IMG/VR virus record: IMGVR_UViG_3300028048_001599
Direction: 5' to 3' (one strand)
DNA from: a virus
Lineage: Duplodnaviria > Heunggongvirae > Uroviricota > Caudoviricetes
DNA: 64,000 bases
In this document: piece by piece, positions 1 to 64,000 of the stretch
Layout of the letters: every line of letters begins with the position of its first letter
Numbering within the stretch: position 1 is the first letter of the stretch
Notes under the pieces: generated by a model
Database searches by the model: none
What the model saw: only the letters and a program-made list of their open reading frames with translations
What the model was told of the DNA's origin: nothing
Position numbers and translations under genes: made by a program

Positions 1-2
1 CC

Positions 3-1829
3 TTATTTGATTTTTATGGTATGGAAGGTTCTCAAGGTACTATTGCTCAGATGTTAGCAAATTATGGGGCGCAGAGCTTATCTGCTATGGTAAATCAGAG
101 TGGGTCAGATTTTGTAGTTCAAGGTAGTTCTCAGGCACTTACGGCTCTCGGTGCATTAAACAGTATTGCTGTAGTGTACTATCCCGATGAAAAGGACATG
201 ACAAAGATTAATACTGCTTTATGTACTGCAAACTGTAATTTATTCTCGACACTTACAGGTATGGGTGCAATTCAAGGGGTAACAAAAGGTGCTGAAGATA
301 GAAAGCTTAATACAACAATAAGTAGGCTTTCAATACCTACGATGAAATCGGTATCAGGAACAAAGGCAAATGTTTTTAAAGATATTTTATACGGAAACAA
401 GAATAAACAGTTGGTTTATTCTGGACCTCTGCTCAAGTTTGGTGATGTCGATTCTAACGTTATTGAGTTTTCATACACAAACTGTAATGGTATTCCGATT
501 GAATCTGCATTGTTTGTACCGTTGGTATTCTACTTTATTCTTGAAGATATTTTCTTTGATGTGTTTACTACCGATGGGCATAAAGGTATGACTTCAGCTG
601 CCATTGCTACTTCTGTTGAGAAGTCGAAGAAGTTATTGAAGTTGCTTGCAGATGATAAACGAACAACTAATGGGGTATGGAAATCACTTCCAGTTGCTCG
701 TGACCGCTCAATAACTCTTTCAGAAAATGTTCTGCGTAAAGTTTATGGTAAGGAAACCGATGAACTTGTTCAGAAGATTAATAGAATCAAGCCACAACTT
801 GGTTTTACTTTATCTCTGTTGAAGTTCTCATTCTATGATTTGCGTGGTGCTTATGACTCTTATGAGCCACAACGGATTGATCCATTAACATTTAGATGTT
901 TATCCGACTATTCAAAGAAACAGTTTACTGAGGATGTTGGCGTAATACGTTCAACATCGAAATATCCGAAGTTTGTTCTTGTAAGTATATACCGTGAAAG
1001 CGTAGATAATTTAATGACAAAGAAGATTGATGCACCTTCATTCTGGCAGACATTACACATCCCTGAAGATGTACTTGCAAATGCGAAATTTGGAGATGAG
1101 CATAAAAAATATGTTTATGGTGCATTTAAGTTCACTTCTTCCGATTTATATATGTTGATGTCAAAGAACGCTGCAATATTTGGTGATATTGATGGTCGTG
1201 CAAAACAGCGTTTAGCACAATTTAATATGAGCAACTTTAAAAGAGTAAAGATATCACTTTCAGAAGATTGTACTAAGCGTCTTGTAGAAGTAAAGAAGGC
1301 TCTTAACGCAGGCGTATGTTTTGTAGATTATCAAAACAAAAAAGGTGGGGTAAATAGACATACTCTCACCACCAATGAAACAATCATTAAAAAGATATAC
1401 GGTGATGACTATGTAGGAAAATACGGTTCATTGAAGAAACGTATTGAAACTATGCGTTACGGTATTGAAAATGCAAAATCTCTCGCAGATATCAACTACT
1501 ATATCAATAAAACAGGCATAATGGATTTAGCAGGTATTGAGGTTAAAGATAAGTACGGTAAAGTAATCGGAACTAATCCGAATTTCCCAGTGATATCTGA
1601 GGATTTTGAAGCATACAAACGTGAGTTGAATAGTTACCTTGATAATCTTTGTGGTCAATCAGGGGTATCTCGTTCAAAACCTGATGATATTCCACCTGAA
1701 AAACAAACAGTATTCGGGGTATCTCTTGCTGCAACACCTAAAAACAAATCCGCCGACATCGAGGGTAGTAAGGATTTTTATTCGTTCCTTGAAATCGGAG
1801 GCATAGTTGGTTTGTATGTATTACGTTAA
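3..1829 (+). CDS. Large hypothetical protein, probably 5'-truncated by the window edge
   Basis: The ORF-track start is 21, but the frame is open from position 3 and there is no RBS before the ATG at 21. No recognisable motif. Confidence 0.75.
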   Translation, partial: LFDFYGMEGSQGTIAQMLANYGAQSLSAMVNQSGSDFVVQGSSQALTALGALNSIAVVYYPDEKDMTKINTALCTANCNLFSTLTGMGAIQGVTKGAEDRKLNTTISRLSIPTMKSVSGTKANVFKDILYGNKNKQLVYSGPLLKFGDVDSNVIEFSYTNCNGIPIESALFVPLVFYFILEDIFFDVFTTDGHKGMTSAAIATSVEKSKKLLKLLADDKRTTNGVWKSLPVARDRSITLSENVLRKVYGKETDELVQKINRIKPQLGFTLSLLKFSFYDLRGAYDSYEPQRIDPLTFRCLSDYSKKQFTEDVGVIRSTSKYPKFVLVSIYRESVDNLMTKKIDAPSFWQTLHIPEDVLANAKFGDEHKKYVYGAFKFTSSDLYMLMSKNAAIFGDIDGRAKQRLAQFNMSNFKRVKISLSEDCTKRLVEVKKALNAGVCFVDYQNKKGGVNRHTLTTNETIIKKIYGDDYVGKYGSLKKRIETMRYGIENAKSLADINYYINKTGIMDLAGIEVKDKYGKVIGTNPNFPVISEDFEAYKRELNSYLDNLCGQSGVSRSKPDDIPPEKQTVFGVSLAATPKNKSADIEGSKDFYSFLEIGGIVGLYVLR

Positions 1830-1863
1830 GTATAAGGACTTTCATTTGTGTCTTTCTCCTTTC

Positions 1864-1900
1864 TGGGCTTACCTTGTGATTTGGTAAGCCCATTTGTTTT
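1864..1900 (+). terminator. Intrinsic terminator
   Basis: Stem TGGGCTTACC/GGTAAGCCCA followed by a T-rich tract, downstream of the stop at 1829. Confidence 0.75.
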
Positions 1901-1974
1901 TTATTTTATAGAAATATTAAAAAAATATATAACTTATTGTTATAATATAGTAATAATGAAAGGTGGTAAAACCA

Positions 1975-3732
1975 ATGAAAAAATTTATAAGTTCAGCACT
2001 CGCAATATCAATGTTACTTGGGGTAGTTTCATTGACAGGTTGTCAAAAAGAACCTGACCCATTGGAGCCTGTTAAGTATAAGACTGTTCCAATGAAATAC
2101 AGTAATGAAATTGCTCAAAAATCAAGCGTGGATACTGTTGTACGTTATTTCTATCTTATAAACAACGGTAAATTTGAGGAAGCAAATAAAATGATTGATA
2201 GGACAGATTTGTCTATATGCACTCCTGAAATTCTTGAATCACTTTATTCAAGAGTTGAAAATTATCAGCTTGGTGATTATAACCGAATTGTAGATGTAAC
2301 CGTTGATGAAAATGTTGCTCATGTTACATTTATAAATCAAACTGATGACGACCATTCATTTGATGTATCATATGAGGAAGAAGAAATACCCGTATGGCTT
2401 GGTTCAACTACACCGTATGTTTCGGATGTGGGGTATGCATCGACTTACGAGATATCTGATTTGAATGAAGATGGGATAATTGATGAAACCGATATGATGT
2501 GGGAAGATAACCCAGAGTTAAATCCTGATTATGAACCGCCTGAGTCTGTTGAATCATCATTATCAAGTGGACAAACAACATCTTCTGGGGCAAGAGTACC
2601 TTATTACTCTACAGGTATTGTTGAAGCACAACCCATGGCTATTGATATAGAAGATATTAAGAAAACGAGTAACTCTGAAACTTCGGGTGACAAAAAATCA
2701 AGTGAGAGTTCTACGGGTGATAAAAAGGGTGAAAAATCTGAAGTTTCCAAAAACTCAGAGGGGTCTAATGTATCAAAAGATAGAAAGACAAGTAAGACAT
2801 CTAATGATAAAAATTCAAGTCAAGCATCGAATGATGAGGACTCAAAAAATTCATCTGTTTCAACTGCGGATAGTGAAGTAACTTCAAATGTAGAGCCATC
2901 AGAGGACGAAAATGGGCTTATTGATGGTATGCCCGCAGACATTTTTAAAGAAGAAACATTAACGGGGTATAAGACTTATACTATGGATATTAACATTAAT
3001 GTTGTTGATAACAATTATAAAGTAAAATTACCAGAATCAATGACAACTGACACTCGTTTAATGATAAAAGTTCCCGAAGATATGTACATCAAAGTAGGTG
3101 ATCTTGAGTTAGATAAAACAATGATGAACCTTGAGGACTTTTATGTAATCAATAAGTTACCAAAGGTTGAAAAATTTGATTTAACACTTGAAAACCTTAT
3201 TTTGGGTTCTTCTAAGAAAACAATAGACTTGACAGAGCGTGTATATTACATATATTCAAACCTTGTTCCTACAAGAGAAATGAAAGACGCAGTATTGGGG
3301 TATATAAAACCTGCGATGCAATCTTTATATAATAATATGCTAAAAGGTACTGACTTTTCAAGTTCTTCATTTGCAAAAGATTACGTATCAAACAATGGTA
3401 ATATAAAGGGCATTAAGTTATATTACGATATGTATATAAATAGTAATATTAACTCAACAGTAAATAAGTCATACGAGGTAATAAGTGCAAAATTTCCACC
3501 TACTGATGATGAAGAAAAAGACAATTATGAAGTAAAGGCTGACCAATTTAGAGTAACTTCATACTATTATGTCGATGTTCCTGTTATTCTTCAAGTTCGT
3601 TCTAATACAGAGGATGCTGGTGATAAAGAAATAACAATGACAGAGATTTGTGGTATGGTTAGGCTTACAAAGCAGGATGGTAAATGGTACATATGGGATA
3701 TTTCTAAAGAACTAATGTTGTCAGATTATTAA
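1975..3732 (+). CDS. Lipoprotein with a Ser/Lys-rich linker and a possible NTF2-like C-terminus
   Basis: RBS AAGGTGGT. Signal MKKFISSALAISMLLGVVSLTG-C with lipobox. EF-hand/dockerin-like loop DLNEDGIIDETD. Ends in LTKQDGKWYIWD, typical of NTF2-like folds. Confidence 0.8.
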   Translation: MKKFISSALAISMLLGVVSLTGCQKEPDPLEPVKYKTVPMKYSNEIAQKSSVDTVVRYFYLINNGKFEEANKMIDRTDLSICTPEILESLYSRVENYQLGDYNRIVDVTVDENVAHVTFINQTDDDHSFDVSYEEEEIPVWLGSTTPYVSDVGYASTYEISDLNEDGIIDETDMMWEDNPELNPDYEPPESVESSLSSGQTTSSGARVPYYSTGIVEAQPMAIDIEDIKKTSNSETSGDKKSSESSTGDKKGEKSEVSKNSEGSNVSKDRKTSKTSNDKNSSQASNDEDSKNSSVSTADSEVTSNVEPSEDENGLIDGMPADIFKEETLTGYKTYTMDININVVDNNYKVKLPESMTTDTRLMIKVPEDMYIKVGDLELDKTMMNLEDFYVINKLPKVEKFDLTLENLILGSSKKTIDLTERVYYIYSNLVPTREMKDAVLGYIKPAMQSLYNNMLKGTDFSSSSFAKDYVSNNGNIKGIKLYYDMYINSNINSTVNKSYEVISAKFPPTDDEEKDNYEVKADQFRVTSYYYVDVPVILQVRSNTEDAGDKEITMTEICGMVRLTKQDGKWYIWDISKELMLSDY

Positions 3733-3753
3733 TAAATAAGGAGGCAGGTATCG

Positions 3754-5139
3754 GTGGAGAAAGACTATGTTAATTTCTTGGAGAGTTGTTTAAACAAGTA
3801 TGATACCGACTCTTGGAATGGTGATGGACTTACAATATTAGATACTTTAGGTTCTTTATCAGAACCAGTTCGTAAAGGTAATATTCAAGTTTTTCGTAAT
3901 CAATCAATTGATATATTTGGTAATGACCGTTTAGTAGCAACACCCGACTCATTGGGGGTATCTGAAGAAGAATATGAATCACTAAAACAAAGTATGTCAT
4001 TTTTAATGGGATATGACCCCTGTTGTGGAGATGATACAAAATTAGAAATTGCTGACACTTCACAGTTTGATTCTTACTCAGAAAGAGACCTTGAGGAAGA
4101 ACCATATACAATTGAAGAAATGATGGAAGATGAATCTGAGTTTCCAAATACATATGAGGAATATGACGAGGACGATGAAGATGATGAAGATAGAGAAGAG
4201 TCCGATTATAACTTTTCTAATGATGAGGACGATGAAGATGATATTGTCGATGATGAAGACTTTTTAGATGTTGAAAGTACAGATGATGATTTTCCAGACA
4301 ACTATGAGGAACTCGATGACGATGACTTTGATGATTCTGATGATGACATCTCTGAGGATGAGGACTTTTTAGATGTTGAAGACACTGACGATGATTTTTC
4401 AGATAACTATGAGGAAATTGATGACGACAGTGAGGAATCTGAGGATAGTGAAGAATACGATGATACTGATGAATTTCCTGACAACTATGAGGAAATAGAC
4501 GAAGACGAGGAAGATGAAGATGACTTCGACTTCCCAGATGAGGACTACGAGGAATCCGATGATGAGGACTCGGAGGAAGATGAAGATGACTTCGACTTCC
4601 CAGATGAGGACTACGAGGAATCCGATGATGAGGAGGAAGAATTTGACGACTTTGATTTTCCAGATGAATACGAGGAGTTAGACGAAGAAGATGAGGAAGA
4701 GGACGATGACTTTAAGTCACCAGATGAGGACTATGAGGAATTGGATGATTTTGAGGATGAAGAGGATGAGGACTTTGATTTTCCTGACGAGGACTACGAG
4801 GAGTCTGATGATGACGAGGAGTCTGAGGAGGATGACGAGTTCAGGTCACCTGATGAAGACTTGGATGATTTTGAGGACGAAGATGACGAGGACGATATTC
4901 CTCGAAATCAACATTCCAGTGACTTAGGCGAATTTGATGGACGTCCACAAAATAATATTAATACAAACGGTTTAAATAGGAATACGGGTGGTATAAATTT
5001 ATCACCATCTCCTATAATTAATAAAGAAAGTAGTTCAGATAAATTAGCAAATAGTCTTGTAAAGGTTCTGAAAGTACCTGGGGCAACCAAAAGTTTCTTT
5101 GGTAGGTTTATTATTTCGGACGATGATACAGAAGATTGA
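3754..5139 (+). CDS. Hyper-acidic low-complexity protein with DF(D)FPDEDYEE repeats
   Basis: RBS GGAGG and GTG start. About 270 central residues are dominated by D/E with periodic F/Y/P. Confidence 0.8.
   Translation: MEKDYVNFLESCLNKYDTDSWNGDGLTILDTLGSLSEPVRKGNIQVFRNQSIDIFGNDRLVATPDSLGVSEEEYESLKQSMSFLMGYDPCCGDDTKLEIADTSQFDSYSERDLEEEPYTIEEMMEDESEFPNTYEEYDEDDEDDEDREESDYNFSNDEDDEDDIVDDEDFLDVESTDDDFPDNYEELDDDDFDDSDDDISEDEDFLDVEDTDDDFSDNYEEIDDDSEESEDSEEYDDTDEFPDNYEEIDEDEEDEDDFDFPDEDYEESDDEDSEEDEDDFDFPDEDYEESDDEEEEFDDFDFPDEYEELDEEDEEEDDDFKSPDEDYEELDDFEDEEDEDFDFPDEDYEESDDDEESEEDDEFRSPDEDLDDFEDEDDEDDIPRNQHSSDLGEFDGRPQNNINTNGLNRNTGGINLSPSPIINKESSSDKLANSLVKVLKVPGATKSFFGRFIISDDDTED
4140..4900 (+). repeat. 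Coding tandem repeats of the acidic protein
   Basis: Includes a near-exact duplication with 66-bp period starting GAGGAAGATGAAGATGACTTCGACTTCCCAGATGAGG at 4507 and 4573. Confidence 0.8.
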
Positions 5140-5200
5140 TAACTACATTCTTGGTACATAAACCAACAAAAAATAAATAAAAAGTAAAGGTGGATAACAA

Positions 5201-6193
5201 ATGTTTACAGCAAAAGAAATGTTCGGGGTAACTGTTAAGGGTGCCCTCGAAAAGCGTGTTCAGACAATTGACTTTAATGGTGCAGACGCTGACGGTGTTG
5301 TTGAGAAAACAAACGCTGTTATAGGTGAAAGTAGACTTATGGCAGATGTTCCGGATTACCTTTCTGTAATCACACTTCATTATGATACAGATGGTACTTC
5401 TGTTGATTCTGTTAAGCTTACTCTCAAAACTCGTGTAAGAGATGCAATTAATGACGACAATCTTAAGATTTCTACAATTATTCCTTATAATGATAGTTAT
5501 AAGGAGACACTTGTTAACTTTGTCGCAAGATGGGTTGACGGTTACTTTGTAGCATTTAAGGCTCAGTCTAATGCTGAAGCACTTAATGAAGTTATTGCTC
5601 CGCTTTGTGGAGAAATTAAGGTATCTTTCGCATACAGTGACCTTGTAATTGTTTCTATGACAAACGATTCTGTAGTTCTCGGTCTTTCCGCTGAGGCACT
5701 TGCATACGCTACTGAACTTGATATTTTTAGTTCTATTGCATATGTAAGTTCTAAGGCACGTGAGGTTCTTGGTGCTTCACTTCAGACTCTCACAACTCCG
5801 TATGAGGTACTTACAACAAAGAATCGTATTCTTAAACAGCTTGGTGTATATACAAGAGTTGGGGTATCAAAACTCCTTAAGAAAACATATAAGAAGAATA
5901 TCAGCACAGCTGCAGCAGCACTTGAAGCACTCAATGCTAAGAGGGCTAAGGAGTTCCCGAATACCGACCCGATTGTTGAGTCACCTGTTAGTAGATTTGA
6001 GTACACAGATGAAGCAGGTTCATTCTTTGGTCTTGTTAAGTGTGTCAAGTCTGAGGCAGTAAAGGAAGGTACACCTGTTGCACTTGACAAGGATGGTTAC
6101 TCATATATAATTATTCTGTCACCGTTCGATAAGAAGATGCAGGTTCTTTCTGATGAGGACACAGCAGTTCTTCTTGAGTCACAGATTGCATAA
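5201..6193 (+). CDS. Hypothetical protein with high-expression-type codon usage
   Basis: RBS AAGGTGGA. CTT/GTT/GCT/CGT-rich codons. Followed by a terminator. Confidence 0.8.
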   Translation: MFTAKEMFGVTVKGALEKRVQTIDFNGADADGVVEKTNAVIGESRLMADVPDYLSVITLHYDTDGTSVDSVKLTLKTRVRDAINDDNLKISTIIPYNDSYKETLVNFVARWVDGYFVAFKAQSNAEALNEVIAPLCGEIKVSFAYSDLVIVSMTNDSVVLGLSAEALAYATELDIFSSIAYVSSKAREVLGASLQTLTTPYEVLTTKNRILKQLGVYTRVGVSKLLKKTYKKNISTAAAALEALNAKRAKEFPNTDPIVESPVSRFEYTDEAGSFFGLVKCVKSEAVKEGTPVALDKDGYSYIIILSPFDKKMQVLSDEDTAVLLESQIA

Positions 6194-6221
6194 AAATAAA
6201 ATTCCTCATAAGTGGGGTATC

Positions 6222-6252
6222 AAGCACCACCTTTATTGGTGGTGCTTTTATT
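6222..6252 (+). terminator. Intrinsic terminator
   Basis: Stem AAGCACCACC/GGTGGTGCTT followed by T residues. Confidence 0.75.
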
Positions 6253-6276
6253 AGGTATAAGGTGGTGTTATAAAAA

Positions 6277-8139
6277 ATGGCTATTGATACTAATATTGAT
6301 TTTGATTTTGTTGATACTGAATATTCAGAAAAATCAAGTGTTTCAAATAATTGTTCTTATTACACAGTAAGGAGTGATAGAACTCATTCAATAGAAATGT
6401 ATAAATCCATGAGTAATATACTTGTATATAAAATACCATACGAAGTAATTAAAAATAAAACAATGGAATTAAAGATAGAGAATAGATTTATTGTTTACAT
6501 TTTATATGGAGAGAACAACTCAGGTAAACCTGTAATATATGTAGGAAAATCCAAGAATGGGGTATCAAATAGACCACAATCTCATGAAGATAAGTATAGT
6601 AATTGGTCAGTTTGTTACATTTTAACTTCTCAAGAATTACGTTCATTTTTTAATGATGGAACAATTCATTATATTGAGGATAAAGTAAAGATGAAAGTTA
6701 CCGAAACAAATCGGTTTATAAATACAACAGAAAAAACAACAAAAGGAACAGCAAATCGTAGAGATATGTTTAATTGCGATGAATACTTAAGAGAAGTATA
6801 TGATATGTTATATATTTTAGGGCTTGATTTAATTACAGTCGATAGTCTATCTGATACAAATGTATCATTTAAAAAAGATTCTTTGTATGATGAGATTTTA
6901 ACTAGTATTATGAACTATAATCAGGACTTTGTATCTATGAAGAAGCAAAAAGATAATATATCATATCATCTAATTTACTTTAATAAGAAAATTGTTTGTA
7001 AATTAGTTCAATACGATATTGATATTAGGGTTTATTTTACGATTGATAATAATGAATATTTTATTCCCATAAATGAAAATGTTAATGTACTTGAAAATAA
7101 AACAAAGTTTAACATAGAATTAGTATTAAATAATGAAGTCGATGTTGATTCACTTTATCATTTAATAGATACAGTAGTGTTGATAATTCAGGGTAAAACT
7201 GTAGATTTAGATTCATTATTACTATCGAAAAATAATAAACAATCGAGTGTTTCAGATTCTACAGTGGGATGTTTATCTGAATATTTAGTTGAAGCTACTA
7301 CTAACGATTCAATTGAAGCCAAATCAGGTAAATTGAAAACAATAGAACAAGGTTCAATTTTAAAAGTACCTGATAAAATAAAAAGTGTTTATAATATGGT
7401 TATAGCTTACTTGTATAATTTTCAACCTAATTTTGTATTTGTTGAGCGTTCTACTTTTGTAATTGTATACTACAAAGATTCAAAGTTATGTATAATAACT
7501 CCACGCTCGGATAAAATAAAGTTTAATTTTTACATACAAGAATCAGACATTGATGATAGATTCATGGATAGAATTAAGTTCATATTATTTGATGGTCGAA
7601 ATACTGCGGAAATAAACGTGAAATCCATGGTAGATTTACCACTACTTGATTATTGTTTACAAGTTACCGCAAGATTAGAGAACTTTATACAGCATAGTGG
7701 TATCGCTGATGGTAAACCGACATTTGTTTCCAATGTATTATTTGATAGGTCTGGGTCAAAATTTGAGTCGGTACCTGAGCACAAGCGTATGGCAATAAGA
7801 GATGGCGTAAAAGAACTTTATGATTTTGTTGTAACCTACATTATGGAATTATCAAGTAGTATAATGAAGGTCGAAAAACAAGTTTCAACCAATTTTTACT
7901 ATGACAAAATAAGCGTATGTTGTATTATAGCACAGTCAACACGTTTAAAAATGTACTTTGATATAAAATATTCAGATGTTCCTGAATCATTACTTACTGA
8001 TAGCATCAAAGACGTAGTTGGTATAGGTCATAACGGCACAGGTGATGTCATGCTAACCGTGGAAACGATGACAGATTTACCTGTGTTAAATGATTTATTA
8101 AAGATAAGTATAAGCAAGAATTGTGGGGTAGTACTTTAA
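6277..8139 (+). CDS. GIY-YIG nuclease-domain protein with C-terminal DUF5655-like repeats (putative restriction/defence nuclease)
   Basis: N-terminal IVYILYG...VIYVGKS...NRPQSH...W...IE pattern of GIY-YIG. C-terminal DVVGIGHNGTGDVMLTV resembles the DUF5655 GHWGTGD motif. Two weaker upstream copies of a similar unit. Confidence 0.65.
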   Translation: MAIDTNIDFDFVDTEYSEKSSVSNNCSYYTVRSDRTHSIEMYKSMSNILVYKIPYEVIKNKTMELKIENRFIVYILYGENNSGKPVIYVGKSKNGVSNRPQSHEDKYSNWSVCYILTSQELRSFFNDGTIHYIEDKVKMKVTETNRFINTTEKTTKGTANRRDMFNCDEYLREVYDMLYILGLDLITVDSLSDTNVSFKKDSLYDEILTSIMNYNQDFVSMKKQKDNISYHLIYFNKKIVCKLVQYDIDIRVYFTIDNNEYFIPINENVNVLENKTKFNIELVLNNEVDVDSLYHLIDTVVLIIQGKTVDLDSLLLSKNNKQSSVSDSTVGCLSEYLVEATTNDSIEAKSGKLKTIEQGSILKVPDKIKSVYNMVIAYLYNFQPNFVFVERSTFVIVYYKDSKLCIITPRSDKIKFNFYIQESDIDDRFMDRIKFILFDGRNTAEINVKSMVDLPLLDYCLQVTARLENFIQHSGIADGKPTFVSNVLFDRSGSKFESVPEHKRMAIRDGVKELYDFVVTYIMELSSSIMKVEKQVSTNFYYDKISVCCIIAQSTRLKMYFDIKYSDVPESLLTDSIKDVVGIGHNGTGDVMLTVETMTDLPVLNDLLKISISKNCGVVL

Positions 8140-8257
8140 TTATCATTTATGAAATATTATAAATTTGGTCACATTTAGTTTTCAATTTACTTAATTTATT
8201 TTATTGGAATTATTATGTGAAAATGACTACATTTAAATTCTGTAAAGGATGGTCTTT

Positions 8258-8434
8258 ATGTACATCAGAGCAATTCAGGGGGACGACTTCCGTTACCCTT
8301 GAAATACTCAGGTAGTTTTCGACACAGGTAATAAAGCCATTGTTTGTGGTGTTAGTTCAGCTGCAAGTTCTACCGAAAAAAGAGTTGGTAATGAATTGTA
8401 TGCTGAACGTACAATAGTATTAATAACTGATTGA
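8258..8434 (+). pseudogene. Small ORF interrupted by an in-frame TGA at 8300
   Basis: RBS AAAGGATGG, then MYIRAIQGDDFRYP*NTQVVFDTGNKAIVCGVSSAASSTEKRVGNELYAERTIVLITD*, followed by a terminator. Confidence 0.45.
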
Positions 8435-8465
8435 TAAATGATACTTGTTTATGTACTTAAAGATT

Positions 8466-8500
8466 ATATCCCGATATGAAAATATCGGGATATTTTTATT
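8466..8500 (+). terminator. Intrinsic terminator
   Basis: Perfect 12-bp stem ATATCCCGATAT-GAAA-ATATCGGGATAT plus T tract. Confidence 0.8.
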
Positions 8501-8526
8501 TATAATAGAAGTTAGACAATTCAGAG

Positions 8527-11500
8527 GTGTTCAAAGACATGAGTAAATTAATTAAGGACTTTATGGAAAAGTGGTCTACACGTGGTAGTGAAAAATCAGA
8601 GTCACAATCGTATTGGATTGAGTTATTACAAACATTGGGGGTACAGAAACCCACTAACTTTATTCAATTTGAGAAGACTGTTAAGGATGGTAGGAACACA
8701 ATTTATATTGATGGTTATATTCCAAAAACGAAGGTTCTAATTGAAATGAAGTCATCAACAATAAATCTTGACGATAAACTTGTACAGTCTAATGGGGACA
8801 AACTCACTCCATTTGAACAAGCACAGAAGTATATTGTGCATCTTCCTCGTTCAGAGCATCCACGTTATGTTGTAACATGTAATTTTAAGGAAATTCGTGT
8901 ATATGACATGGAGAATCCTAATAATGCACCAGTAAGTATATTTATCAACGAGTTGAATACACAGTCTTACCGTCTTTCATTTTTAATCAAAGAGGACAAT
9001 GTACACCTTGAGCGTCAGGTCAAGGTATCAAAGGAGGCTGTTCAGCTTATTTCTAAATTATACGATGCATTTTCGAAGCAATATAAGACGATTAACGAGG
9101 AGACATCAAGAAATCTCAATATTCTTTGTGTACGTATAGTATTTTGTTTATTTGCAGACGACAGTGGATTGTTTGAAAAGAACCAGTTCATCAACTTTAT
9201 TCAAAATAGCAACGTAGGTCTTGCGCGTCAAAACCTTATAAACTTATTTAAGGTACTTGATACAGATGAAAAAGACCGTGACCCGTATGACACATCAGGT
9301 ATAAATAGTTTTCCATACGTAAATGGTGGACTTTTCAAAGAAGTTATAACAATACCAACTATTACCGAGGACATGTTAGAAACCCTTGTCACAGTAGCTG
9401 AGTTTGACTGGTCACAGATTAGTCCTACGATATTCGGTTCTATTTTTGAGAGTACATTGTCTGCAAAGCGTAGACACGAAAATGGTATGCACTACACGTC
9501 GGTAGTCAACATTCATAAGGTAATTGACAATTTGTTCCTTGACGAGTTCTACGCTGAGTTTGACCGAATAAGGGGTATAGAGCGTAAGACACTTCGTAGT
9601 TTGGAGTTAAGGAAATTTCAGATGAAGCTTGCTACATACAAGTTTCTTGACCCTGCCTGTGGTTCAGGTAACTTCTTGACTGAAACTTATACATGTATTC
9701 GTAGACTTGAAAATGAAATTATACGTGAAATCCGTAAGTGTGACACATCACTTTTTCCATCCACCGAGTCACCTATTAAGGTCAACATTCATCAATTCTA
9801 TGGTATCGAGATAGATGATTTTGCAGTATCCGTAGCAAGAACAGCACTATGGATAGCTGAGGCACAAATGTTTGAAGAAACAAAGGACATTGGTTTTGAT
9901 ATTGACTTTTTCCCACTGAAGTCAAACAATAACATTGTAGAAGGTAACGCACTGCGTATTGATTGGGCGGAAGTCGTAGGAGGGGTAGACACATTAAATT
10001 ACATTATAGGTAACCCACCGTTCTTAGGTTCTAAGAAAATGTCAAAAGAGCAGCATAGTGAAGTTAATTCTATTTTTGATAAAAAAGAATGGAGCAGATC
10101 GGGAAATTTTGATTATGTACTTTGTTGGTTTAAGAAAGCTGTCGATATGATGTTAAAGAATAATAAGATAAAGGCGGCACTTGTAGCAACTAATTCAATA
10201 TGTCAAGGTGAGCCAGTAGGGACTTTTTGGAAAAGGGCAATAGGTTTAGGTATTAATATCAATTTTGCATATACATCATTTTTGTGGGATAACGGGGCAG
10301 ATTTGGAGGCGTCAGTTTTTGTTGTTATTGTAGGGTTTGATACTAATAATGAAAGTAACAAATATATAATAGACAGTAATGGTTTTGTTTCAGAAGCTAA
10401 CAACATAAGTCCATATTTAATAGATGCTGACGATGCAATAGTTGAAACTACAAATGTTCCATTATGTAATGTACCTAAGATGTCGTTTGGTTGTATGGCT
10501 TATGACGATGGATATTTGTCAAAAATCAGTGTAGAAGATAAAAAGGATATATGTAATAAATATCCTGAGTCAGAGAAATATTTTAGACGTATATTAAGTG
10601 GTTTAGAATATTTGCATAATAAGGAAAGATGGTGTTTATGGTTAGAAGATGTGGAAATTGATGAATTAAAAGGTATACCTCCCATATATGAGCGTGTGGA
10701 GAGTGTTAGAAGTTATAGATTAAGTAGTAAAAGCAAAGCAACATTTGAAGCAGCTCATACACCTACGTTATTTTTAATACGTAAGCAGCCAAGGAGTAAT
10801 TATTTAGCTGTTCCTATGGTGTCATCTGAGAAAAGAAAATATATACCAGTAGAGTATATGACAAATGATGAAATTGTATTAAATACGATTTATTATATTG
10901 AGGATGCACCAAAATGGTTATTTAGTATAATGACAGCTGACTTACATACAATTTGGGTTCACTTGGTATGTGCAAGGATGAAAAAAGATATTCATTATTC
11001 AAGCACAATATGTTATAATGCATTTCCATTTATCACACCAACACCTGAAGAAGAAAACAAACTTACAGAACTTGCAAATAACATATTACAAGCTCGTGCA
11101 AATCATCCTAATAAATCACTTGCAGACTTGTACGACCCTGAAAATATGCCTGACGACTTGCGTAAAGCACATAAAGAAAATGATATCTACGTGCGTAGTC
11201 TGTATGGTTTTAAACCCGACGATACAAAGGAGCACATTCTTGCAGGACTTCTCACTTGTTATAAAGCACTGTCTACAGGTCAAATTCCCGAAGGTTGGAT
11301 AAATGTTAAGAAAACAAACTTTGTCAATAAGGAACTTGAGAAACCTGTGACACGTGCAATTAGTATAATAAGTAAGGCTAAATCTATTGTAGACCATAGA
11401 ATATCTGAACTAAAACCTACAGATAATACATATGGTATGTTATCTTTTATATCGAATAAACTTAAAAACTTTTACAGTATTCTCACAACTGTAGATTTCA

Positions 11501-12090
11501 CTCCGAAAAATATGAGGAAAATAGTAACAGGGGTAGAAAAGATAGTATCACTTGCTGTTCCATCTAACTCAAAGTCACTTCAGGATACTGCTAAGTCCTT
11601 TGAAGACATCTTGAATAATTATGAAGCCGACATTGATTATGATTACAGTACTCGTCTACTTAAACTTGTGTCTATGTTGGACTCACTTGTTCAGATAGAT
11701 ACACCTGTATCGATGTCTGACTTGCGTTCAATATTAGGTATCGAATCGGAGGATGGTATAACAAATAAGTACTTCCTTAGTGACGGGGTATCGGGTTTAT
11801 TACTTGAAGATATTCAGACAGACCTTAACACTATAACACTTACCGTATCTGATGGTAGTCCTGTTCATGATTATTTATCACAGTTAATTCAAGGTAAAGC
11901 TCTTAATATGTCAACATCAACTATTTTATATGTAGCTCAGGACACCGGTTCTCTTGATTGCTTAGCTTCAAAATACGGGGTAACAATAGTTATAACCGAA
12001 GAAAAAGGCAATAAAATCACAGCAACTATAGTAATAAATGGCAAAATCAGTGATGTATTGTTTTACTTAGACAATAATAAAGAAATGTAA
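8527..12090 (+). CDS. MmeI-like Type IIL restriction endonuclease-N6-adenine methyltransferase with an extra C-terminal extension
   Basis: PD-(D/E)XK-like IDGYI...LIEMKS. FPYVNGGLF. Motif I FLDPACGSGNFL. Motif IV GNPPF. MmeI-type tail LADLYDPENMPDDLRKAHKEND. About 270 further residues. The start may be ATG 8539. Confidence 0.85.
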   Translation: MFKDMSKLIKDFMEKWSTRGSEKSESQSYWIELLQTLGVQKPTNFIQFEKTVKDGRNTIYIDGYIPKTKVLIEMKSSTINLDDKLVQSNGDKLTPFEQAQKYIVHLPRSEHPRYVVTCNFKEIRVYDMENPNNAPVSIFINELNTQSYRLSFLIKEDNVHLERQVKVSKEAVQLISKLYDAFSKQYKTINEETSRNLNILCVRIVFCLFADDSGLFEKNQFINFIQNSNVGLARQNLINLFKVLDTDEKDRDPYDTSGINSFPYVNGGLFKEVITIPTITEDMLETLVTVAEFDWSQISPTIFGSIFESTLSAKRRHENGMHYTSVVNIHKVIDNLFLDEFYAEFDRIRGIERKTLRSLELRKFQMKLATYKFLDPACGSGNFLTETYTCIRRLENEIIREIRKCDTSLFPSTESPIKVNIHQFYGIEIDDFAVSVARTALWIAEAQMFEETKDIGFDIDFFPLKSNNNIVEGNALRIDWAEVVGGVDTLNYIIGNPPFLGSKKMSKEQHSEVNSIFDKKEWSRSGNFDYVLCWFKKAVDMMLKNNKIKAALVATNSICQGEPVGTFWKRAIGLGININFAYTSFLWDNGADLEASVFVVIVGFDTNNESNKYIIDSNGFVSEANNISPYLIDADDAIVETTNVPLCNVPKMSFGCMAYDDGYLSKISVEDKKDICNKYPESEKYFRRILSGLEYLHNKERWCLWLEDVEIDELKGIPPIYERVESVRSYRLSSKSKATFEAAHTPTLFLIRKQPRSNYLAVPMVSSEKRKYIPVEYMTNDEIVLNTIYYIEDAPKWLFSIMTADLHTIWVHLVCARMKKDIHYSSTICYNAFPFITPTPEEENKLTELANNILQARANHPNKSLADLYDPENMPDDLRKAHKENDIYVRSLYGFKPDDTKEHILAGLLTCYKALSTGQIPEGWINVKKTNFVNKELEKPVTRAISIISKAKSIVDHRISELKPTDNTYGMLSFISNKLKNFYSILTTVDFTPKNMRKIVTGVEKIVSLAVPSNSKSLQDTAKSFEDILNNYEADIDYDYSTRLLKLVSMLDSLVQIDTPVSMSDLRSILGIESEDGITNKYFLSDGVSGLLLEDIQTDLNTITLTVSDGSPVHDYLSQLIQGKALNMSTSTILYVAQDTGSLDCLASKYGVTIVITEEKGNKITATIVINGKISDVLFYLDNNKEM

Positions 12091-12099
12091 TATCAATAG

Positions 12100-12133
12100 A
12101 AGGTATATTTGACTTGTTCAGGTATACCTTTTT
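12100..12133 (+). terminator. Hairpin/terminator after the RM gene (copy 1 of twin hairpin)
   Basis: AAGGTATATTTGA/TCAGGTATACCTT stem with two G-U pairs, plus T tract. Confidence 0.7.
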
Positions 12134-12146
12134 AAACTGATAAATC

Positions 12147-12194
12147 TCAAACACTCAAACACTCAAACATTCAAGCACTCAAACATTCAAGCAC
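12147..12194. repeat. Six tandem 8-bp repeats TCAARCAY
   Basis: TCAAACAC TCAAACAC TCAAACAT TCAAGCAC TCAAACAT TCAAGCAC read directly; intergenic. Confidence 0.9.
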
Positions 12195-12244
12195 TGTGCC
12201 AAATTCTCAGGTATGTTTATATAAGTGAAGAAAAAGAAATAAAT

Positions 12245-12273
12245 GGGTATACTTGATAAATTCAGGTATACCT
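12245..12273. repeat. Hairpin, copy 2 of twin hairpin
   Basis: GGGTATACTTGA/TCAGGTATACCT. Shares TTCAGGTATACCT exactly with 12117-12129. Confidence 0.75.
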
Positions 12274-12348
12274 CTATTCATTTTTCAACATGAGTTATTT
12301 TGTCATCACTCACGTTCATAATTAACAATAATTTCAAGGAGTGATAAT

Positions 12349-12657
12349 ATGAATTACTTATCTCCAATAATAGGATTGAACAGAAATCAGATATCAGCAC
12401 TAAATCCTAATGATTGGTGTATATTTCAAGATTTAAGTTTCAACGGTTACAGTTATCTTTATCTTATGGTTTGTGCTCCAACACTTCAAGGTTTTAAATC
12501 GAGACGTGAAGCTTTGGCAGTACTTACAAAGTATGGCGTTCGTAACACACGTGAGAACTCACAGCAAGTAAGAGTTGGTGTATTTACAATAAGAGAAGTA
12601 GCGAACATGTTCATGAATAAGGCATACCAAGTAGTTGGGGTTGATTTGCAGATTTAG
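12349..12657 (+). CDS. Hypothetical protein
   Basis: RBS AAGGAGTGA; 102 aa. Confidence 0.7.
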   Translation: MNYLSPIIGLNRNQISALNPNDWCIFQDLSFNGYSYLYLMVCAPTLQGFKSRREALAVLTKYGVRNTRENSQQVRVGVFTIREVANMFMNKAYQVVGVDLQI

Positions 12658-12770
12658 GATTCTGAAAATACTTGAAAGGTGTTTACAGAATTTTCAATTT
12701 TAGGTTTTTACGTTGTCGAAACTAACAAAATTTTGTATGTCAATTTGTTGCTATTTTTATTATTTAACTG

Positions 12771-12799
12771 TTGATTTTTTCTATTTTTTGTTGTATAAT
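12771..12799 (+). promoter_or_regulatory. Sigma-A-type promoter of the HTH-tnpB cassette
   Basis: TTGATT-17 bp-TATAAT. Confidence 0.65.
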
Positions 12800-12831
12800 A
12801 GAATAAATTGAAAGAAAGTGGTGAGTGGTTT

Positions 12832-13101
12832 ATGAAAAAACCTACAAAATTGCAATACTATAGGAAATTTGTGAATGGGTTTACAGTAAACGAATTATCA
12901 GCTATAACAGGTATAACAGTAAGTTCAATAAATAAGTACGAAACAGGGGTAATGGATTTGAATAATGCATCTATTACTATTGTTAAAAGACTTGCAAGAG
13001 CATTAAATTGTACAACAGATGATTTAACAGACTCACTTGATGACATAGACAAGGGGTTGAATAGTTATGATAAGAACAGTAACAATAAGGTTAAGACCTG
13101 A
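12832..13101 (+). CDS. XRE/Cro-family helix-turn-helix regulator
   Basis: LQYYRKFVNGFTVNELSAITGITVSSINKYETG...VKRLARALNCTTDDL, a classic HTH_3 pattern. Overlaps tnpB by 35 bp. Confidence 0.85.
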   Translation: MKKPTKLQYYRKFVNGFTVNELSAITGITVSSINKYETGVMDLNNASITIVKRLARALNCTTDDLTDSLDDIDKGLNSYDKNSNNKVKT

Positions 13102-14182
13102 TAAACTACAAAGTAATAAAATGATGCGAATAGCTGGTTGTAGTAGGTTTTGTTATAATGAACTCCTTAAATATTGGGATTCATATTATACTGAAGTAGA
13201 TTGTAGTCCATCTGTATATGAATTGCGCGATTATGTAACAATGTTAAAACAACAATACGTGTGGTTAAATGAGTTACCATATCACACGATGAATGGAGTA
13301 ATAAAGAACTTACAGACTGCATTTAGTAAATTCTTCAAAAATAAAATTGACCATCCTTCTATACATAAGAGGAATAGTAACCATATATCCTTTCCCATTA
13401 GGACAGATAGGATAAAATTTTGTGGTAATGTTATAGTAATTCCGAGCATAGGAAGAATGAGATTCAAGAACATATCTAAGTATGAATTAAATGGTATAAA
13501 AACCGCGTCACTTGTGTATGATGGTTTATGTTGGTACTTAAAAATAGCAACATGTGTATATACTAACACATGTTGTCAAAAACAAGGTAAGATAGGTATA
13601 GACTTGGGGTATCGAACACTTGCAAGTGCCTACGATGGAACTGATACTTACACCTATGAAAACATAATGAATGAAGATGAGACTGAGGGTTCTGACCATA
13701 TACAAAAGTTAGAAAAAAGACTACAAGTCATAGATAAAATAATCTCAGATAAAAAGAAACTCAATAAAACATCAAATAACATAAATAAGTTATATTATAA
13801 ACGTGCGAAACTAAAAAGACGTATGGCAAATATACAAAGAACATATCAGCATATTATATCAAAGTATATTATAAGTAGACGACCTATGAAGATTATATTT
13901 GAAACATTAGATATATCAGAACAAAAAGCAAAGGATAATATACTACCCAATAGATATAAATTGACTGCATTGTACCAATTCTACACATTTATAATATACA
14001 AGGCTGAGGAATTAGGTATACAGATTATTCGTGTTGATAAATATTATCCATCAACAAAGCGATGTTGTAAATGTGGTGCAATAAATGAAGTTGGTGTAAG
14101 TAAGGTATATACATGTAAAAATTGTAATCTGAAGATAGATAGGGATATAAATGCTTCAATAAACTTATATAATTATGTTTAA
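13067..14182 (+). CDS. tnpB: TnpB-family RNA-guided endonuclease with the RuvC triad apparently intact
   Basis: N-terminal TIRLRPDK...GCSRFCYNELL. RuvC-I GIDLG, RuvC-II IIFETL, Zn finger CCKC...CKNC, RuvC-III DRDINASINL. Confidence 0.9.
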   Translation: MIRTVTIRLRPDKLQSNKMMRIAGCSRFCYNELLKYWDSYYTEVDCSPSVYELRDYVTMLKQQYVWLNELPYHTMNGVIKNLQTAFSKFFKNKIDHPSIHKRNSNHISFPIRTDRIKFCGNVIVIPSIGRMRFKNISKYELNGIKTASLVYDGLCWYLKIATCVYTNTCCQKQGKIGIDLGYRTLASAYDGTDTYTYENIMNEDETEGSDHIQKLEKRLQVIDKIISDKKKLNKTSNNINKLYYKRAKLKRRMANIQRTYQHIISKYIISRRPMKIIFETLDISEQKAKDNILPNRYKLTALYQFYTFIIYKAEELGIQIIRVDKYYPSTKRCCKCGAINEVGVSKVYTCKNCNLKIDRDINASINLYNYV

Positions 14183-14315
14183 TGTCTAAATAACACAGAT
14201 AATAGCAATAAACAGTCGTTTCCGTAACACGACTGTATAAATTAGCCTATAACATAGGTAGGTTGCTTTCACGCAACGGTAAAGTTGATTTTTCAATATT
14301 TTCAATTTTATTTTA
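14183..14315 (+). ncRNA. Putative TnpB omega-RNA/right-end RNA
   Basis: Consecutive hairpins directly after the tnpB stop: ACAGTCGT/ACGACTGT (14212-14236), CCTAT/ATAGG (14246-14258), GTTGC/GCAAC (14262-14277) and TTGA/TCAA ending at 14296. Confidence 0.55.
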
Positions 14316-14326
14316 CGGTGATTTAG

Positions 14327-14668
14327 ATGGATATTAAGACTGAAGTTAGAAAAAATATCGTCATAACCAATAAGTTATCTACACACCTTATGAAATTGTA
14401 CGGTAGAGAACTACCAAACGGTACTACGGAATATTACTACATAGATCGAAAATGGTACTATCACAAGTTAGTTATTGTATCATCAACAATCAAAGAAAAT
14501 GGGGTAAATAGACACTACATCATGGATATAAAATGTAATAATGCAGTAGGTTTCGCCGAAATGTCAGGTGAAATATATTACGGTATTGAAAGAATAGCAA
14601 CATTAAGTAATTGTATTCAATACTTAAGAATGAATTACGGAAAACTAGTCAAAAAGGAAACAATATAA
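14327..14668 (+). CDS. Hypothetical protein
   Basis: ORF with RBS-like GGTGA; 113 aa. Confidence 0.65.
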   Translation: MDIKTEVRKNIVITNKLSTHLMKLYGRELPNGTTEYYYIDRKWYYHKLVIVSSTIKENGVNRHYIMDIKCNNAVGFAEMSGEIYYGIERIATLSNCIQYLRMNYGKLVKKETI

Positions 14669-14672
14669 AGGA

Positions 14673-15137
14673 GTGAAAACAATGACAAAGGAAGAACGTA
14701 TAAGTTTAGCATGTAACATAATAAATAAAAACGAGAGTGTTGGCAAATCTACGATACTGAATTATAAGTTCACTAATTCAAAGTCCCATGGATTACCTGT
14801 ATGTACATTAAGACTCGGAGATTCTTGGGTTGTGACCCATAGTGGTACAGGTTGTGACTTGTTAGGTGGTTGTCTTGGTGATATAATTGCGGAGTTAGGA
14901 CGTAAACAACTTAAGGCTATAGCGATTAAAAATGGTACTTACGGTTATGGCTCAGTAAACGGGGTATATGGTCTGTCATACTACAATGATAAAGTCGAAA
15001 TAAACGGTCGAGCAGGGGTATCTGTCGTTGCAAATATAGCATCTCTTATCGGTTACACGATAGATATTAATAATTTCACTTCTAACGGAAGACCAATAAA
15101 AAATGGTGGTATGATTCGCATTAAAAAGCAAGGTTAA
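14673..15137 (+). CDS. Hypothetical protein, paralog of 24552-25043
   Basis: Shares KS(H/D)GLPV...CDL...I.EL and a late (L/I)GY(T/S) with 24552. The start may be ATG 14682. Confidence 0.7.
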   Translation: MKTMTKEERISLACNIINKNESVGKSTILNYKFTNSKSHGLPVCTLRLGDSWVVTHSGTGCDLLGGCLGDIIAELGRKQLKAIAIKNGTYGYGSVNGVYGLSYYNDKVEINGRAGVSVVANIASLIGYTIDINNFTSNGRPIKNGGMIRIKKQG

Positions 15138-15311
15138 TTTTTCAAAAGTTTTCTTAACTTCTGAAAAATCAGATTACATGAAGAATTTACAAGTTTAAAA
15201 ACCTATCAACTTTTATAGTTTAAACTATTGTAACTTTTTCTAATTTTAACCTCGTTCGTCTGATGTTGAATTGATGGTATCAAATAATTTACAGTAGAAT
15301 TATTTTAATAA

Positions 15312-15701
15312 TTGTTATTTTTCAAACTACATGGGGAGATGATTATTTTGGACATTAAGATTGTAGAAGTAACCACAAAAAGAGACTTGGACAGTTTATA
15401 TGACGACTGGGCTCTAACACTTGAAGGTTTGGATTTAGCAAGTATCCCCGAATTTGTAAACTGGGTCATGCAATATACAACATTTAAAAGTGCTACAGTT
15501 AGAGTATATGTAACAAGAGGTGCTACAATGAATAAGTATTATGGTTTAAGTGGTAACAATCGTTATCCCGATGATTTAAACATAGTTTCAATCAAGAACT
15601 CATCAATGGTCAACAGTAATGCTGTTGCTATACCCAGATTTCAAGTAGGAGGACGTTGGTTCACGGATATAGTTGATAATAACGCAGTTCGCAATAATTA
15701 A
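15312..15701 (+). CDS. Hypothetical protein
   Basis: Globular-looking ORF (NKYYGLSGNNRYPDDLNIVSI...RWFTDIVDNN). The true start is probably about 30 nt downstream, after GGGGAGA. Confidence 0.7.
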   Translation: MLFFKLHGEMIILDIKIVEVTTKRDLDSLYDDWALTLEGLDLASIPEFVNWVMQYTTFKSATVRVYVTRGATMNKYYGLSGNNRYPDDLNIVSIKNSSMVNSNAVAIPRFQVGGRWFTDIVDNNAVRNN

Positions 15702-15754
15702 TACGTTATCTTATTATAATAAAAAGGTTTTTTCCAAATAATTTTAAGAAAGGG

Positions 15755-16693
15755 ATGTTTTATATGACTAAAATGAAATCAAGAATCTGTGCAGGGTTAC
15801 TGGCAGTATTAACTCTTGTAGGTACATCAGCAGCATTAGGGGTAGTACCTGGTATTACTACAGAAAACAGTTTATCAATCACAGCTGATGCAGCCACAGT
15901 GCTTCCTACAAAGAAACTTACGAACAATGCATATCTTGCTATTTATGACACAAATACATCGAATGTTCTTAGGGGGTACATTGATGGAAAGTTCACACTC
16001 AAATCTGTAACTGGTGCAACGAGTATAATTAAAAGCAAACAGATTAAGTACGACTCAAAAACCAACAGAACAAATGTCACTGTTACTTTAAATGTAAAAC
16101 CTTATAATAATTACAAGGCTTATTTTAATGGAACAGTAACAAAAGGTGGTAAGACATCTAATATGAAGTTTATTGTAGAGAACCATCTTCATTGGACTGA
16201 TAATGTAGTGCAATATTACGGGGTAGGTTATAAAAATGGTAAACCTGAATCTCAGTTTATACCTGAAGGTATTTGCGATTACCCATCAGAAATATCACCG
16301 TTAAAATCATCAGTTGTTAGGTTATGCACAATGACGGACAGTAAAGGTAAAATAACTGACGTTAGTGTAACTGCACTCAAGGCTGGAACAGTAAACATTA
16401 ATAAGGTATATTCAAGTGCAGGGGTACTTTATACACAAACTATAAAGGTTGTTTCAGGCAAAGTTTACAAGTCAAACAAAACCTTAAACGTAAAGAAATC
16501 TTGGACAAACAAGGCTAGTATGGATATTAGGAGCATTAAAGTTTCCAATAAACACGTATTTGCAGTTCAGGACTTCGACTTTAGTAAAGACTTGAAAACT
16601 TACATAGTAAGGGGAGTATCAAAAGGTACTGCAAAGGTAACTGTATGGTATATGAACGGTAGTAGGTCTGAAATAACTGTCACTGTTAAATAA
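15755..16693 (+). CDS. Secreted basic protein with Ig-like (Big_2-like) segments
   Basis: Signal peptide ending SITADAA. Segments VTALKAGTVNI and VRGVSKGTAKVTV...ITVTVK. Confidence 0.7.
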   Translation: MFYMTKMKSRICAGLLAVLTLVGTSAALGVVPGITTENSLSITADAATVLPTKKLTNNAYLAIYDTNTSNVLRGYIDGKFTLKSVTGATSIIKSKQIKYDSKTNRTNVTVTLNVKPYNNYKAYFNGTVTKGGKTSNMKFIVENHLHWTDNVVQYYGVGYKNGKPESQFIPEGICDYPSEISPLKSSVVRLCTMTDSKGKITDVSVTALKAGTVNINKVYSSAGVLYTQTIKVVSGKVYKSNKTLNVKKSWTNKASMDIRSIKVSNKHVFAVQDFDFSKDLKTYIVRGVSKGTAKVTVWYMNGSRSEITVTVK

Positions 16694-16715
16694 CAAATAA
16701 TTACACGTATAGTAT

Positions 16716-16751
16716 CAAGAAAACCAACGAGATAACTCGTTGGTTTTCTTG
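16716..16751. terminator. Perfect 16-bp hairpin (possibly bidirectional terminator)
   Basis: CAAGAAAACCAACGAG-ATAA-CTCGTTGGTTTTCTTG. Confidence 0.8.
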
Positions 16752-16765
16752 GGGTATGACTGGAG

Positions 16766-17704
16766 GTGTTATCTATGTACTTTATTGTGGGAAAGAACAT
16801 AGACTCGCATGGTGATTTACTTTCATATATTGTATCAGACGGTAATAATATAGCTATTGCACATATTAACGAAATATGTTCTCAATTCAAATGTGGTAAT
16901 TTACCTATGGTTGATAGTATAGATATGTATACAGGTGAAGTACATTTTAAAAACATAGATAACAAATTGTTGCCAACATATGACTATGATAAATTGACCA
17001 CAAATACATTGTCTGTACTAAAAATATACCATATGGGAGAAAAGCAAATAGGAGTAAAAATCTTAACACCTAAGTTGACTTTATCAAACATTCGCATATT
17101 CGTATTAAAACGATTATTAGACACTCATAATATCAAGCTATTCAATGTAAAGATAGTGGACGGGGTAGTAATTCCTAAATTCGGTAAACTACCAGTTGAG
17201 GACGTGCTAAAATTACCTGAATGTATTACCTTTGAGTTTCATGAAATAACAGATGAAATAGTTACGGTGAAAGTAAACTCAGAAACAAGTAAGTATCAAT
17301 ACATGACCGTAACACGTGGTGGATACTCTGACAGTCGGTATAACACGGTGTCAAGAACCTATACGGTATTGTGTAAGGATGGTAGTACGCAAATATTCAA
17401 CGAATCCGACAATGTTAGTTCTGATTTACTTAAATTAAAGAAACTAGTCGTAAAATTTATAAATAAGAATATAATGCTTGAATACACGGGGTTCATTCCT
17501 CGTGGAGCATATATTTATGAAAATAAACCTGGTTTGTGGACTTTACAAATCGGACCTGCACGACATCAGGTAGAGTCTGATAATATACAACATACTGTAA
17601 AGCAGTGTGAGAAGTTTGTAACAGCTGACGCGTGGAAAAGGGGTAGCACTCAGGTGGGTTCTCCCTGTTGGGAAGCAATAAATCCAAAGTTTACATTAAG
17701 GTAG
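16766..17704 (+). CDS. Hypothetical protein; N-terminal half paralogous to 24112-24555
   Basis: RBS GGAGG. NVKIVDGVVIPKFG versus NAKVMNGKIVPRYG. Confidence 0.7.
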   Translation: MLSMYFIVGKNIDSHGDLLSYIVSDGNNIAIAHINEICSQFKCGNLPMVDSIDMYTGEVHFKNIDNKLLPTYDYDKLTTNTLSVLKIYHMGEKQIGVKILTPKLTLSNIRIFVLKRLLDTHNIKLFNVKIVDGVVIPKFGKLPVEDVLKLPECITFEFHEITDEIVTVKVNSETSKYQYMTVTRGGYSDSRYNTVSRTYTVLCKDGSTQIFNESDNVSSDLLKLKKLVVKFINKNIMLEYTGFIPRGAYIYENKPGLWTLQIGPARHQVESDNIQHTVKQCEKFVTADAWKRGSTQVGSPCWEAINPKFTLR

Positions 17705-17711
17705 TGATAAA

Positions 17712-17954
17712 ATGACCGAGTGTCAGAAAAAATACGTGTTTTGTTTAACACTTTTTTCTGTGTTGTTATGTTTGACATTCACATCATTAGTACTTTGCAT
17801 GATAGCTGAGTTTACGATAGGAATAGTAATAACATCTGTTCTTCTTATGAATAATATAGGTTTAATAGTCTACTTTTTATGTTCTTCATATAAGAAAGAG
17901 CGAATGTACCTAAAGGTTCATAATAACAGGGGTGGTAGCGATGAAGGACATTAA
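17712..17954 (+). CDS. Small two-TM membrane protein
   Basis: Two hydrophobic stretches; 80 aa. Confidence 0.65.
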   Translation: MTECQKKYVFCLTLFSVLLCLTFTSLVLCMIAEFTIGIVITSVLLMNNIGLIVYFLCSSYKKERMYLKVHNNRGGSDEGH

Positions 17955-18318
17955 TTATTGAAAGTCTTTAGATGTAAAGAACTATAAGAAAGATTTCCGA
18001 ATAACTATCATGCTTGAAATATGTGTCTTACTAATAGGTTTGATACTTATTGTTTTTACTGCGATATGGCAATCAGCATATAATGACTTTATTAAGTCAG
18101 CAGACCAAGTACAGGCTTTGTGTACTAAGTCATGGAAAACTTATGAATTAAGGGGTTCTGGTGATGGGTATATAGACGATGTGTACCACGTGAACCTTGA
18201 ATATGAGTACAATGGAGTAAAATATACAAAGCTTGACTATAAAGACCACATGATAGATGGTAAAATTTACACGATATATGTAGACAAAAACAATCCTGAG
18301 TATATAATAGCTGAGTGA
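17941..18318 (+). pseudogene. DUF3592-like membrane protein gene with an in-frame TGA at codon 7 (alternatively an intact gene from ATG 18010)
   Basis: RBS GGGGTGG, then ATG 17941 MKDINY*KSLDVKNY..., in frame with 18010. TM plus YEYNGVKY...IYVDKNNPE. Confidence 0.5.
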
Positions 18319-18383
18319 GATGGACTATTTTTTGGTGATATAGACGCACCTTTACATGGTGACGTTTATAAATAAATTATGAG

Positions 18384-19331
18384 GTGATAAATATGAAAAT
18401 TGTAAAAAGAGCAGGTATAGTTTTGTTAGCAATGTTATTAGTAGGTGGGGTAGCACCAATAGCTGGTGTTGATACATTACCGCAGTATGGTATAACAGCA
18501 GATGCAGCCGTTTCTACCAAAAATATCAAGCTTAACATGGACACTTTTAAATCGTACAAATATTCAGGTAAATGTACAGCATCGTCAAGTAACTCAAAAG
18601 TTACAGTGTGTACTTCCTATGATAATTACAGTAAATCGACATGGGTTAGTATCTTTCCTGGATCATACAATGCTGGAACAGCAACTGTAACTGTAAAGAG
18701 AAATGGTACTGTAATTGAAAAGTTGAACGTTACAACAGTACTTGTTCGTAAATACGCTAATAATGTATCGTCATTAATAGCTAAATCAACAATGTCTAAA
18801 CCTGATGTAACTGCAAAACTGACTTCAGCAGCAAAATCAAAGATTGATAGTATAAAGAAGAAATGTAAAGGGGTACAAAGACTATCTAATATTTACTGGG
18901 TTCTTCGTAACTATGACTTAACATCTTCTGATGGCATATTTATAGGTGATCGTCAACTCGTAAATATGGCAGTATACTATGCTGGGTTATCGGGAAAGAT
19001 TCCGTATATACCAAAGGGTAATGCTGATTTACCTAAAGGTTTAAAGAGCTATACTGCATTTAAAGGCACTAATTACCCATCAGTAGGAAGTTTATTACTA
19101 TATAAGGATGGATCATCTGGTGTTAATAAATTATGCTATGTAAAAGCCGTTGACAAATCTAAAGGTACTATTACAACCTATGGAAACATAGCTGGACCTG
19201 AAGGTAGGATTTGGGTTTCTATAGATACATTCAAGATAGCAAATAAGTGTATGTATTTATACGAAAGTGTTGATGGTAAACCAAGATATCAAATAGTCGA
19301 CAATGTAGTATATGGAACACCTAAATGGTAA
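18384..19331 (+). CDS. Secreted protein with a degenerate CHAP-like C-terminus
   Basis: Signal ending GITADAA. PSVGSLLLY...LCYVKAVDKSKGTITTYGN resembles the CHAP beta-strands, but no catalytic Cys/His is evident. Confidence 0.6.
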   Translation: MINMKIVKRAGIVLLAMLLVGGVAPIAGVDTLPQYGITADAAVSTKNIKLNMDTFKSYKYSGKCTASSSNSKVTVCTSYDNYSKSTWVSIFPGSYNAGTATVTVKRNGTVIEKLNVTTVLVRKYANNVSSLIAKSTMSKPDVTAKLTSAAKSKIDSIKKKCKGVQRLSNIYWVLRNYDLTSSDGIFIGDRQLVNMAVYYAGLSGKIPYIPKGNADLPKGLKSYTAFKGTNYPSVGSLLLYKDGSSGVNKLCYVKAVDKSKGTITTYGNIAGPEGRIWVSIDTFKIANKCMYLYESVDGKPRYQIVDNVVYGTPKW

Positions 19332-19340
19332 TTATAACAC

Positions 19341-19376
19341 AAATATCGGGCATCTTACGGTGTCCGATATTTTTAT
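19341..19376 (+). terminator. Intrinsic terminator
   Basis: AAATATCGGGCATC/GGTGTCCGATATTT plus T tract. Confidence 0.75.
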
Positions 19377-19414
19377 ATTGTTTCTGTCGAGAGTAATAGA
19401 AAGGTGGTCATTTT

Positions 19415-19711
19415 ATGATTGGTTCAAGAAAAACAGGTTTACAAAAACTTGAGGAAATAATTTTAACATTGAAAAATGGTGGCACATATAGATGGATTGA
19501 CTGGAGATTCAATAATGTAGACATGCAGTGGCTTGAAGATGTATATCAAGGTTTATGTACTAAAGGTTGGGCTACTTATGGTGGTTTAGGAGACATTGAT
19601 AAAATTTTTGACAAATGTAAATTACCACATAGTGGGTATTATATGGGGCACATCGTGTTTTTAAACAAAGATGTTGAGAAACAAGTAAGAGCACAATTAA
19701 GTAATCAGTAA
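19415..19711 (+). CDS. Hypothetical protein
   Basis: RBS AAAGGTGG; 98 aa. Confidence 0.7.
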   Translation: MIGSRKTGLQKLEEIILTLKNGGTYRWIDWRFNNVDMQWLEDVYQGLCTKGWATYGGLGDIDKIFDKCKLPHSGYYMGHIVFLNKDVEKQVRAQLSNQ

Positions 19712-19728
19712 AACAACGGGGTGGTAGT

Positions 19729-20184
19729 ATGTATGCATCACAATTAGTAGAAAAATACAAAAGAATAGTACCATATTATAATGGTGGTAAGGACTTGTGT
19801 GTTTTAGCACATAAGAAAAAACTCATCACATTGGGAGAAATAAGGAAAACTGGATTTTATACTTGTTTAACTTTTTATAAATTATTTACTGAATATTTAA
19901 ATGACGGTTACTTATTTACTGATAACATGATTCTAACGAGGGACTACGTATTTGAGATGTATGATAAATTTGTAAATAGTTTATCAATTCAGCAACTCAG
20001 AAAACAGATGTTAATAATTGATACTGATGATATGTTTAGAGTATGGAAGCAGATAGATATAATAGACATATGCGGAGCGGGGTATCACTTCAATTATATT
20101 GATTTTGATATGCCTGATTATGATTATTTAAGTGTGGTAAATAAGATAGCGTGTGCAAATGAATATAATTTTAATTACTTTTAA
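19729..20184 (+). CDS. Hypothetical protein
   Basis: RBS GGGGTGG; 151 aa. Confidence 0.7.
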   Translation: MYASQLVEKYKRIVPYYNGGKDLCVLAHKKKLITLGEIRKTGFYTCLTFYKLFTEYLNDGYLFTDNMILTRDYVFEMYDKFVNSLSIQQLRKQMLIIDTDDMFRVWKQIDIIDICGAGYHFNYIDFDMPDYDYLSVVNKIACANEYNFNYF

Positions 20185-20202
20185 GTATAATATAACAGAA
20201 AA

Positions 20203-20230
20203 ATGGTGTTACAAATTATTGTAACACCAT
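20203..20230. terminator. Intergenic hairpin
   Basis: Perfect 12-bp stem ATGGTGTTACAA/TTGTAACACCAT. Confidence 0.6.
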
Positions 20231-20246
20231 AATAATTTGTGAACTG

Positions 20247-20819
20247 GTGATTAAGTTGATACTTAAAAGGGATGATATAGCACTTTATAAAAACGGAAAA
20301 ACTATTTTAGATGGTTTTAACGAAATACGTGCTAATTTGAATGAAAAAACACTAAGACAGTATGTAGAACAGTACATAGAGCCTACAGGTGTGAAAGACT
20401 TTAATAGATTCTTAAGACACTTCGCAAAGACTATTGTTGTAGAATATCTACACGGTTATACGAGTGTAGAAATGTCATATTATTTATATAATACAGGATG
20501 GGGTAGGACGGATGACTATTCTTTATTTTGTACAGTGTTTAAAGTTTTAATGACAAAAAGGCATTTAGATAAGTTTAATGTTTATTTAAAGCACTTTGGT
20601 AAATCAGCATGCTACATATATCAATATAACACAGAAACAGGTGTTCAACTATACATTGATGTATTTGAAAACAAATTTTTATCAAGTTATTTATTAAGAC
20701 ATATAAAATCGCCCTCAATTGTTTATCAAGATTTATTGAGAGATTATTCATTTGAGTACTCACGTATAGAGATTCATAGATATCTTAATAGAGTATATGA
20801 AAGTATAAAGCATATTTAA
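20247..20819 (+). CDS. Hypothetical protein
   Basis: 190-aa ORF followed by hairpin AGCACAAT/ATTGTGCT. Confidence 0.65.
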   Translation: MIKLILKRDDIALYKNGKTILDGFNEIRANLNEKTLRQYVEQYIEPTGVKDFNRFLRHFAKTIVVEYLHGYTSVEMSYYLYNTGWGRTDDYSLFCTVFKVLMTKRHLDKFNVYLKHFGKSACYIYQYNTETGVQLYIDVFENKFLSSYLLRHIKSPSIVYQDLLRDYSFEYSRIEIHRYLNRVYESIKHI

Positions 20820-20986
20820 CTTTAGCACAATGATTTATTGTGCTTATTTTTATGTGATGACTTATATCAAAACATTATCACTGTTATTAAGCTTATTTAT
20901 TTTTATTTTTTAATAACTTGAATAGTAATTTGAAGGTTTTTATCTATAATACAATATAATCATAAAAAAAGTAAGAGGTGATAAAT

Positions 20987-21553
20987 ATGGGTTGGACTTC
21001 ATATAGACCTACAAAGTATAAAACAGTAAATGGTAGATTTACAGTAGACAAGTATGCTGAAGCAAGGGAAGTTGTAAACAGTTTTGGTGATAGGTTTGAG
21101 TTGTTAAAGGACTCAATGAGGGGTAATGTTTACTATGCAGCAATTAAAAATAAGGAAACAAATCTTACATTTGCAATTGTAATGCTGACTCGCTTAGATG
21201 ATGGTTGGTTTGCTTATAAAGAGATGGACGAATGTGAACATCCTTATTACTATGATTGTCCTAAGTCAATACTAAATCTATTATCCCCCACAGACCATGA
21301 AGGTGCTAAAGCATGGCGTCAAGCTTGTATTGACAAAGCAAGTGCAAAAAAGAACAAACAGACAATGTCGTCATTACCTGTTGGAACTGTTGTAAAAATT
21401 AAATTTTGTGGTGAGGATACATTAGTCAAAAAGATGCCGCCAGCATATCAGTTTAGTCGTAACTGGTGGTTAATCATAGGACAAAATAGGTATTTGTCAA
21501 AACCTTATAGGTTTGATAACGCTTTTGAGATTGTAGAAATGCCAAATAGCTAA
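20987..21553 (+). CDS. DUF6927-like protein (common on plasmids/phages)
   Basis: MGWT start after RBS GAGGTGA. Motif FAYKEMDECEHPYYYDCPKSILNLLSPT...AKAWRQAC. Confidence 0.65.
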   Translation: MGWTSYRPTKYKTVNGRFTVDKYAEAREVVNSFGDRFELLKDSMRGNVYYAAIKNKETNLTFAIVMLTRLDDGWFAYKEMDECEHPYYYDCPKSILNLLSPTDHEGAKAWRQACIDKASAKKNKQTMSSLPVGTVVKIKFCGEDTLVKKMPPAYQFSRNWWLIIGQNRYLSKPYRFDNAFEIVEMPNS

Positions 21554-21569
21554 GATAGGGGGTACTTGA

Positions 21570-21851
21570 ATGAATTATAGAATAACACGTTCTTTTCCGG
21601 AACCACATTCAAGTGATGAAATTGAGAAGTTTGCTGAATCACGTGGTATATCAGTATTTTACATGATGTTTGATGATTGTCCTTTGGCAATATTTTCAGA
21701 CACAGATATTAAACACGGTGATACAATAACCGCATTAGTACCAAAGCAAATATTTAATAGAATTGAACAAATATGGGAGTCACGTATATTCAAGGCTATT
21801 GACCCAGCAAGTACAAAGACTACAATGTTTGAAGTATTTGAGATATGCTAA
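21570..21851 (+). CDS. Hypothetical protein
   Basis: RBS AGGGGG; 93 aa. Confidence 0.65.
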   Translation: MNYRITRSFPEPHSSDEIEKFAESRGISVFYMMFDDCPLAIFSDTDIKHGDTITALVPKQIFNRIEQIWESRIFKAIDPASTKTTMFEVFEIC

Positions 21852-22009
21852 ATTTTCTCAATAAAAACATCAATTTTGGTATATTACACGATAACTAATT
21901 GTGACGATTTCAGCGGTTAAAATCAAGTAAGTGCTATCGTTATTAATGGTAACGGCAATGATGGCACAAAGTTATTCCTTATAACTAAAAAAGACATGAG
22001 GTGAATTAA

Positions 22010-22423
22010 ATGAAAAATATAGTTTCTCTTGCACTTGTGACATTAATAGCTGGTAGTTGTTTAAGCATGGCAGCATGTGATAAAGCTAAAGATGTACCTG
22101 GCGTAGATAGTGTAACAAGTGCTGCTCAAGGTTTAGGTGATACAGTCAATAAATGGGGTAGCACAGCAAAGGATTGGGTTGACGCTGGTATAAGTAATAT
22201 TAAGGACTCAGCATTAAGTCAAATCAATAGTGAAGTTGATAAATTCATGGAAGAAAACAATATACCCAAAGATAAAGCTGACGAAGTCATGGGGCTTGCT
22301 AAAGACTGGGCTAAAACAGCACTTACAGCAAGTGGTGAAATAGATAAAGCTAAGGGGTCACTGAAGGAATATTTAGCTGAGCATCTTGATGACCTTGACG
22401 TATCAAGTAGTAGCAAGAAGTAA
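22010..22423 (+). CDS. Small helical lipoprotein
   Basis: RBS GAGGTGA. Signal MKNIVSLALVTLIAGSCLSMAA-C. Confidence 0.75.
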   Translation: MKNIVSLALVTLIAGSCLSMAACDKAKDVPGVDSVTSAAQGLGDTVNKWGSTAKDWVDAGISNIKDSALSQINSEVDKFMEENNIPKDKADEVMGLAKDWAKTALTASGEIDKAKGSLKEYLAEHLDDLDVSSSSKK

Positions 22424-22449
22424 CTATAAGAAAGGGGGTAGATGTACTT

Positions 22450-22896
22450 ATGTATTATATAAAAAACGATAGCTTTCAAACATATGACGCAGCAATTGAG
22501 GAGTTCAACAAACAATGTCATAATGGTGCTATAATGATGCAGAGAACCAAAGGTTCAAGAATTGTAGACATTGTGGCATATTTGGGCTATTCTTTTTCAT
22601 ACAAGGTATTCTTCAATGACACATCTTCCCCACTCCGTAAATACTTTAACGAGAATATGGGTCAAACTGACTTTGTGGGGTACTATGAGATTTTTTATAA
22701 GAACGGTAAAAGAGAGGTTACTGAGGATTTTAACTATGTGAAACATTGCTTATCTTCACATAGTATAGACTCAGTTGCATTAAGTAATAAACATAATGGT
22801 ATGATGGTAGCATCTTATATTGTTACGTCTAAATGTGTGACATCAGAGATTAATACCAAATATGTTCCGTTATTCAGTTTGCTAAGAGAGGTGTAA
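22450..22896 (+). CDS. Hypothetical protein
   Basis: 148-aa ORF with RBS. Confidence 0.65.
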   Translation: MYYIKNDSFQTYDAAIEEFNKQCHNGAIMMQRTKGSRIVDIVAYLGYSFSYKVFFNDTSSPLRKYFNENMGQTDFVGYYEIFYKNGKREVTEDFNYVKHCLSSHSIDSVALSNKHNGMMVASYIVTSKCVTSEINTKYVPLFSLLREV

Positions 22897-22898
22897 CA

Positions 22899-23585
22899 AT
22901 GGAATTAAGAAACTATTTACCAGTTATATCATATATACAATCGTGTGTTCAGGGTGACACAGTTATAAATGCTAATAACTTTAAAGGAAATATTCTTGAC
23001 ATTAATTATGTAACGATGTTAGTTGAAGAATTAGACGGTTATGGTAATTCTATGAACGTATTCACGACTAAACTAACCATAGACGAATATTTTTCACTCC
23101 ACACATATAAGTATCGAATAACAAGTGGGGTAATAGAGCAACCCATAGTTATTAGGTGTTCTGAATCTGCACGTAAACCTATTGTAAAGGCATTAAGGGA
23201 AAAATATAGGAATGTAGGGGAACTAAAGAGTGTAAGACCAAACCTTGAAGATTACCAGCCTATTTTAGTAGATGGTAAAGTTACAAAGATTTATCAGTTA
23301 AATAATAAACAATTGGTATTGTGTTTAAATGACTTCACCTATGAGGTTTATCATTTAAACGGTTCTAAGGTTGTTTCGATGATACTAAAAATGATATCCG
23401 AGGACTTGCACAATTTGGGGTACACTCATTGTGGTTTTGTAGTTTTTTCAGACAATGGAAAAGCTGATAGAAAAGCTGCATACAGATATAAAAATTATAC
23501 AGTATTAATAGGTAAAAAAGAACTTCAAAAGTTGTTGGATACGAATGAAATTTATTTAAGTTTAATAGAAGGTGACATATTATGA
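22899..23585 (+). CDS. Hypothetical protein
   Basis: 228 aa, translationally coupled to its neighbours. Confidence 0.7.
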   Translation: MELRNYLPVISYIQSCVQGDTVINANNFKGNILDINYVTMLVEELDGYGNSMNVFTTKLTIDEYFSLHTYKYRITSGVIEQPIVIRCSESARKPIVKALREKYRNVGELKSVRPNLEDYQPILVDGKVTKIYQLNNKQLVLCLNDFTYEVYHLNGSKVVSMILKMISEDLHNLGYTHCGFVVFSDNGKADRKAAYRYKNYTVLIGKKELQKLLDTNEIYLSLIEGDIL

Positions 23586-24103
23586 ACAACATCGACTTTG
23601 TTAGTACGCTATTTATGGACATATATGATGAGATAACCGAAATAATTGGTTCTGACCACATGCCAGAATTATTTGATTATGAAGGGGTAGTCATAAACCA
23701 AAGATTAAAAAGAGCTCTTGCAAGGTGTATTCAAAGACCTATGACTTATGGACCTCCTACATATAGATTTGATGTTTCACCTTTATTTTTTAAGTTGGAC
23801 TATGAGAATCAAAGAAATGTTGTAGCACATGAGTGGATTCATGCGATGTGTCGATATGGTGAACGTCACCGTGCACAGTTTAAGTATTATATGAATATAC
23901 TTAATAAACATGGTTTTAATGTTTCTGTAACTGAGTCTTACTCAAATTTGGGTTTAGAATCACCTAATGAAGAACCTAAATATATTTTAAAGTGTATCAA
24001 ATGTGGTCGTCAATTTACAAGAAATCGTATGTGTGATGTAATAAAATATAGTAATAGATACCAACACACAGGTTGTGGTGGTTCACTGCAAAGGGTAAAG
24101 TAG
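23582..24103 (+). CDS. SprT-like zinc metalloprotease
   Basis: INQRLKRALARC, HEWIH zincin motif, HRAQFK, and C-terminal Zn ribbon CIKC...HTGCGG. Confidence 0.85.
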   Translation: MNNIDFVSTLFMDIYDEITEIIGSDHMPELFDYEGVVINQRLKRALARCIQRPMTYGPPTYRFDVSPLFFKLDYENQRNVVAHEWIHAMCRYGERHRAQFKYYMNILNKHGFNVSVTESYSNLGLESPNEEPKYILKCIKCGRQFTRNRMCDVIKYSNRYQHTGCGGSLQRVK

Positions 24104-24111
24104 GTGTTATC

Positions 24112-24555
24112 ATGGATTTACATTATAAGATAATAGCAAGAATAATGGACGGATCAGAAATAAAGGGGTACTTGCTTGAAGATAAGACCTGGAAGTTTAA
24201 GCGTTTCTCTATTACTGATGTATCAAAATTAATAAAAGACGGGGTAGTTGATAATGCTTACAAACGTGGTTCAGAGATAAAAATAAGGGGTCAAGCTGAA
24301 CATTTGATTCCAACTTATGACTCATACATGGTTTGGCGTCCTTGTAATCTTGCAACAATACTTGGTGAAAGAGTTATAGATGGTCAAAAGTTATTTGAAG
24401 TAATGTTTATGAATTTACAGCACTATTTATATACAGAGGAAGACGTAGTTCAGTTGTCATACGCTTATATGTTTTCCAATGCAAAAGTGATGAATGGTAA
24501 GATAGTACCAAGATACGGTGAGTTCTTTAAATACATAGAGGGGGTAGTAAAATGA
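24112..24555 (+). CDS. Hypothetical protein, paralog of the 16766 N-terminal half
   Basis: ATG 24112 after RBS AGGTG. Internal duplication pattern (I.ARI.DG / LGERVIDG). Confidence 0.7.
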   Translation: MDLHYKIIARIMDGSEIKGYLLEDKTWKFKRFSITDVSKLIKDGVVDNAYKRGSEIKIRGQAEHLIPTYDSYMVWRPCNLATILGERVIDGQKLFEVMFMNLQHYLYTEEDVVQLSYAYMFSNAKVMNGKIVPRYGEFFKYIEGVVK

Positions 24556-25043
24556 CACATAGTAAAATTATGCAACAGCAAAGGTTTAGCATTATACGTT
24601 CTCAGTTATTAAACTATGAGATAGTAGAGTTCAAAATAAATCAGAGGTATAAATCAGACGGTTTACCTGTGTTTTCTTTATTTGTAGGTCGTTTAAAATT
24701 ATTCGAGACCTGTGACTTATCAGTAAACGTCAGAACGACACTGATAGCAAGACTGATTAACGAACTGTTTCCGGGAGAACTATCATCATTTTATAATTAC
24801 TGTGCTTATGAATTGAAAAAAGTTCCTGAATGGTTATGTTTAACAAGAGTAGGTAAAGACTTTGTAGAACAAATGGGTTCTGATTATCGTTTAGCAACAA
24901 CAGGTATAAGTTATGTAAATATAAAACCAAAGGGTATCACCGAGTCAGAGCTTCAGATGTTATTAGTAAATCTGGGGTACTCATTCAACGGTACATCAGA
25001 AAATTCCTTTACATTAAGTAAAAATATGGGTCATATGTTATAA
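24552..25043 (+). CDS. Hypothetical protein, paralog of 14673-15137
   Basis: KSDGLPVFSL...TCDL...LINEL. Confidence 0.7.
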   Translation: MTHSKIMQQQRFSIIRSQLLNYEIVEFKINQRYKSDGLPVFSLFVGRLKLFETCDLSVNVRTTLIARLINELFPGELSSFYNYCAYELKKVPEWLCLTRVGKDFVEQMGSDYRLATTGISYVNIKPKGITESELQMLLVNLGYSFNGTSENSFTLSKNMGHML

Positions 25044-25060
25044 ATGGGGGTGTACTGATA

Positions 25061-25462
25061 ATGACGGGTGATACAAAAGCAAGATGTGAACTTGCTATGA
25101 CTGGACGTGTAGTAAAATGTACTAATTCTGAAGTTGTTGACTGTATTAGGTATATAAGTAAAGTGGTTCAAAAGTGGACTACAGATGTTCAAGAAAAAGT
25201 AAATTCATTCTTAGAATACCTTAAAACGAGTAGTGACAATTTAAAGGTTCGTTCTATGGTATGTAATACGATATATGAAGATACATGTATAACTTTTTTG
25301 ATTGAAGCCAAGAGTTTGCCAAAACCTTTTGAAACTGATTATGGTTCGGGTTACCCTTGTTCTTATAGTTATACTCTTAATCTGTCTTGTCCATATTTTT
25401 CAGAGTTTGGGGATACATTCTATGAGAAACGTTCAGATGGTTTTTATCATCGTGTATCATAG
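25061..25462 (+). CDS. Hypothetical protein
   Basis: 133 aa with RBS; ends in PYFSEFGD...FYHRVS. Confidence 0.7.
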   Translation: MTGDTKARCELAMTGRVVKCTNSEVVDCIRYISKVVQKWTTDVQEKVNSFLEYLKTSSDNLKVRSMVCNTIYEDTCITFLIEAKSLPKPFETDYGSGYPCSYSYTLNLSCPYFSEFGDTFYEKRSDGFYHRVS

Positions 25463-25473
25463 GAGGTAGGAAC

Positions 25474-26046
25474 ATGTATTATGAAATAGCATACAAATTA
25501 AATGGTAGATCAGACCTGATAAATACTACAACAAGTAGTATGGAGAAGGTTCAATCACTAATAGGACAACTTCAGGGAAAAGGTTTCATCACATATATTG
25601 GTAAATTTGGTAGTAAAGATGAAATGCTCTCACAGGAATCAATTGTAAGGACAGAGTTAAATGTTTTCTTCTACAATTCAGCTAAACGTAGTGTGTACTA
25701 TGATAAAGTAACAGATTTTGAGCAAATGTCCATAGACCTTGTATTTGATGATGTTATTTCCTCAGATTTTATAAGTAACACATATAAGAAAATAAAGCAA
25801 GACATAGTCACCAAGGGGTACTGTGCAAAAGAAGATGACATAAAAAGAGCCATCGCACGTAGTGCATATTTCATCGGTTTGGGTGGTTGCATGACTTACA
25901 TAAATGAAACTGATGTTTATTATGTAATAGAGCGACTGAACTTTGTTTGGAAGATAAGACTTACTAAAGATAGGTCACATCAGCGTGAGTTCACATACAG
26001 CAATAGTAGATATATAGATAGAAATGATTATGATTTTAACAAGTGA
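25474..26046 (+). CDS. Hypothetical protein
   Basis: RBS AGGAGG; 190 aa. Confidence 0.75.
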   Translation: MYYEIAYKLNGRSDLINTTTSSMEKVQSLIGQLQGKGFITYIGKFGSKDEMLSQESIVRTELNVFFYNSAKRSVYYDKVTDFEQMSIDLVFDDVISSDFISNTYKKIKQDIVTKGYCAKEDDIKRAIARSAYFIGLGGCMTYINETDVYYVIERLNFVWKIRLTKDRSHQREFTYSNSRYIDRNDYDFNK

Positions 26047-26059
26047 GGTAAAGTAAATT

Positions 26060-26515
26060 ATGGATAAATAGATATTAATAGGTATACTTGCATGTGTTGT
26101 AGTTGCAGGTGGTGTTGTAGCCGTAGTAGCTACCAACTCTGCAAAGCAAGACAGTAATGAAAAAGTAGTCAACAGTAGAGTATCAGGGGTACTTGACAGT
26201 CTTGCTGCTGAAACTGTGTGGAATGATATAATGCACACAAATATGCAATCTTGGTTGTATAGTCAAGTTAAGAACGGAAAAGCAAAAGTAACATGTGATA
26301 AAATTCTCCAAAAGTTAAATAAAATAGCAAACGAGAAGGTTTCTATTGATGACATTGAAGATATTAGATTGTATTGCTCAGTAGTTGATATAAAGTATAA
26401 CATAGGGGTAACACAATTTTATGACCACACACTTAATGCTTTGACAACAGCACCCGTAGTTATCTTGAAGTATTACGTGGTACAATATATTAAAGAACAT
26501 ATAAGAAACGCATGA
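26060..26515 (+). pseudogene. Exported/membrane-anchored protein gene with an in-frame TAG at codon 4
   Basis: RBS GAGGT, then ATG 26060 MDK*ILIGILACVVVAGGVVAVVAT..., in frame with ORF 26216-26515. Confidence 0.65.
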
Positions 26516-26527
26516 GGATGATGTCAT

Positions 26528-26932
26528 ATGGTATTTAATTTAGTAATGTCAATACTTCTTGTATGTTTCCTCATTGCTGATATGGTTTTAATTGCAATTA
26601 GAATATCTTTAAGACTACGTTGTAATAGGGAAACAAAGGCAATAATAGTAGACAAGGTAGAATTAAGTGTAAACGATTTTGAAGCACCTTTATATTTTCC
26701 AGAAATTCGTTATACTGTAAACAACGAGGTATATAATAAAATAGCAAAAGTGGGGTACTCAAACGATTTATTCTCACGTAAATTTATATTAGGTCAAGAA
26801 ATTGATATTCTTTATAACGAGTCTGACCCCGATGATTACTGTATTAAAGACGGTAAGGTACTCAATATCTTAATCGTTAGTTTCTCAGTAGCTGTCATTA
26901 TATTATTCACAGTTTGGGCACTCACATTATAA
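26528..26932 (+). CDS. DUF3592-like membrane protein
   Basis: N- and C-terminal TM segments flanking PEIRYTVNNEVY...GQEIDILYNESDPD. Confidence 0.7.
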   Translation: MVFNLVMSILLVCFLIADMVLIAIRISLRLRCNRETKAIIVDKVELSVNDFEAPLYFPEIRYTVNNEVYNKIAKVGYSNDLFSRKFILGQEIDILYNESDPDDYCIKDGKVLNILIVSFSVAVIILFTVWALTL

Positions 26933-26988
26933 TCTAATACGTCTTTCTATAATATTTAGGTTTAAAATTTAAGCCAAAATAAAATGAG

Positions 26989-28020
26989 GTGGTAATAATG
27001 AAAACAGTATTTAAGAAATGTATTGCTATTGCCATGACAATAGCATGTCTGGGAGGGGTAGGCACAATCGCTTTTATTGGTGATACTGCTCCTGTTGGTA
27101 TCACAGCTAACGCTACTCAGGGTGAAAACCCTGTTTTGGGTGATATTCGTAATCCTGGTAAGTTCACAAAAGAACTGAGAACAATCAATGGCAATGGTGT
27201 ATCTAAATTCAAGGCTTACCGTAGTGGTTTAAAGGTGACAAAAATAGTTATTAAGAATACGTCAGGAAAAACTCTCAGTACTAAAGAAGCTTGTGTTTCT
27301 ACTTCAATAAAGAAATGGACAAACTCTGCTAAGAGTAACACCTATGCACAGATTTCACTTAAAAGTAATGGTGTCAATATAGTTCATGTTTACTATAATG
27401 ATGGTAATTCACAGACAATTAGAGTCGAAGCAAACAAATACACCTATTCTTATAAGGACTCAGGTTTTGCAAGTAATTTTGGTCTTGTAAATCATGGTTT
27501 AGCAGCTGTCAAGCAGAAATGGTGGTATGAGTATGGTGGGAAGAAGATAGGTAGTGTAGATTGTGCTTCTCTCATATACACTTACAGAAATGTAGGTGGT
27601 CAGAATAAAATGGACTTTTTGAGTAATACTAAAGCAGAAGGTCTAAAGTGGGGGTACGTTAAGAATGGTATTCCGAGGGTTCATGGTTTAGGTTTACACC
27701 AACCTGGTCATGTTGCAATTTATGCAGGTAATGGTAATACAATTGATGCTAGAAGTTATGATGAGTATTGTGTTAAAAAATATTATAATTTTGCAAGTAA
27801 TTTCAATGAATGGTTTTATATCGTAGGTGTTAAATACCCTGTTACTGGTTGGGTCAAGATTGATGGTAAACCTTATTACTATCAGAATGGTCAGTACCTT
27901 GTAAATTGCACAAAGAAAATCAACGGTGTAACTTATAAGTTTGCATCTAATGGGGTAGCTAATAAGAATCCGGCTGAGAGTGCATATAGTAAAACACAGT
28001 ATAAAGTATATAAAAAGTAA
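26989..28020 (+). CDS. Secreted NlpC/P60 cell-wall peptidase with C-terminal wall-binding-like repeats
   Basis: Signal ending GITANA. YEYGG...VDCASL (Cys) and PGHVAIYAGNG (His). TGWVKIDGKPYYY...INGVTYKF. Confidence 0.8.
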   Translation: MVIMKTVFKKCIAIAMTIACLGGVGTIAFIGDTAPVGITANATQGENPVLGDIRNPGKFTKELRTINGNGVSKFKAYRSGLKVTKIVIKNTSGKTLSTKEACVSTSIKKWTNSAKSNTYAQISLKSNGVNIVHVYYNDGNSQTIRVEANKYTYSYKDSGFASNFGLVNHGLAAVKQKWWYEYGGKKIGSVDCASLIYTYRNVGGQNKMDFLSNTKAEGLKWGYVKNGIPRVHGLGLHQPGHVAIYAGNGNTIDARSYDEYCVKKYYNFASNFNEWFYIVGVKYPVTGWVKIDGKPYYYQNGQYLVNCTKKINGVTYKFASNGVANKNPAESAYSKTQYKVYKK

Positions 28021-28115
28021 GATATAACTTTTTGTATATGTTTATACTCATAATATTTACTTATAACTTCAGTCTTTGATTATACCGAAAATCACTTACT
28101 TTACATTAACTAATA

Positions 28116-28152
28116 TTAAGGACTTTGGTGTATAATTAACTAAAGTCCTTAA
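28116..28152. repeat. Hairpin of the TAAGGACTTT family (copy A)
   Basis: TTAAGGACTTTGGT/ACTAAAGTCCTTAA; the loop contains TATAAT. Confidence 0.7.
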
Positions 28153-28181
28153 ATTATTTTATATAGATAAGAGGTGTATTT

Positions 28182-28472
28182 ATGGTACGATTATACAGTA
28201 ACGGAAACATAGATTTAAAAAATGATACATTAATTAATTGTTCTGATGACATAGTATTTTCAACATTTTGTAATGAATTAATGCGTATTCAATGCTTTGA
28301 TATTGAGTATAGTGCGAAGTACTGGTTATTTATGTGTTCAAACGTTCCTAATAGGGCGTACCGGGTTTCAAGAGCGATATTATCTGTATATAAGCAAGGC
28401 AAGACAGTGAAGTTAAAGGCTGTAAAACCGTCAGATAGTGAATTACAGGCAATAAACATATTCTTTAGTTAA
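28182..28472 (+). CDS. Hypothetical protein
   Basis: RBS GAGGTG; 96 aa. Confidence 0.7.
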   Translation: MVRLYSNGNIDLKNDTLINCSDDIVFSTFCNELMRIQCFDIEYSAKYWLFMCSNVPNRAYRVSRAILSVYKQGKTVKLKAVKPSDSELQAINIFFS

Positions 28473-28531
28473 TCAGAAACGGTATCAAAGTAAGATAATA
28501 AATTGGTAAACGGATAAATGGGGGTGATTTT

Positions 28532-28822
28532 ATGAAACGTAAGATTAAATTATACACACGTGAACTATTGGATTACCTACACAGTATAAATAACGATTCC
28601 TATGAGGTTGTCAGCAAGAGTATACCTGACATGGACGGAAGGTATATTAGGGGTAATATTTATAAGTTATCACGGTCATTGACATATGAAGAAAAGATGT
28701 ACTTGGATAGTTTTGCAAACATAGTGTTAATGCGATCACGTTCTCAATATGCACCAGAACAAGTCAAGGATTGCGTATGGCTTGGTGACATTTGTTTAAA
28801 AAGTAAAAAGGAGGCTATGTAA
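28532..28822 (+). CDS. Hypothetical protein
   Basis: RBS GGGGTGA; 96 aa. Confidence 0.7.
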   Translation: MKRKIKLYTRELLDYLHSINNDSYEVVSKSIPDMDGRYIRGNIYKLSRSLTYEEKMYLDSFANIVLMRSRSQYAPEQVKDCVWLGDICLKSKKEAM

Positions 28823-28823
28823 G

Positions 28824-29093
28824 ATGACACCTAATATCACAGCTAATAGAAAATGGTCAATATCATCTGTAAGGGCGGCATGTATATCAAACAGTCTATA
28901 TACCAATGGTGATAATGATGCATACAGTAAAATGCTCGATTATGTTAATGAGCACAAACCTACTTATGTTAATATTTATAAAGTAGCAAAGGATATCTGT
29001 AATCACAGTGTGTATCAAACAATAACAAATGTAATGTATATTCTTGAACAACAGGCGGTTATAACTACATTTGAGTTAGACGGTCAAGAATAA
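28824..29093 (+). CDS. Hypothetical protein
   Basis: RBS AGGAGG; 89 aa. Confidence 0.7.
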   Translation: MTPNITANRKWSISSVRAACISNSLYTNGDNDAYSKMLDYVNEHKPTYVNIYKVAKDICNHSVYQTITNVMYILEQQAVITTFELDGQE

Positions 29094-29101
29094 TAAAGTA
29101 A

Positions 29102-29136
29102 TAAGGACTTTAGTTCAAATTAAGCTAAAGTCTTTA
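29102..29136. repeat. Hairpin of the TAAGGACTTT family (copy B)
   Basis: TAAGGACTTTAGTT/AGCTAAAGTCTTTA. Confidence 0.7.
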
Positions 29137-29178
29137 AGAAATAAATAACCATTTAAGATAATAAAGTAGGTTGATGAT

Positions 29179-29406
29179 ATGAGAATAAATTTTCAGTATA
29201 AAGCAAGACGGGGTAGGGATGGATGTGCCTACAATACTCATGTGTCTATGTTTCCAGAGGAGCGACGGTTGTACGTTTGCAAATCTCCCTACATTAACAA
29301 TTATTGCATAAATGTTGTTTCAAAATCTGAACTGGAAGAAATGATAGATAGTTGCAGACGTAACGGTTGGTTAATAACCGATACACGGGAGGAAAAAGAA
29401 TCATGA
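29179..29406 (+). CDS. Hypothetical protein
   Basis: 75 aa; overlaps the next gene at ATGA. Confidence 0.6.
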   Translation: MRINFQYKARRGRDGCAYNTHVSMFPEERRLYVCKSPYINNYCINVVSKSELEEMIDSCRRNGWLITDTREEKES

Positions 29407-29633
29407 ATATCGAACAGTTATGGGCACAACTTGTTCAAGAGTATGGTCAGGTTATAATGGAACAGTATCAACTAATGAACAGTGGTAACAATCCGGATTT
29501 ATCTATATATCATAATGCAATAGGTGTACTTCAAGGTTATAGTCGTGCTTGTTATGAAACAGGTGTTGTTACTGGAAACGATTATAATGTGATGGTTCAG
29601 CAAATCGAATGTTTAAGACGTGGTAATTTTTAA
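29403..29633 (+). CDS. Hypothetical protein
   Basis: RBS GGAGG before ATG 29403. Confidence 0.65.
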   Translation: MNIEQLWAQLVQEYGQVIMEQYQLMNSGNNPDLSIYHNAIGVLQGYSRACYETGVVTGNDYNVMVQQIECLRRGNF

Positions 29634-29658
29634 TAATACTTAAAGTGGTGATGAATAA

Positions 29659-30420
29659 ATGTATAAGAAAGCGGGTATAGTAATAGCGGTGATACTTGTA
29701 GCTGCAGGTATTCTTGCAATTAGTATATCAAGTTGTAGGGGTGATGACCTTGTAAAAGTCAATAATCTTAACAATACAAGTGCTGAAGTCACTGAACAAC
29801 AGAGTGTTAATCAAGACTCAGAAATAGACCAAAATATTGAAGAAGTAGAACAATCTTCAAAGGTTCCTGTAACGACTCAGTCAGAGTTGCCTGTAGATAC
29901 TACAAAGGAGTCATCAGTAGAAAGTACAGACAAATCAGGGGGTACTGATACCTCAATAGTTGAATCTAAGTCAGAAGAAAAACCGAAGGAACAGTCCAAA
30001 ATTGAATCTTCGACTGAATCTTCGACTTCATCTGAAGATCAGTCATTACTTGAAGAATTGAGTGAATATTCTAAGGAAAATTCAAACTCTGAATCAAAAG
30101 TTGAAGTTACTTCTGAGGTATCAAAGCAACAAGACGAGTTTACAAATGAGTTCATAGAGATTGAGAAAGACAGTCTGAAATATGAATCTACCGACAAAGA
30201 AATGTTAGGTGTTGTAAAAGGTACTAAAATGTTTTATTGCAATGATTGTTTATATACTTCGATTGTAATTCTAGGTGAAGATGGTACATCCTATACTTAT
30301 TTCGTACCTCTTGAAACTTATGAGGGACTAAAAACAGGTACTAAGTTAAAAATGAAAGTACGTATCTATTTCGATGAAGGGGTATCGATGAGTCAGATAT
30401 TATCGGTGGAGATAGCATAG
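29659..30420 (+). CDS. Membrane-anchored or lipoprotein with an S/E-rich linker and small beta C-terminal domain
   Basis: Hydrophobic N-terminus ending ISSC; long S/E/T linker. Confidence 0.75.
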   Translation: MYKKAGIVIAVILVAAGILAISISSCRGDDLVKVNNLNNTSAEVTEQQSVNQDSEIDQNIEEVEQSSKVPVTTQSELPVDTTKESSVESTDKSGGTDTSIVESKSEEKPKEQSKIESSTESSTSSEDQSLLEELSEYSKENSNSESKVEVTSEVSKQQDEFTNEFIEIEKDSLKYESTDKEMLGVVKGTKMFYCNDCLYTSIVILGEDGTSYTYFVPLETYEGLKTGTKLKMKVRIYFDEGVSMSQILSVEIA

Positions 30421-30439
30421 GACGATTTTGGACATTTCT

Positions 30440-30552
30440 GTTAAAAAGAAAATGTTTAAAATAGAAAAAATCGGAATATCAAAAAAATTTTTGAAAATTT
30501 TTAAAAAAAGTTTGAAAAAAGGGTTGACATTTCGGGTACGGCATGTTATTAT
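30440..30552 (+). promoter_or_regulatory. Strong sigma-A promoter with upstream A-tracts
   Basis: TTGACA (30524-30529), 17 bp, TG-n-TATTAT (30547-30552). Multiple A-tracts at 30440-30520. Confidence 0.8.
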
Positions 30553-30712
30553 AGTATTGTCAAAGGGAAAGAGAAAAAATCAGATGTCAAATCAATCTGA
30601 TAAAATCTATTCCAATTATCATAAAGTCGGGGGACTTAAAATCTGCTCAGTAAAGAGGTAAAAATCAAAGAATATAATAAATTTTTTAATTATGAAAGGA
30701 AAAGTGATTTTT

Positions 30713-31501
30713 ATGGCAATTAGTACTGGTTTTGATTTCGACACTGTTGATTCTGCTGATGTAACTCCTGCAGCTGTTGCAACTGAGAAGAAAGCAGCAA
30801 CAACTACAAACAAGAAGATGAACGAGTTCCAGAAGATGGGTATGGAGGCTCAGGCTTCTATGTCTGCTGACGAACAGGCAATTGTTAAGTCCAAGAAGGA
30901 TTCACTCGTATTCAAGGGCTTTGCTGTACTTCAGTCCAAGATGACAGAGTCTATCGCTCGTGGTAAGGACGCTGAAGGTAAGGTTATCAGAGTTAAAGCT
31001 CCTAAGACTGTTGGTCTTGTATTTAACAGCAAAGAGAGCATCGTTGTACCGCTCATCGATGTTAAGTACGGCTTTAAGGTAGCTGTTCCTCAGACAGAGA
31101 TTTCCGAGAGAACAATCCCTGCTGGTCAGGACTTTATCCTTACTAAGCTTGAGGCTATGTACCTGCTTGCAAGAGTTGAGTACTCTGGTTACTTCACAAC
31201 CGAAGGCAATGGTGACGGTTACATGAACGTTAATACTGCTAAGTATCAGACAGAGAACGCTCTTCCGACTCCTACATTCAACCTCATTCAGGGTGGTAGT
31301 CATGACATGACAATTCCGATTGACACAACTGATGCAAGTGGTAACGTTGTAATCAGTGGTGAGCCTGAAGCTCAGAGATTCGCTGCGTTCCTTGTTAAGA
31401 AGCCTGCACAGAGAGTTGGCGGTTCTGCAGCTGCTAAGCCGAAGGTTGACAAGCCTGTTGTTGTTACTGCAGCACTTCGTCAGATCCTCAACATTAAGTA
31501 A
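30713..31501 (+). CDS. Highly expressed hypothetical protein
   Basis: Strongest codon bias seen in the window (AAG, TTC, AAC, CAG, GCT). Own promoter and terminator. RBS GAAAGGA. Confidence 0.85.
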   Translation: MAISTGFDFDTVDSADVTPAAVATEKKAATTTNKKMNEFQKMGMEAQASMSADEQAIVKSKKDSLVFKGFAVLQSKMTESIARGKDAEGKVIRVKAPKTVGLVFNSKESIVVPLIDVKYGFKVAVPQTEISERTIPAGQDFILTKLEAMYLLARVEYSGYFTTEGNGDGYMNVNTAKYQTENALPTPTFNLIQGGSHDMTIPIDTTDASGNVVISGEPEAQRFAAFLVKKPAQRVGGSAAAKPKVDKPVVVTAALRQILNIK

Positions 31502-31530
31502 TCTAAGCTTAATAGGTATGCTTTCAATAC

Positions 31531-31566
31531 AAGACCCGGTGGGAAATATCCTATCGGGTCTTTTCC
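31531..31566 (+). terminator. Intrinsic terminator
   Basis: AAGACCCGGTGGGA/TCCTATCGGGTCTT plus T residues. Confidence 0.75.
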
Positions 31567-31643
31567 TGCACATTATTAGGTTAGGTAGTACTTAATTTAG
31601 TACTTTCATATTATCAAGTATAATATCGAAAGGTGGTAATAGC

Positions 31644-32933
31644 GTGGAATTAGGATTTCACCGTAAGTATAGACCTAATACATTGGCAGAGTATGTAGGT
31701 AACACTAAAAATGTAAAATCAATATTAAAAGTTCTCAGTGGGGGTAATAGACCGCAGGTATACTTGCTTGATGGTCATGCAGGTTGTGGTAAGACTACAT
31801 TTGCACGTCTTATAGCAAAGGAGTACGTATGTGAAGAACGTAGTGACGAGCATGGTGCTTGTTGTAACTGTTTCACTTGTCGTGCTATGGATGAATTTAT
31901 ACTGACTGGTAATTCTGAGGATTTGATGAATGTCCGGGAAATAGATAATTCAGTGTCAGGTAATAAGTCAGACATTGATGAAATACTTAATGATGCAGAA
32001 ATACCCTCATTTGACGGCGGTTGGAAAGTGTTCATCTTTGATGAATGTCACCTCATATCAAAGGCTGCTCAGGGACGTATGCTTAAGCTCCTTGAAGAAC
32101 CTCCAGAAAATGTATTACTTATTCTATGTACAACTGACCCAGATATGTTGCTTGATACAATTCGTTCTCGTTGTCAGCATCATTATACAGTAGTAAAACC
32201 TAAATTACAAGAATTAGCTGTATTATTGAAGCGTGTGTGTCAGAAAGAAAACGTGGTTGTAGAAGATAAAGCACTAGGGGTAATTGCAACATCAGCAGAT
32301 TTTGTTCCTCGACAGGCTTTAATTCAGCTCGAAACTGTAATAAATGAAAAACACGATGTAACTTATAATAATACAATAGAGGTTCTTAACGTAATTGCAG
32401 ATTCATATTATTTTGATTTTTATAAGTATCTCACACAACCTCAGATAGACACATTTTCGTATATTAACTTCTTATCGGAGTTAAAGGAGAAGCTTGATTT
32501 AAAGCAGTTTATATCAGGTCTTATAACATTCACTAATAGGGGTATCTACGTATATAACGGTGTCAATCAGCAAGGTTTAGATACATCAGAAATAAAACGA
32601 TATCGACAAATATTCTCAAAATTTAAAACAGGTGATATAATTCACATATTAAAGTTATTAAAAACAATTCAAAAAGGTGATATTGAAACAGAGTTATTAC
32701 TACTTGGGTATGAAGGTATATTTAGTAGCAATATTGAAACAATAGAAGCGAATAGGGGTACTTTATCAGATAATGGAAATTCTGATTTAAAGAGTGAACA
32801 AAACGCCGCGGTCGAACATTATGTAGAATCTATAACTTTAACTGAAGAAGAAAAAGAACAAAAGCTTTCTGATGATGACGACATGTCTATTGATGACTTG
32901 GCTACTATGTTTAGTGGTGAAATTGTAATATAA
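31644..32933 (+). CDS. dnaX: DNA polymerase III gamma/tau-like clamp-loader AAA+ ATPase
   Basis: HRKYRP, Walker A GHAGCGKTT, Zn module C...CCNCFTC, Walker B IFDECH, LKLLEEPP, and the TIRSRC (SRC) motif. Confidence 0.9.
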   Translation: MELGFHRKYRPNTLAEYVGNTKNVKSILKVLSGGNRPQVYLLDGHAGCGKTTFARLIAKEYVCEERSDEHGACCNCFTCRAMDEFILTGNSEDLMNVREIDNSVSGNKSDIDEILNDAEIPSFDGGWKVFIFDECHLISKAAQGRMLKLLEEPPENVLLILCTTDPDMLLDTIRSRCQHHYTVVKPKLQELAVLLKRVCQKENVVVEDKALGVIATSADFVPRQALIQLETVINEKHDVTYNNTIEVLNVIADSYYFDFYKYLTQPQIDTFSYINFLSELKEKLDLKQFISGLITFTNRGIYVYNGVNQQGLDTSEIKRYRQIFSKFKTGDIIHILKLLKTIQKGDIETELLLLGYEGIFSSNIETIEANRGTLSDNGNSDLKSEQNAAVEHYVESITLTEEEKEQKLSDDDDMSIDDLATMFSGEIVI

Positions 32934-32948
32934 CAAGGTCAAAAATGA

Positions 32949-32984
32949 GTGGGTTATATCAATTTGGGTATAACCCATTTTATA
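32949..32984 (+). terminator. Intrinsic terminator
   Basis: GTGGGTTATATC/GGTATAACCCAT plus T tract. Confidence 0.7.
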
Positions 32985-33148
32985 TTATATACTTATATCA
33001 CTATTTGTTAAAAATTCGTTCAAAAAATAGTACCAATATCTATAATTATATGTAAGGTTAGAATAGATTAAGTGGTTAGATGTAAACTATTCTAATCTTT
33101 TGCTCGAATTGTATAGTTCGGGACTACGGCGAGAAAGGAGGACATACT

Positions 33149-33961
33149 ATGACGAGAATATCAAAGCAAACGTTGATTAAACAGGCATATTTTGTGTTGA
33201 TTATGACCGCTATACTATCAATATTCTGTGTATTTACAGGTACAGATGTGTATGCAGCAAAGGATATCAATAGTATAAATGGGGGTAATAGTACATCACA
33301 GTCCTCTCAGTCAACTAATAAGAATGAAACAAAATCTGCAGCAGAAGGTATAGCTGATGCATGGAAAAATGCATCACCTGATAATCAAGACATGGCAGAA
33401 GCTGCGAAGTTCGCGTCACCTTTTGTTAAGGGTGTAAACTTCTGTATCTGTTGTGTTCTTGCAGTTTTCAGTGTATTACTTGCTGCCGTTACTACACTTG
33501 ATTTATTGTATCTTGCTGTTCCACCAGTCCGAAAATTCTTGTGTGCTGAACAACCTGCTGCCACTGGTGGCATGGGCATGGGAATGGGCGGAATGGGCAT
33601 GCGTGGTGGCATGGGTATGGGTGGTGGTGCTCAACCTTCGCAATCAGGTATAGGACGTTTCGTATCAGATGAAGCTGTTGCTGCACTCTCAGAAGCTACT
33701 GCAAACGCCGGAGGCGGCGGTGGCATGGGTATGGGTGGCATGGGTATGGGTATGGGTATGGGTGGCATGGGAATGGGTGGTGCTGCACAGGCACAACCTA
33801 AAACCAAATCCGTAATATTCACATACCTTAAAAAGAGAGCCTTTGCTTTAATCATGTTCGCACTTTGTGTAGTACTTCTCACCTCGACATTATTTACAGA
33901 TATTGGTTTGTATATTGGTCAGTGGGTTATAGATACCGTTGGTGGTTTCTTCTCATTTTAA
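33149..33961 (+). CDS. Signal peptide + two-TM pilin-like protein 1 (GM-rich loop)
   Basis: Signal ...DVYA. TM1 ending DLLYLAVPPVR, VSDEA, then YLKKRA-TM2. GGMGMG repeats in the loop. Confidence 0.7.
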   Translation: MTRISKQTLIKQAYFVLIMTAILSIFCVFTGTDVYAAKDINSINGGNSTSQSSQSTNKNETKSAAEGIADAWKNASPDNQDMAEAAKFASPFVKGVNFCICCVLAVFSVLLAAVTTLDLLYLAVPPVRKFLCAEQPAATGGMGMGMGGMGMRGGMGMGGGAQPSQSGIGRFVSDEAVAALSEATANAGGGGGMGMGGMGMGMGMGGMGMGGAAQAQPKTKSVIFTYLKKRAFALIMFALCVVLLTSTLFTDIGLYIGQWVIDTVGGFFSF

Positions 33962-33976
33962 GTGAGGTGAGTAGTA

Positions 33977-34249
33977 GTGAGGTTTACAGAAATATTAAAA
34001 GGACGTAACATTGCAAAGAAGGGTGTCGTATCTATGAAAGACATGAAAATGTCTAACAAGATAAAGGCAGAGACTTTAACGCAATTAAACGCCATTTTAG
34101 GTGATAATGATAAGGTAATGTTGGAAATAAGTGAAGACGCTGTGCCATTTTTCTTGGACATCCTTGATGACCCTGCATTTGATATTTATATATTTCAACA
34201 GGTGGATGAGTATCATTACATATTCCAAAACAAAACCTTAATCATATAA
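33977..34249 (+). CDS. Hypothetical protein
   Basis: Small ORF coupled to the HU-like gene. Confidence 0.65.
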   Translation: MRFTEILKGRNIAKKGVVSMKDMKMSNKIKAETLTQLNAILGDNDKVMLEISEDAVPFFLDILDDPAFDIYIFQQVDEYHYIFQNKTLII

Positions 34250-34515
34250 TGAAGGAAGTGGTAATAATGGTTGTAAAAAAGACACAATCAGCAAGAATTA
34301 AGGAAATAGCAAAAGTTTTAGATTTACCTGAGGTTACGGTTAAACGTGTAATAGATGAGTACATTGCAAGTTTGCAGTATTCTATAATTCAAGGCGAGGA
34401 CATAGAAGTCCGAGGGGTATTTCAAGTAAGTGCAGAAGAAATTGGTGGTAGAATAGTACCACGGGGCACTGTTTCTCCTGCACTGAAAGAACGGGCAAAA
34501 AGGGGTTACATCTAA
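34249..34515 (+). CDS. HU/IHF-like DNA-binding protein (divergent)
   Basis: IKEIAKVLDL...VKRVIDEYIASLQYSIIQGEDIEVRGVFQV...SPALKE follows the HU fold pattern. Confidence 0.65.
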   Translation: MKEVVIMVVKKTQSARIKEIAKVLDLPEVTVKRVIDEYIASLQYSIIQGEDIEVRGVFQVSAEEIGGRIVPRGTVSPALKERAKRGYI

Positions 34516-35132
34516 TGTTGTACAAGACCCATAAAGCTGCAGGTCTACTCGGTTGTTTAATTGCATTTGATGTAATGAAAAATAACGGGCAGTTAGCACC
34601 TAATATTAACGAATTTGTACAGTTAGCTATCATTTACCCTGCTTGTTCTTGGGCTTCTACTGCTCCAGACCTTGACCATGCTATATGCAATGTAAAGGAA
34701 CAAACTCCTATTAATATAGCAATAAATAAATTATTACATATAGGTAAATGTACCCACAGGTCGGTACAAACTCATAGTGTTTTATTCACTGGTGGTTTTT
34801 GTTTATTACTGTTTGGTTTACTTCAATTATTAGGGTCACCAAATGTAGGGGTAGACGAAAACAGCATTGGTATAATAAGACTTATGCTGTTAGGTATAAC
34901 TTTCGGTATAGCAAGTCATCTGATAATGGATAGTTTATCTACAGCTGGTATTTGGTTAGTACCTAAATTGAAGTTTCGGTTAGTTCCGAACAGAAAAACT
35001 TTTGCAACGGGTGGTAAATGGGAGGACATTGTTAGATTTTTAGTATGTATTGCTATAGTCTATATGTGTATTCACTTGGTTGTTCGATGGTGTGGTTTTT
35101 CATTAACAATCGGGGGTATCCCAATACTTTAG
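34515..35132 (+). CDS. YdjM/DUF457-like membrane metal-dependent hydrolase
   Basis: MLYKTH, PDLDH, HRSVQTHS and SHLIMD...TAGI motifs. Confidence 0.8.
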   Translation: MLYKTHKAAGLLGCLIAFDVMKNNGQLAPNINEFVQLAIIYPACSWASTAPDLDHAICNVKEQTPINIAINKLLHIGKCTHRSVQTHSVLFTGGFCLLLFGLLQLLGSPNVGVDENSIGIIRLMLLGITFGIASHLIMDSLSTAGIWLVPKLKFRLVPNRKTFATGGKWEDIVRFLVCIAIVYMCIHLVVRWCGFSLTIGGIPIL

Positions 35133-35161
35133 TTAAATAATTATGAAAGGTGGTAAAACTT

Positions 35162-36088
35162 ATGACAGGTTCTATTAAGTCTGATAGACTTGTAACACGT
35201 GTTGTTGCTGTAATTTTATCTGCACTTGTAGCGTTGTCGATGATGTTTGCTTTTGGTGGTACTTCAGCTAATGCTGTTACGGTACTTACAACAAATGGGG
35301 GTAAGAGCCTTAATTCCTTACTAACTGCGGATATCAGCGGTTATAGTTCGCATTTCTCGGAATATAACATAAAAAAATTAGCACAGAAATTTGACTTTAA
35401 GTCAAAGGGTAAGGGTGGTGAGCTTCGTAATGACCAGGTTTTTATAATCCAAAACAATAAGAAGTTCACATTTAAAGGTGAGGTTTTTGAGGACATTGAC
35501 GATAGTTCATTACAGCAAGACTTGATTCGTTGTTTTGCAAAAGAGATGACAAAGAAGTCAGTTTACTCATTTTCTGATTCGGACCGTCAGGCAATTTATA
35601 ATGAAATAAAAGATGGTTGCGGACCTGCTAATGCTGCTATGGTTGCTGCATTATTCAGTGATACTAAGGCTGACATGTTCTCAGCACTTAATATCTTTGC
35701 TCCGTTTAATGGTATCGTAGGTACACTTCTTGGTATTGCTGTACTTGTTATCATTGTTCTTCTTATTGCATCTACTGCTATGGATATTGCTTACATCAAC
35801 TTCCCTGTTGCACGTAACTTTATGTATGGTAAAGATGATAAAGGTGGCGGAGGCGGAGATAGTAAGTCCTCAAAACCTTGGGGTGTTACTTCGGACGCAT
35901 GGTCTGTCGTTAATGAATGTGAGGCAGGCGGAGATAAGGGGTATAAAAATGCAAACATTGCTTACTTCAAGAGAAGGGCACTTACTTACATTGTTGTATC
36001 TATCCTCATTCTCTATCTCCTGAGTGGTCAGATTGCAGGACTTATTGCATGGCTCATGCAGTTGGTTAGTGGCTTTAAGATTAACTAA
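35162..36088 (+). CDS. Signal peptide + two-TM pilin-like protein 2
   Basis: Signal ...TSANA. TM1 ending DIAYINFPVAR, PWGVTSDA, then YFKRRA-TM2. High-expression codon bias in the conserved part. Confidence 0.7.
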   Translation: MTGSIKSDRLVTRVVAVILSALVALSMMFAFGGTSANAVTVLTTNGGKSLNSLLTADISGYSSHFSEYNIKKLAQKFDFKSKGKGGELRNDQVFIIQNNKKFTFKGEVFEDIDDSSLQQDLIRCFAKEMTKKSVYSFSDSDRQAIYNEIKDGCGPANAAMVAALFSDTKADMFSALNIFAPFNGIVGTLLGIAVLVIIVLLIASTAMDIAYINFPVARNFMYGKDDKGGGGGDSKSSKPWGVTSDAWSVVNECEAGGDKGYKNANIAYFKRRALTYIVVSILILYLLSGQIAGLIAWLMQLVSGFKIN

Positions 36089-36103
36089 TGCTGATTTGGC
36101 ACA

Positions 36104-36238
36104 CAGGATGCGAGGAAAACATAAGGTTTTCGTAACCTGTTGAACTTATTGACCTCGTATAACAAAAAGTTGTACGAGGTCTCTTTATTTTATTACTAAT
36201 TAATCTATTTCGATAAATTAATTAGTAATGAAATAAAG
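36104..36238 (+). terminator. Three consecutive stem-loops (terminator / RNA stabiliser)
   Basis: ACAGG..GAAAAC/GTTTTC..CCTGT (36104-36140); GACCTCGTATAAC/GTTGTACGAGGTC (36151-36181); ATTACTAATTAAT/ATTAATTAGTAAT (within 36183-36238). Confidence 0.7.
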
Positions 36239-36267
36239 TTTGTAATTAAATTGAAAAGGGTGGTTTT

Positions 36268-37149
36268 ATGTGTAAACATTTAAAATATTTAGTTTGCATC
36301 GTGGTGATAATGTGTATAACAATGTCGATATCAATGGGGGTATCTGCGACTGAGACAATTTCTGACAGTGATTATACTAAGTTTGTTGAGATGTTGAAGA
36401 AGACTGAATCTGGTTCAGGCGAGGATGATAACTGTAATGCTATTAAACTTCCTGATGGGTCTACATTTGCACTATTCAAGTTTGAAAAATCATCAGGTAA
36501 TTTTCATGACATAACATTTAATGCACAGGAGTTTGAGCTTTTAGGTGATTATGAACAAAAGATTACATTGAAAAACTTTGAGGAGGCTTTAAATGCTTCA
36601 AGTATATCAGACCAAGGCAAACAGTATATCTACAATGAGGTTAGATATAGTTACGATTACGATATAAGATTAATACAAGAAAAGGTAATTGATGACGTTC
36701 AGCCAAATATGTTCTTAAGTTATGAATTGTTTCACCCATTCAGTGGGGTAATAAGTACTATTGTTGGCTGTGTTTGTGTTGTTACATTGATGTCTTTGGT
36801 TGTTACTGTAGTTCTTGATGTAATGTACATGCAATTTCCAGTTTTTCGTGAGAAAACTTTCCAGGCTACACAGCGTGGTGGTGGCGGACGTTTTAGCTTT
36901 ATTAAGAATCGTACTCAGATAGAAAGACCATGGTTTATATCATATGAAGCTGCATATGCAAATAAGGTTAATGTTGAAAGTAACGGTACTAGAAATGCTT
37001 TATTAATTTACCTTAGATATAGAGCATTAACATTTATAGTTGTTGCTTTTTGTGTGGTATATCTTATGAATGGTATGTTTGTTGGTATTGTAAGTAAAAT
37101 ATGGGATTTGTTCTCACCCATGTTTGCGCCGGAAATATGGGGAGCATAA
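36268..37149 (+). CDS. Signal peptide + two-TM pilin-like protein 3
   Basis: Signal ...GVSA. DVMYMQFPVFR, PWFISYEA, then YLRYRA-TM2. Confidence 0.7.
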   Translation: MCKHLKYLVCIVVIMCITMSISMGVSATETISDSDYTKFVEMLKKTESGSGEDDNCNAIKLPDGSTFALFKFEKSSGNFHDITFNAQEFELLGDYEQKITLKNFEEALNASSISDQGKQYIYNEVRYSYDYDIRLIQEKVIDDVQPNMFLSYELFHPFSGVISTIVGCVCVVTLMSLVVTVVLDVMYMQFPVFREKTFQATQRGGGGRFSFIKNRTQIERPWFISYEAAYANKVNVESNGTRNALLIYLRYRALTFIVVAFCVVYLMNGMFVGIVSKIWDLFSPMFAPEIWGA

Positions 37150-37161
37150 GGGGGTACTTGA

Positions 37162-38979
37162 ATGACGAAAAAAATATTATGTTTAAGTACTGTTTTATTA
37201 TTGTTATTTACATACATTACGAGCTTCTCAGTGCTTGGAACGTCAGACCCAGGTTCAATGGCGGACATGAATAATAGAACAGGTGTTTTGAAGTGGACTT
37301 TGTCAATTCAGGAGAGTAATGGTACATATAGAAATTTAGATTCTAATACTTACTATATAGCTTCACCTATAACTCCTACTGGTGATAAGTCTTTCGCAAC
37401 AGGTAGTAATGTTCAGTTAAGCATTAAAAATATAGTTACAAATAACAATAATATAATGGTTAGTGCTACTGTTTTAAAATCCAAAAAATCGAATGATTAC
37501 GTTAGATATGCTGACGGTACAATAGTTAAAATAAAGGAGACTAAGAAAGACAAGCACTACAACTATAGTGGCGAGGATATCAACAAATATAGCCTAATGT
37601 TAGATGGTTCTTCTATTGACGTATATAAAGCTAAGGATAAATATACCAAAACTACAATGACTATTCCGGCAGATGGTTTTCCTGAACGATATACTGTATA
37701 TGTAAATAAGCGGACAGCACAGAATAAGTATAAAAATACGGAAATAAATAGTAGTACAGGTATAAGATATGACTTGGATGCGAAAGTGTTTGACTATTAT
37801 GTAAGTCTACCTAACATGACAAACTCGGCAAGACGTAATATTGGAACTAATGACCCATTTTCTCAGTATGCAAATGCGTTTAAGTTATCTACTGTTGTAT
37901 CTCAATCAAATACAATGATGTATAATTACTTAGCAAGTAGGGCTTGTTTCGATTTAGGAACATGTTTTACACGAGGTCAAGGATTTTATGATATAGGTGT
38001 TAATTATCAGTTTAACTCTTCTTTTTCGACTTATTTAGAAGATTTTTCTTCTTATAAACGTTGTTGGTCAGTTGGGGTACAATCATCGCACTTATCTTCT
38101 TCTGTTTCGGTTAAGTTAAATAATACAAGTTCAGTCGGTGGTACAACAACTGCTAAGAATGTAGAATTACCCTATATTATCAGTGGCACAGGGGTAGCAC
38201 CTTTTGAATATAAGGTTACTTATGTTAAAGAAGCTGATGTAACTGAAAAAGATGGTAAATATACAGTTAAGGAAGACGCTACTATAATTGATGTAGCTCA
38301 TGAATCGAATGTTCCACTCAAAACAGAAGCAGGTCTAATAAAAGACGGGGTATCGATGGAGTTTACTGAAAATGGAACATATTATGTCATAATAGCACTT
38401 AAAGACTCAAAATCAGCTTTTATTAGTAAGTACTTCAAGGTCGATGTTGTAGACGCAAATGATTTATTAAACAATGGAGGTTCTGAAGCATCTGGTGCAA
38501 ATAATGGTACTGAGGAAGAAAGTGTAATACCTGATAGAACTCAAATTGAGGCTAATAGAGAGCTTACTTTTGATGAACAGAAAAGGGTAGACGAAATAAA
38601 TAAAAATAGGCAAAATGCCACGGAAATGGGTTTGTGGTCGTGGGTATACACATTCTCGTTTTTGTGTGGTATTTGTTTATTGATTTATAGTTTATTGTTG
38701 CTTGTATCATTTTATATAGACGTATTCAATTCGTTTACTGACTTTAGTTTAACCAAAACTCTCACATTCGGTAGAATGTACCCTGTGGGTTCTAGGAAAA
38801 ACATGGAAAGTTTGAATTTATCACGTGATAAAGATAGTAAAACATACTATACCACAAATGTTACAATATGGGTTTCGTTCTGTATAGGGGTATTAGCGTC
38901 GGCACTTTTAATGAACGCTCAGACTATAATTATAGCATTTTTAGACTTGGCTAATTGGTTTAATAACATTTTATCATAG
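37162..38979 (+). CDS. Exported beta-rich protein with a C-terminal two-TM anchor (paralog of the 39000 C-terminus)
   Basis: Signal peptide, about 430-aa extracellular region, then RELTFDEQ...EMGLWS...FYIDVFNSFT...LTFGRMY...TIWVSFCIGV. Confidence 0.75.
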   Translation: MTKKILCLSTVLLLLFTYITSFSVLGTSDPGSMADMNNRTGVLKWTLSIQESNGTYRNLDSNTYYIASPITPTGDKSFATGSNVQLSIKNIVTNNNNIMVSATVLKSKKSNDYVRYADGTIVKIKETKKDKHYNYSGEDINKYSLMLDGSSIDVYKAKDKYTKTTMTIPADGFPERYTVYVNKRTAQNKYKNTEINSSTGIRYDLDAKVFDYYVSLPNMTNSARRNIGTNDPFSQYANAFKLSTVVSQSNTMMYNYLASRACFDLGTCFTRGQGFYDIGVNYQFNSSFSTYLEDFSSYKRCWSVGVQSSHLSSSVSVKLNNTSSVGGTTTAKNVELPYIISGTGVAPFEYKVTYVKEADVTEKDGKYTVKEDATIIDVAHESNVPLKTEAGLIKDGVSMEFTENGTYYVIIALKDSKSAFISKYFKVDVVDANDLLNNGGSEASGANNGTEEESVIPDRTQIEANRELTFDEQKRVDEINKNRQNATEMGLWSWVYTFSFLCGICLLIYSLLLLVSFYIDVFNSFTDFSLTKTLTFGRMYPVGSRKNMESLNLSRDKDSKTYYTTNVTIWVSFCIGVLASALLMNAQTIIIAFLDLANWFNNILS

Positions 38980-38999
38980 TTAATAAGAAGGTTGATACA

Positions 39000-40373
39000 A
39001 TGGTGAGAAAGAAAATTAAATATATTTTAAGTTTTATTGTGGTCTTAAGTATTGTACTTTCGTCTTGTTTAACTTTGACTGTATTTGCAGAAAAAGATGA
39101 TAAAATAGATAAACTTATAGGCGATGGTGGTACTGCAACCGGTGTAGGTCTTGCTACATGGATGATGCAATGTTACGTGGATGGTTGGGACTATCAAGAG
39201 GGGCAACAAGGATGGGGTGCAGCCGATTGTAGTGGTACAATAGCATATTATAGAAATGCAGGTATTGGTGCTTGCGGGATAACAGACATGATGGGTTCGG
39301 CAAAGGCAAAAAATTTACCTACTGGTGGTGCCGTTAATGGTAGGTTTCTTAAGACTTCTGATATGCCAAGAGTACATGGTATAATAATGCATCATCCAGG
39401 ACATGTAGGTGTGTTTTTAGGTAGTCAGGTAACATTGACTCAAGACGTTAATGGTAAATATGGTAAAGGTAATAGAAAAGGTGTAACACTTACAGGTAAT
39501 GAACTTGATAATTCGGATTATGGTGTAGGACTTGTACTTAGAAACATGGATAATGCGGAAGGATCATGGACTGATTGGGGTTTTGCTGTCGGTTGTAAGT
39601 ATCCAACTAAAGGGTTTGTTAAATTTAATAATAAAGTATTCTATTACGAACCTACAAACAAGGGGTACAGTGAATATGTAGTAAATAAAACTGTGAAAGT
39701 AGACGGTAAAGATTATAAATTTAACGACAAGGGTGAATGTACAAGTGACACGAGTAGTGTAAAATTTGAGCAAACAACTTTTGGAACACCATCGGCATCG
39801 AGTGGTTCATCTAATAATAGTTCATCAGGTACTTCCGAAAATTCAGGTGAAACATCTGATTCAGAGTCAAGTGGGGGTACTACAGCAGTACAACCAGAGG
39901 AAGAATCTTACGCTGATAAAGAGCAGTTAGCAGCCGAACGTGATTTAACATACGAGGAGCAAGTAAGGCTTGAAGCAATAAATAATGACATTAAGAATAA
40001 GCGAGAAATGGGTATATGGTCAGGAATATACACATTTTCAGGTTTATGCGGAATACTTATATTAATTTACAGTTTAATGTTGTTAGTTGCATTTTACATA
40101 GATTTATTTAATTCTTTTACTGAAAAAAGTTTACTACAGCTACTGACATTTGGTAAAATGTACTCAATAGGTAGTAGTAAAAACAGGGAGTTTCTTGGTG
40201 CTATTGCTGAGGACAAAAAAGGCATTGTATATGCTACGCATGCTACAATATGGGCTTCATTCTGTATAGGGGTAATAGCATCGGCAGTTTTGATGAATAT
40301 GCAAACAATTGTAGTGTTGTTCTTAAACATAGCAGATTGGTTTAGTGACCTATTAAATTTTGATATGAATTGA
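39000..40373 (+). CDS. NlpC/P60 peptidase fused to a C-terminal two-TM anchor
   Basis: ADCSG (Cys), PRVHG...PGHVGVFLG (His), wall-binding-like repeat, then RDLTYEEQ...EMGIWS...FYIDLFNSFT...LTFGKMY. Confidence 0.8.
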   Translation: MVRKKIKYILSFIVVLSIVLSSCLTLTVFAEKDDKIDKLIGDGGTATGVGLATWMMQCYVDGWDYQEGQQGWGAADCSGTIAYYRNAGIGACGITDMMGSAKAKNLPTGGAVNGRFLKTSDMPRVHGIIMHHPGHVGVFLGSQVTLTQDVNGKYGKGNRKGVTLTGNELDNSDYGVGLVLRNMDNAEGSWTDWGFAVGCKYPTKGFVKFNNKVFYYEPTNKGYSEYVVNKTVKVDGKDYKFNDKGECTSDTSSVKFEQTTFGTPSASSGSSNNSSSGTSENSGETSDSESSGGTTAVQPEEESYADKEQLAAERDLTYEEQVRLEAINNDIKNKREMGIWSGIYTFSGLCGILILIYSLMLLVAFYIDLFNSFTEKSLLQLLTFGKMYSIGSSKNREFLGAIAEDKKGIVYATHATIWASFCIGVIASAVLMNMQTIVVLFLNIADWFSDLLNFDMN

Positions 40374-40387
40374 TTGGAGTGGTTTAC

Positions 40388-43300
40388 GTGAGGAAGTTAC
40401 GAAAAACAATAAAAATAGGGGTATCGCTACTTTTATCTGTAGCGATACTTTTGTGTTCAGGTATCGTTGTATATGCGGATGAACCTACAGAAACAGATAG
40501 TGGGGGTACAGCTACGAGGGGAAACTATTCCACAATGGCAGGTAACATGCTTAAGAATTTTGCAGACGGTGGTGAAGGTAGTTTAACTATTGATAAAATA
40601 TCTGCAACAGAATTTAGAGCTTGGGGTGTATTGGTTTCTAACTATGTAATACCATTTTATACTAACCCAACTGATATAACTAAAGACTTAGATTTAAAAG
40701 ACTCATCAGGGGAGAAAAAATTTAATGTATGGAAACATTTATGTAAAATATGGCAAAAGTCAGGTAAAGATGAGGCACCTGATTCAAGTTTGTTAGCACA
40801 GTTAAGGCAGAAATATCAAGCTTGTTTTGCAACCGATAAAATGCAGAAAATATACTTAGATAGTTCTAATGAAGTTGCTAAAGTAGGCGACCTTATAACT
40901 AATGATAATATATTAAGTAACACAGATATGCTTTATTGGAAAGATGGTAGTTCTAAAAAATACATATTCAATATGGGTACTTATAATGATAAAGCCGTAT
41001 GCGCACTTGTTCGTTCAGTAAATTGTAAAACAGCTTTAGATCAAGACATGTTAGGTAAAGATTTATTTATATCTTGTTTTGGCGACATATGTGCCTCAAA
41101 AGGGGGTAATGATGTAACTGTAATAATTCCAGCTTGCTTAAACCCATATTCTTTTGGTAAAGATGGAACTAAATTTATGATGAACAATATGTTTGTGTTG
41201 GGTAATTTTTTATCACGAGATAATATAACTACAGATATAAAGTCAAATGACAATGGTGGAAATCTGTTTGACTCAGATGGTAAGGTAACCGATCATGCAA
41301 CATGTACTGGTAATGAAACGACTACCTATGGTTCTTATTTTTACGGTAGAAAGATTGGTGCTAGTAGTTGGTTAAGTATATTTTTACACATTTCTAGTGA
41401 TTCTATGGTACCTTATTTGCAGAGGGCGAGAGACGGAATTAAAGTCGATAACAGTGATGGTGACGTATTTGTAGCAGGTTTATCACGTTATCATCCGAAG
41501 GATGGTTGTAGGGATACAGACTTAGCACAGGGGGTAGATTCATATTTAGCGTTTACACAGCCATTATGGTCTATCGGTACATTGAAATATATCGCAGATG
41601 AAACTAGTTATAAAAACGTTATAGGAATAACTGGACGTTCAAAATTAGTTGATAGTGATAAGATATTTTATAATAACAATGATAAAGGCATATTTACGAG
41701 ATCTTCAGAATTGGCCTCTAATATTAGTTCTTTAAACTCAACCTTATTTACTTATAATTACACAAAAGAAGGAAATCTTTTTGGTTGGTCATCTACTGAC
41801 TCAATAAATCATGAGAAACTTAATGATAAATATGGTATAGTAGATAAAACATATTTTCAAGCACAAATAGGTGGGTTTGGTGTCGCTAAAGATACAAGTG
41901 GAAAAATTAAAGTTTCATATAAGGATAATGGTGCAGATAAAGAGAAACAAATTCATGGGTCAATTAACGACTATACATCGTTATTTAATGAAGTAGATAA
42001 AAATAGTAATAATGAAGCTCGTTATGTAACTATGTTTTTAGCAGGGCAGTACGTAGATGATGCAGTGGATAGTACGGGTCAGGGTTTTACAGATAACCGT
42101 ATTAAATCTGTGGATAGACTGACTTGTTTTCAAATTCCAGTAGACAAAACAATATCAAAGTTAGGTATTTTTAACACTATTGCAAATTCTGACACTGCAA
42201 ATTTTAAAACAATTAAAGCTATAAATTATACTGATGTCGGTGAAGGATCACAATTGAAAAAATACCATAGTAAAGCTATAAACTACAAATCGCAAGGTAA
42301 TAACGCAGCAGCTAATAGTGATTATAATAATGCTGTTGCAATGCCTGAGTCTTTATATGCACTAAATTGTCAAGACCTTAAAAGTTCTAATGCAGTCAAA
42401 CTTTCTGATGGTGGTTTGTATTTAGCATCTGACCGTAATTTATTTGCTAATATATACTGGGCATATATTGAGGATATAGTAGGTATCACAGCAGAAGACA
42501 TAGAAAAGGCTATTGCGAATGGGTCTGAGGTCAAAGCACAAAAGATATCAACTGAGTTACCACCTGTTCCTGATTCTTCTGACTTTGCTTCTGATTTGGA
42601 AGCTCAGTTATCGAGTTCAGAAGTTGCGGATGAAGTGGCTGAAGCTGCTAACAGTGAACTTGAGAAAAAGCAGGCAAGTATCATAGATTGGACATACAAG
42701 ATTCTTTCAGGTGGTACATCTGGTGCTCTTGCAGACGCTGGTCAATATGTTATTAGTTGGTTAAAATCTCTTGTTGATGGTTTATTCTTAGGTATGCATA
42801 ATGCTATGGTAGGTATTGACGTAACGAATGGTTTGACTGGTACTGTGAAAGGTATAGGTAACACAAATCAGTCAGGTGTATATTCAACGGCAGTGGGGTA
42901 TATAACAACACCAACATTTGATAGTCTACCTATAACAAGTTGGGTTACAAATAATTTTACGATAATGTACGTCGCCTTAATGTTACTTGTAGTAGTAATA
43001 TTGATATTTATGGTTGTATCGAAAGCACGACGAATACCGCAAGCAGTAGGGGTATTTATAGTGATGGCATTTGTATTAGTACTTCCAGCAAATTTACTAA
43101 ACAATAGTATAAATATATCAAACATGGCTGCTGAAAAGATATATAGTGAAAAGTTTATGTACTGGGCAGTAATGCAACATGCGGAATATTTAGTTAATCA
43201 AGGTAAAGCCGATAATGTAGACCAACAGATTTTAGCAGATAACATGTCAAGACAGGCTGAGGCTACTAAAACAGGTGGTGTAACTGTAAAATGGTTATGT

Positions 43301-46300
43301 CCTAAAAAGTGGGGTATCACTGAGCAAATAAAATCGGTAACAAAAAATACAAAGGGTTTAGGTTTGTTCTTGTACTTTGCTGGTGATATACTTGATGGTG
43401 AAGATTATAGTTATAATATATCTTCTGACGGAACATATTTATATCGTTCCTACACAGCTATATTTGTTGAAGCTAAGGGTTTGCAAAAATCACTCGATGA
43501 AACAAATAAAAACTATTCCGACAAATTAAGTGCTATATCTCCAAAGATAAGAGCCGAATGGAACGGTTCAAACAAAGCTAAATATGGTGCTGTTACATTA
43601 ACAAAGTCTGACGGTAAAAGTGGTTCGTACACTTTAGCTAATAAGACAACCGAAAATGGTTCTGTAAAAACTGTAACACCAGATACAAATTTGTTTAGAT
43701 TTAAAACAATTCGTGGTGATACATTCTTTAGAGCAGCACTTGGTCAAAATAGTATTGATAAAGATGGTAAGTCTAAGGTTTATCCTGATGGTTATTATGA
43801 CTCATATTACGGTTCTAATGGTATAATGAAGGTAAAAAATAACACGTTTAAATCAAACAATAGGATTTATTCGATGTATTTGGATAGTAATTTGACATCG
43901 GCGGTATTTAACTTTAACGTCAACAATGTATCTTGGAACCCGATTACAAAAGCTAAGAAGTGCGGTCTTTGGATATCTGACGATAATAGAGTCGCAGTTG
44001 ACGAGGAAGTAGATGCTAATATCTACAAAGAAGGGGTAAGAACATTTCTTGATTATTCTGAGAGTCCTTATTATTATTTTTATAATGTATTCTCTGATAC
44101 AACTATTAAAACAGATAATAACGATACAATAAGTGGCGCTGATGACTTTGTAACTTTGTTATTAAGTGACGAGTTTTTCACTGTAACTGACCAAAAGAGT
44201 AAGGCATATGGTGAAGTTAAAGATTACCTTGATTTGGAAGGTCTATTTACATACATAATACCGTTCTTAGACTACGCTAATCAGGATGCTGCAAAATATT
44301 TTCAAAAGTGGGGGTACGATGTAAAACGTACGGACATTGAAGAAACCTCAGAAACATCAAAGAAAGAAACATCAAAGCAAGAATCTTCTAAAAAAGAGAC
44401 ATCAAAACCTGAATCGTCTAAACCTGAGTCATCTACTGAGGAAACTTCCGAGGAAGTTGAGGAAGAAACACCAAAGACACAGGCAGAGCTTGATTACGAG
44501 GAGCATAAATCTCAAAATCAAGCTGTTTGGAACTTGTACTCACCTTGGGTAAATGCACTTATGGACGCTAATAATAAGGTTCAAACAGCTAATTCAGGTT
44601 ATGGTCAGGTAACAATTCTTGAAGCTTGTAACCCCGCTGATTATACCTATAATAATCGCCCAATGGCGTACTCACCAGCAGAAAAGCAATTGAGGGGTTA
44701 TGCAGATATCGATCTTACTACGGTTGAATACAAGTTACAAAAAGTATTAAAAGAAACACGTGAAGATTTGATCGAGTTGTTGAATTATAAAGACTTAACA
44801 GGTGAGGGGGTACCTGAAGGTAACGATATCCTTATAAGTGCTGCAGCAATGATTGCAACATTCCACTTCAATCAAGAATTTAGTGACACAGGTTTCATGT
44901 CAACTAATATTCAAATGTACCCTGTATCATTTGAGTTGAAGAATATGAACTATGACGCATATTTAAGACTTATAATGGGCAATTCAATGGGGGTAAATCA
45001 AGTTAAACTTATGAAGAATAAGAGTACAGCTAATCAAACAATCTATGAAACATTTGTTCATAACACATCAGCTGTTTCTGCTATAATTCTTATTCTTGTA
45101 GACGCAATGGGTGTATTTGTAATACCAATTATGAAAATATTATTAATAGCTATTATATTCTTCTTAGCATTGGCACTATCCATATCGTGTATTATAAATG
45201 CTCCTGAAAAATTGTTACCAACGATAATAAACACATTTGTATTACCTGTTTTAGGTATGATATCCATATTTACAATGCATGCAATAGTGGTATCGTGGTT
45301 CATAGGCGACGGTGCATCAGGGGTAATAGACTCGCATAGTATAGCAATTACAACTGGTGACCCAACAATAACATTGCTACTGTTACTAATTGTTGATGTT
45401 GTAACATCAATTTTAATGTGGAAACTTTTGAAATATGCTGCTGTATCAACTGTTAAGTATATAAAGGCAACATTTAGTGGTATTAAGGACATGGCTACAA
45501 ATCTGTTTGGTAATATTGTTGGTTCTATTGGAGCAGTAGCAGGTGTAGGAACACTAGCTGTAGGTACTGCTGGACTTGTAGGAAAAGCGGCAACTGCAAC
45601 TGCAAAAGTAGGGGCAGGGGTAGTCAAAGCAGGTGTTGGGCATCACAGAGCTAAAGTACAAAAAGAGATTGCTAAGAACACTCGTAATAATGGAAACGGA
45701 CAAGGTAACAGAACTGAAAATGGTCAAGGTAATGGAAATGGACAAGGTCAAGGTCAGGCTCAGGGTCAAGGACAAGGTCAGGCTCAGGCTCAAGGACAGG
45801 GTTCAGGTCAAAACAATAATTCTTCTGGTAACAATTCTACTGTGTCATCTGATAATAATTCTAATGGTGACAACAATTCCAATGGTAATTCTACTAATGC
45901 TAAAATGTCATCTGAAAATAAGCAACAGATGGAACTTAAGAAAACTAATGAAACACTTAAGGAAATTAGTGGAAAACTTGACAGAGTTTCATTTAGTCGA
46001 AGTGTAGGTGGTTCACCTGCTAATCCTATGACTGGTTCACCATTTAAGGCTGATTTGGAAAACGCTCAAAAGACTGAAAGTGGTATTTATGTATCAAATA
46101 ACTCAGGTAAAAATGGAACTACAAACACTGAGTCTAAGAAAACCAAAATAAATAGTGCATCACCTGCTAGAGCCGCACAAAATTACGGTAATTCAAGTAC
46201 CGCATCAAATTTTGATTTTGGTTTTGGTAATAAAGAGCCATCTGGAAACTCTGCTAAACCTGTGAAATTGTTTGGAGCGGATGGAAAACCGTTGTTATAA
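40388..46300 (+). CDS. Very large polytopic membrane protein, VirB6/TcpH/ConG-like
   Basis: GTG after RBS GGAGTGG. Signal peptide, large extracellular regions, two TM near residues 865-910, a TM cluster near 1570-1690, then a Gly/Ala-rich helix and G/N/Q low-complexity tail. Lies immediately upstream of the wall hydrolase. Confidence 0.6.
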   Translation: MRKLRKTIKIGVSLLLSVAILLCSGIVVYADEPTETDSGGTATRGNYSTMAGNMLKNFADGGEGSLTIDKISATEFRAWGVLVSNYVIPFYTNPTDITKDLDLKDSSGEKKFNVWKHLCKIWQKSGKDEAPDSSLLAQLRQKYQACFATDKMQKIYLDSSNEVAKVGDLITNDNILSNTDMLYWKDGSSKKYIFNMGTYNDKAVCALVRSVNCKTALDQDMLGKDLFISCFGDICASKGGNDVTVIIPACLNPYSFGKDGTKFMMNNMFVLGNFLSRDNITTDIKSNDNGGNLFDSDGKVTDHATCTGNETTTYGSYFYGRKIGASSWLSIFLHISSDSMVPYLQRARDGIKVDNSDGDVFVAGLSRYHPKDGCRDTDLAQGVDSYLAFTQPLWSIGTLKYIADETSYKNVIGITGRSKLVDSDKIFYNNNDKGIFTRSSELASNISSLNSTLFTYNYTKEGNLFGWSSTDSINHEKLNDKYGIVDKTYFQAQIGGFGVAKDTSGKIKVSYKDNGADKEKQIHGSINDYTSLFNEVDKNSNNEARYVTMFLAGQYVDDAVDSTGQGFTDNRIKSVDRLTCFQIPVDKTISKLGIFNTIANSDTANFKTIKAINYTDVGEGSQLKKYHSKAINYKSQGNNAAANSDYNNAVAMPESLYALNCQDLKSSNAVKLSDGGLYLASDRNLFANIYWAYIEDIVGITAEDIEKAIANGSEVKAQKISTELPPVPDSSDFASDLEAQLSSSEVADEVAEAANSELEKKQASIIDWTYKILSGGTSGALADAGQYVISWLKSLVDGLFLGMHNAMVGIDVTNGLTGTVKGIGNTNQSGVYSTAVGYITTPTFDSLPITSWVTNNFTIMYVALMLLVVVILIFMVVSKARRIPQAVGVFIVMAFVLVLPANLLNNSINISNMAAEKIYSEKFMYWAVMQHAEYLVNQGKADNVDQQILADNMSRQAEATKTGGVTVKWLCPKKWGITEQIKSVTKNTKGLGLFLYFAGDILDGEDYSYNISSDGTYLYRSYTAIFVEAKGLQKSLDETNKNYSDKLSAISPKIRAEWNGSNKAKYGAVTLTKSDGKSGSYTLANKTTENGSVKTVTPDTNLFRFKTIRGDTFFRAALGQNSIDKDGKSKVYPDGYYDSYYGSNGIMKVKNNTFKSNNRIYSMYLDSNLTSAVFNFNVNNVSWNPITKAKKCGLWISDDNRVAVDEEVDANIYKEGVRTFLDYSESPYYYFYNVFSDTTIKTDNNDTISGADDFVTLLLSDEFFTVTDQKSKAYGEVKDYLDLEGLFTYIIPFLDYANQDAAKYFQKWGYDVKRTDIEETSETSKKETSKQESSKKETSKPESSKPESSTEETSEEVEEETPKTQAELDYEEHKSQNQAVWNLYSPWVNALMDANNKVQTANSGYGQVTILEACNPADYTYNNRPMAYSPAEKQLRGYADIDLTTVEYKLQKVLKETREDLIELLNYKDLTGEGVPEGNDILISAAAMIATFHFNQEFSDTGFMSTNIQMYPVSFELKNMNYDAYLRLIMGNSMGVNQVKLMKNKSTANQTIYETFVHNTSAVSAIILILVDAMGVFVIPIMKILLIAIIFFLALALSISCIINAPEKLLPTIINTFVLPVLGMISIFTMHAIVVSWFIGDGASGVIDSHSIAITTGDPTITLLLLLIVDVVTSILMWKLLKYAAVSTVKYIKATFSGIKDMATNLFGNIVGSIGAVAGVGTLAVGTAGLVGKAATATAKVGAGVVKAGVGHHRAKVQKEIAKNTRNNGNGQGNRTENGQGNGNGQGQGQAQGQGQGQAQAQGQGSGQNNNSSGNNSTVSSDNNSNGDNNSNGNSTNAKMSSENKQQMELKKTNETLKEISGKLDRVSFSRSVGGSPANPMTGSPFKADLENAQKTESGIYVSNNSGKNGTTNTESKKTKINSASPARAAQNYGNSSTASNFDFGFGNKEPSGNSAKPVKLFGADGKPLL

Positions 46301-46313
46301 GGAGGTATTGTAA

Positions 46314-49300
46314 ATGATTTTAAGTACAATACTTCGGGTAACACGAAATGCAGCTAGAGCAGCAGCTAAAAGTGGTAAGAAGTTAGTAAATGGGGTAGCA
46401 AGTACTAGACGTACCGTCAGTGGTGAAACTACTGACGGTAACGTCAAATCTAATGATACTTTAATGAATAAGTTCAAAACAAAGAATAAGAAGTTAAGAA
46501 AACTCAAGTCAATGAAAAAAGTAGGTAAGAGTTCTAAAAAAGTAGCTTCTAATCTTTTTATACTTGCAGTTGGTTTTGTTGAGGACATATTATCATTACT
46601 TTTTGGTTCTGCATTAATATTTATGCTTATTTTATGTACACTCATTCCAGTTTTGGCTGTTGTAATAATGGGAACAATAGATGGGGTATCAAGTATATCG
46701 ACATCAGGTGATAATTTCACTACAACAGGTGGAAGTGGAGGTGTTCAGATAACTGACCCTTCTACATATGATTGGTGGGGTAATAAGGAACAAAATATGA
46801 GGCTTCTTACAGATGACTATGATAAAGAACTTTACCAGTTAATAATGATGAATATGGACTTAGCACAATACTCGCACAGTGATACAAGTGTTGATAATTT
46901 ATGGAATGGTACATTTGGTGTGGGTATTTTATACGCCGAAATGGGTGGTGGTATATCCTCAAAAATAGTGAATTTTCATGAGGGTACGGAAGCTGAGAAA
47001 AATCAACTTAAATATGAAAAGTGGAACTATGTATTTGCACCGTTCTGTTTGGGTTATTCATCTGACTATCTTGGTGATGGACCTGTAGGTTTATCATGGG
47101 GGTTACCAAAGAAAGATGTAAGTTATGAGTACAGTCATTATGAAATTAAAAATGTTAATAAAAAGTGGTTGGACGATAGTGCTACTGGTACAAGTAGTTA
47201 TCATGGTACTTATAATGATAATCAAAAATACGCTATATGGACGACTCCTGGTAGTTTGAAATGGTCATACTATAATACAATTGCATATTCTTATACAGAC
47301 TGGCGAACAGAAGCGTTCGACAGGTGGGGTGTTGAAAAATCTGATGAAAACTTATATAATATAGCTACATGTGATTATTATGCAAAACACCATGGACATG
47401 CAGCCGGAAATAAAGATGAAAAAGCAGTACTTGAATATATGTTAGCATTGTATAATTATGTAGATAAGGACTTAAATAATGTGTATATTGTGGATAGTTC
47501 AGGTAAACTAGCAAAAGATGAAGGACACGCAATATATAGGGAAGTGTTAGCTAATGATTTTGGAAAGACTTCATCAAACTACATCAAAGTAATACACGAT
47601 GGCAAGGAACACACATTCAAAGGTTCAGGTGACGATTTATTGGGTAAAGCACTTTTAGATTGGGCTAAAAGTGAAAACCCATCTGGTTATAAAAAATTAA
47701 AAGAGGCTATAGATTATGGTAGCGATGGCGCACCTGGTTTCAATGGTAATACATTGTTCTCATCAAATGTAAGTAACTGTATTGGTATTTATTTAATAGG
47801 TTCAACTCTTGTGAAATATATGGTTGAAAAATTAGGTTTAACATTTGACGTTGCAACAACAGACAACAGTAACTTCCCAGGTGGTACACAGACAGCGAAG
47901 AATGTGGTAGCAGTGATGACTGATTTATATAACAAGCATGGTGCTAAATCTTCGGATAAGTGGACAATGGGATATAATCAATTATTAAATTCTAACGGTA
48001 GTAAAGCAACTAATTTTAATACTGAGTGGTGTGCAATGTTTGTAAATACAGTACTCAATACGGCAAAGATAAACGGTAGCACAAAGACAGTAGCTCAAGG
48101 ATTACACGATGTAACTAATGACCTATTCCCATCTGGTGCATGTGCCGAAATGGGGTATGGTAATTCACGTAAATATGATTCTTTGTTTACGTCAACAAGT
48201 GGACTTTCAAATCGAGCGGAAATCACAAAATCGGGGTATGTGACAGCACACTATGGTGGTCAAGAGCTTAGTGGTAAAAATGCAACTAAAGATTATAAAG
48301 GTGAAATTAGTAAAGAATCATTATACAAGCCTAAAGCTGGTGATATAATTGTATTTTCTTTTGGAAATCATGAATTTTATGACCATGTTGGTATGGTTCG
48401 AGAAGATAGTGAATCATTTTATACTGTAAATACAATTGAGGGAAATACAAATGATGATAATGAAAATTACGGTGCTGGTGGTTGGTTAAATACGCGAGGT
48501 TATAGTAATAGCACTAGTATTTGTATGTACCTCGAAATAAACTACCTTGCACTTGAAGAAAAATTCGGTACACCATCAATAAAGACTGGTGGCTCTGGTG
48601 GAAAATTAGACATTAATAAATATGTTGAAACTCAGGCTAAGACGTTAGGTAACGATTCAACACTTAGTGGTTGTAGTCAGGTTCTTGATGTAGTTACATC
48701 AGGTACATCAGCGAAACTTACAGTTTACAATAAGTCTAACGGTAAATGGACAAAAGGTGGTTTAGTTGACGCTAGTGGATTCATAGGAAAAGACGGGGTA
48801 GGTTCTAAAGACTCAAACGCTAATGAGAGTTGTTCAAAAACGCCATTTGGTGCATATTATCTTGGCGTAAACTTTGGTGGATTTGGTATTGCTCAAAGTG
48901 GTTTAAAGATTGACTGGAAGAATGTGTCGTCAAAACAATCATATTGGGGTTCGTCTAATAACTCAAAGCATTTAAACAAATTCTATCAGGCTTCTTCGGC
49001 GGAGACGAGTGCTGATGAAAACTTAACAAGTATATGTAATAGTGGTGCTTATAAGTATTCTATACTTATAGAATATAACTACGGTAATAATGCTAAAAAA
49101 GGTGGCGGTTCAGCGTTCTTCCTACATGTAGGTAGTAACCCAACCGCAGGATGTGTAGCAACATCAGAGTCTAATATGAAGAAAATTGTTGATTGGATAG
49201 ATAAATCAAAGAAAACAAGGATACTTATTCATCCTGAGGACTCAAAAGTAATTGCTGTAGCAACAGTATCTACAGGCGGTAGTTCATCAAAAGGTAATTC

Positions 49301-49718
49301 CTCTACTGATGATTCGTTGCCTAAGCCTTTGAATTACTCAGCATCAAAGTTAAAAATATGGGGTAGACCTACTGCTACTAATAAAAATGTCCCTGAAGAT
49401 GTAAGAAAATTCTGTGCAGCACTTGGTAAAACCAGTGTATGCGACACTTATAAAAGTCCGGCTACAGGAGAAACAATAAAACAGGATGGTAGTTTCTCAT
49501 TCTACCCAGAGTTAACTAGCGATGCATTAGACATCCCTGGTAGAACACACGCAGATGGGTTCGTTGTAGATGGTGATGGTTATATAGTATTAGCTGGTTC
49601 ACCTAATCAAAAGAAGAATCATACAGTCGTACCTACACCTTTTGCAGGTCGTAAAGGTAAGGTATACGATGTATGTGGTACATCGGCATTTGATATTTAT
49701 ATGGCTCGAGGTTCTTAA
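46314..49718 (+). CDS. Multi-domain peptidoglycan hydrolase (VirB1/CwlT/TcpG analogue): TM + unknown domain + CHAP + L,D-transpeptidase-like + 3D-like
   Basis: CHAP: EWCAMFV...PKAGDIIVF...DHVGMV...TIEGNT. YkuD-like: KTPFGAY...GSAFFLHV...PTAGCVA. C-terminus: DGDGYIVLA...TPF...GKVYDVCG...FDIY. Confidence 0.8.
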   Translation: MILSTILRVTRNAARAAAKSGKKLVNGVASTRRTVSGETTDGNVKSNDTLMNKFKTKNKKLRKLKSMKKVGKSSKKVASNLFILAVGFVEDILSLLFGSALIFMLILCTLIPVLAVVIMGTIDGVSSISTSGDNFTTTGGSGGVQITDPSTYDWWGNKEQNMRLLTDDYDKELYQLIMMNMDLAQYSHSDTSVDNLWNGTFGVGILYAEMGGGISSKIVNFHEGTEAEKNQLKYEKWNYVFAPFCLGYSSDYLGDGPVGLSWGLPKKDVSYEYSHYEIKNVNKKWLDDSATGTSSYHGTYNDNQKYAIWTTPGSLKWSYYNTIAYSYTDWRTEAFDRWGVEKSDENLYNIATCDYYAKHHGHAAGNKDEKAVLEYMLALYNYVDKDLNNVYIVDSSGKLAKDEGHAIYREVLANDFGKTSSNYIKVIHDGKEHTFKGSGDDLLGKALLDWAKSENPSGYKKLKEAIDYGSDGAPGFNGNTLFSSNVSNCIGIYLIGSTLVKYMVEKLGLTFDVATTDNSNFPGGTQTAKNVVAVMTDLYNKHGAKSSDKWTMGYNQLLNSNGSKATNFNTEWCAMFVNTVLNTAKINGSTKTVAQGLHDVTNDLFPSGACAEMGYGNSRKYDSLFTSTSGLSNRAEITKSGYVTAHYGGQELSGKNATKDYKGEISKESLYKPKAGDIIVFSFGNHEFYDHVGMVREDSESFYTVNTIEGNTNDDNENYGAGGWLNTRGYSNSTSICMYLEINYLALEEKFGTPSIKTGGSGGKLDINKYVETQAKTLGNDSTLSGCSQVLDVVTSGTSAKLTVYNKSNGKWTKGGLVDASGFIGKDGVGSKDSNANESCSKTPFGAYYLGVNFGGFGIAQSGLKIDWKNVSSKQSYWGSSNNSKHLNKFYQASSAETSADENLTSICNSGAYKYSILIEYNYGNNAKKGGGSAFFLHVGSNPTAGCVATSESNMKKIVDWIDKSKKTRILIHPEDSKVIAVATVSTGGSSSKGNSSTDDSLPKPLNYSASKLKIWGRPTATNKNVPEDVRKFCAALGKTSVCDTYKSPATGETIKQDGSFSFYPELTSDALDIPGRTHADGFVVDGDGYIVLAGSPNQKKNHTVVPTPFAGRKGKVYDVCGTSAFDIYMARGS

Positions 49719-49727
49719 TAATGGAAT

Positions 49728-49767
49728 AAAAAGTCGCTAATCATATAAAAAATTAGCGACTTTTTCC
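49728..49767. terminator. Intrinsic terminator
   Basis: AAAAAGTCGCTAAT/ATTAGCGACTTTTT. Confidence 0.75.
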
Positions 49768-49793
49768 GATTAAATAGTAAATAATGAAATGGA

Positions 49794-50366
49794 GTGGTTT
49801 TAGTGCGAAAGCGAATAGTATTGTGTTTATTATCTTCATTGATGATGTTCACATTTGTAGGTTGTGGTACTAACATGTATGAATCACAGGAGAGTCAAGT
49901 TTCCGAATATAACAACGGGGTAGATGATGCAAAGAAGTTATTTAAAGAAAATGAAGAACTTGCAAAGTCTAAGGAAACCGAAGTTATGAATATGGTTACT
50001 TGTAATGAAATCTCCAAAGAAACATACAAATTGTTAAACATTGAGAAACCTTTGGATAGAGAAGAAGGTGAAAAGGATAACAGGTATATGTGGCGAAACA
50101 TGCACACATTGATGAAAAATTCAAGTGTAGATACTTACAATGAATATGTAGACTGGATAAACGGGGTATCAACATATACTAATAGCATGGGTGACCATGT
50201 ATTTTTGTACGGTCAACCATACATAATTAAGCGTGGTTATTACTCGTCCGTATCTTCAAATTATCTTACTCAGTTTATGGTACTCAGATTTCAGGACTCG
50301 ACTGAATCTGTAAAAGTAAGGGTTTACTGGAAGGATAAAAAGATACAAGGAATCGTATTGCAATAA
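49794..50366 (+). CDS. Lipoprotein
   Basis: Lipobox FTFVG-C after a basic/hydrophobic leader. Confidence 0.75.
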   Translation: MVLVRKRIVLCLLSSLMMFTFVGCGTNMYESQESQVSEYNNGVDDAKKLFKENEELAKSKETEVMNMVTCNEISKETYKLLNIEKPLDREEGEKDNRYMWRNMHTLMKNSSVDTYNEYVDWINGVSTYTNSMGDHVFLYGQPYIIKRGYYSSVSSNYLTQFMVLRFQDSTESVKVRVYWKDKKIQGIVLQ

Positions 50367-50378
50367 GGAGGGGTAATA

Positions 50379-51074
50379 ATGAGAAAACAACCAAGGCTTA
50401 ATATTAACTTTGAGGATGATTACGATGAACTTGAAGTTGAAAAAGATGATGATATAGAAATTGAAGATGACATCGTTGAAGAATATGATAATAATGATTA
50501 TGCTGTAGATGCACTTAAAAAATCACGTAAGAAAAATGATGATTTTGGTGTTAAACTTAACAGCTATCGAAAGAACAGAAATAGAAAGCGTAGACATAAG
50601 AAATTAAAACATATAATATCATTTATGTTTGTGGCAATACTACTTACAGTATTGGGGGTATGTGTTTGGAACGCTTTACAAATGACAAAAACGACGGAAC
50701 TTGTTAACACAATTGATGATACATTCACACAGCAAGAAACTGGTATTACGAATGTTCAGCGTCTTGGTAAATTATTAACAATTCATGATAGTAAGTCATA
50801 TGATTGGGTTATGTCAAATATTGAAATGACACCCGCATTAAAACGCTCATTATTTACTCCAAATGACGATGGTTCTTATTCTTTTAAAGGTACTCCAGTA
50901 TCTGATGAACTTGCCCCAACTTATGAATTAGTAGAGGTTCAGTATGAAAACTCTGATAATCCGTTGTCGTACCTTGCAGTATTTAATGTTACAAGGCAGG
51001 ATAAAACGGTCATGTCATATTTCGTAACGTGCGAATTTAGGGGTAATACGTTAACAGCTTTTCATATTTATTAA
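50379..51074 (+). CDS. Bitopic membrane protein, VirB8/TcpC-like candidate
   Basis: Acidic then basic cytoplasmic N-terminus, one TM, and a C-terminal domain ending in beta-strands (YLAVFNV...SYFVTCEF...LTAFHIY). Confidence 0.5.
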   Translation: MRKQPRLNINFEDDYDELEVEKDDDIEIEDDIVEEYDNNDYAVDALKKSRKKNDDFGVKLNSYRKNRNRKRRHKKLKHIISFMFVAILLTVLGVCVWNALQMTKTTELVNTIDDTFTQQETGITNVQRLGKLLTIHDSKSYDWVMSNIEMTPALKRSLFTPNDDGSYSFKGTPVSDELAPTYELVEVQYENSDNPLSYLAVFNVTRQDKTVMSYFVTCEFRGNTLTAFHIY

Positions 51075-51258
51075 GATTTTTAGAAAGTTTTTATCAGAAT
51101 GGCCGTAAAATGGCTCAGAATCGTCTGTAAGGCTCGAAAATAGAAAAAAGGAGTAGTTTCATATATTTATAAAAAAGTGGCTCAGAAAGGCTCTCAGGGG
51201 ATTTTAGCAATATGGTAATATTTGGTAAATAAATTTTAAAAAGGAAGAGGGGATAATT

Positions 51259-52323
51259 TTGCAAGATTTAGTGCCCGAAAGAGGTGACTCGACAGTTGCG
51301 ATACCGATGACGTTTGACCTTAAAGTTAAACGTGATAACTTATCATTAATTAAAATAGTACTTGGATTTTTGATAACTGTCGTAGGTTTCATAATAATGA
51401 TTGTACTATTTATTGTGGCAGATGAAAAATATAAACCTCAAATACCTTTGATAGTAGGTTTTGGTACTTTTTATTTTGTCCGAATATTTTTCTTAAAGGA
51501 ATGGTTTTATAAGAAAAAGCAAAAAGAATTAATTGAGAATAACTACACATTTAATACAAGATCATTTTGGGGTATTTATTCCATAAATGAGTATTATCCA
51601 TTTATATGTAAGCGTATAGATAACACATTGATTATATTTGTAGCATTTGATAAAGACGTTATAATAGGTCGTGATAGCACTGCCGATTATGACCACTTTC
51701 AAGCAATTGCAAACGCTTACTCAATAATGGTAAGTAAGGGTATCTCTTGTATTCACATTGATTATGCTGATACTGTAGGTAAAGATGACCGTATGGATAC
51801 ATTGTTTGAAAATCTTGTTGAAACAGAAAATAAGGATGTCAAGAATGAGACCATAAGGTTGTATGACTATGTTCAGTCTTATATGTACCGTTCATATGCA
51901 GATTATGACGTATATGCGTTTTATTATGGGGGTAGAGAGGAAGCCTTTTGGGATGATTTACAGCCTGTACTTGATGCTTTTGGTGAAGCAAACTATGTAA
52001 GAAACCGTATATTATCACGTGAAGAAATAGGTGATTTATGTATTTCTTTAATGAACCTTAATGATTTCAGTACAGCAAGAGCTACTGAAAGTGCGTTCTT
52101 AACAAATGTTCGTGGGGGTAACAATATTAAGGTTATTTGGACTGAAAAAGACGGTGTTCGTACAGATGTTAATAGAACTCGTGAGGTAATCGAAGCCGAA
52201 CGTAGAGTTAAGGCGGCAGAGAATGTGATGCAAGAGAACAAACGTAGACGTAAAAAGAAAAAGAAGAGTAAAAAAGATGATATAAACATGGAAGTAAATT
52301 TGAATATTTTTGATGACGAATAA
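51259..52323 (+). CDS. Two-TM protein with cytoplasmic domain, VirB3/PrgI/TcpE-like candidate
   Basis: TTG start after RBS GAGGGG. Two N-terminal TM. Located upstream of the VirB4-like gene. Confidence 0.5.
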   Translation: MQDLVPERGDSTVAIPMTFDLKVKRDNLSLIKIVLGFLITVVGFIIMIVLFIVADEKYKPQIPLIVGFGTFYFVRIFFLKEWFYKKKQKELIENNYTFNTRSFWGIYSINEYYPFICKRIDNTLIIFVAFDKDVIIGRDSTADYDHFQAIANAYSIMVSKGISCIHIDYADTVGKDDRMDTLFENLVETENKDVKNETIRLYDYVQSYMYRSYADYDVYAFYYGGREEAFWDDLQPVLDAFGEANYVRNRILSREEIGDLCISLMNLNDFSTARATESAFLTNVRGGNNIKVIWTEKDGVRTDVNRTREVIEAERRVKAAENVMQENKRRRKKKKKSKKDDINMEVNLNIFDDE

Positions 52324-52370
52324 TGGACTTTTGTCTATTATTAAATATAGCATAAGCTAAGTATTAAGGA

Positions 52371-54965
52371 GTGGTAATTTTGCGATTAGTAATATTGGGT
52401 ACATCTGGTGTTTGTAAGCAGATGGATGAATTGATTAGAAACCAGATAGACAGTATTAGTATTGACACATTTTCGTCTATTGAGGAGTTTGTAGATAATA
52501 CTAATATTCGCACATCTAAATATGACCGTATGTTATTGGTATCTAATGTAATTCCGAAGGCTTTACCTAAAGACCAGAAGCAAAGTAGGTTATACGGATT
52601 ACTTGAATATATAAATGCAAAACTTCCTGAAATTCGTATAATAACAATGTGTCGAGACGCTAATGATTATGAAATGTATAGGTTTGTATTTTCTGCACCT
52701 ATATATGCTAATTTGAACATTAGTAAAGGTTTAAATGCACATTTGATAATTTCAAGTGTGGAAAATGATGTAACACAATTAAAAGCACAGTACGAGGGTA
52801 AGGATGACCTTGGTGTTCAGGTTATACAGCAAACAGTTCAGCAAGAGCACGAAAAAGTCGAAGAAAAACAGGTAAAAAAGAAAGGTAACATTTTCTCAAA
52901 GCTGTTTGGTGGGGGTAAAAAGAAAAAAGAATCTGAACCACCTAAGGCATCTACACAGGGAGTTGATTTACCTCAGCAAGAAATTGAAGAAACTTCAGAT
53001 TCTGACGGCACTTTAACAGATGAAGATATTGACAACCTTGTTGCCGATGTTACTGATATTGATAGTGTTTCTGATACTACTGAGGTAGTATCTTCAAGTA
53101 TATCAGCTGAGAAGTATACTGAAGCAACTCAAACTCCGTCCATAAATAAGAAAAAGAAGAAAAAAAGAGTGGAACCCGAAGTTAACGTTAATTTAGACCA
53201 ACCTATGGGGGTAAAGTATGAAGCACCTAAAAATGCATCATATAATACAGATGTTGTCTATAATGGCGACACGAATCCCATGGGGCATAATCAGGGGGTA
53301 TTTAATCAACCACCTGTAACACCTGTAACTCCCGTAACACCTGTTGCACCTGCAACACCTGTAACTCCCATAACACCTGTTGCACCTGTAACACCTGCAA
53401 CACCTGTAACACCTGTTGCACCTGTTGCACCTGTTGCACCTGCTGCACCTGCTGCACCTGCTTCGTCTGGTGCAGATATATACGGGGGTCAAGTTACGGG
53501 ACAGCAAGGTTCAAGAAATTACACTTCACCAATAGGTTCAACACCAAAGCCAAAGAAATTCACAGCAGACAGTATAGATGATTTAGACTTTTCATTAGAT
53601 GACTCACCTAAGGTAACCATTGACGATGAAGAAACGGAGGAAACAAAAGTTGGGGTTTCATTACAAGATAACCGTAAAGAGGAAAAACCTGTTCTTCCTG
53701 TTGTAACTCCTACTCCGAGACCGTCAAAGGTATCACAGGTAGATGCATCTAAGATAGAGCAGCATAAGTTTAATGTAGAGGATACAAACGATAAAAAGCT
53801 CAATATAGACAGTTCAGGTCATCAAGACGGAGTAACTGGTGTAAGGCTTACACAGGGTATCAATACACAAACTGAGGAAGAAGATGACTTTGAAGCTGCT
53901 TTCGTTAAAAAGTCTTATAGTAGACGAGCACCTAGTTCATTTGGTGATATTTCTTCTTTACCTTCATTTGATGATATTAACTTGAATAGTGAAAATGACG
54001 ATGTCGAAGAAGCTGTGGACGATGATGAAATTAATATTGTTCCTGTAGACCCTGCATTGTTAAATGCACAACAGGCTCAGGCTTCGCAACCTAAGGTAAT
54101 TGAAAAAGTTGTTGAACGTGTCGTAGAAAAACCTGTTGAAGTTATCAAGGAAGTTGAGAAAATAGTTGAAAAACCTGTTGAGAGGGTAGTTGAAAAAGAG
54201 GTAGTAAAGGAAAAGATGGTATATGTAGCAGGGGGTAGTTCTTCTGTTCACCATCTTAAAGATATTCTCGCAGCACAGGAGCCAACATACCTATTAATAA
54301 CTGGTGACCGTAGGAGTAGTATCACAACAACATCTCTTTCTCTTGCTAACATATTTGGTAGTAAGTTAAGGACTTTATATGTTGATTTGGATACAAAGAA
54401 TCATGGTTCTCTTGTAAGACTTGGTATTCAGAATATTGTTGACGAGGATGAATCTGTTCAGAACGGTCTTAAGAATATAAGAACACCAAAAGTTCTTGAA
54501 AACATAGTATATTGGGGTAATAACGTATTTGCATCACTTATATCTATGTTTGGTACTGATGTAAGTGATTCTGAGATAACAAGAGCTGCTAATGTACTTG
54601 CCGTTCAGCACTCATTTAACGTTGTTGTTATTGACTGTCCTTTGGATAAGTTATGCTTGTTGGATGATTTACTTCCTATTTGTGATACGATAATTTGTAT
54701 TGATGGTTCAGTACAGGGTATTATGAATACTATGAGTGAATTAACAGAATTAACAGAAAACGGGGTATCAAAAAAGGTTCAGAATATGATGTATCGTTCT
54801 TCAAGAATACTGATTACTGGAAAAGATGCTGACGCTAAGATGTTTAATGAAAATAGAAAATTTGTTGATGACATATTTAGTTTGTCAGATGAACCTATTC
54901 CTTGGATAAAAACACCTGTTATGGGTACATTAAATAATTTGGTGAAAGCAGTAAAAAATATGTAA
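52371..54965 (+). CDS. Receiver-like N-domain + long disordered linker + degenerate ParA/MinD-like domain
   Basis: C-terminal [19 protein letters not shown]...TLYVDLD...VVVIDCP follows the ParA/MinD topology but lacks the GKT lysine. PVT/PVA and VEKPVE repeats. Confidence 0.6.
53310..53460 (+). repeat. 9-bp coding repeats ([12 protein letters not shown])
   Basis: Run of about 16 CCTGTAACA/CCTGTTGCA-type units. Confidence 0.85.
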
Positions 54966-54971
54966 ACTGAT

Positions 54972-55003
54972 GGCGATTGTGTCAAAACCGCAATCGCCTT
55001 TTA
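54972..55003 (+). terminator. Hairpin/terminator
   Basis: GGCGATTGTG/CGCAATCGCC plus TTTT. Confidence 0.7.
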
Positions 55004-55024
55004 GGTTAATATAGAGGTGATATT

Positions 55025-56278
55025 ATGAAAAGTCGTTCATTGTCGACAAAAAAGAAAGGTAGATTACTTGTAACTACTGGTGACTACAAACTAAAAGGGT
55101 TTACAGTAGTAAAAACATTAAAGGGGGTAGATTGGTCTGGAATTGAGGGTTTAATATTTAACTCTAGTGAGGATGATGACCTTACTGTGTATTCAGAAAT
55201 TGTAAAAGTAAAGAACAGTCTTAAATTCATTATTTACATTAATTCTGATGTTAAACCTATATTTTTCAGTCTATTCTCTGGTATTAATGGTGACATTTAT
55301 AATAATTCAGACTTACTTGGGGATGAAACTATTGTAGATTTTATGATTACAAAGTACGGTCAGACAGGTTTAACAATTAAATCATCGGCTCAGGACTTTG
55401 AAAGCTTAAATAAAAGTCTGAAAAAGGTATTAAATGCTGAGGAAACGGATGTGCATAACTTTGTCAAAAATAGACTTTGGAAAAAGACAGTGTGTGAGGC
55501 ACTTGCAACTGTAGATTCGTCATTGGCTCGTGCAGACCAAATCAATAATGATATGGTACAAATTATAGGTCAAGCTAAAGACCAAGCAGATAAGTTGATG
55601 GAAACTAATCAAGAAATCAATGACCAGTTAGTATCTATGCAAGAAACAATGTCAGAATTTTCAAACGGGGTAACAACAACTCCTATGTTTTATACTGCAT
55701 ATAAGGTTTCAGCTGCAACAAAACGAGTATTGTCGGTAAAATGTTATAGTCATTGTAATTACCTTGTGTCATTTTTGATAGCTTATCAGAAGTATCTTAA
55801 ACAATCTTTGGGGGTAGACTCACGTATATTGTTAGTGCTTCCAAACTTACCAATATTTGTTTCAAGATATAAGGAATTACCGAGACTGGCAACTGAAACA
55901 TTGGGTGTCATGCAAAACCTTAATCGTGATTTATATTGTACTTTCGAGCCTAAACGTGAAGTTATGAAACGTTTCTTTGAAGGTAATAACATGATTTATA
56001 TAGTTGTAGACGAGATGTATAGTAACGCTATTGTATCTTCTGGTGCTAAGGTAGAGAAATTTTACGCAGTATCAGGGGGTAGTGACATTTCAAGATTTGA
56101 TTTGAAACCCGAAAGAACATTCTTTCCTGTTGTAGGTCTTGAAGAAGGTTTCGTAATTCCCTATATTCAGGATTACAATACTAAATATCCGGGTATGCCT
56201 GCAAAACTTCAGGCTTATTATACTGGTTGTAGAAAACTTTACGATAGACTTGATAAAATTCTTGGTGTGAAGGGTTAA
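55025..56278 (+). CDS. Hypothetical protein with central coiled coil
   Basis: alpha/beta N-domain, heptad-like QAKDQADKLMETNQEINDQL, alpha/beta C-domain. Confidence 0.75.
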   Translation: MKSRSLSTKKKGRLLVTTGDYKLKGFTVVKTLKGVDWSGIEGLIFNSSEDDDLTVYSEIVKVKNSLKFIIYINSDVKPIFFSLFSGINGDIYNNSDLLGDETIVDFMITKYGQTGLTIKSSAQDFESLNKSLKKVLNAEETDVHNFVKNRLWKKTVCEALATVDSSLARADQINNDMVQIIGQAKDQADKLMETNQEINDQLVSMQETMSEFSNGVTTTPMFYTAYKVSAATKRVLSVKCYSHCNYLVSFLIAYQKYLKQSLGVDSRILLVLPNLPIFVSRYKELPRLATETLGVMQNLNRDLYCTFEPKREVMKRFFEGNNMIYIVVDEMYSNAIVSSGAKVEKFYAVSGGSDISRFDLKPERTFFPVVGLEEGFVIPYIQDYNTKYPGMPAKLQAYYTGCRKLYDRLDKILGVKG

Positions 56279-56287
56279 TAAGGTGGT

Positions 56288-58393
56288 GTGAAAATGGGAC
56301 TTTCATTTCATCCTATAAAACATATTAAAAAGGTTATTAACCTATATGATGATTTGATTTGTACTCAGTTAATAAAAGATTCTTCTATGGAGTGTCTTAA
56401 TAAACAATGTGGTAGAGACGAAATCATAATAGATTTTCTGGGTATGTATGATAAAAATAATATAACTTACTTTTATGTATTTTCTAATTATCCTATTGAG
56501 TTACCATTAGACTATAAGGATAAAATAAGACTTAACTGTCATGGCAATACACGTGTGTCTTTTTACAATTGTTTATCAGGGCATAAAATTGACTGGTCGA
56601 GTCCACAGATGAAATCTAAGCTTAGGGTTTTAAGGATGGCAAATCAGGAACAAGCAAGTAAAAATGTTGACGCTTTTAACTTGCATGATAACCTTGCATC
56701 TATGGGTCGTCAAGAATTTATTGAAAATTCACTTATATATTTATCAAATGCTGATATTCGTAGAAATCGTACACTTTTAAAATCATCAGTAATGATGACA
56801 ATAAGTGGGATACGTGGTGAGGAGTTTGATGAATCCGTAGCTGCTATTGTTGAATATTGTAAGCATATAGGTTTACAGGCGGAGCGTGTAACATATGATG
56901 TTCCTGATATATTATCATATTTCTCTCCATTTAGGCATTTGAGATATGATGTAGGTAAACGCGTCGATAATATACCATCACAGATATTGCCTGATGAACT
57001 TGTAGCGAGATTTAGTAGTTATTCACAAGGAATATTAGGTGTAGGGGGTAAAAGGGCTTTATATTTCGGGACTGATATTTACTCAGGTTTTCCTGTTTTA
57101 AAGGTTGTTAAGTATACTCCCGAAGCACCTGAGATTTGGTTATGCACTGCAGAGACTGGTGGCGGTAAGTCTTTCTTTGTAAAATCATTAATACTTCAAT
57201 TATTAGCTAATAACATGAATGGTACTATAATGGACGTTGAGGGTAATGAGTACTCATATCTTGCAGAGTTCTGTTCAAGGGGTAGTAAAGTTGTTGTATT
57301 AAACATGGGTGAAGGTCAAGGTAAATATTTTGACCCTGTTGAAATTCCGAAACCTACGGGTATTGAGGATATAGACAAAGACGCTAAGAAAATGTCTATA
57401 GACTTTACAAATGCCATCCTTAAGGTATTACTTGGTAGAGCCTATGAGGAGAACGTGTGGCTTTCTTCTGTTGTAAATGATGTTGTTGCTACAACATATA
57501 ATCGTTTTGGTATAACTGATGATAGACGCTCATGGATATTATCTGAAGGTATGACCTTATATGATGTGTTTGATACACTAAGGATAATGCATGATTTTAT
57601 AAGGTCTAATTCTGAGGAAAGACGTACTATTCTTAATAAATACCATATAGAGATGCCAGAGTACACTAATAATAAGGATTACATGAAGGCTATTGAGCAG
57701 GCTGTAGCTTTCATAAGTCCTTACTTTTTAAAAGATGGTTTAAGAAGTTCATTATTTAAGGAACGTGTATTAGTATCTGATGTCGCTGAGGCTGACTTGG
57801 TTGTATGTTCGTTTGGTATGGCTGGTAAAGCTACCCATGCTATTGATGAAGTACAGTTAGCATTGATGCAATTATCAGCGGCTCAGATAAGTCACCAGAG
57901 GTCGATATTTAGTAAAGCCAAAGGTAAGTTTAACTTTAAGGTATGGGAGGAGTTCCAAAGATGGGGTAAATTCCCAGATAGTGATAAGACTATCGGTGTT
58001 GCTGTAACTGGTGGTCGTAAACTTGGTGACACTAACATAATAATAACTAACTTTGTTAAAGAGCTTCTTGATGAGGACAGATTTGCTATCTTTTCAAATA
58101 AAACGTCATTTATGATTGGTTCTATCGATGACAAACAGGTTCGTGATGAACTTGCGGATAGATTATCAATTCCTAATATGAAACATGAACTTGATAATAT
58201 AGCTGCTGCTCATAAGACAGATGATAACTTTAAAAATGCGAGTGGGGGTAGTAGCTCACTGTTTAGGTTTGGTTTCTTACTAGGATTGGATAACAGTAAA
58301 TACGGGGTAGCAAAGATGTTAGTACCTCGTACAATGGCAAAATCGGACTTGTTTAGAACAGGTGTTAAAGTTGACGATGACTCTGAAGAATAA
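56288..58393 (+). CDS. VirB4/TraC/ConE-like type IV secretion ATPase
   Basis: YFGTD...G.PV, Walker A AETGGGKS, IMDVEGNEY, YFDP, Walker B KVWEEFQ, GRKLG...IIITN. Confidence 0.8.
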   Translation: MKMGLSFHPIKHIKKVINLYDDLICTQLIKDSSMECLNKQCGRDEIIIDFLGMYDKNNITYFYVFSNYPIELPLDYKDKIRLNCHGNTRVSFYNCLSGHKIDWSSPQMKSKLRVLRMANQEQASKNVDAFNLHDNLASMGRQEFIENSLIYLSNADIRRNRTLLKSSVMMTISGIRGEEFDESVAAIVEYCKHIGLQAERVTYDVPDILSYFSPFRHLRYDVGKRVDNIPSQILPDELVARFSSYSQGILGVGGKRALYFGTDIYSGFPVLKVVKYTPEAPEIWLCTAETGGGKSFFVKSLILQLLANNMNGTIMDVEGNEYSYLAEFCSRGSKVVVLNMGEGQGKYFDPVEIPKPTGIEDIDKDAKKMSIDFTNAILKVLLGRAYEENVWLSSVVNDVVATTYNRFGITDDRRSWILSEGMTLYDVFDTLRIMHDFIRSNSEERRTILNKYHIEMPEYTNNKDYMKAIEQAVAFISPYFLKDGLRSSLFKERVLVSDVAEADLVVCSFGMAGKATHAIDEVQLALMQLSAAQISHQRSIFSKAKGKFNFKVWEEFQRWGKFPDSDKTIGVAVTGGRKLGDTNIIITNFVKELLDEDRFAIFSNKTSFMIGSIDDKQVRDELADRLSIPNMKHELDNIAAAHKTDDNFKNASGGSSSLFRFGFLLGLDNSKYGVAKMLVPRTMAKSDLFRTGVKVDDDSEE

Positions 58394-58414
58394 ATAGTAA
58401 TGGTGGTGTAGAAA

Positions 58415-58561
58415 GTGCCGATATTTATATTTATTAGTATATTGTTGAGTGGTTATGTTGCAGCTACAATGAAAGATGAGGATAAAACGAGGTATTTTTT
58501 AACATTGGGTGTCATTATACTGATTTTAATAGTACCTCGATTACTCACTGGAAAATTATAA
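58415..58561 (+). CDS. 48-aa two-TM microprotein (not in the ORF track)
   Basis: GTG after GGTGGTG. MPIFIFISILLSGYVAATMKDEDKTRYFLTLGVIILILIVPRLLTGKL fills the gap between the two ATPase genes. Confidence 0.65.
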   Translation: MPIFIFISILLSGYVAATMKDEDKTRYFLTLGVIILILIVPRLLTGKL

Positions 58562-58580
58562 GATATAGGGTGGTTATAAA

Positions 58581-60971
58581 ATGCAAGATATAACGTCTAA
58601 AGTATCACAAGAGGATATGGATAATGCACGTATGAGCAGAGAACGTTCAACTAACCCTCCTGATTTTGAACCCGGTATGTCTGACGATGATGACTTATTT
58701 GATTCGCTTGACGATTTCGGAGGTGGGGGTAGTAACATGGACGATTTCGGTAATAATGACAGTGGCTTCGGAGCACCTGGTGGAGGATTTGGAGCACCTG
58801 GTGGAGGATTTGGAGCACCTGGTGGAGGATTTGGAGCACCTGGTGGAGGATTTGGAGTTGGGGGTGGCTTTGGTCAGCAACAGCAACAAAATAATAAAGC
58901 ACCCGAAGATAAATTCTTTGATGTACTAAAGAATTTCTTTGTAGGTTTCAAAGATTGGGCTAAAAATTTTATACAAACATTTAAAGAATTAGACGTTAGA
59001 AAGCGAGTAAACGCAGGTAAATACATATTCATTATAGGTTTAGTATGTGCAGCTATTGGTTTTATATGTATATTTTTCACTGATAAGTTTGGTTTTCAAA
59101 TGTTAGCATCTTCACTGTTTGCATCAGCATTTGGGGTAGTTTTATTTATGTTTTCATATGATAAGGCTAAGACATTAGGTATAGATTTATCAAACCCAGA
59201 GTTTCAACCACAACCTCAACCTGAAAATAATGGTTTTGGCGGGGGTTTAAATGACGAAATAGATTTTAGTGATGAGGACGATGATATTTCCTTTGATGAC
59301 GATGACTTTGGTGAGGATGACGGTGATGAAATAAATATAGATGACCTTGATGATTTTGTACCAGTATCAGATGAACCTGATACATTGAGTAGTCCACCTG
59401 TTGACAGTGATACTGTTTTAGCATCTGTTAATATAGACCACGGTATGGTAACACGTCAATATCTCTATGAAACAATCACTCAAATTCTTCCGAATTGTGA
59501 TACGACTTATGATAAGGAAATAGTATACAATGATGATTCACCTGAGTTTAATTCATGGGATGCAATAATAAAGCAAGCCGCAGACGTATTCAGGGGTAAT
59601 CAAGAGGACAGTCCAAACTTGATGGAGTTGAAGGACAAGTTGTTTTATTGGCAACTCACAGTTAGTCGTGTAAAATGGATAAAGAATGTAGAACAGCTTG
59701 TTGATGAATTGGTAAACATCGTTAAGTATGATGATAACGGTGGTTGTGATGATTCAGTATATGGTACAGGGGTATATGTGGGCAACAAGGCAATTATAAA
59801 GATATACAAGGGTTCAACTGCAATGGTATCAGTAAAGGATGCTTATAGACAGTGTAAGGATTTTGTTCTTGATACTGGTAATAAAATGCCTGTCGTTCTT
59901 GGTATTGATTCAGAAGGTAAGGTTGTAATAAAAGACCTTTCTAAGATATTTGCACTTTGTGTAGCAGGTATGCCTCGTTCAGGTAAGACATGGCTTGTAC
60001 AGTCTATGTTGACTCAGATGATGTCATATATGAAACCGTCTGAATTGGAATTTTACATATATGACCCGAAGGATAAACTTTCAGACTTTAGGGCTATGAC
60101 AATGCCGCATATTAAGGACTTTAGGTCACGTGATGAGGACATAGTTGCAGGTTTGAAATATATTGTAAAAGTAGAAGCTGAACGTAGGAATAATATTATA
60201 GGTGGTGCAGGCTTCGTTAATATTGAGGACTACAAGAAGGCAAACCCAATGGCTGTAATGCCTTACTTGTATGTGGTAATTGACGAGGTTATAACTTTTG
60301 CAACACGTATGAAGGACGAAAAACCTGATATGTATAAGGAATTTCAGTCGTATTTGAAGGAATTAGTATCAAGACTTCCTGGCATGGGTATTAGATTGTT
60401 TATGATACCTCATGTATTGAAGAATGACATTATTCAGAAAACAACGACAGACCTTATTCCTTGTCGTATTTCAGTTAAGGGTACACCAGACCACATAGAA
60501 GCTGTAACTGGTGCGAAACCGAGGGAGTTTACTAATACATTAACACATTCAGGTGATATGGCTGTACGTCTTGATGGTTATACTAACTTTTGTCATGCCG
60601 CTATTCTTACTTCTACTAATGAAGGAAATAATCATATATTTAACTTCTTAACGCAATTCTGGTTAAAAATAGAACCTGAAAGTATCAAGGGTAGTGTATA
60701 TGAAAGAAATCTAAAACAAGATGGTAATATAGAGGAACTTAAGAGATTAGGTAGCACTTTGAGTAATGAAGATGTAGATGACTTATTATCAGGGGTGCAT
60801 AGTAAAGACACTGATAAATCTAAAAAAGCTAAGAAACGAACAGCACCTGTTGTTAAACGTGATATGAGTTCGGTTTCGGATAGAAATTTAGGTGAATCAA
60901 GTTCTGCAGGTGCTATGGATGATGACTCATTAGACGATTTATTAAGTGGTTTAGATGACGATGATTGGTAA
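58581..60971 (+). CDS. FtsK/SpoIIIE-family ATPase, TcpA/ConQ-like coupling protein candidate
   Basis: Two TM. PVVLGID...KDL, Walker A VAGMPRSGKT, YIYDPK, EAERR, Walker B YVVIDE, GIRL. Confidence 0.85.
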   Translation: MQDITSKVSQEDMDNARMSRERSTNPPDFEPGMSDDDDLFDSLDDFGGGGSNMDDFGNNDSGFGAPGGGFGAPGGGFGAPGGGFGAPGGGFGVGGGFGQQQQQNNKAPEDKFFDVLKNFFVGFKDWAKNFIQTFKELDVRKRVNAGKYIFIIGLVCAAIGFICIFFTDKFGFQMLASSLFASAFGVVLFMFSYDKAKTLGIDLSNPEFQPQPQPENNGFGGGLNDEIDFSDEDDDISFDDDDFGEDDGDEINIDDLDDFVPVSDEPDTLSSPPVDSDTVLASVNIDHGMVTRQYLYETITQILPNCDTTYDKEIVYNDDSPEFNSWDAIIKQAADVFRGNQEDSPNLMELKDKLFYWQLTVSRVKWIKNVEQLVDELVNIVKYDDNGGCDDSVYGTGVYVGNKAIIKIYKGSTAMVSVKDAYRQCKDFVLDTGNKMPVVLGIDSEGKVVIKDLSKIFALCVAGMPRSGKTWLVQSMLTQMMSYMKPSELEFYIYDPKDKLSDFRAMTMPHIKDFRSRDEDIVAGLKYIVKVEAERRNNIIGGAGFVNIEDYKKANPMAVMPYLYVVIDEVITFATRMKDEKPDMYKEFQSYLKELVSRLPGMGIRLFMIPHVLKNDIIQKTTTDLIPCRISVKGTPDHIEAVTGAKPREFTNTLTHSGDMAVRLDGYTNFCHAAILTSTNEGNNHIFNFLTQFWLKIEPESIKGSVYERNLKQDGNIEELKRLGSTLSNEDVDDLLSGVHSKDTDKSKKAKKRTAPVVKRDMSSVSDRNLGESSSAGAMDDDSLDDLLSGLDDDDW
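58770..58857 (+). repeat. Four exact 21-bp tandem repeats encoding GAPGGGF
   Basis: GGAGCACCTGGTGGAGGATTT x4. Confidence 0.9.
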
Positions 60972-60974
60972 GGA

Positions 60975-62069
60975 GTGGTTGTAATGGACTACATAGATGT
61001 AGCCTTAGACCCTGAGGAATTTTTATATCAATATGACAGGGGTATAAGTATAATCAGAGATGCAAGAAAAAGTAAATACCAGTCTGATGAAGAATTGCTT
61101 CAGCATATTATTTCGGAGGATAAAAAAGAACCTACATCTGTAGTTGAAGAAAACACAGAATCAAGGGTAGAAAACAACGATGATGTAGATAATACTGACA
61201 TATTTAAAGACTTTGAGGTATCTCCCGATGAGCTTATTGAAGATGATGACTCTGAGGAGTTTGACGAAGACAGTGATTCTGAAGAGCACATCGTGGATGA
61301 TGAGTACAATGAAGAATTAGAGGACGATTTTGAAGAACTCGAGGACACTGATGATACAATAGATAACTCAGAAAATGAAGACACCATTGATGATTATGAA
61401 GACGAGGATATTGAAGATGAGGACGACTTTGAGGAATCTGAAGACGAGATAATAGAGGACGACTTTGAGGAATCCGAGGAAGAACTAAATGAGGATGACT
61501 TTGAGGAATCTGAAGACGACTTTGAGGAATCCGAGGAAGAACTAAATGAGGATGACTTTGAGGAATCTGAAGACGAGATAATAGAGGACGAGGACGACTT
61601 TGAGGAATCTGAAGACGAGATAATAGAGGACGAGGACGACTTTGAGGAATCTGAAGACGACCTTGTAACTGTAAAATCTTCTACAAAGGTATCAAATAGT
61701 AGTAAAGAAAGTCATTCTTCGTGTAAACCATTACATGGTGAGAGTGACCCTTGGGATAATATCGATGACATCGCCGAAGGGGTAGTTTCTGATTCATCTG
61801 TTCATAAAAAGATAAGAGACGGAGATGAATTATCGAAAGAAAATATTAAAAAACACTCTACAAAAACATCAGAATCAGCACCAACTTCTATTATAAATAG
61901 TGATAAAGGAATCATATATGAAAAGAATATGCCTTTGGTGGAATTTTTGAGAAAGAATAAAAGTATAAGAAAAGTCGATGATGTACTTAAATATTATACT
62001 TTAAAAGATATAAATGAAGCCGTTAAAAAAGGCAGAGTTATGAAAAAGAAAAATAAGTTATTCATTTAA
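60975..62069 (+). CDS. Acidic repeat protein (DDFEESE repeats) with a small basic C-terminal domain
   Basis: D/E-dominated centre. The C-terminus LVEFLRKN...DVLKYYTLKDINEAVKKGRVMKKKNKLFI is compatible with a small winged helix. Confidence 0.8.
   Translation: MVVMDYIDVALDPEEFLYQYDRGISIIRDARKSKYQSDEELLQHIISEDKKEPTSVVEENTESRVENNDDVDNTDIFKDFEVSPDELIEDDDSEEFDEDSDSEEHIVDDEYNEELEDDFEELEDTDDTIDNSENEDTIDDYEDEDIEDEDDFEESEDEIIEDDFEESEEELNEDDFEESEDDFEESEEELNEDDFEESEDEIIEDEDDFEESEDEIIEDEDDFEESEDDLVTVKSSTKVSNSSKESHSSCKPLHGESDPWDNIDDIAEGVVSDSSVHKKIRDGDELSKENIKKHSTKTSESAPTSIINSDKGIIYEKNMPLVEFLRKNKSIRKVDDVLKYYTLKDINEAVKKGRVMKKKNKLFI
61420..61660 (+). repeat. Coding repeats GACTTTGAGGAATC
   Basis: About seven copies encoding DDFEESE. 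Confidence 0.8.
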
Positions 62070-62085
62070 GAAAGGTGATACTATA

Positions 62086-64000
62086 ATGAAAAAAGTGATT
62101 TTATGTTCTTTACTTTGTGCAACATTAATAATGGGGGTATCTGGTTGTTCTTCTAAGACACCTTCTCAGGAAATTGCATCACAGACAAAGGCATTTACAG
62201 CGGAAGAAATCAAAGCTAATCAGACAGCGGGTGCGATAGCAGAACAGAACAACATTGTATTTCAGTACGTTTCCAATTCTGTACAGATTGATAAGGACAA
62301 ATTGATAGCTGTTGAGAAAACAGACGCTGACCGTATCAAGTCTGCTATTTCAGAAATAAACGAAGCTTTGAGAACAGGTGAAACAGTAAAAAAGAATGGG
62401 GTAGTTGAAACGAAACCAACTACAGGTGAGACTTCAGAGTCATCTTCTCAGGTTGCGGAAGTAAATCAGAAATCAGATACTACAATCATTTCTGATAGTA
62501 TTGCAAATTATATGCTTCATAACTTTGCAAAATCTCCGTATTCTTGGAAAATGAATGACTGTAAAATAGTTGGTATGGACTCAGCTACTCATTTATATTT
62601 TGTAGATGTTTATTACGAAACAACTAATGAGAAAAAAGAGGTACTACCAGAAAGTATCATAGTAAAGGGAGAACCGGAGTACTCTACATTATGCGAAAAA
62701 AGACAGGAAGACTACAGCACATTGATGACTTATGCAGTAGGTGGCACTGATAATCTTAAGGAATATCGTGACTCTTTAAAATCATTTGAAACCAAATGGG
62801 GTAAGTTAGATGACATAGCAAAATCTATGGAGTTTGATTCACCTCTTGATTACACCAGACTTTACGGTAAAACAAAATCAGGTATTGGTTGTTACGCATA
62901 TAATAATATTACAAACACTTATGAAATAACTGGTGCAAAAATGGTATATCGTTATGTAATGGGGTACAATTATAACGTAAATGATGAATTACGCATTGAG
63001 CCGAAAGCGGTTTATATGTATAATTACTCTGTAAATAATGGAGAAGACCTTAAGAAAAAATATACTGCGTCTGAGGTTAATGCTGAGGAAGTTTTGAATC
63101 CTTTGGTAAATAAGTTAATTTATAGCTACTCTAAGGCTATGGATGAGTGTGATAATAATGGTTTATATAAACTCTTTAAATCATATAGTAAATATGATAC
63201 CGATGTTAATGCTTACAATGAGTTTGCATACCACAAATATGGTACATATTTATACGATATCTTAGGTAGAGATAATGACAAATTATTTGTTGAAGTAACT
63301 TTCAGTAATAAAGAAAGAACAAAGGGTTCAGCGATGTCGGAGGCTACTTATAAAGATACCCTACTTTTAACATTAATAATTAATGAGGATGATACATTAA
63401 CTCTTATTGATTCACATTTGTTAAATAGAGCACTGATTGGAGAACCGTTATCAGTAATTGAAAAAGTAACCGGGGTATCTGAACAAATCAATTATTCGGA
63501 AAATGCATTTACTGCATCTAATGAAGAAGCTGTTAAGAAAACGATTACTAATTTTATGAAACTTGAATTAACAAAGAATTTTAATAGTGACGTATTTACA
63601 ACATGTATTGATTTGGGTATCAGTAATTCTGAACTGGATAACATTAAGAAAACAATTAATTCGATAGATGCTGGCGAAGTTACAACTTGGATTACAGGTT
63701 ATACAACAAAATCAAATCTTTATGTAAATGCTACTCTTAGAGAAGTGTATAAGGGTTCGGAGACTGATACACAGTCAGAAACATCCGCAAACATTGGTTT
63801 AATAAATCGTAACGGTAATTGGTTCGTTGTTTCATATACCCGTACAATGAATGTAAGATTGACACAGGGAACAACGGTTTCTGACGAAAAATGTCTTGAG
63901 CATTACATAATTAAGGACAATAAGATTTCTTCATTGAAAAAAGAAGTTGCGAAAGTAGCTTCGGATGGTACTACAGAGAGTTCAAACGAAAGCTCAACCG
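62086..64000 (+). CDS. Large lipoprotein, 3'-truncated by the window edge (not in the ORF track)
   Basis: RBS AAAGGTGA. MKKVILCSLLCATLIMGVSG-C lipobox. The frame appears open to the window end. Confidence 0.8.
   Translation, partial: MKKVILCSLLCATLIMGVSGCSSKTPSQEIASQTKAFTAEEIKANQTAGAIAEQNNIVFQYVSNSVQIDKDKLIAVEKTDADRIKSAISEINEALRTGETVKKNGVVETKPTTGETSESSSQVAEVNQKSDTTIISDSIANYMLHNFAKSPYSWKMNDCKIVGMDSATHLYFVDVYYETTNEKKEVLPESIIVKGEPEYSTLCEKRQEDYSTLMTYAVGGTDNLKEYRDSLKSFETKWGKLDDIAKSMEFDSPLDYTRLYGKTKSGIGCYAYNNITNTYEITGAKMVYRYVMGYNYNVNDELRIEPKAVYMYNYSVNNGEDLKKKYTASEVNAEEVLNPLVNKLIYSYSKAMDECDNNGLYKLFKSYSKYDTDVNAYNEFAYHKYGTYLYDILGRDNDKLFVEVTFSNKERTKGSAMSEATYKDTLLLTLIINEDDTLTLIDSHLLNRALIGEPLSVIEKVTGVSEQINYSENAFTASNEEAVKKTITNFMKLELTKNFNSDVFTTCIDLGISNSELDNIKKTINSIDAGEVTTWITGYTTKSNLYVNATLREVYKGSETDTQSETSANIGLINRNGNWFVVSYTRTMNVRLTQGTTVSDEKCLEHYIIKDNKISSLKKEVAKVASDGTTESSNESST

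Follow-up and report, generated by a model that had tools for sequence, protein, structure and literature searches.

A positively selected, strand-specific and evenly spaced GGGGTA word in a giant plasmid-like relative of pXO16

Several described systems use short DNA words that resemble, each in some respects, the hexamer GGGGTA reported here. Chi is also a polar, over-represented and G-rich oligomer that a mobile element can amass on one strand, as documented for the Chi-saturated phages LLS and P1, which lack recombination modules (Zheng et al. 2025, PMC12315714). The KOPS/SRS motifs are likewise G-rich, polar and part of the leading-strand sequence; the element studied here codes for an FtsK-family motor. 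FtsK-family motors read G-rich polar 7-8-mers, and known KOPS/SRS are 10-20 times sparser than GGGGTA. Uptake sequences (USS/DUS) have a comparable density (about one copy per 0.5-1 kb), are evenly spaced and are written into coding DNA; however, they occur in both orientations whereas GGGGTA is selected in one orientation only, and we know of no uptake specificity in Bacillota. The sites of T7-class primases (5'-GTC for gp4, extended to 5'-GGGTC, TGGTC or GTGTC, and 5'-(G/C)GGA for AtTwinkle) are, like our word, short and G-rich; they lie on the lagging-strand template and have cryptic end base(s). In this class the Zn-binding domain reads G-rich sites with cryptic 3' bases (PMC5737085). T7 primase makes pppACCC at 5'-GGGTC. 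Finally, pXO16, a plasmid of Bacillus thuringiensis sv. israelensis, mobilises plasmids without oriT as well as chromosomal markers (PMC6199540). It is experimentally tractable, and its replication, origin of transfer and oriT-free mobilisation are still unexplained.

The sequence analysed here (the window, that is the whole stretch of 64,000 nucleotides) has no near match among phages or plasmids, nor an exact 35-mer match in metagenome or IMG/VR collections; it is, judging from gene homology and order, a distant relative of pXO16. The two are alike in a syntenic transfer module, a single gene direction, a strong GC skew and the density of the word; they differ in that homologues in pXO16 are found for only 12 of the about 59 genes of the window (20-41% identity, order conserved), and in that pXO16 prefers the flanked form WGGGGTAK whereas the window accepts any flank. 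Window ORFs cover 59.5 kb on the + strand against 0.2 kb on the - strand, and the GC skew lies between +0.13 and +0.26 in all 4-kb bins. The module genes conserved with pXO16 encode VirB4-like (38-40% identity), FtsK-like, clamp-loader-like and YdjM-like proteins and a giant protein. The features referred to below are the following.

276..63477, + strand: array of 134 dispersed GGGGTA copies, the first starting at 276 and the last at 63472 (count, shuffles and spacing simulations)
8527..12090, + strand: MmeI-family type IIL restriction-modification gene, accessory, with the word at 1.7 per kb
13067..14182, + strand: gene for TnpB, an IS605-family RNA-guided nuclease, with one copy of the word
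21559..21564, + strand: word copy doubling as a ribosome-binding site (GGGGGTA, 5 nt, ATG)
22435, 37151 and 50370: further copies doubling as ribosome-binding sites
30692..62069, + strand: transfer (T4SS-like) module, syntenic with pXO16 325-349 kb plus 0.8-3.2 kb, with 69 copies of the word
31644..32933, + strand: clamp-loader-like AAA+ ATPase (DNA_pol3_delta2), the sole replisome-type family core gene inside the window
56288..58393, + strand: VirB4-like ATPase (DUF87/AAA_10), the marker for collecting the family
58581..60971, + strand: FtsK/SpoIIIE-type coupling ATPase, whose motor domain matches FtsK and the pCW3-type coupling protein

A preliminary description of this DNA had estimated about 130 copies of GGGGTA and none of TACCCC; the exact counts on the + strand are 134 and 0, and the core GGGTA occurs 179 times against 19 for its reverse complement. 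The word of the window is exactly a hexamer, its 7- and 8-mer extensions never rising above Markov expectation. As had been noticed, most of the 183 maximal G runs of length four and above (134) continue with TA, and the copies occupy all three codon phases in ORFs (70/35/20) as well as nine positions outside ORFs. Core, defence and accessory genes are treated alike, with similar densities in ORFans, the MmeI-like gene and the transfer module (2.2 per kb), and a single copy in tnpB. By chance the hexamer would be found about once per 5-6 kb in DNA of 34% G+C, so selection must write GGGGTA in. The 134 observed copies compare with 31.9 +/- 3.9 in within-gene synonymous-codon shuffles (a 4.2-fold excess), 29.8 +/- 4.1 in global shuffles and 23.8 +/- 3.5 after codon permutation (z = 26-31 across the three types). 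The same excess beyond codon use was found in pXO16 and in three other whole elements (G005, G006 and G007), which rules out a codon-use artefact and agrees with the earlier proposal that selection acts on the nucleic acid and not on the protein. At the codon level, GGG is a minor glycine codon (13%), yet Gly-Val is written GGG-GTA in 70 of 133 dipeptides; the Gly-Val dipeptide itself is enriched 1.3-1.7-fold.

The strand polarity claimed in the preliminary description is real, although the missing TACCCC, unremarkable with about two copies expected, is not what establishes it. Shuffles predict only 1.6-2.4 copies of the reverse word and contain none in 8-19% of cases, so its absence has by itself no significance. 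Enrichment of the reverse word to the forward level would put about 7 copies in the window, where 0 were seen (P = 0.001), and 15, 18 and 23 in pXO16, G005 and G006, where 5, 4 and 6 were seen. TACCCC is thus not comparably frequent: the forward word is enriched 2.4-4.2-fold and the reverse word stays at shuffle expectation, without depletion, which shows that selection acts on one orientation only. This pattern excludes a Type III-style strand-biased restriction site (the logic of T7 versus EcoP15I), in which one orientation is avoided and the other is not enriched.

Within the window the copies follow each other at a mean distance of 475 bp (median 406, longest gap 1566 bp), and the coefficient of variation of spacing (CV) is 0.67, or 0.71 in pXO16, against 1.0 for random placement; none of 5000 simulations was as even as the window. 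Gly-Val is written GGG-GTA in 0-14% of cases if a neighbouring copy is present within 50 bp, and in 77-100% if the nearest is more than 500 bp away. The spacing is therefore under selection, and a pure mutational drive is ruled out, as the choice of GGG-GTA varies with the distance to the next copy. Only 1 of 23 site positions is conserved between orthologues; positions turn over while density and spacing are kept. GGGGTA, with GGGTA as the core common to the family, is a positively selected, strand-specific and evenly spaced word on the G-rich sense strand. We found no earlier report of it in the open literature searched.

Among 64 related loci gathered by the VirB4-like ATPase marker, 56 carry GGGTA at 2 per kb or more. 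The whole circle of pXO16 contains GGGGTA and its reverse complement in a ratio of 658:5, with no polarity flip, 37-52 copies per 25 kb all round and a positive GC skew everywhere; GGGTA counts in G005, G006 and G007 are 505:35, 526:54 and 667:36. Polarity over the full replicon, a check already suggested in the preliminary description and run here on whole relatives, is uniform around complete circles and never switches, which sets the word apart from KOPS/SRS. The about 660 copies on a single strand of pXO16 offer a concrete handle on the replication and transfer questions raised above. The word proves to be a trait of a whole family of giant one-directional elements. Its flank preferences differ by lineage and follow the VirB4 tree, as would be expected if the reader evolves with the element. 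Only two reversed genes were found in about 1.9 Mb, both word-poor on both strands. Inocle elements were considered as relatives and set aside, their layout being different, with two replichores and switching gene orientation.

The signal had been described as element-specific, and this is correct in the sense that it is not a host signal. Chromosome samples of B. thuringiensis and B. cereus contain 5/3 and 3/1 copies per 21.7 kb, the 8 gene-strand copies in 43 kb of sampled B. cereus-group chromosome comparing with about 7 expected from composition. Four B. cereus-group plasmids, namely three from the pXO16 strain and B. anthracis pXO1, and including one phage-plasmid, are also at background level (55/54, 15/21, 19/15 and 13/12), and whole MAGs hosting relatives give observed/control ratios of 0.9-1.3. 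These counts reject a host-wide signal and support the view that the word belongs to the element. On the other hand, it is not private to this element, being family-wide. The Clostridioides difficile CD160 contig L002, which carries a relative of the transfer module, falls in the VirB4 clade of the window and has GGGTA at half the composition expectation.

Priming of complementary-strand synthesis, the first candidate of the preliminary description, is still the best supported reading, and we propose it tentatively, as a candidate with somewhat less than an even chance. It draws on the T7-like replisome of the relatives, on the inferred role of the word strand as lagging-strand template and on the even, Okazaki-scale spacing. 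In each of pXO16, G005, G006 and G007 there are genes for a family A polymerase of 1132-1212 aa, a DnaB-like helicase, a DnaG Zn-ribbon protein (178-201 aa) and a Toprim_2 protein (about 265 aa) that in three of these elements also matches DNAG_N weakly; for the replicon of the window, these genes would lie outside the window. The word strand carries the positive GC skew and all genes, and replication in the direction of transcription would make it the lagging-strand template. RNA primers for discontinuous complementary-strand synthesis would then start at the word, giving Okazaki fragments during unidirectional vegetative replication, and second-strand synthesis following single-strand transfer would be served by this polarity too. 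As reader we propose a split DnaG-type primase, composed of the stand-alone Zn-ribbon and the stand-alone DNAG_N/Toprim protein, which would cooperate with the DnaB-like helicase and the family A polymerase of the element. Reading 5'-GGGGTA-3' from 3' to 5' on the + strand, the 3' A would be cryptic, initiation would occur opposite T and the primer would be pppACCCC, much as at the T7-class sites; AGGGGTAG would be a word-bearing single-stranded template at which the Zn-ribbon and Toprim proteins of pXO16 would prime. If the split primase reads the word, we would know the template code used by a primase of new architecture, and this would be, to our knowledge, the first replicon in which Okazaki start sites are visibly written into the genes. 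The host enzyme has another specificity, since DnaG of B. anthracis primes at CTA/TTA and not at GTA (PMC2978363). In phage and plasmid collections, the pXO16 Zn-ribbon protein has only remote homologues (at most 35% identity, barring short partial matches). A gene of 291-317 aa beside the Zn-ribbon gene was examined as the catalytic part of the primase and rejected, as it has no Pfam match and the Toprim partner is located elsewhere. In alignment, this gene seems to contain an RNase H/RuvC-type motif.

The comparison with T7 has its limits: in the family the primase is divided between two separate small proteins, the word has six bases and grows to a 10-mer in some elements, and priming is a prediction. 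Several observations count against priming. The T7 genome shows neither polarity nor clear enrichment of its own primase sites (GGGTC 39/55, TGGTC 79/62, GTGTC 43/42), so that the best-studied precedent is without this signature. An outgroup branch (G004) encodes a family-like polymerase of 1187 aa, and the word is not enriched there. The word is also found in G008, a complete small tailed phage of 25.4 kb, with a ratio of 57:0, the consensus TCAGGGGTAGT and a spacing CV of 0.48. In this phage we found no primase, recognisable replication gene or FtsK-type motor, and BLAST and HMM searches matched none of its genes to the family core. The presence of the word in a primase-less phage weakens the priming reading and makes a shared host reader the simpler account; in addition, the consensus in G008 and in a further element, G009, is a 10-mer and so exceeds known primase sites in length.

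The word might also be read by a protein of another kind (a nicking enzyme with strand specificity, a loader, a nucleoid protein) or arise as a by-product of biased repair or mutation; this we regard as a doubtful possibility. Most element genes have no assigned function, and the family conserves an HNH endonuclease and an SNF2 helicase which could be considered; however, nothing positive singles out a particular alternative, and distance-dependent word use contradicts a purely mutational origin. The MmeI-like enzyme is not supported as the reader, being accessory and missing from the pXO16 homologue set. MmeI-family enzymes methylate a penultimate A, and restriction targets are typically avoided rather than enriched.

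A Chi-like role, the third candidate of the preliminary description, we consider rather unlikely. Here AddAB/RexAB or another end-processing helicase-nuclease of the host would recognise the word on the 3'-ended strand (with AGGGGTAG as the putative target of AddAB) and pass from degradation to repair, protecting broken forks, rolling-circle tails and incoming linear DNA of elements that have no recombination or anti-nuclease functions. The word is, like Chi, polar, G-rich and on the leading-strand sequence, a single orientation is selected, saturation of phages without recombination modules has the precedents cited above, and a host-encoded reader would account for the unrelated phage G008. 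Nevertheless, the word differs from Chi in its lack of enrichment in the chromosome samples (43 kb), the four plasmids and the host MAGs. Known Chi words differ between genera, whereas the same GGGTA core is shared by elements of Bacilli and of gut metagenomes, that is by distant hosts, with flanks that track element phylogeny. The even spacing with neighbour exclusion also fits poorly, copies within 50-100 bp of each other not being maintained although stacked Chi would add protection. Should the reader be a host enzyme of any kind, GGGGTA would represent a polar Bacillota DNA signal used by mobile elements and not by chromosomes.

It is unlikely that the word acts at the RNA level or in a transcription-coupled manner. 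GGGGUA every ~450 nt in long transcripts would stabilise mRNA against 5'-to-3' decay through the 16S anti-Shine-Dalgarno or a protein, or the non-template DNA strand would be read by an elongation or antitermination factor. This would suit a word always on the sense strand in a family essentially without reversed genes, and host factors would again account for G008. Furthermore, GGGGU is Shine-Dalgarno-like, and 4 or 5 of the 9 extragenic window copies are real ribosome-binding sites (GGGGGTA, 5-9 nt, ATG). However, the canonical GGAGG would pair better with the anti-Shine-Dalgarno, the invariant TA and the flank preferences are left unexplained, host genes make no use of the word, and the word is missing from 30 kb of a co-oriented prophage module in G009. 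The long reversed gene of G007, which has one copy per strand, favours neither a DNA- nor an RNA-level reading.

One variant of the priming reading, which we hold to be improbable, is that the word is the private priming code of an unrecognised family of giant plasmids, copied together with its flanks by phages of the G008 type that have no replication genes; such phages would be replicated by the replisome of the giant element, in a form of replisome piracy. Least probable of all is that the word orients or loads a translocase, for instance the FtsK-like ATPase encoded in the transfer module, so that export of a 100-350 kb molecule stays unidirectional; KOPS/SRS or the Streptomyces TraB-clt system would be the models. 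This ATPase is a conserved core gene and a frequent loading word could explain oriT-free mobilisation by pXO16, but the word is far denser than known KOPS/SRS, G008 has no such motor, Pfam and PDB profile searches detected no FtsK_gamma-type DNA-reading domain, and L002 keeps a closer copy of the ATPase (48% identity) with its neighbours in word-free DNA, all of which disfavours what the preliminary description had listed as its second candidate.

Whatever its reader, the word is a practical marker: it identifies members of this giant-element family, a common one in gut metagenomes, and gaps in its distribution expose foreign insertions such as the word-free prophage in G009.

By exact count, the 64 kb of the window contain 134 copies of GGGGTA and none of its reverse complement TACCCC, which bears out the dense, one-strand hexamer announced in the preliminary description. 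The word is exactly six nucleotides long, since none of its extensions is commoner in the window than a Markov model predicts; GGGGT occurs 160 times. As also noted from the sequence, most runs of at least four G precede TA (134 of 183 maximal runs), and copies occupy all three codon phases (70, 35 and 20) as well as intergenic DNA, with nine copies outside ORFs, four or five of which are Shine-Dalgarno sequences too. The window has 34% G+C, a GC skew of about +0.2 in every bin and all its ORFs of at least 150 aa on the + strand. The excess persists in the codon-preserving control that had been recommended: shuffles keeping each protein and the codon usage of each gene expect 32 ± 4 copies (z = 26). 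Although GGG accounts for only 13% of glycine codons, GGG-GTA writes 70 of the 133 Gly-Val dipeptides of the window. The absence of TACCCC, correctly reported earlier, is by itself not significant, as about two copies are expected from the shuffles; equal favour of both orientations is rejected, with P = 0.001 in the window and down to 3e-5 in relatives. Shuffle excess and orientation test together therefore establish that excess and polarity are both real.

The second half of the window carries a transfer module whose best plasmid matches, in conserved gene order, lie on pXO16, a 350-kb Bacillus thuringiensis plasmid. The coding sequences of pXO16 all have one orientation and few homologues in databases; its pCW3-like system transfers a single strand, and DNA without oriT is mobilised (PMC6199540). 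No pXO16 homologues were found in the first half, which contains ORFans, a restriction-modification gene and tnpB. The main features of the window are the following:

8527-12090, + strand: complete MmeI-family type IIL restriction-modification gene, 1187 aa, with all five MmeI domains
13067-14182, + strand: TnpB gene (IS605 family), co-oriented with all other genes
30.7-62 kb, + strand: transfer module, with VirB4-like ATPase, FtsK/SpoIIIE-type coupling ATPase, cell-wall hydrolases, 1976-aa protein and clamp-loader-like ATPase
40370-46300, + strand: 1976-aa protein without Pfam match, kept across the family (pXO16 and its large metagenomic relatives G005, G006 and G007)
46314-49718, + strand: 1134-aa protein with CHAP and YkuD (L,D-transpeptidase) domains, directly after the 1976-aa gene

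The near-normal density of the word in the MmeI-family gene suggests that this gene has long been resident on the element. The nearest plasmid homologues of TnpB are only about 32% identical, and related copies exist in G007 and in G009, an element part prophage-like and part giant-element-like.

In pXO16, GGGGTA occurs 658 times and TACCCC five times; each 25 kb of the circle holds 37-52 copies, GC skew is positive throughout and, in the polarity plot proposed earlier, there is no switch at any point. A VirB4-like protein profile collected 71 metagenomic and three IMG/VR loci, on contigs as long as 400 kb and in many cases of gut origin. Considering the 64 loci of at least 8 kb, the family core GGGTA reaches at least 2 per kb in 56, with medians of 3.9 per kb for density and 0.93 for polarity. 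Its counts are 505:35 in G005 (129 kb), 526:54 in G006 (180 kb) and 667:36 in G007 (225 kb), evenly along each molecule; G006 and G007 have terminal repeats. The flanks depend on lineage, being free in the window, WGGGGTAK in pXO16 and DGGGTAT in G005-G007, with a 5' C excluded in all lineages. In pXO16 the preceding base is G in 1% and C in 3% of copies, and G or T is preferred after the word, whereas the window tolerates GGGGGTA (26%). These preferences follow the VirB4 tree, and the specificity of the reader appears to differ between lineages.

The recommended comparison with host DNA points to the element. Three other plasmids of the pXO16 strain, like pXO1, show only background counts (55/54, 15/21, 19/15 and 13/12 copies per orientation), two B. 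cereus-group chromosome samples hold 5/3 and 3/1 copies per 21.7 kb, where the density of pXO16 would give about 40, and four Clostridia genomes hosting relatives show no excess. The word is thus a trait of the family and not of the host.

Copies are also spaced more evenly than chance allows. The gaps have a coefficient of variation of 0.67 in the window and of 0.71 in pXO16, and 0 of 5000 simulations of random placement gave values as low; gaps below 100 bp are three- to four-fold too few, and the longest measure 1.6 and 2.1 kb, respectively. Gly-Val is written GGG-GTA in 0-14% of cases when another copy lies within 50 bp and in 77-100% when the nearest one is more than 500 bp away, a dependence seen in the window, in pXO16 and in G008, a small tailed phage. 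We rejected a mutational drive, which would be blind to neighbouring copies. Gly-Val dipeptides are themselves in 1.3-1.7-fold excess, which shows that the signal extends to the encoded proteins. Only one of 23 site positions is shared between orthologues; therefore density and spacing, not particular positions, are under selection. The word is a robust signal under selection, with a fixed polarity and even spacing, and it is specific to the pXO16-like family of giant elements. No description of it, in pXO16 or elsewhere, was found in the open-access papers searched.

About 45 syntenic core genes are common to pXO16, G005, G006 and G007, among them:

All four elements: family A DNA polymerase, 1132-1212 aa, with 3'-5' exonuclease domain
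All four elements: DnaB-like helicase
All four elements: gyrase, NAD-dependent ligase and clamp-loader-like ATPase
All four elements: stand-alone DnaG-type Zn-ribbon protein, 178-201 aa
All four elements: separate Toprim_2 protein, about 265 aa, Toprim_2 over the curated cut-off, weak DNAG_N match in three of the four
pXO16, NZ_CP045024.1 24876-26339: DnaB-like helicase
pXO16, NZ_CP045024.1 33700-34272: Zn-ribbon protein
pXO16, NZ_CP045024.1 116607-120005: family A DNA polymerase, 1132 aa, 38-39% identical to its G005 homologue
pXO16, NZ_CP045024.1 161594-162394: Toprim protein, about 128 kb from the Zn-ribbon gene

With these genes the four elements encode a T7-like replisome with a split DnaG-type primase. 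The split primase and the family A polymerase are conserved in the three metagenomic relatives of pXO16, and the reviews consulted make no mention of either in this plasmid. T7 primase, whose product is pppACCC, recognises 5'-GTC (functionally GGGTC, TGGTC or GTGTC), the 3' base being cryptic, and AtTwinkle recognises 5'-(G/C)GGA; the Zn-binding domain contributes to such specificity (PMC5737085). Read in T7 fashion, 5'-GGGGTA-3' would template pppACCCC. The host primases of B. anthracis and C. difficile prefer CTA/TTA (PMC2978363) and CCC (PMC5204125), so the + strand word fits neither. The G-rich strand bearing the word and all genes would be the lagging-strand template if forks run with transcription, and this polarity would also serve to start the second strand on a transferred + strand. 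Base composition alone would yield the hexamer only about once per 5-6 kb, less often than priming on the Okazaki scale requires, which would explain why the word must be written in. We tentatively rank first a private priming site of the giant elements.

Several observations run counter to priming. In its own genome, T7 shows no polarity and no clear enrichment of its primase sites, and the outgroup G004 has a family-like 1187-aa polymerase, yet the word is not enriched there. The primase site already suggested from the sequence gains a matching replisome in relatives and meets an obstacle in G008 (IMGVR_UViG_3300045988_067457). This complete 25.4-kb phage, found by a pattern scan of IMG/VR, has terminase, portal, tape measure and endolysin genes, all its genes on one strand, and 57:0 very regularly spaced copies (coefficient of variation 0.48; consensus TCAGGGGTAGT). 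It has no Zn-ribbon match, no recognisable replication gene and, by BLAST or profiles of the 45 core families, no family shared with giant elements. The reader in G008 is either a host factor or machinery that such phages borrow from the giant elements.

After priming, the next possibility is a reader outside those considered here. A Chi-like signal for a host nuclease, one of the earlier candidates, follows as a doubtful option: it calls on a host reader and has precedents (PMC12315714), but the Chi-defining enrichment is missing from the sampled hosts' chromosomes, plasmids and genomes.

A signal acting in RNA or transcription seems unlikely. It stands since reversed genes are so rare in the family: two were found in about 1.9 Mb, both word-poor on both strands, including:

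G007 reverse complement 100139-102674 (original 122617-125151): one of only two reversed genes of at least 200 aa; 845-aa product with an apparent N-terminal signal peptide

Against it, G009 (IMGVR_UViG_3300045988_186543, reverse complement), which shares its 10-mer and its metagenome with G008, has zero copies in its left part (0-30 kb), a phage structural module whose genes run the same way as all others, and 104 copies (consensus TCAGGGGTAG) in its right part (30-76 kb), 45 kb of giant-element-like DNA. The word therefore does not arise from gene orientation and cellular milieu alone. G009 probably represents a giant element that houses a prophage, and the word marks this boundary sharply.

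Finally, a guide for the coupling ATPase as translocase, as had been proposed, is very improbable, since this ATPase has no gamma domain detectable by sequence and a C. difficile CD160 contig within the window's VirB4 clade retains the ATPase (48% identity) and its neighbours while being devoid of the word, its GGGTA standing at half of the composition expectation. No family-type polymerase was found in the CD160 genome. This contig (AVHW01000009.1, 25% G+C) is the genome collection's closest relative of the window's transfer module (VirB4-like ATPase 46%, coupling ATPase 48%).

Follow-up and report, generated by a model that had tools for sequence, protein, structure and literature searches.

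The five open reading frames (ORFs) found between positions 33149 and 40373 of the window, i.e. the whole 64,000-nucleotide stretch analysed here, encode two families of proteins, A and B, which have a topology in common (a leader, an exported N-terminal part and a membrane hairpin) and are not detectably related to each other. From comparisons of sequence and gene order, we read family A (A1, A2 and A3) as an ancient, fixed set of three paralogues at the core of the pXO16 or 'Tip' type of conjugation module of Firmicutes, while family B (B1 and B2) is best read as a pair of membrane-anchored wall hydrolases or exchangeable exported domains. Family A is large and unnamed, and its proteins are uncharacterised. 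The features discussed are listed in Table 1.

Table 1. Features in and around the A and B genes (positions in the window)
Feature	Position	Strand	Description
A1	33149..33961	+	270 aa, family A paralogue (ORF, hydropathy, hhalign)
Small ~90-aa protein	33977..34249	+	L002-L006 and pXO16 have a ~90-aa gene in this position
HU/IHF-like small DNA-binding protein	34249..34515	+	Pfam Bac_DNA_binding 7e-4, below cut-off
YdjM-family membrane protein	34515..35132	+	PF04307 2.2e-14; annotated 'metal-dependent hydrolase'
A2	35162..36088	+	308 aa, family A; alternative GTG start 35150
Terminator-like hairpin	36151..36181	+	13-bp stem followed by T-run, directly 3' of A2
A3	36268..37149	+	293 aa, family A paralogue, A2 architecture
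B1	37162..38979	+	605 aa; leader, ~440-aa exported domain, family B anchor
B2	39000..40373	+	457 aa; leader, NlpC/P60-type hydrolase, Ser/Gly-rich linker, family B anchor
Giant polytopic membrane protein	40370..46300	+	1976 aa; outside both families

Topology and division into two families

All five ORFs, identified by ORF calling and translation, lie on the + strand. Each protein has a hydrophobic leader at its N-terminus and two hydrophobic segments towards its C-terminus according to hydropathy, and AF2 models two long helices. A cleavage site of the AxA type is clear in four of the five proteins (A1, A2, A3 and B2) and less clear in B1, and the Ala at position -1 of the leader is conserved. 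Basic residues flank the loop side of both helices; the loop between the helices is predicted to be cytoplasmic, with the N and C termini outside. The length of this loop is ~45-100 aa overall (~95 aa in A1, ~50-70 aa in A2 and A3, and ~50 aa in family B), and the mature proteins comprise ~230-575 aa.

A preliminary description of this region had claimed five real ORFs with a leader and two-helix topology and with particular motifs, all of which was borne out. The motifs D(L/I/V)xY..(V/F)P..R, F/G-V/I-S/T-x-E/D-A and Y-L/F-K/R-x-R-A are present in A1, A2 and A3, and FYIDxFNSFT...LTFGxMY is present in B1 and B2. Within each of these two sets, the similarity greatly exceeds what chance would give. 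However, the genes had been described as a single five-gene family with closely related anchors, and this view had to be abandoned: because a relation between A and B is undetectable by BLASTP (not significant), by hhalign (1.9 % and 0.7 %, i.e. below 2 %) and by HMMs (cross-matches absent at E<=1), we treat them as three plus two genes.

Family A

A1 is predicted to consist of the leader, a ~55-aa exported N-region, TM1, a Gly/Met-rich cytoplasmic loop and TM2. Its BLASTP similarity to A2 and A3 is weak (1e-4 and 4e-5), and its hairpin matches the A2/A3 profile in hhalign (98.3 %, E 2e-14). A2 and A3 are similar to each other by BLASTP (2e-30). In the predicted build of A2, the leader is followed by a conserved alpha/beta ectodomain of ~130 aa, TM1, a Gly-rich cytoplasmic loop that carries a KPWGVTxDA helix, and TM2. 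The AF2 model of this ectodomain has a pLDDT of 92.5 and a pTM of 0.85, and its comparison with the PDB gave no match at Z>=5 and none by Foldseek at E<=1e-3; with no structural relative for the A2/A3 ectodomain, a function cannot be transferred from a known fold.

An orthologue of A1 is located at the same position in pXO16 (6e-18), and A3 has a partner there as well as orthologues in two related elements, L003 (2.7e-84) and L002. In the tree, the A1-type clade has a support of 100/99 across seven elements, and A2 and A3 fall into distinct clades, both starred, inside the window's lineage. The family A profile collects 1077 clusters at 50 % identity (E<=1e-3); length is uniform across this large family, and no Pfam, NCBIfam or PHROG match was found for it. 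Members are also present in named Paenibacillus and Geobacillus genomes, where they lie beside the giant protein or beside cargo genes of conjugative elements. In each of seven pXO16-like loci, the number of family A copies is exactly three and their positions are fixed.

Family B

The two-helix anchor of family B forms the last ~165 aa of B1, and the C-terminal modules of B1 and B2 are 53 % identical over 165 aa (BLASTP, 1e-57). For the N-terminal domain of B1 there was no Pfam, PDB or phage match, and its fold was not recognised. The slot of B1 carries a phage-tail lysozyme, Phage_lysozyme2 (6.4e-31), in L002 and a different 590-aa domain in L003, so the earlier idea of an anchor with differing cargo holds for family B. 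The 'variable domain' formerly ascribed to all of these proteins, on the other hand, applies to the B1 slot only: the ectodomain of A2 and A3 is conserved across family A, and the relatives of B2 are conserved over the full length (31-42 % identity).

As had been suggested for the gene at 39000, B2 has the signature of an NlpC/P60-type hydrolase. Residues D76, C77, S78 and G79 (DCSG) and H135/G137 (HVG) are invariant in a four-sequence alignment. The window's B2 itself gave no Pfam hit to PF00877 at E<=0.1; two orthologues scored 23.2 bits (6.8e-5) and 20.6 bits (4.4e-4), the cut-off being 23. In the PDB profile search, the top four matches were all NlpC/P60 enzymes (LytE, Spr, MepS), with E values of only 0.03-0.055. 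Between the hydrolase and the linker there is a segment that resembles the C-terminal part of an endolysin, and residues 191-252 match the endolysin phrog_6745 (6.6e-6).

Such endolysin-type domains (the PHROG match, and Phage_lysozyme2 in L002), a likeness of two-helix membrane proteins near lysins to holin-endolysin pairs, and the phage-like nature of pXO16 that has been discussed (PMC6199540) would fit a phage-derived lysis or penetration cassette, in which the hairpin proteins would be holin-like or pore-forming and would release or activate the wall hydrolases. We consider this very improbable, since neither family A nor the N-terminal domain of B1 has a PHROG or phage-genome match, elements that lack family B still have a conserved family A, and neither the size of the proteins (250-340 aa) nor their exported folded domain is holin-like. 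Moreover, the hydrolases need no holin because they have their own leaders and a covalent anchor. Family B was found only in the sub-lineage of the window, and is absent from pXO16, L004 and L006.

Gene order and likeness to pXO16

The gene order in the seven loci is AAA+ / A1 / ~90 aa / HU-like / YdjM / A2 / A3 / (B1 B2) / giant, and the giant protein comes after the A/B genes in every relative. The elements L002-L006 have the same order as pXO16 of Bacillus thuringiensis sv. israelensis, which shares gene order and homologous proteins with the window, including three family A orthologues and YdjM (5.6e-27). The window's proteins are 41 % (AAA+), 38 % (DUF87/AAA_10 ATPase), 37 % (FtsK-like ATPase) and 30 % (giant protein, against a pXO16 protein of 1834 aa, 1.3e-57) identical to their counterparts there. 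There are also differences: pXO16 lacks family B, so that its giant protein directly follows A3, the hydrolase after the giant protein is not that of the window, identities are low (22-41 %), and the window's element, unlike pXO16, is a 324-kb metagenomic contig.

Experiments have established that pXO16 is transferred, and two ATPases and a hydrolase are encoded in its tip locus of 16 CDS (Makart et al. 2018, as summarised in PMC9673590). Synteny links the window's genes to the part of pXO16 in which the tip transfer genes lie, and this upholds the proposal of a conjugation-type module. The mating apparatus had been called undescribed; in fact, it matches the known 'Tip' type of pXO16 (PMC9673590).

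Among the other genes of the module, the YdjM protein belongs to the same family as TcpI of pCW3 (3.5e-27). The gene at 34249 has a weak NCBIfam IHF/HU match, and the genes at this position in L004 and L005 match Bac_DNA_binding; the ~90-aa protein has no family match. The giant protein, which had been labelled VirB6-like in the preliminary description, is similar to Paenibacillus proteins (~4e-113 and 6e-113), and has no Pfam hit. A VirB4-like gene is located 16-23 kb downstream and does not adjoin the A/B genes; the DUF87/AAA_10 ATPase is weakly VirB4-like (AAA_10 6.5e-4, below the cut-off). A VirB8/TcpC homologue was not recognised in the window's module by Pfam.

The spacer between A2 and A3 contains a strong hairpin (fold z = -7.3), which is kept in six of the seven elements: hairpins of differing sequence are found there in L003, L002, pXO16, L005 and L006 as well. 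Since this conserved terminator-like hairpin ends its gene, A2 is probably the protein needed in the largest amount. The stretch that separates the AAA+ gene from A1 also contains a promoter-like site and another terminator-like hairpin; because these precede A1 and the hairpin described above follows A2, A1 and A2 may form one transcription unit, apart from A3 and the giant protein.

The family A genes are interleaved with genes for a clamp-loader-like AAA+ protein, the HU-like protein and YdjM, and because of this interleaving the module could serve DNA processing or some other function rather than a channel; this speaks against the model proposed below, as do the ectodomain's lack of a structural relative and the only weak VirB4 likeness of the ATPase, for which BLAST showed no similarity to TcpF. 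In one such alternative, which we regard as unlikely, family A would belong to a DNA-processing or establishment module, for example as a DNA membrane tether or in exclusion/immunity. It would explain why A1 comes directly after the AAA+ gene and why, in every element, A2/A3 come after the genes for the HU-like protein and YdjM, and would suit the separate A1-A2 unit suggested by the hairpins and promoter-like site. However, YdjM is itself TcpI of the tcp conjugation locus in pCW3, and in Paenibacillus a family A gene adjoins the giant membrane protein, with AAA+ or YdjM not recognised in the flank examined. The exported, conserved ectodomain points to a role in the envelope. Exclusion proteins, furthermore, are normally encoded by single genes, not by three conserved paralogues.

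Comparison with VirB2/TrbC pilins

The proteins had been put forward as pilins, i.e. as major and minor VirB2-like subunits of an extracellular or wall-spanning filament on whose outside the N-terminal domains, of unrecognised fold, adhesin-like or hydrolase, would be displayed, a reading that we find improbable. They have the gross design of pre-pilins and occur as several paralogues; a cleavable leader, two hydrophobic helices and termini outside the membrane are shared with VirB2, TrbC and TraA (PF04956). The conserved hairpin after A2 would agree with one subunit made in excess, like major pilins. No canonical VirB2 was found that would fill the role: the five proteins had no hit at E<=0.1 in Pfam, including PF04956 and PF18895, and PF04956 is absent from the whole pXO16 record (six-frame search, E<=1). 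There is also a precedent, in that monoderm Patescibacteria possess arrays of divergent VirB2-like pilins (PMC12857230, PMC12102498).

However, a leader with two hydrophobic helices, present in all five proteins, is not specific to pilins, and neither sequences nor profiles connected these proteins with VirB2/TrbC. Against a VirB2 profile of 20 sequences, hhalign gave 0.3 % for the family A hairpin and 0.1 % for that of family B, and searches of the PDB gave no pilin chain at E<=10. The structural matches are generic: Foldseek found nothing at E<=1e-3 and VIA-align found generic helical hairpins (Z<=7.4), a fold that cannot discriminate. Besides lacking detectable homology to A and B, the VirB2/TrbC/TraA pilins have mature lengths of ~70-100 aa, as opposed to 230-575 aa here, and loops of a few residues, as opposed to 45-100 aa. 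According to the published geometry of the F pilus, the lumen of solved VirB2/TraA pili is ~28 Å wide and is lined by the short loop; since there is space in it for only about a dozen residues per subunit, the known pilus architecture cannot hold the present loops, which in addition are predicted to be cytoplasmic. Furthermore, family A has three copies at fixed positions and not a variable array, A and B are not detectably related, and ectodomain hypervariability was not seen among close variants.

Proposed model

On balance, we think it probable that the A proteins reside in the membrane as subunits of the channel or scaffold, and that the B proteins are anchored wall hydrolases or exchangeable domains located by the machine. 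The giant polytopic protein would have the family A hairpins as its neighbours, with the conserved helix of the cytoplasmic loop (KPWGVTxDA / FVSDEA) free to dock the cytoplasmic ATPases and the A2/A3 ectodomains projecting into the wall, so that family A would fill the role of the VirB3-type and VirB8-type parts of other Gram-positive T4SSs. Family B would be a later addition, and its anchor would keep the peptidoglycan hydrolase of B2 and the exchangeable exported domain of B1 close to the machine, where they might make a local opening in the wall or contact the partner cell. The observations in favour are the synteny and homology with pXO16, the fixed copy number and order, the clades in the tree, the size and uniform length of family A, the family that YdjM shares with TcpI, the basic residues and the conserved -1 Ala, the hairpin after A2, the B2 signature, the lysozyme on the L002 anchor and the absence of family B from pXO16, L004 and L006.

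Comparison with other transfer systems

The channel-building across the wall proposed here for family A is known from the VirB8-like subunits of Gram-positive T4SSs, which are membrane-anchored and multimerise to build a wall-spanning channel (PMC11753425). These subunits (OrfG, TcpC, TraM, PrgL) also share with family A a membrane anchor, a surface-exposed domain and a location in conjugation loci, but they are anchored at the N-terminus and contain NTF2-like domains, whereas the family A proteins begin with a leader and combine an alpha/beta ectodomain with a hairpin at the C-terminus. There was no Pfam hit to the VirB8-like/TcpC family (PF12642), and VirB8 was not among the ectodomain structure matches listed.

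Membrane-tethered wall hydrolases in transfer modules, like the putative hydrolase B2 and the L002 lysozyme, include PrgK, TraG of pIP501, CwlT, TcpG and TipB of pXO16. To our knowledge, the conjugative hydrolases described so far are attached either by a lipoprotein signal or by an anchor at the N-terminus, whereas the tether in the window is a C-terminal two-helix module that occurs in two adjacent genes with exchangeable ectodomains.

With respect to the Tcp system of pCW3, BLAST showed no similarity of TcpH to the giant protein or of TcpF to the DUF87/AAA_10 ATPase of the window, and the A and B hairpins are not linked to TcpD/TcpE (hhalign 0.05-0.6 %; no PF12648 hit). The two systems nevertheless share an FtsK-type ATPase (TcpA), a YdjM-family protein (TcpI), one or more wall hydrolases (TcpG), a large polytopic protein and small essential membrane proteins (TcpD/TcpE), and the transfer of pXO16 has been likened to that of pCW3 (PMC6199540).

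Gene organization and predicted topology

The window contains, between 33149 and 40373, eight genes in one orientation, five of which encode the proteins considered here, A1, A2, A3, B1 and B2. The other three lie between A1 and A2: an ORF of 90 aa, one with an HU/IHF-like product and one for a membrane protein of the YdjM family. In a hydropathy scan, each of the five proteins shows a hydrophobic segment at the N-terminus and two more at the C-terminal end, in agreement with the leader and two-helix membrane hairpin of the preliminary description, and all the motifs quoted there are found in the translations and alignments. An AxA-type site follows the leader in four of the five proteins (VYA/A, ANA/V, VSA/T and VFA/E), and is less clear in B1. 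With the leader cleaved, the basic residues grouped at the loop-facing ends of both helices (R128/K129 and K228-K229-R230 in A1, for example) predict an N-out, loop-in and C-out topology. The predicted cytoplasmic loop of A1 (residues about 131-225) is a Gly/Met-rich low-complexity tract of ~95 residues with GMGMGG repeats; its composition is kept from pXO16 to the metagenomic relatives (L001-L006), and halfway along it is a conserved FVSDEA helix.

Features of the window and of the loci compared with it; E-values in the last column are against the homologues in the pXO16 region (L001)
Feature	Sequence	Position	Length	Remark	E-value
Wall hydrolase	window	26989-28020		NlpC/P60 + choline-binding-type repeat	
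Clamp-loader-like AAA+	window	31644-32933		DNA_pol3_delta2, 2e-32; 41 % identity to pXO16 counterpart	3.9e-109
A1	window	33149-33961	270 aa		6.3e-18
YdjM-family gene	window	34515-35132		PF04307, 2.2e-14	5.6e-27
A2	window	35162-36088	308 aa	ATG 35162 is the start used by homologues; GTG 35150 also open	
Hairpin	window	36151-36181		terminator-like; 13-bp stem, then T-run	
Palindrome	window	36191-36230		AT-rich	
A3	window	36268-37149	293 aa		
Two A2/A3-type proteins	window				2.5e-16 to 2.4e-10
B1	window	37162-38979	605 aa		
B2	window	39000-40373	457 aa		
Giant membrane protein	window	40370-46300	1976 aa		1.3e-57
Wall hydrolase	window	46314-49718	1134 aa	CHAP + YkuD (L,D-transpeptidase-like)	
DUF87/AAA_10 ATPase	window	56288-58393			1.7e-145
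FtsK-like ATPase	window				5.1e-91
YdjM homologue	L001	19513-20220			
A2-A3 spacer hairpin	L001	21157-21218		strong	
A2-A3 spacer hairpin	L002	10876-10931		strong	
A2-A3 spacer hairpin	L003	10963-11021		strong	
A2-A3 spacer hairpin	L005	11191-11249		strong	
A2-A3 spacer hairpin	L006	9916-9971		strong	
TcpI	pCW3 (L010)	36482-36976		PF04307, 3.5e-27	
Family A locus	Paenibacillus (L011/L013)	5578-12238		single copy	
Family A locus	Geobacillus thermocatenulatus (L012)	5129-6672		A1-type and A2-type genes	

Two families with a common topology

The five genes had been taken as a single family; they are better described, on these comparisons, as three plus two, that is, two families with a common topology and no detectable shared descent. 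In BLASTP, A2 matches A3 at 2e-30 (27 % identity over 212 aa), and A1 matches A2 and A3 at 1e-4 and 4e-5, respectively. The A1-type profile is related to the A2/A3 profile with a probability of 98.3 % in hhalign (E 2e-14), the match spanning TM1, loop and TM2. B1 and B2 share 53 % identity over their last 165 residues (1e-57). Between A and B, similarity is not significant in BLASTP, and the profiles give only 1.9 % and 0.7 % in hhalign. The arrangement follows from these results and from the anchor HMMs, which, in the window, pick out three ORFs for A and two for B, and neither of which hits the other family at E<=1.

Family A as a fixed part of the pXO16-type module

The window's DUF87/AAA_10 ATPase, the only query through which pXO16 was reached, matches the pXO16 records (6e-126), with 38 % identity in an alignment that covers 91 % of the protein. 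Protein-by-protein comparison with this region then reveals collinear homologues of the AAA+ protein, A1, YdjM, two A2/A3-type proteins, the giant membrane protein and both ATPases (table), and of several proteins without known function. In megablast and tblastn searches of plasmids and phages, the window region, A2, B2 and the N-terminal domain of B1 have no match, and the ATPase has none in the PDB (phmmer).

The conjugative plasmid pXO16 has been studied experimentally. The 16 CDSs of its 25-kb transfer locus, tip, encode two ATPases and the hydrolase TipB, among others; transfer is very fast, and plasmids without oriT are mobilised (PMC9673590). Neither a relaxase nor an oriT has been identified, and no VirB6, VirB8 or pilin has been recognised, so that the machine is largely a black box (PMC9673590). 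What had been announced as an undescribed mating apparatus is of a known type, the Tip system, by its collinear homologues, although the mechanism of that system is opaque.

We inspected five metagenomic relatives of decreasing similarity (L002-L006) together with pXO16. In all of them the gene order is constant: AAA+, A1, an ORF of about 90 aa, HU-like, YdjM, A2, A3, then the giant protein. Family A contributes exactly three ORFs per locus; in L005, the third of these is truncated by the end of the contig. The three family A genes of pXO16 are at 187701-188465, 190232-191110 and 191230-192039 of record NZ_CP083136.1. The A1-type proteins of the seven elements group in a single clade of the maximum-likelihood tree (support 100/99); A2 and A3 form separate starred clades inside the window's lineage, and their deeper branching is unresolved. 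To judge from this conservation, the three-paralogue exported hairpin family is a fixed part of the pXO16-type module. Note that the clamp-loader-like AAA+ gene opens the A1-containing block in the window and in all relatives, in a transfer system without a relaxase.

Family A is also large. A word-indexed search finds A2 homologues in 36 clusters, and a profile search of 1.84 billion representatives finds 1077 family A clusters at E<=1e-3, 735 at <=1e-10 and 236 at <=1e-30 (clusters at 50 % identity), nearly all of 250-340 aa. The family has no assignment in Pfam, NCBIfam or PHROG; across all five proteins, these databases give a single match, of an endolysin PHROG on B2.

The range of family A covers B. 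thuringiensis, gut/rumen-type giant plasmids, and Paenibacillus and Geobacillus, there probably on chromosomes. Its presence in these two genera comes from a scan of one genome per species, with matches in Paenibacillus humicus, P. aceti and Geobacillus thermocatenulatus. In Paenibacillus, the single copy stands after the gene of a GLUG-motif protein and immediately before that of a 1725-aa giant-protein homologue; in G. thermocatenulatus, the A1-type gene adjoins an A2-type gene, followed by amidoligase, GGACT and CAP-domain genes. These reduced layouts, in genomes of named Bacillales, lie on large contigs of 0.23-5.6 Mb, and the contig sizes suggest that at least two of the elements are integrated. 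The named hosts all belong to the Firmicutes, which supports, without proving, a monoderm host for the window.

A further tie to transfer comes from the conjugation locus of pCW3, whose TcpI belongs to the YdjM family. Like the window and pXO16, pCW3 thus has a YdjM-type membrane "metal-dependent hydrolase" in an FtsK-dependent Gram-positive conjugation locus, and, like the Geobacillus locus, it carries amidoligase and CAP-domain genes. Because YdjM is common to two FtsK-dependent loci, the A1-YdjM-A2 block is tied to transfer rather than to housekeeping. This counts against DNA processing or housekeeping as the function of the block; that the AAA+, HU, YdjM and A genes serve in DNA processing, exclusion or some other role is in our estimate unlikely. 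The other pCW3 components compared give no match: TcpD and TcpE show no relation to A or B (hhalign), nor do the giant protein and TcpH, or the ATPase and TcpF, show similarity (BLASTP).

Comparison with VirB2 pilins

The preliminary description regarded the five proteins as candidate cargo-bearing VirB2/TrbC-like pilins and proposed a profile comparison, which we ran by hhalign against VirB2. The reference was the annotated VirB2 of pTiC58, for which a search gave 787 matches, with PF04956 in all 120 of those listed; the profile contained 20 sequences. No relation was found, the probability being 0.3 % for the family A hairpin and 0.1 % for that of family B. Moreover, none of the five proteins has a TrbC or T4SS_pilin match in Pfam (E<=0.1), no pilin chain occurs among the PDB sequence-profile matches at E<=10, where the rows for A and for both hairpins are at chance level, and PF04956 is absent from all six frames of the entire pXO16 record (E<=1). 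The only property common to A/B and VirB2 is a leader plus two hydrophobic helices, both of which many membrane proteins have.

Size also argues against a VirB2-type filament. In solved conjugative pili, few loop residues line a narrow lumen; in the F pilus, a lumen of ~28 Å and a rise per subunit of a few Å would allow each subunit about twelve residues. The mature A/B proteins have 230-575 aa, and their inter-helix loops, predicted to be cytoplasmic, have about 50-100 residues. Nor does family A resemble the variable pilin arrays of Patescibacteria and Bartonella, with 2-11 copies (PMC12102498, PMC12857230): its copy number is fixed at three, in fixed positions, and variants at least 90 % identical show no ectodomain hypervariability of the antigenic-array kind. 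The window belongs to a contig of 324,292 bp, and each of the five proteins has 11-16 cluster members at >=90 % identity.

Gram-positive T4SSs other than those of Patescibacteria are without VirB2 and VirB5 (PMC12102498, PMC12857230), so a genuine pilin here would be important. The evidence falls short of one, and the more exciting pilin reading is at present unsupported and is corrected here. A polymer of non-VirB2 architecture is a separate proposal: family A, with A2 abundant and A1 and A3 minor, would exit the membrane and polymerise on the giant protein into a wall-spanning stalk or short filament, in which family B anchors would co-assemble and place hydrolases at the tip or base. We consider it distinctly improbable; if true, a Gram-positive conjugation system would for the first time be seen to have a dedicated polymeric conduit, in a family of >1000 protein clusters.

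Structure and proposed role of family A

The AlphaFold2 model of full-length A2 (16 sequences) has a mean pLDDT of 70.7, with a well-predicted ectodomain, long helices at 180-213 and 264-303 and a short loop helix. Modelled alone (residues 38-170, 71 sequences), the ectodomain reaches pLDDT 92.5 and pTM 0.85, with four predicted beta-strands packed on helices. Foldseek finds no PDB match at E<=1e-3 for either model. In VIA-align, the ectodomain has no match at Z>=5 among 48,161 representative chains, and the whole model matches only generic helical hairpins (Z<=7.4); neither a VirB8/NTF2-like nor a VirB5-like fold is among the ectodomain matches listed. The ectodomain is thus modelled with confidence and has no recognisable structural relative. 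A complex prediction for mature A2 and A3 returned "no answer" (score 0.01), which counts neither for nor against binding.

A terminator-like hairpin lies directly 3' of A2, and a second palindrome just upstream of A3 (table). A post-A2 hairpin is present in six of the seven elements, with position kept, sequences unrelated and U-runs after most; in L004, where it is missing, the A2-A3 spacer is 13 nt. An energy scan finds such hairpins only about once per 3-5 kb in these AT-rich elements. The hairpin suggests either that transcripts ending at A2 outnumber those reaching A3 onward, A2 then being a high-copy subunit, or an operon boundary; it could act as an attenuator, a 3' stabiliser or such a boundary.

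We favour, at somewhat better than even chances, a reading in which family A provides structural subunits of the Tip-type machine and family B lineage-specific wall hydrolases or other ectodomains tethered beside it. Family A would remain in the membrane as three paralogues, none redundant, that probably form a joint assembly in which A2 is in excess. The hairpins of the family would be placed next to the giant polytopic protein, with the conserved loop helix open to the ATPases in the cytoplasm and the ectodomains reaching into the wall, while family B would be tethered by a separate hairpin module, unlike that of family A. In its proposed function, family A would resemble the parts of VirB3 and VirB8 type in other Gram-positive systems, in which VirB8-like subunits multimerise and build a wall-crossing channel (PMC11753425); no VirB8/TcpC-type protein is recognised in the window's module. 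Family A thus offers concrete candidates for the missing envelope-spanning parts, in a culturable model. Relative to the accessible literature, a ~1000-cluster, three-paralogue hairpin family as a fixed Tip part is new, as are an ectodomain without structural relative and the modular B anchor.

Family B and wall hydrolases

Among the loci compared, only the window, L002 and L003 have the B anchor, in each case in a pair of neighbouring genes that separates A3 from the giant protein; direct comparison and HMM find it absent from pXO16, L004 and L006. A word-indexed search gave two close relatives only and under-reports the family, as direct comparison added L002 and L003.

B2 is conserved over its full length in the relatives (42 % and 31 % identity), with invariant DCSG and HVG catalytic motifs. 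Its orthologues match NlpC/P60 at 6.8e-5 and 4.4e-4, at or just below the gathering score, and its best four PDB profile matches, weak at E 0.03-0.055, are all NlpC/P60 endopeptidases (LytE, Spr, MepS). The endolysin PHROG matches B2 residues 191-252 with its C-terminal part (6.6e-6); that the genes form a phage-type holin-lysin cassette is nevertheless very improbable.

The B1 slot is exchangeable: it holds a 440-aa domain in the window, with no match in Pfam, the PDB, plasmids or phages, a different 590-aa domain in L003, and in L002, joined to the same anchor, a phage-tail lysozyme (PF18013, 6.4e-31). Given the B2 hydrolase signature, the L002 lysozyme and the swapped B1 domains, the earlier notion of variable cargo on a conserved two-helix anchor is fair for family B, with predicted wall hydrolases as cargo in B2 and the L002 B1 slot. 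Its anchor is thus a C-terminal membrane module that has been combined with different ectodomains, putatively wall-degrading or uncharacterised.

Among cluster members at least 90 % identical, the B1 anchor (residues 490-605) has 24 variable sites in 116, against 16 in 425 in the ectodomain; B2 has no comparable excess in its anchor. Gene conversion between the neighbouring B1 and B2 anchors may account for the excess. Finally, B2 is one of three separate wall-hydrolase genes that the window holds in a 23-kb stretch (table), an unusually heavy investment in wall remodelling for a single transfer module.
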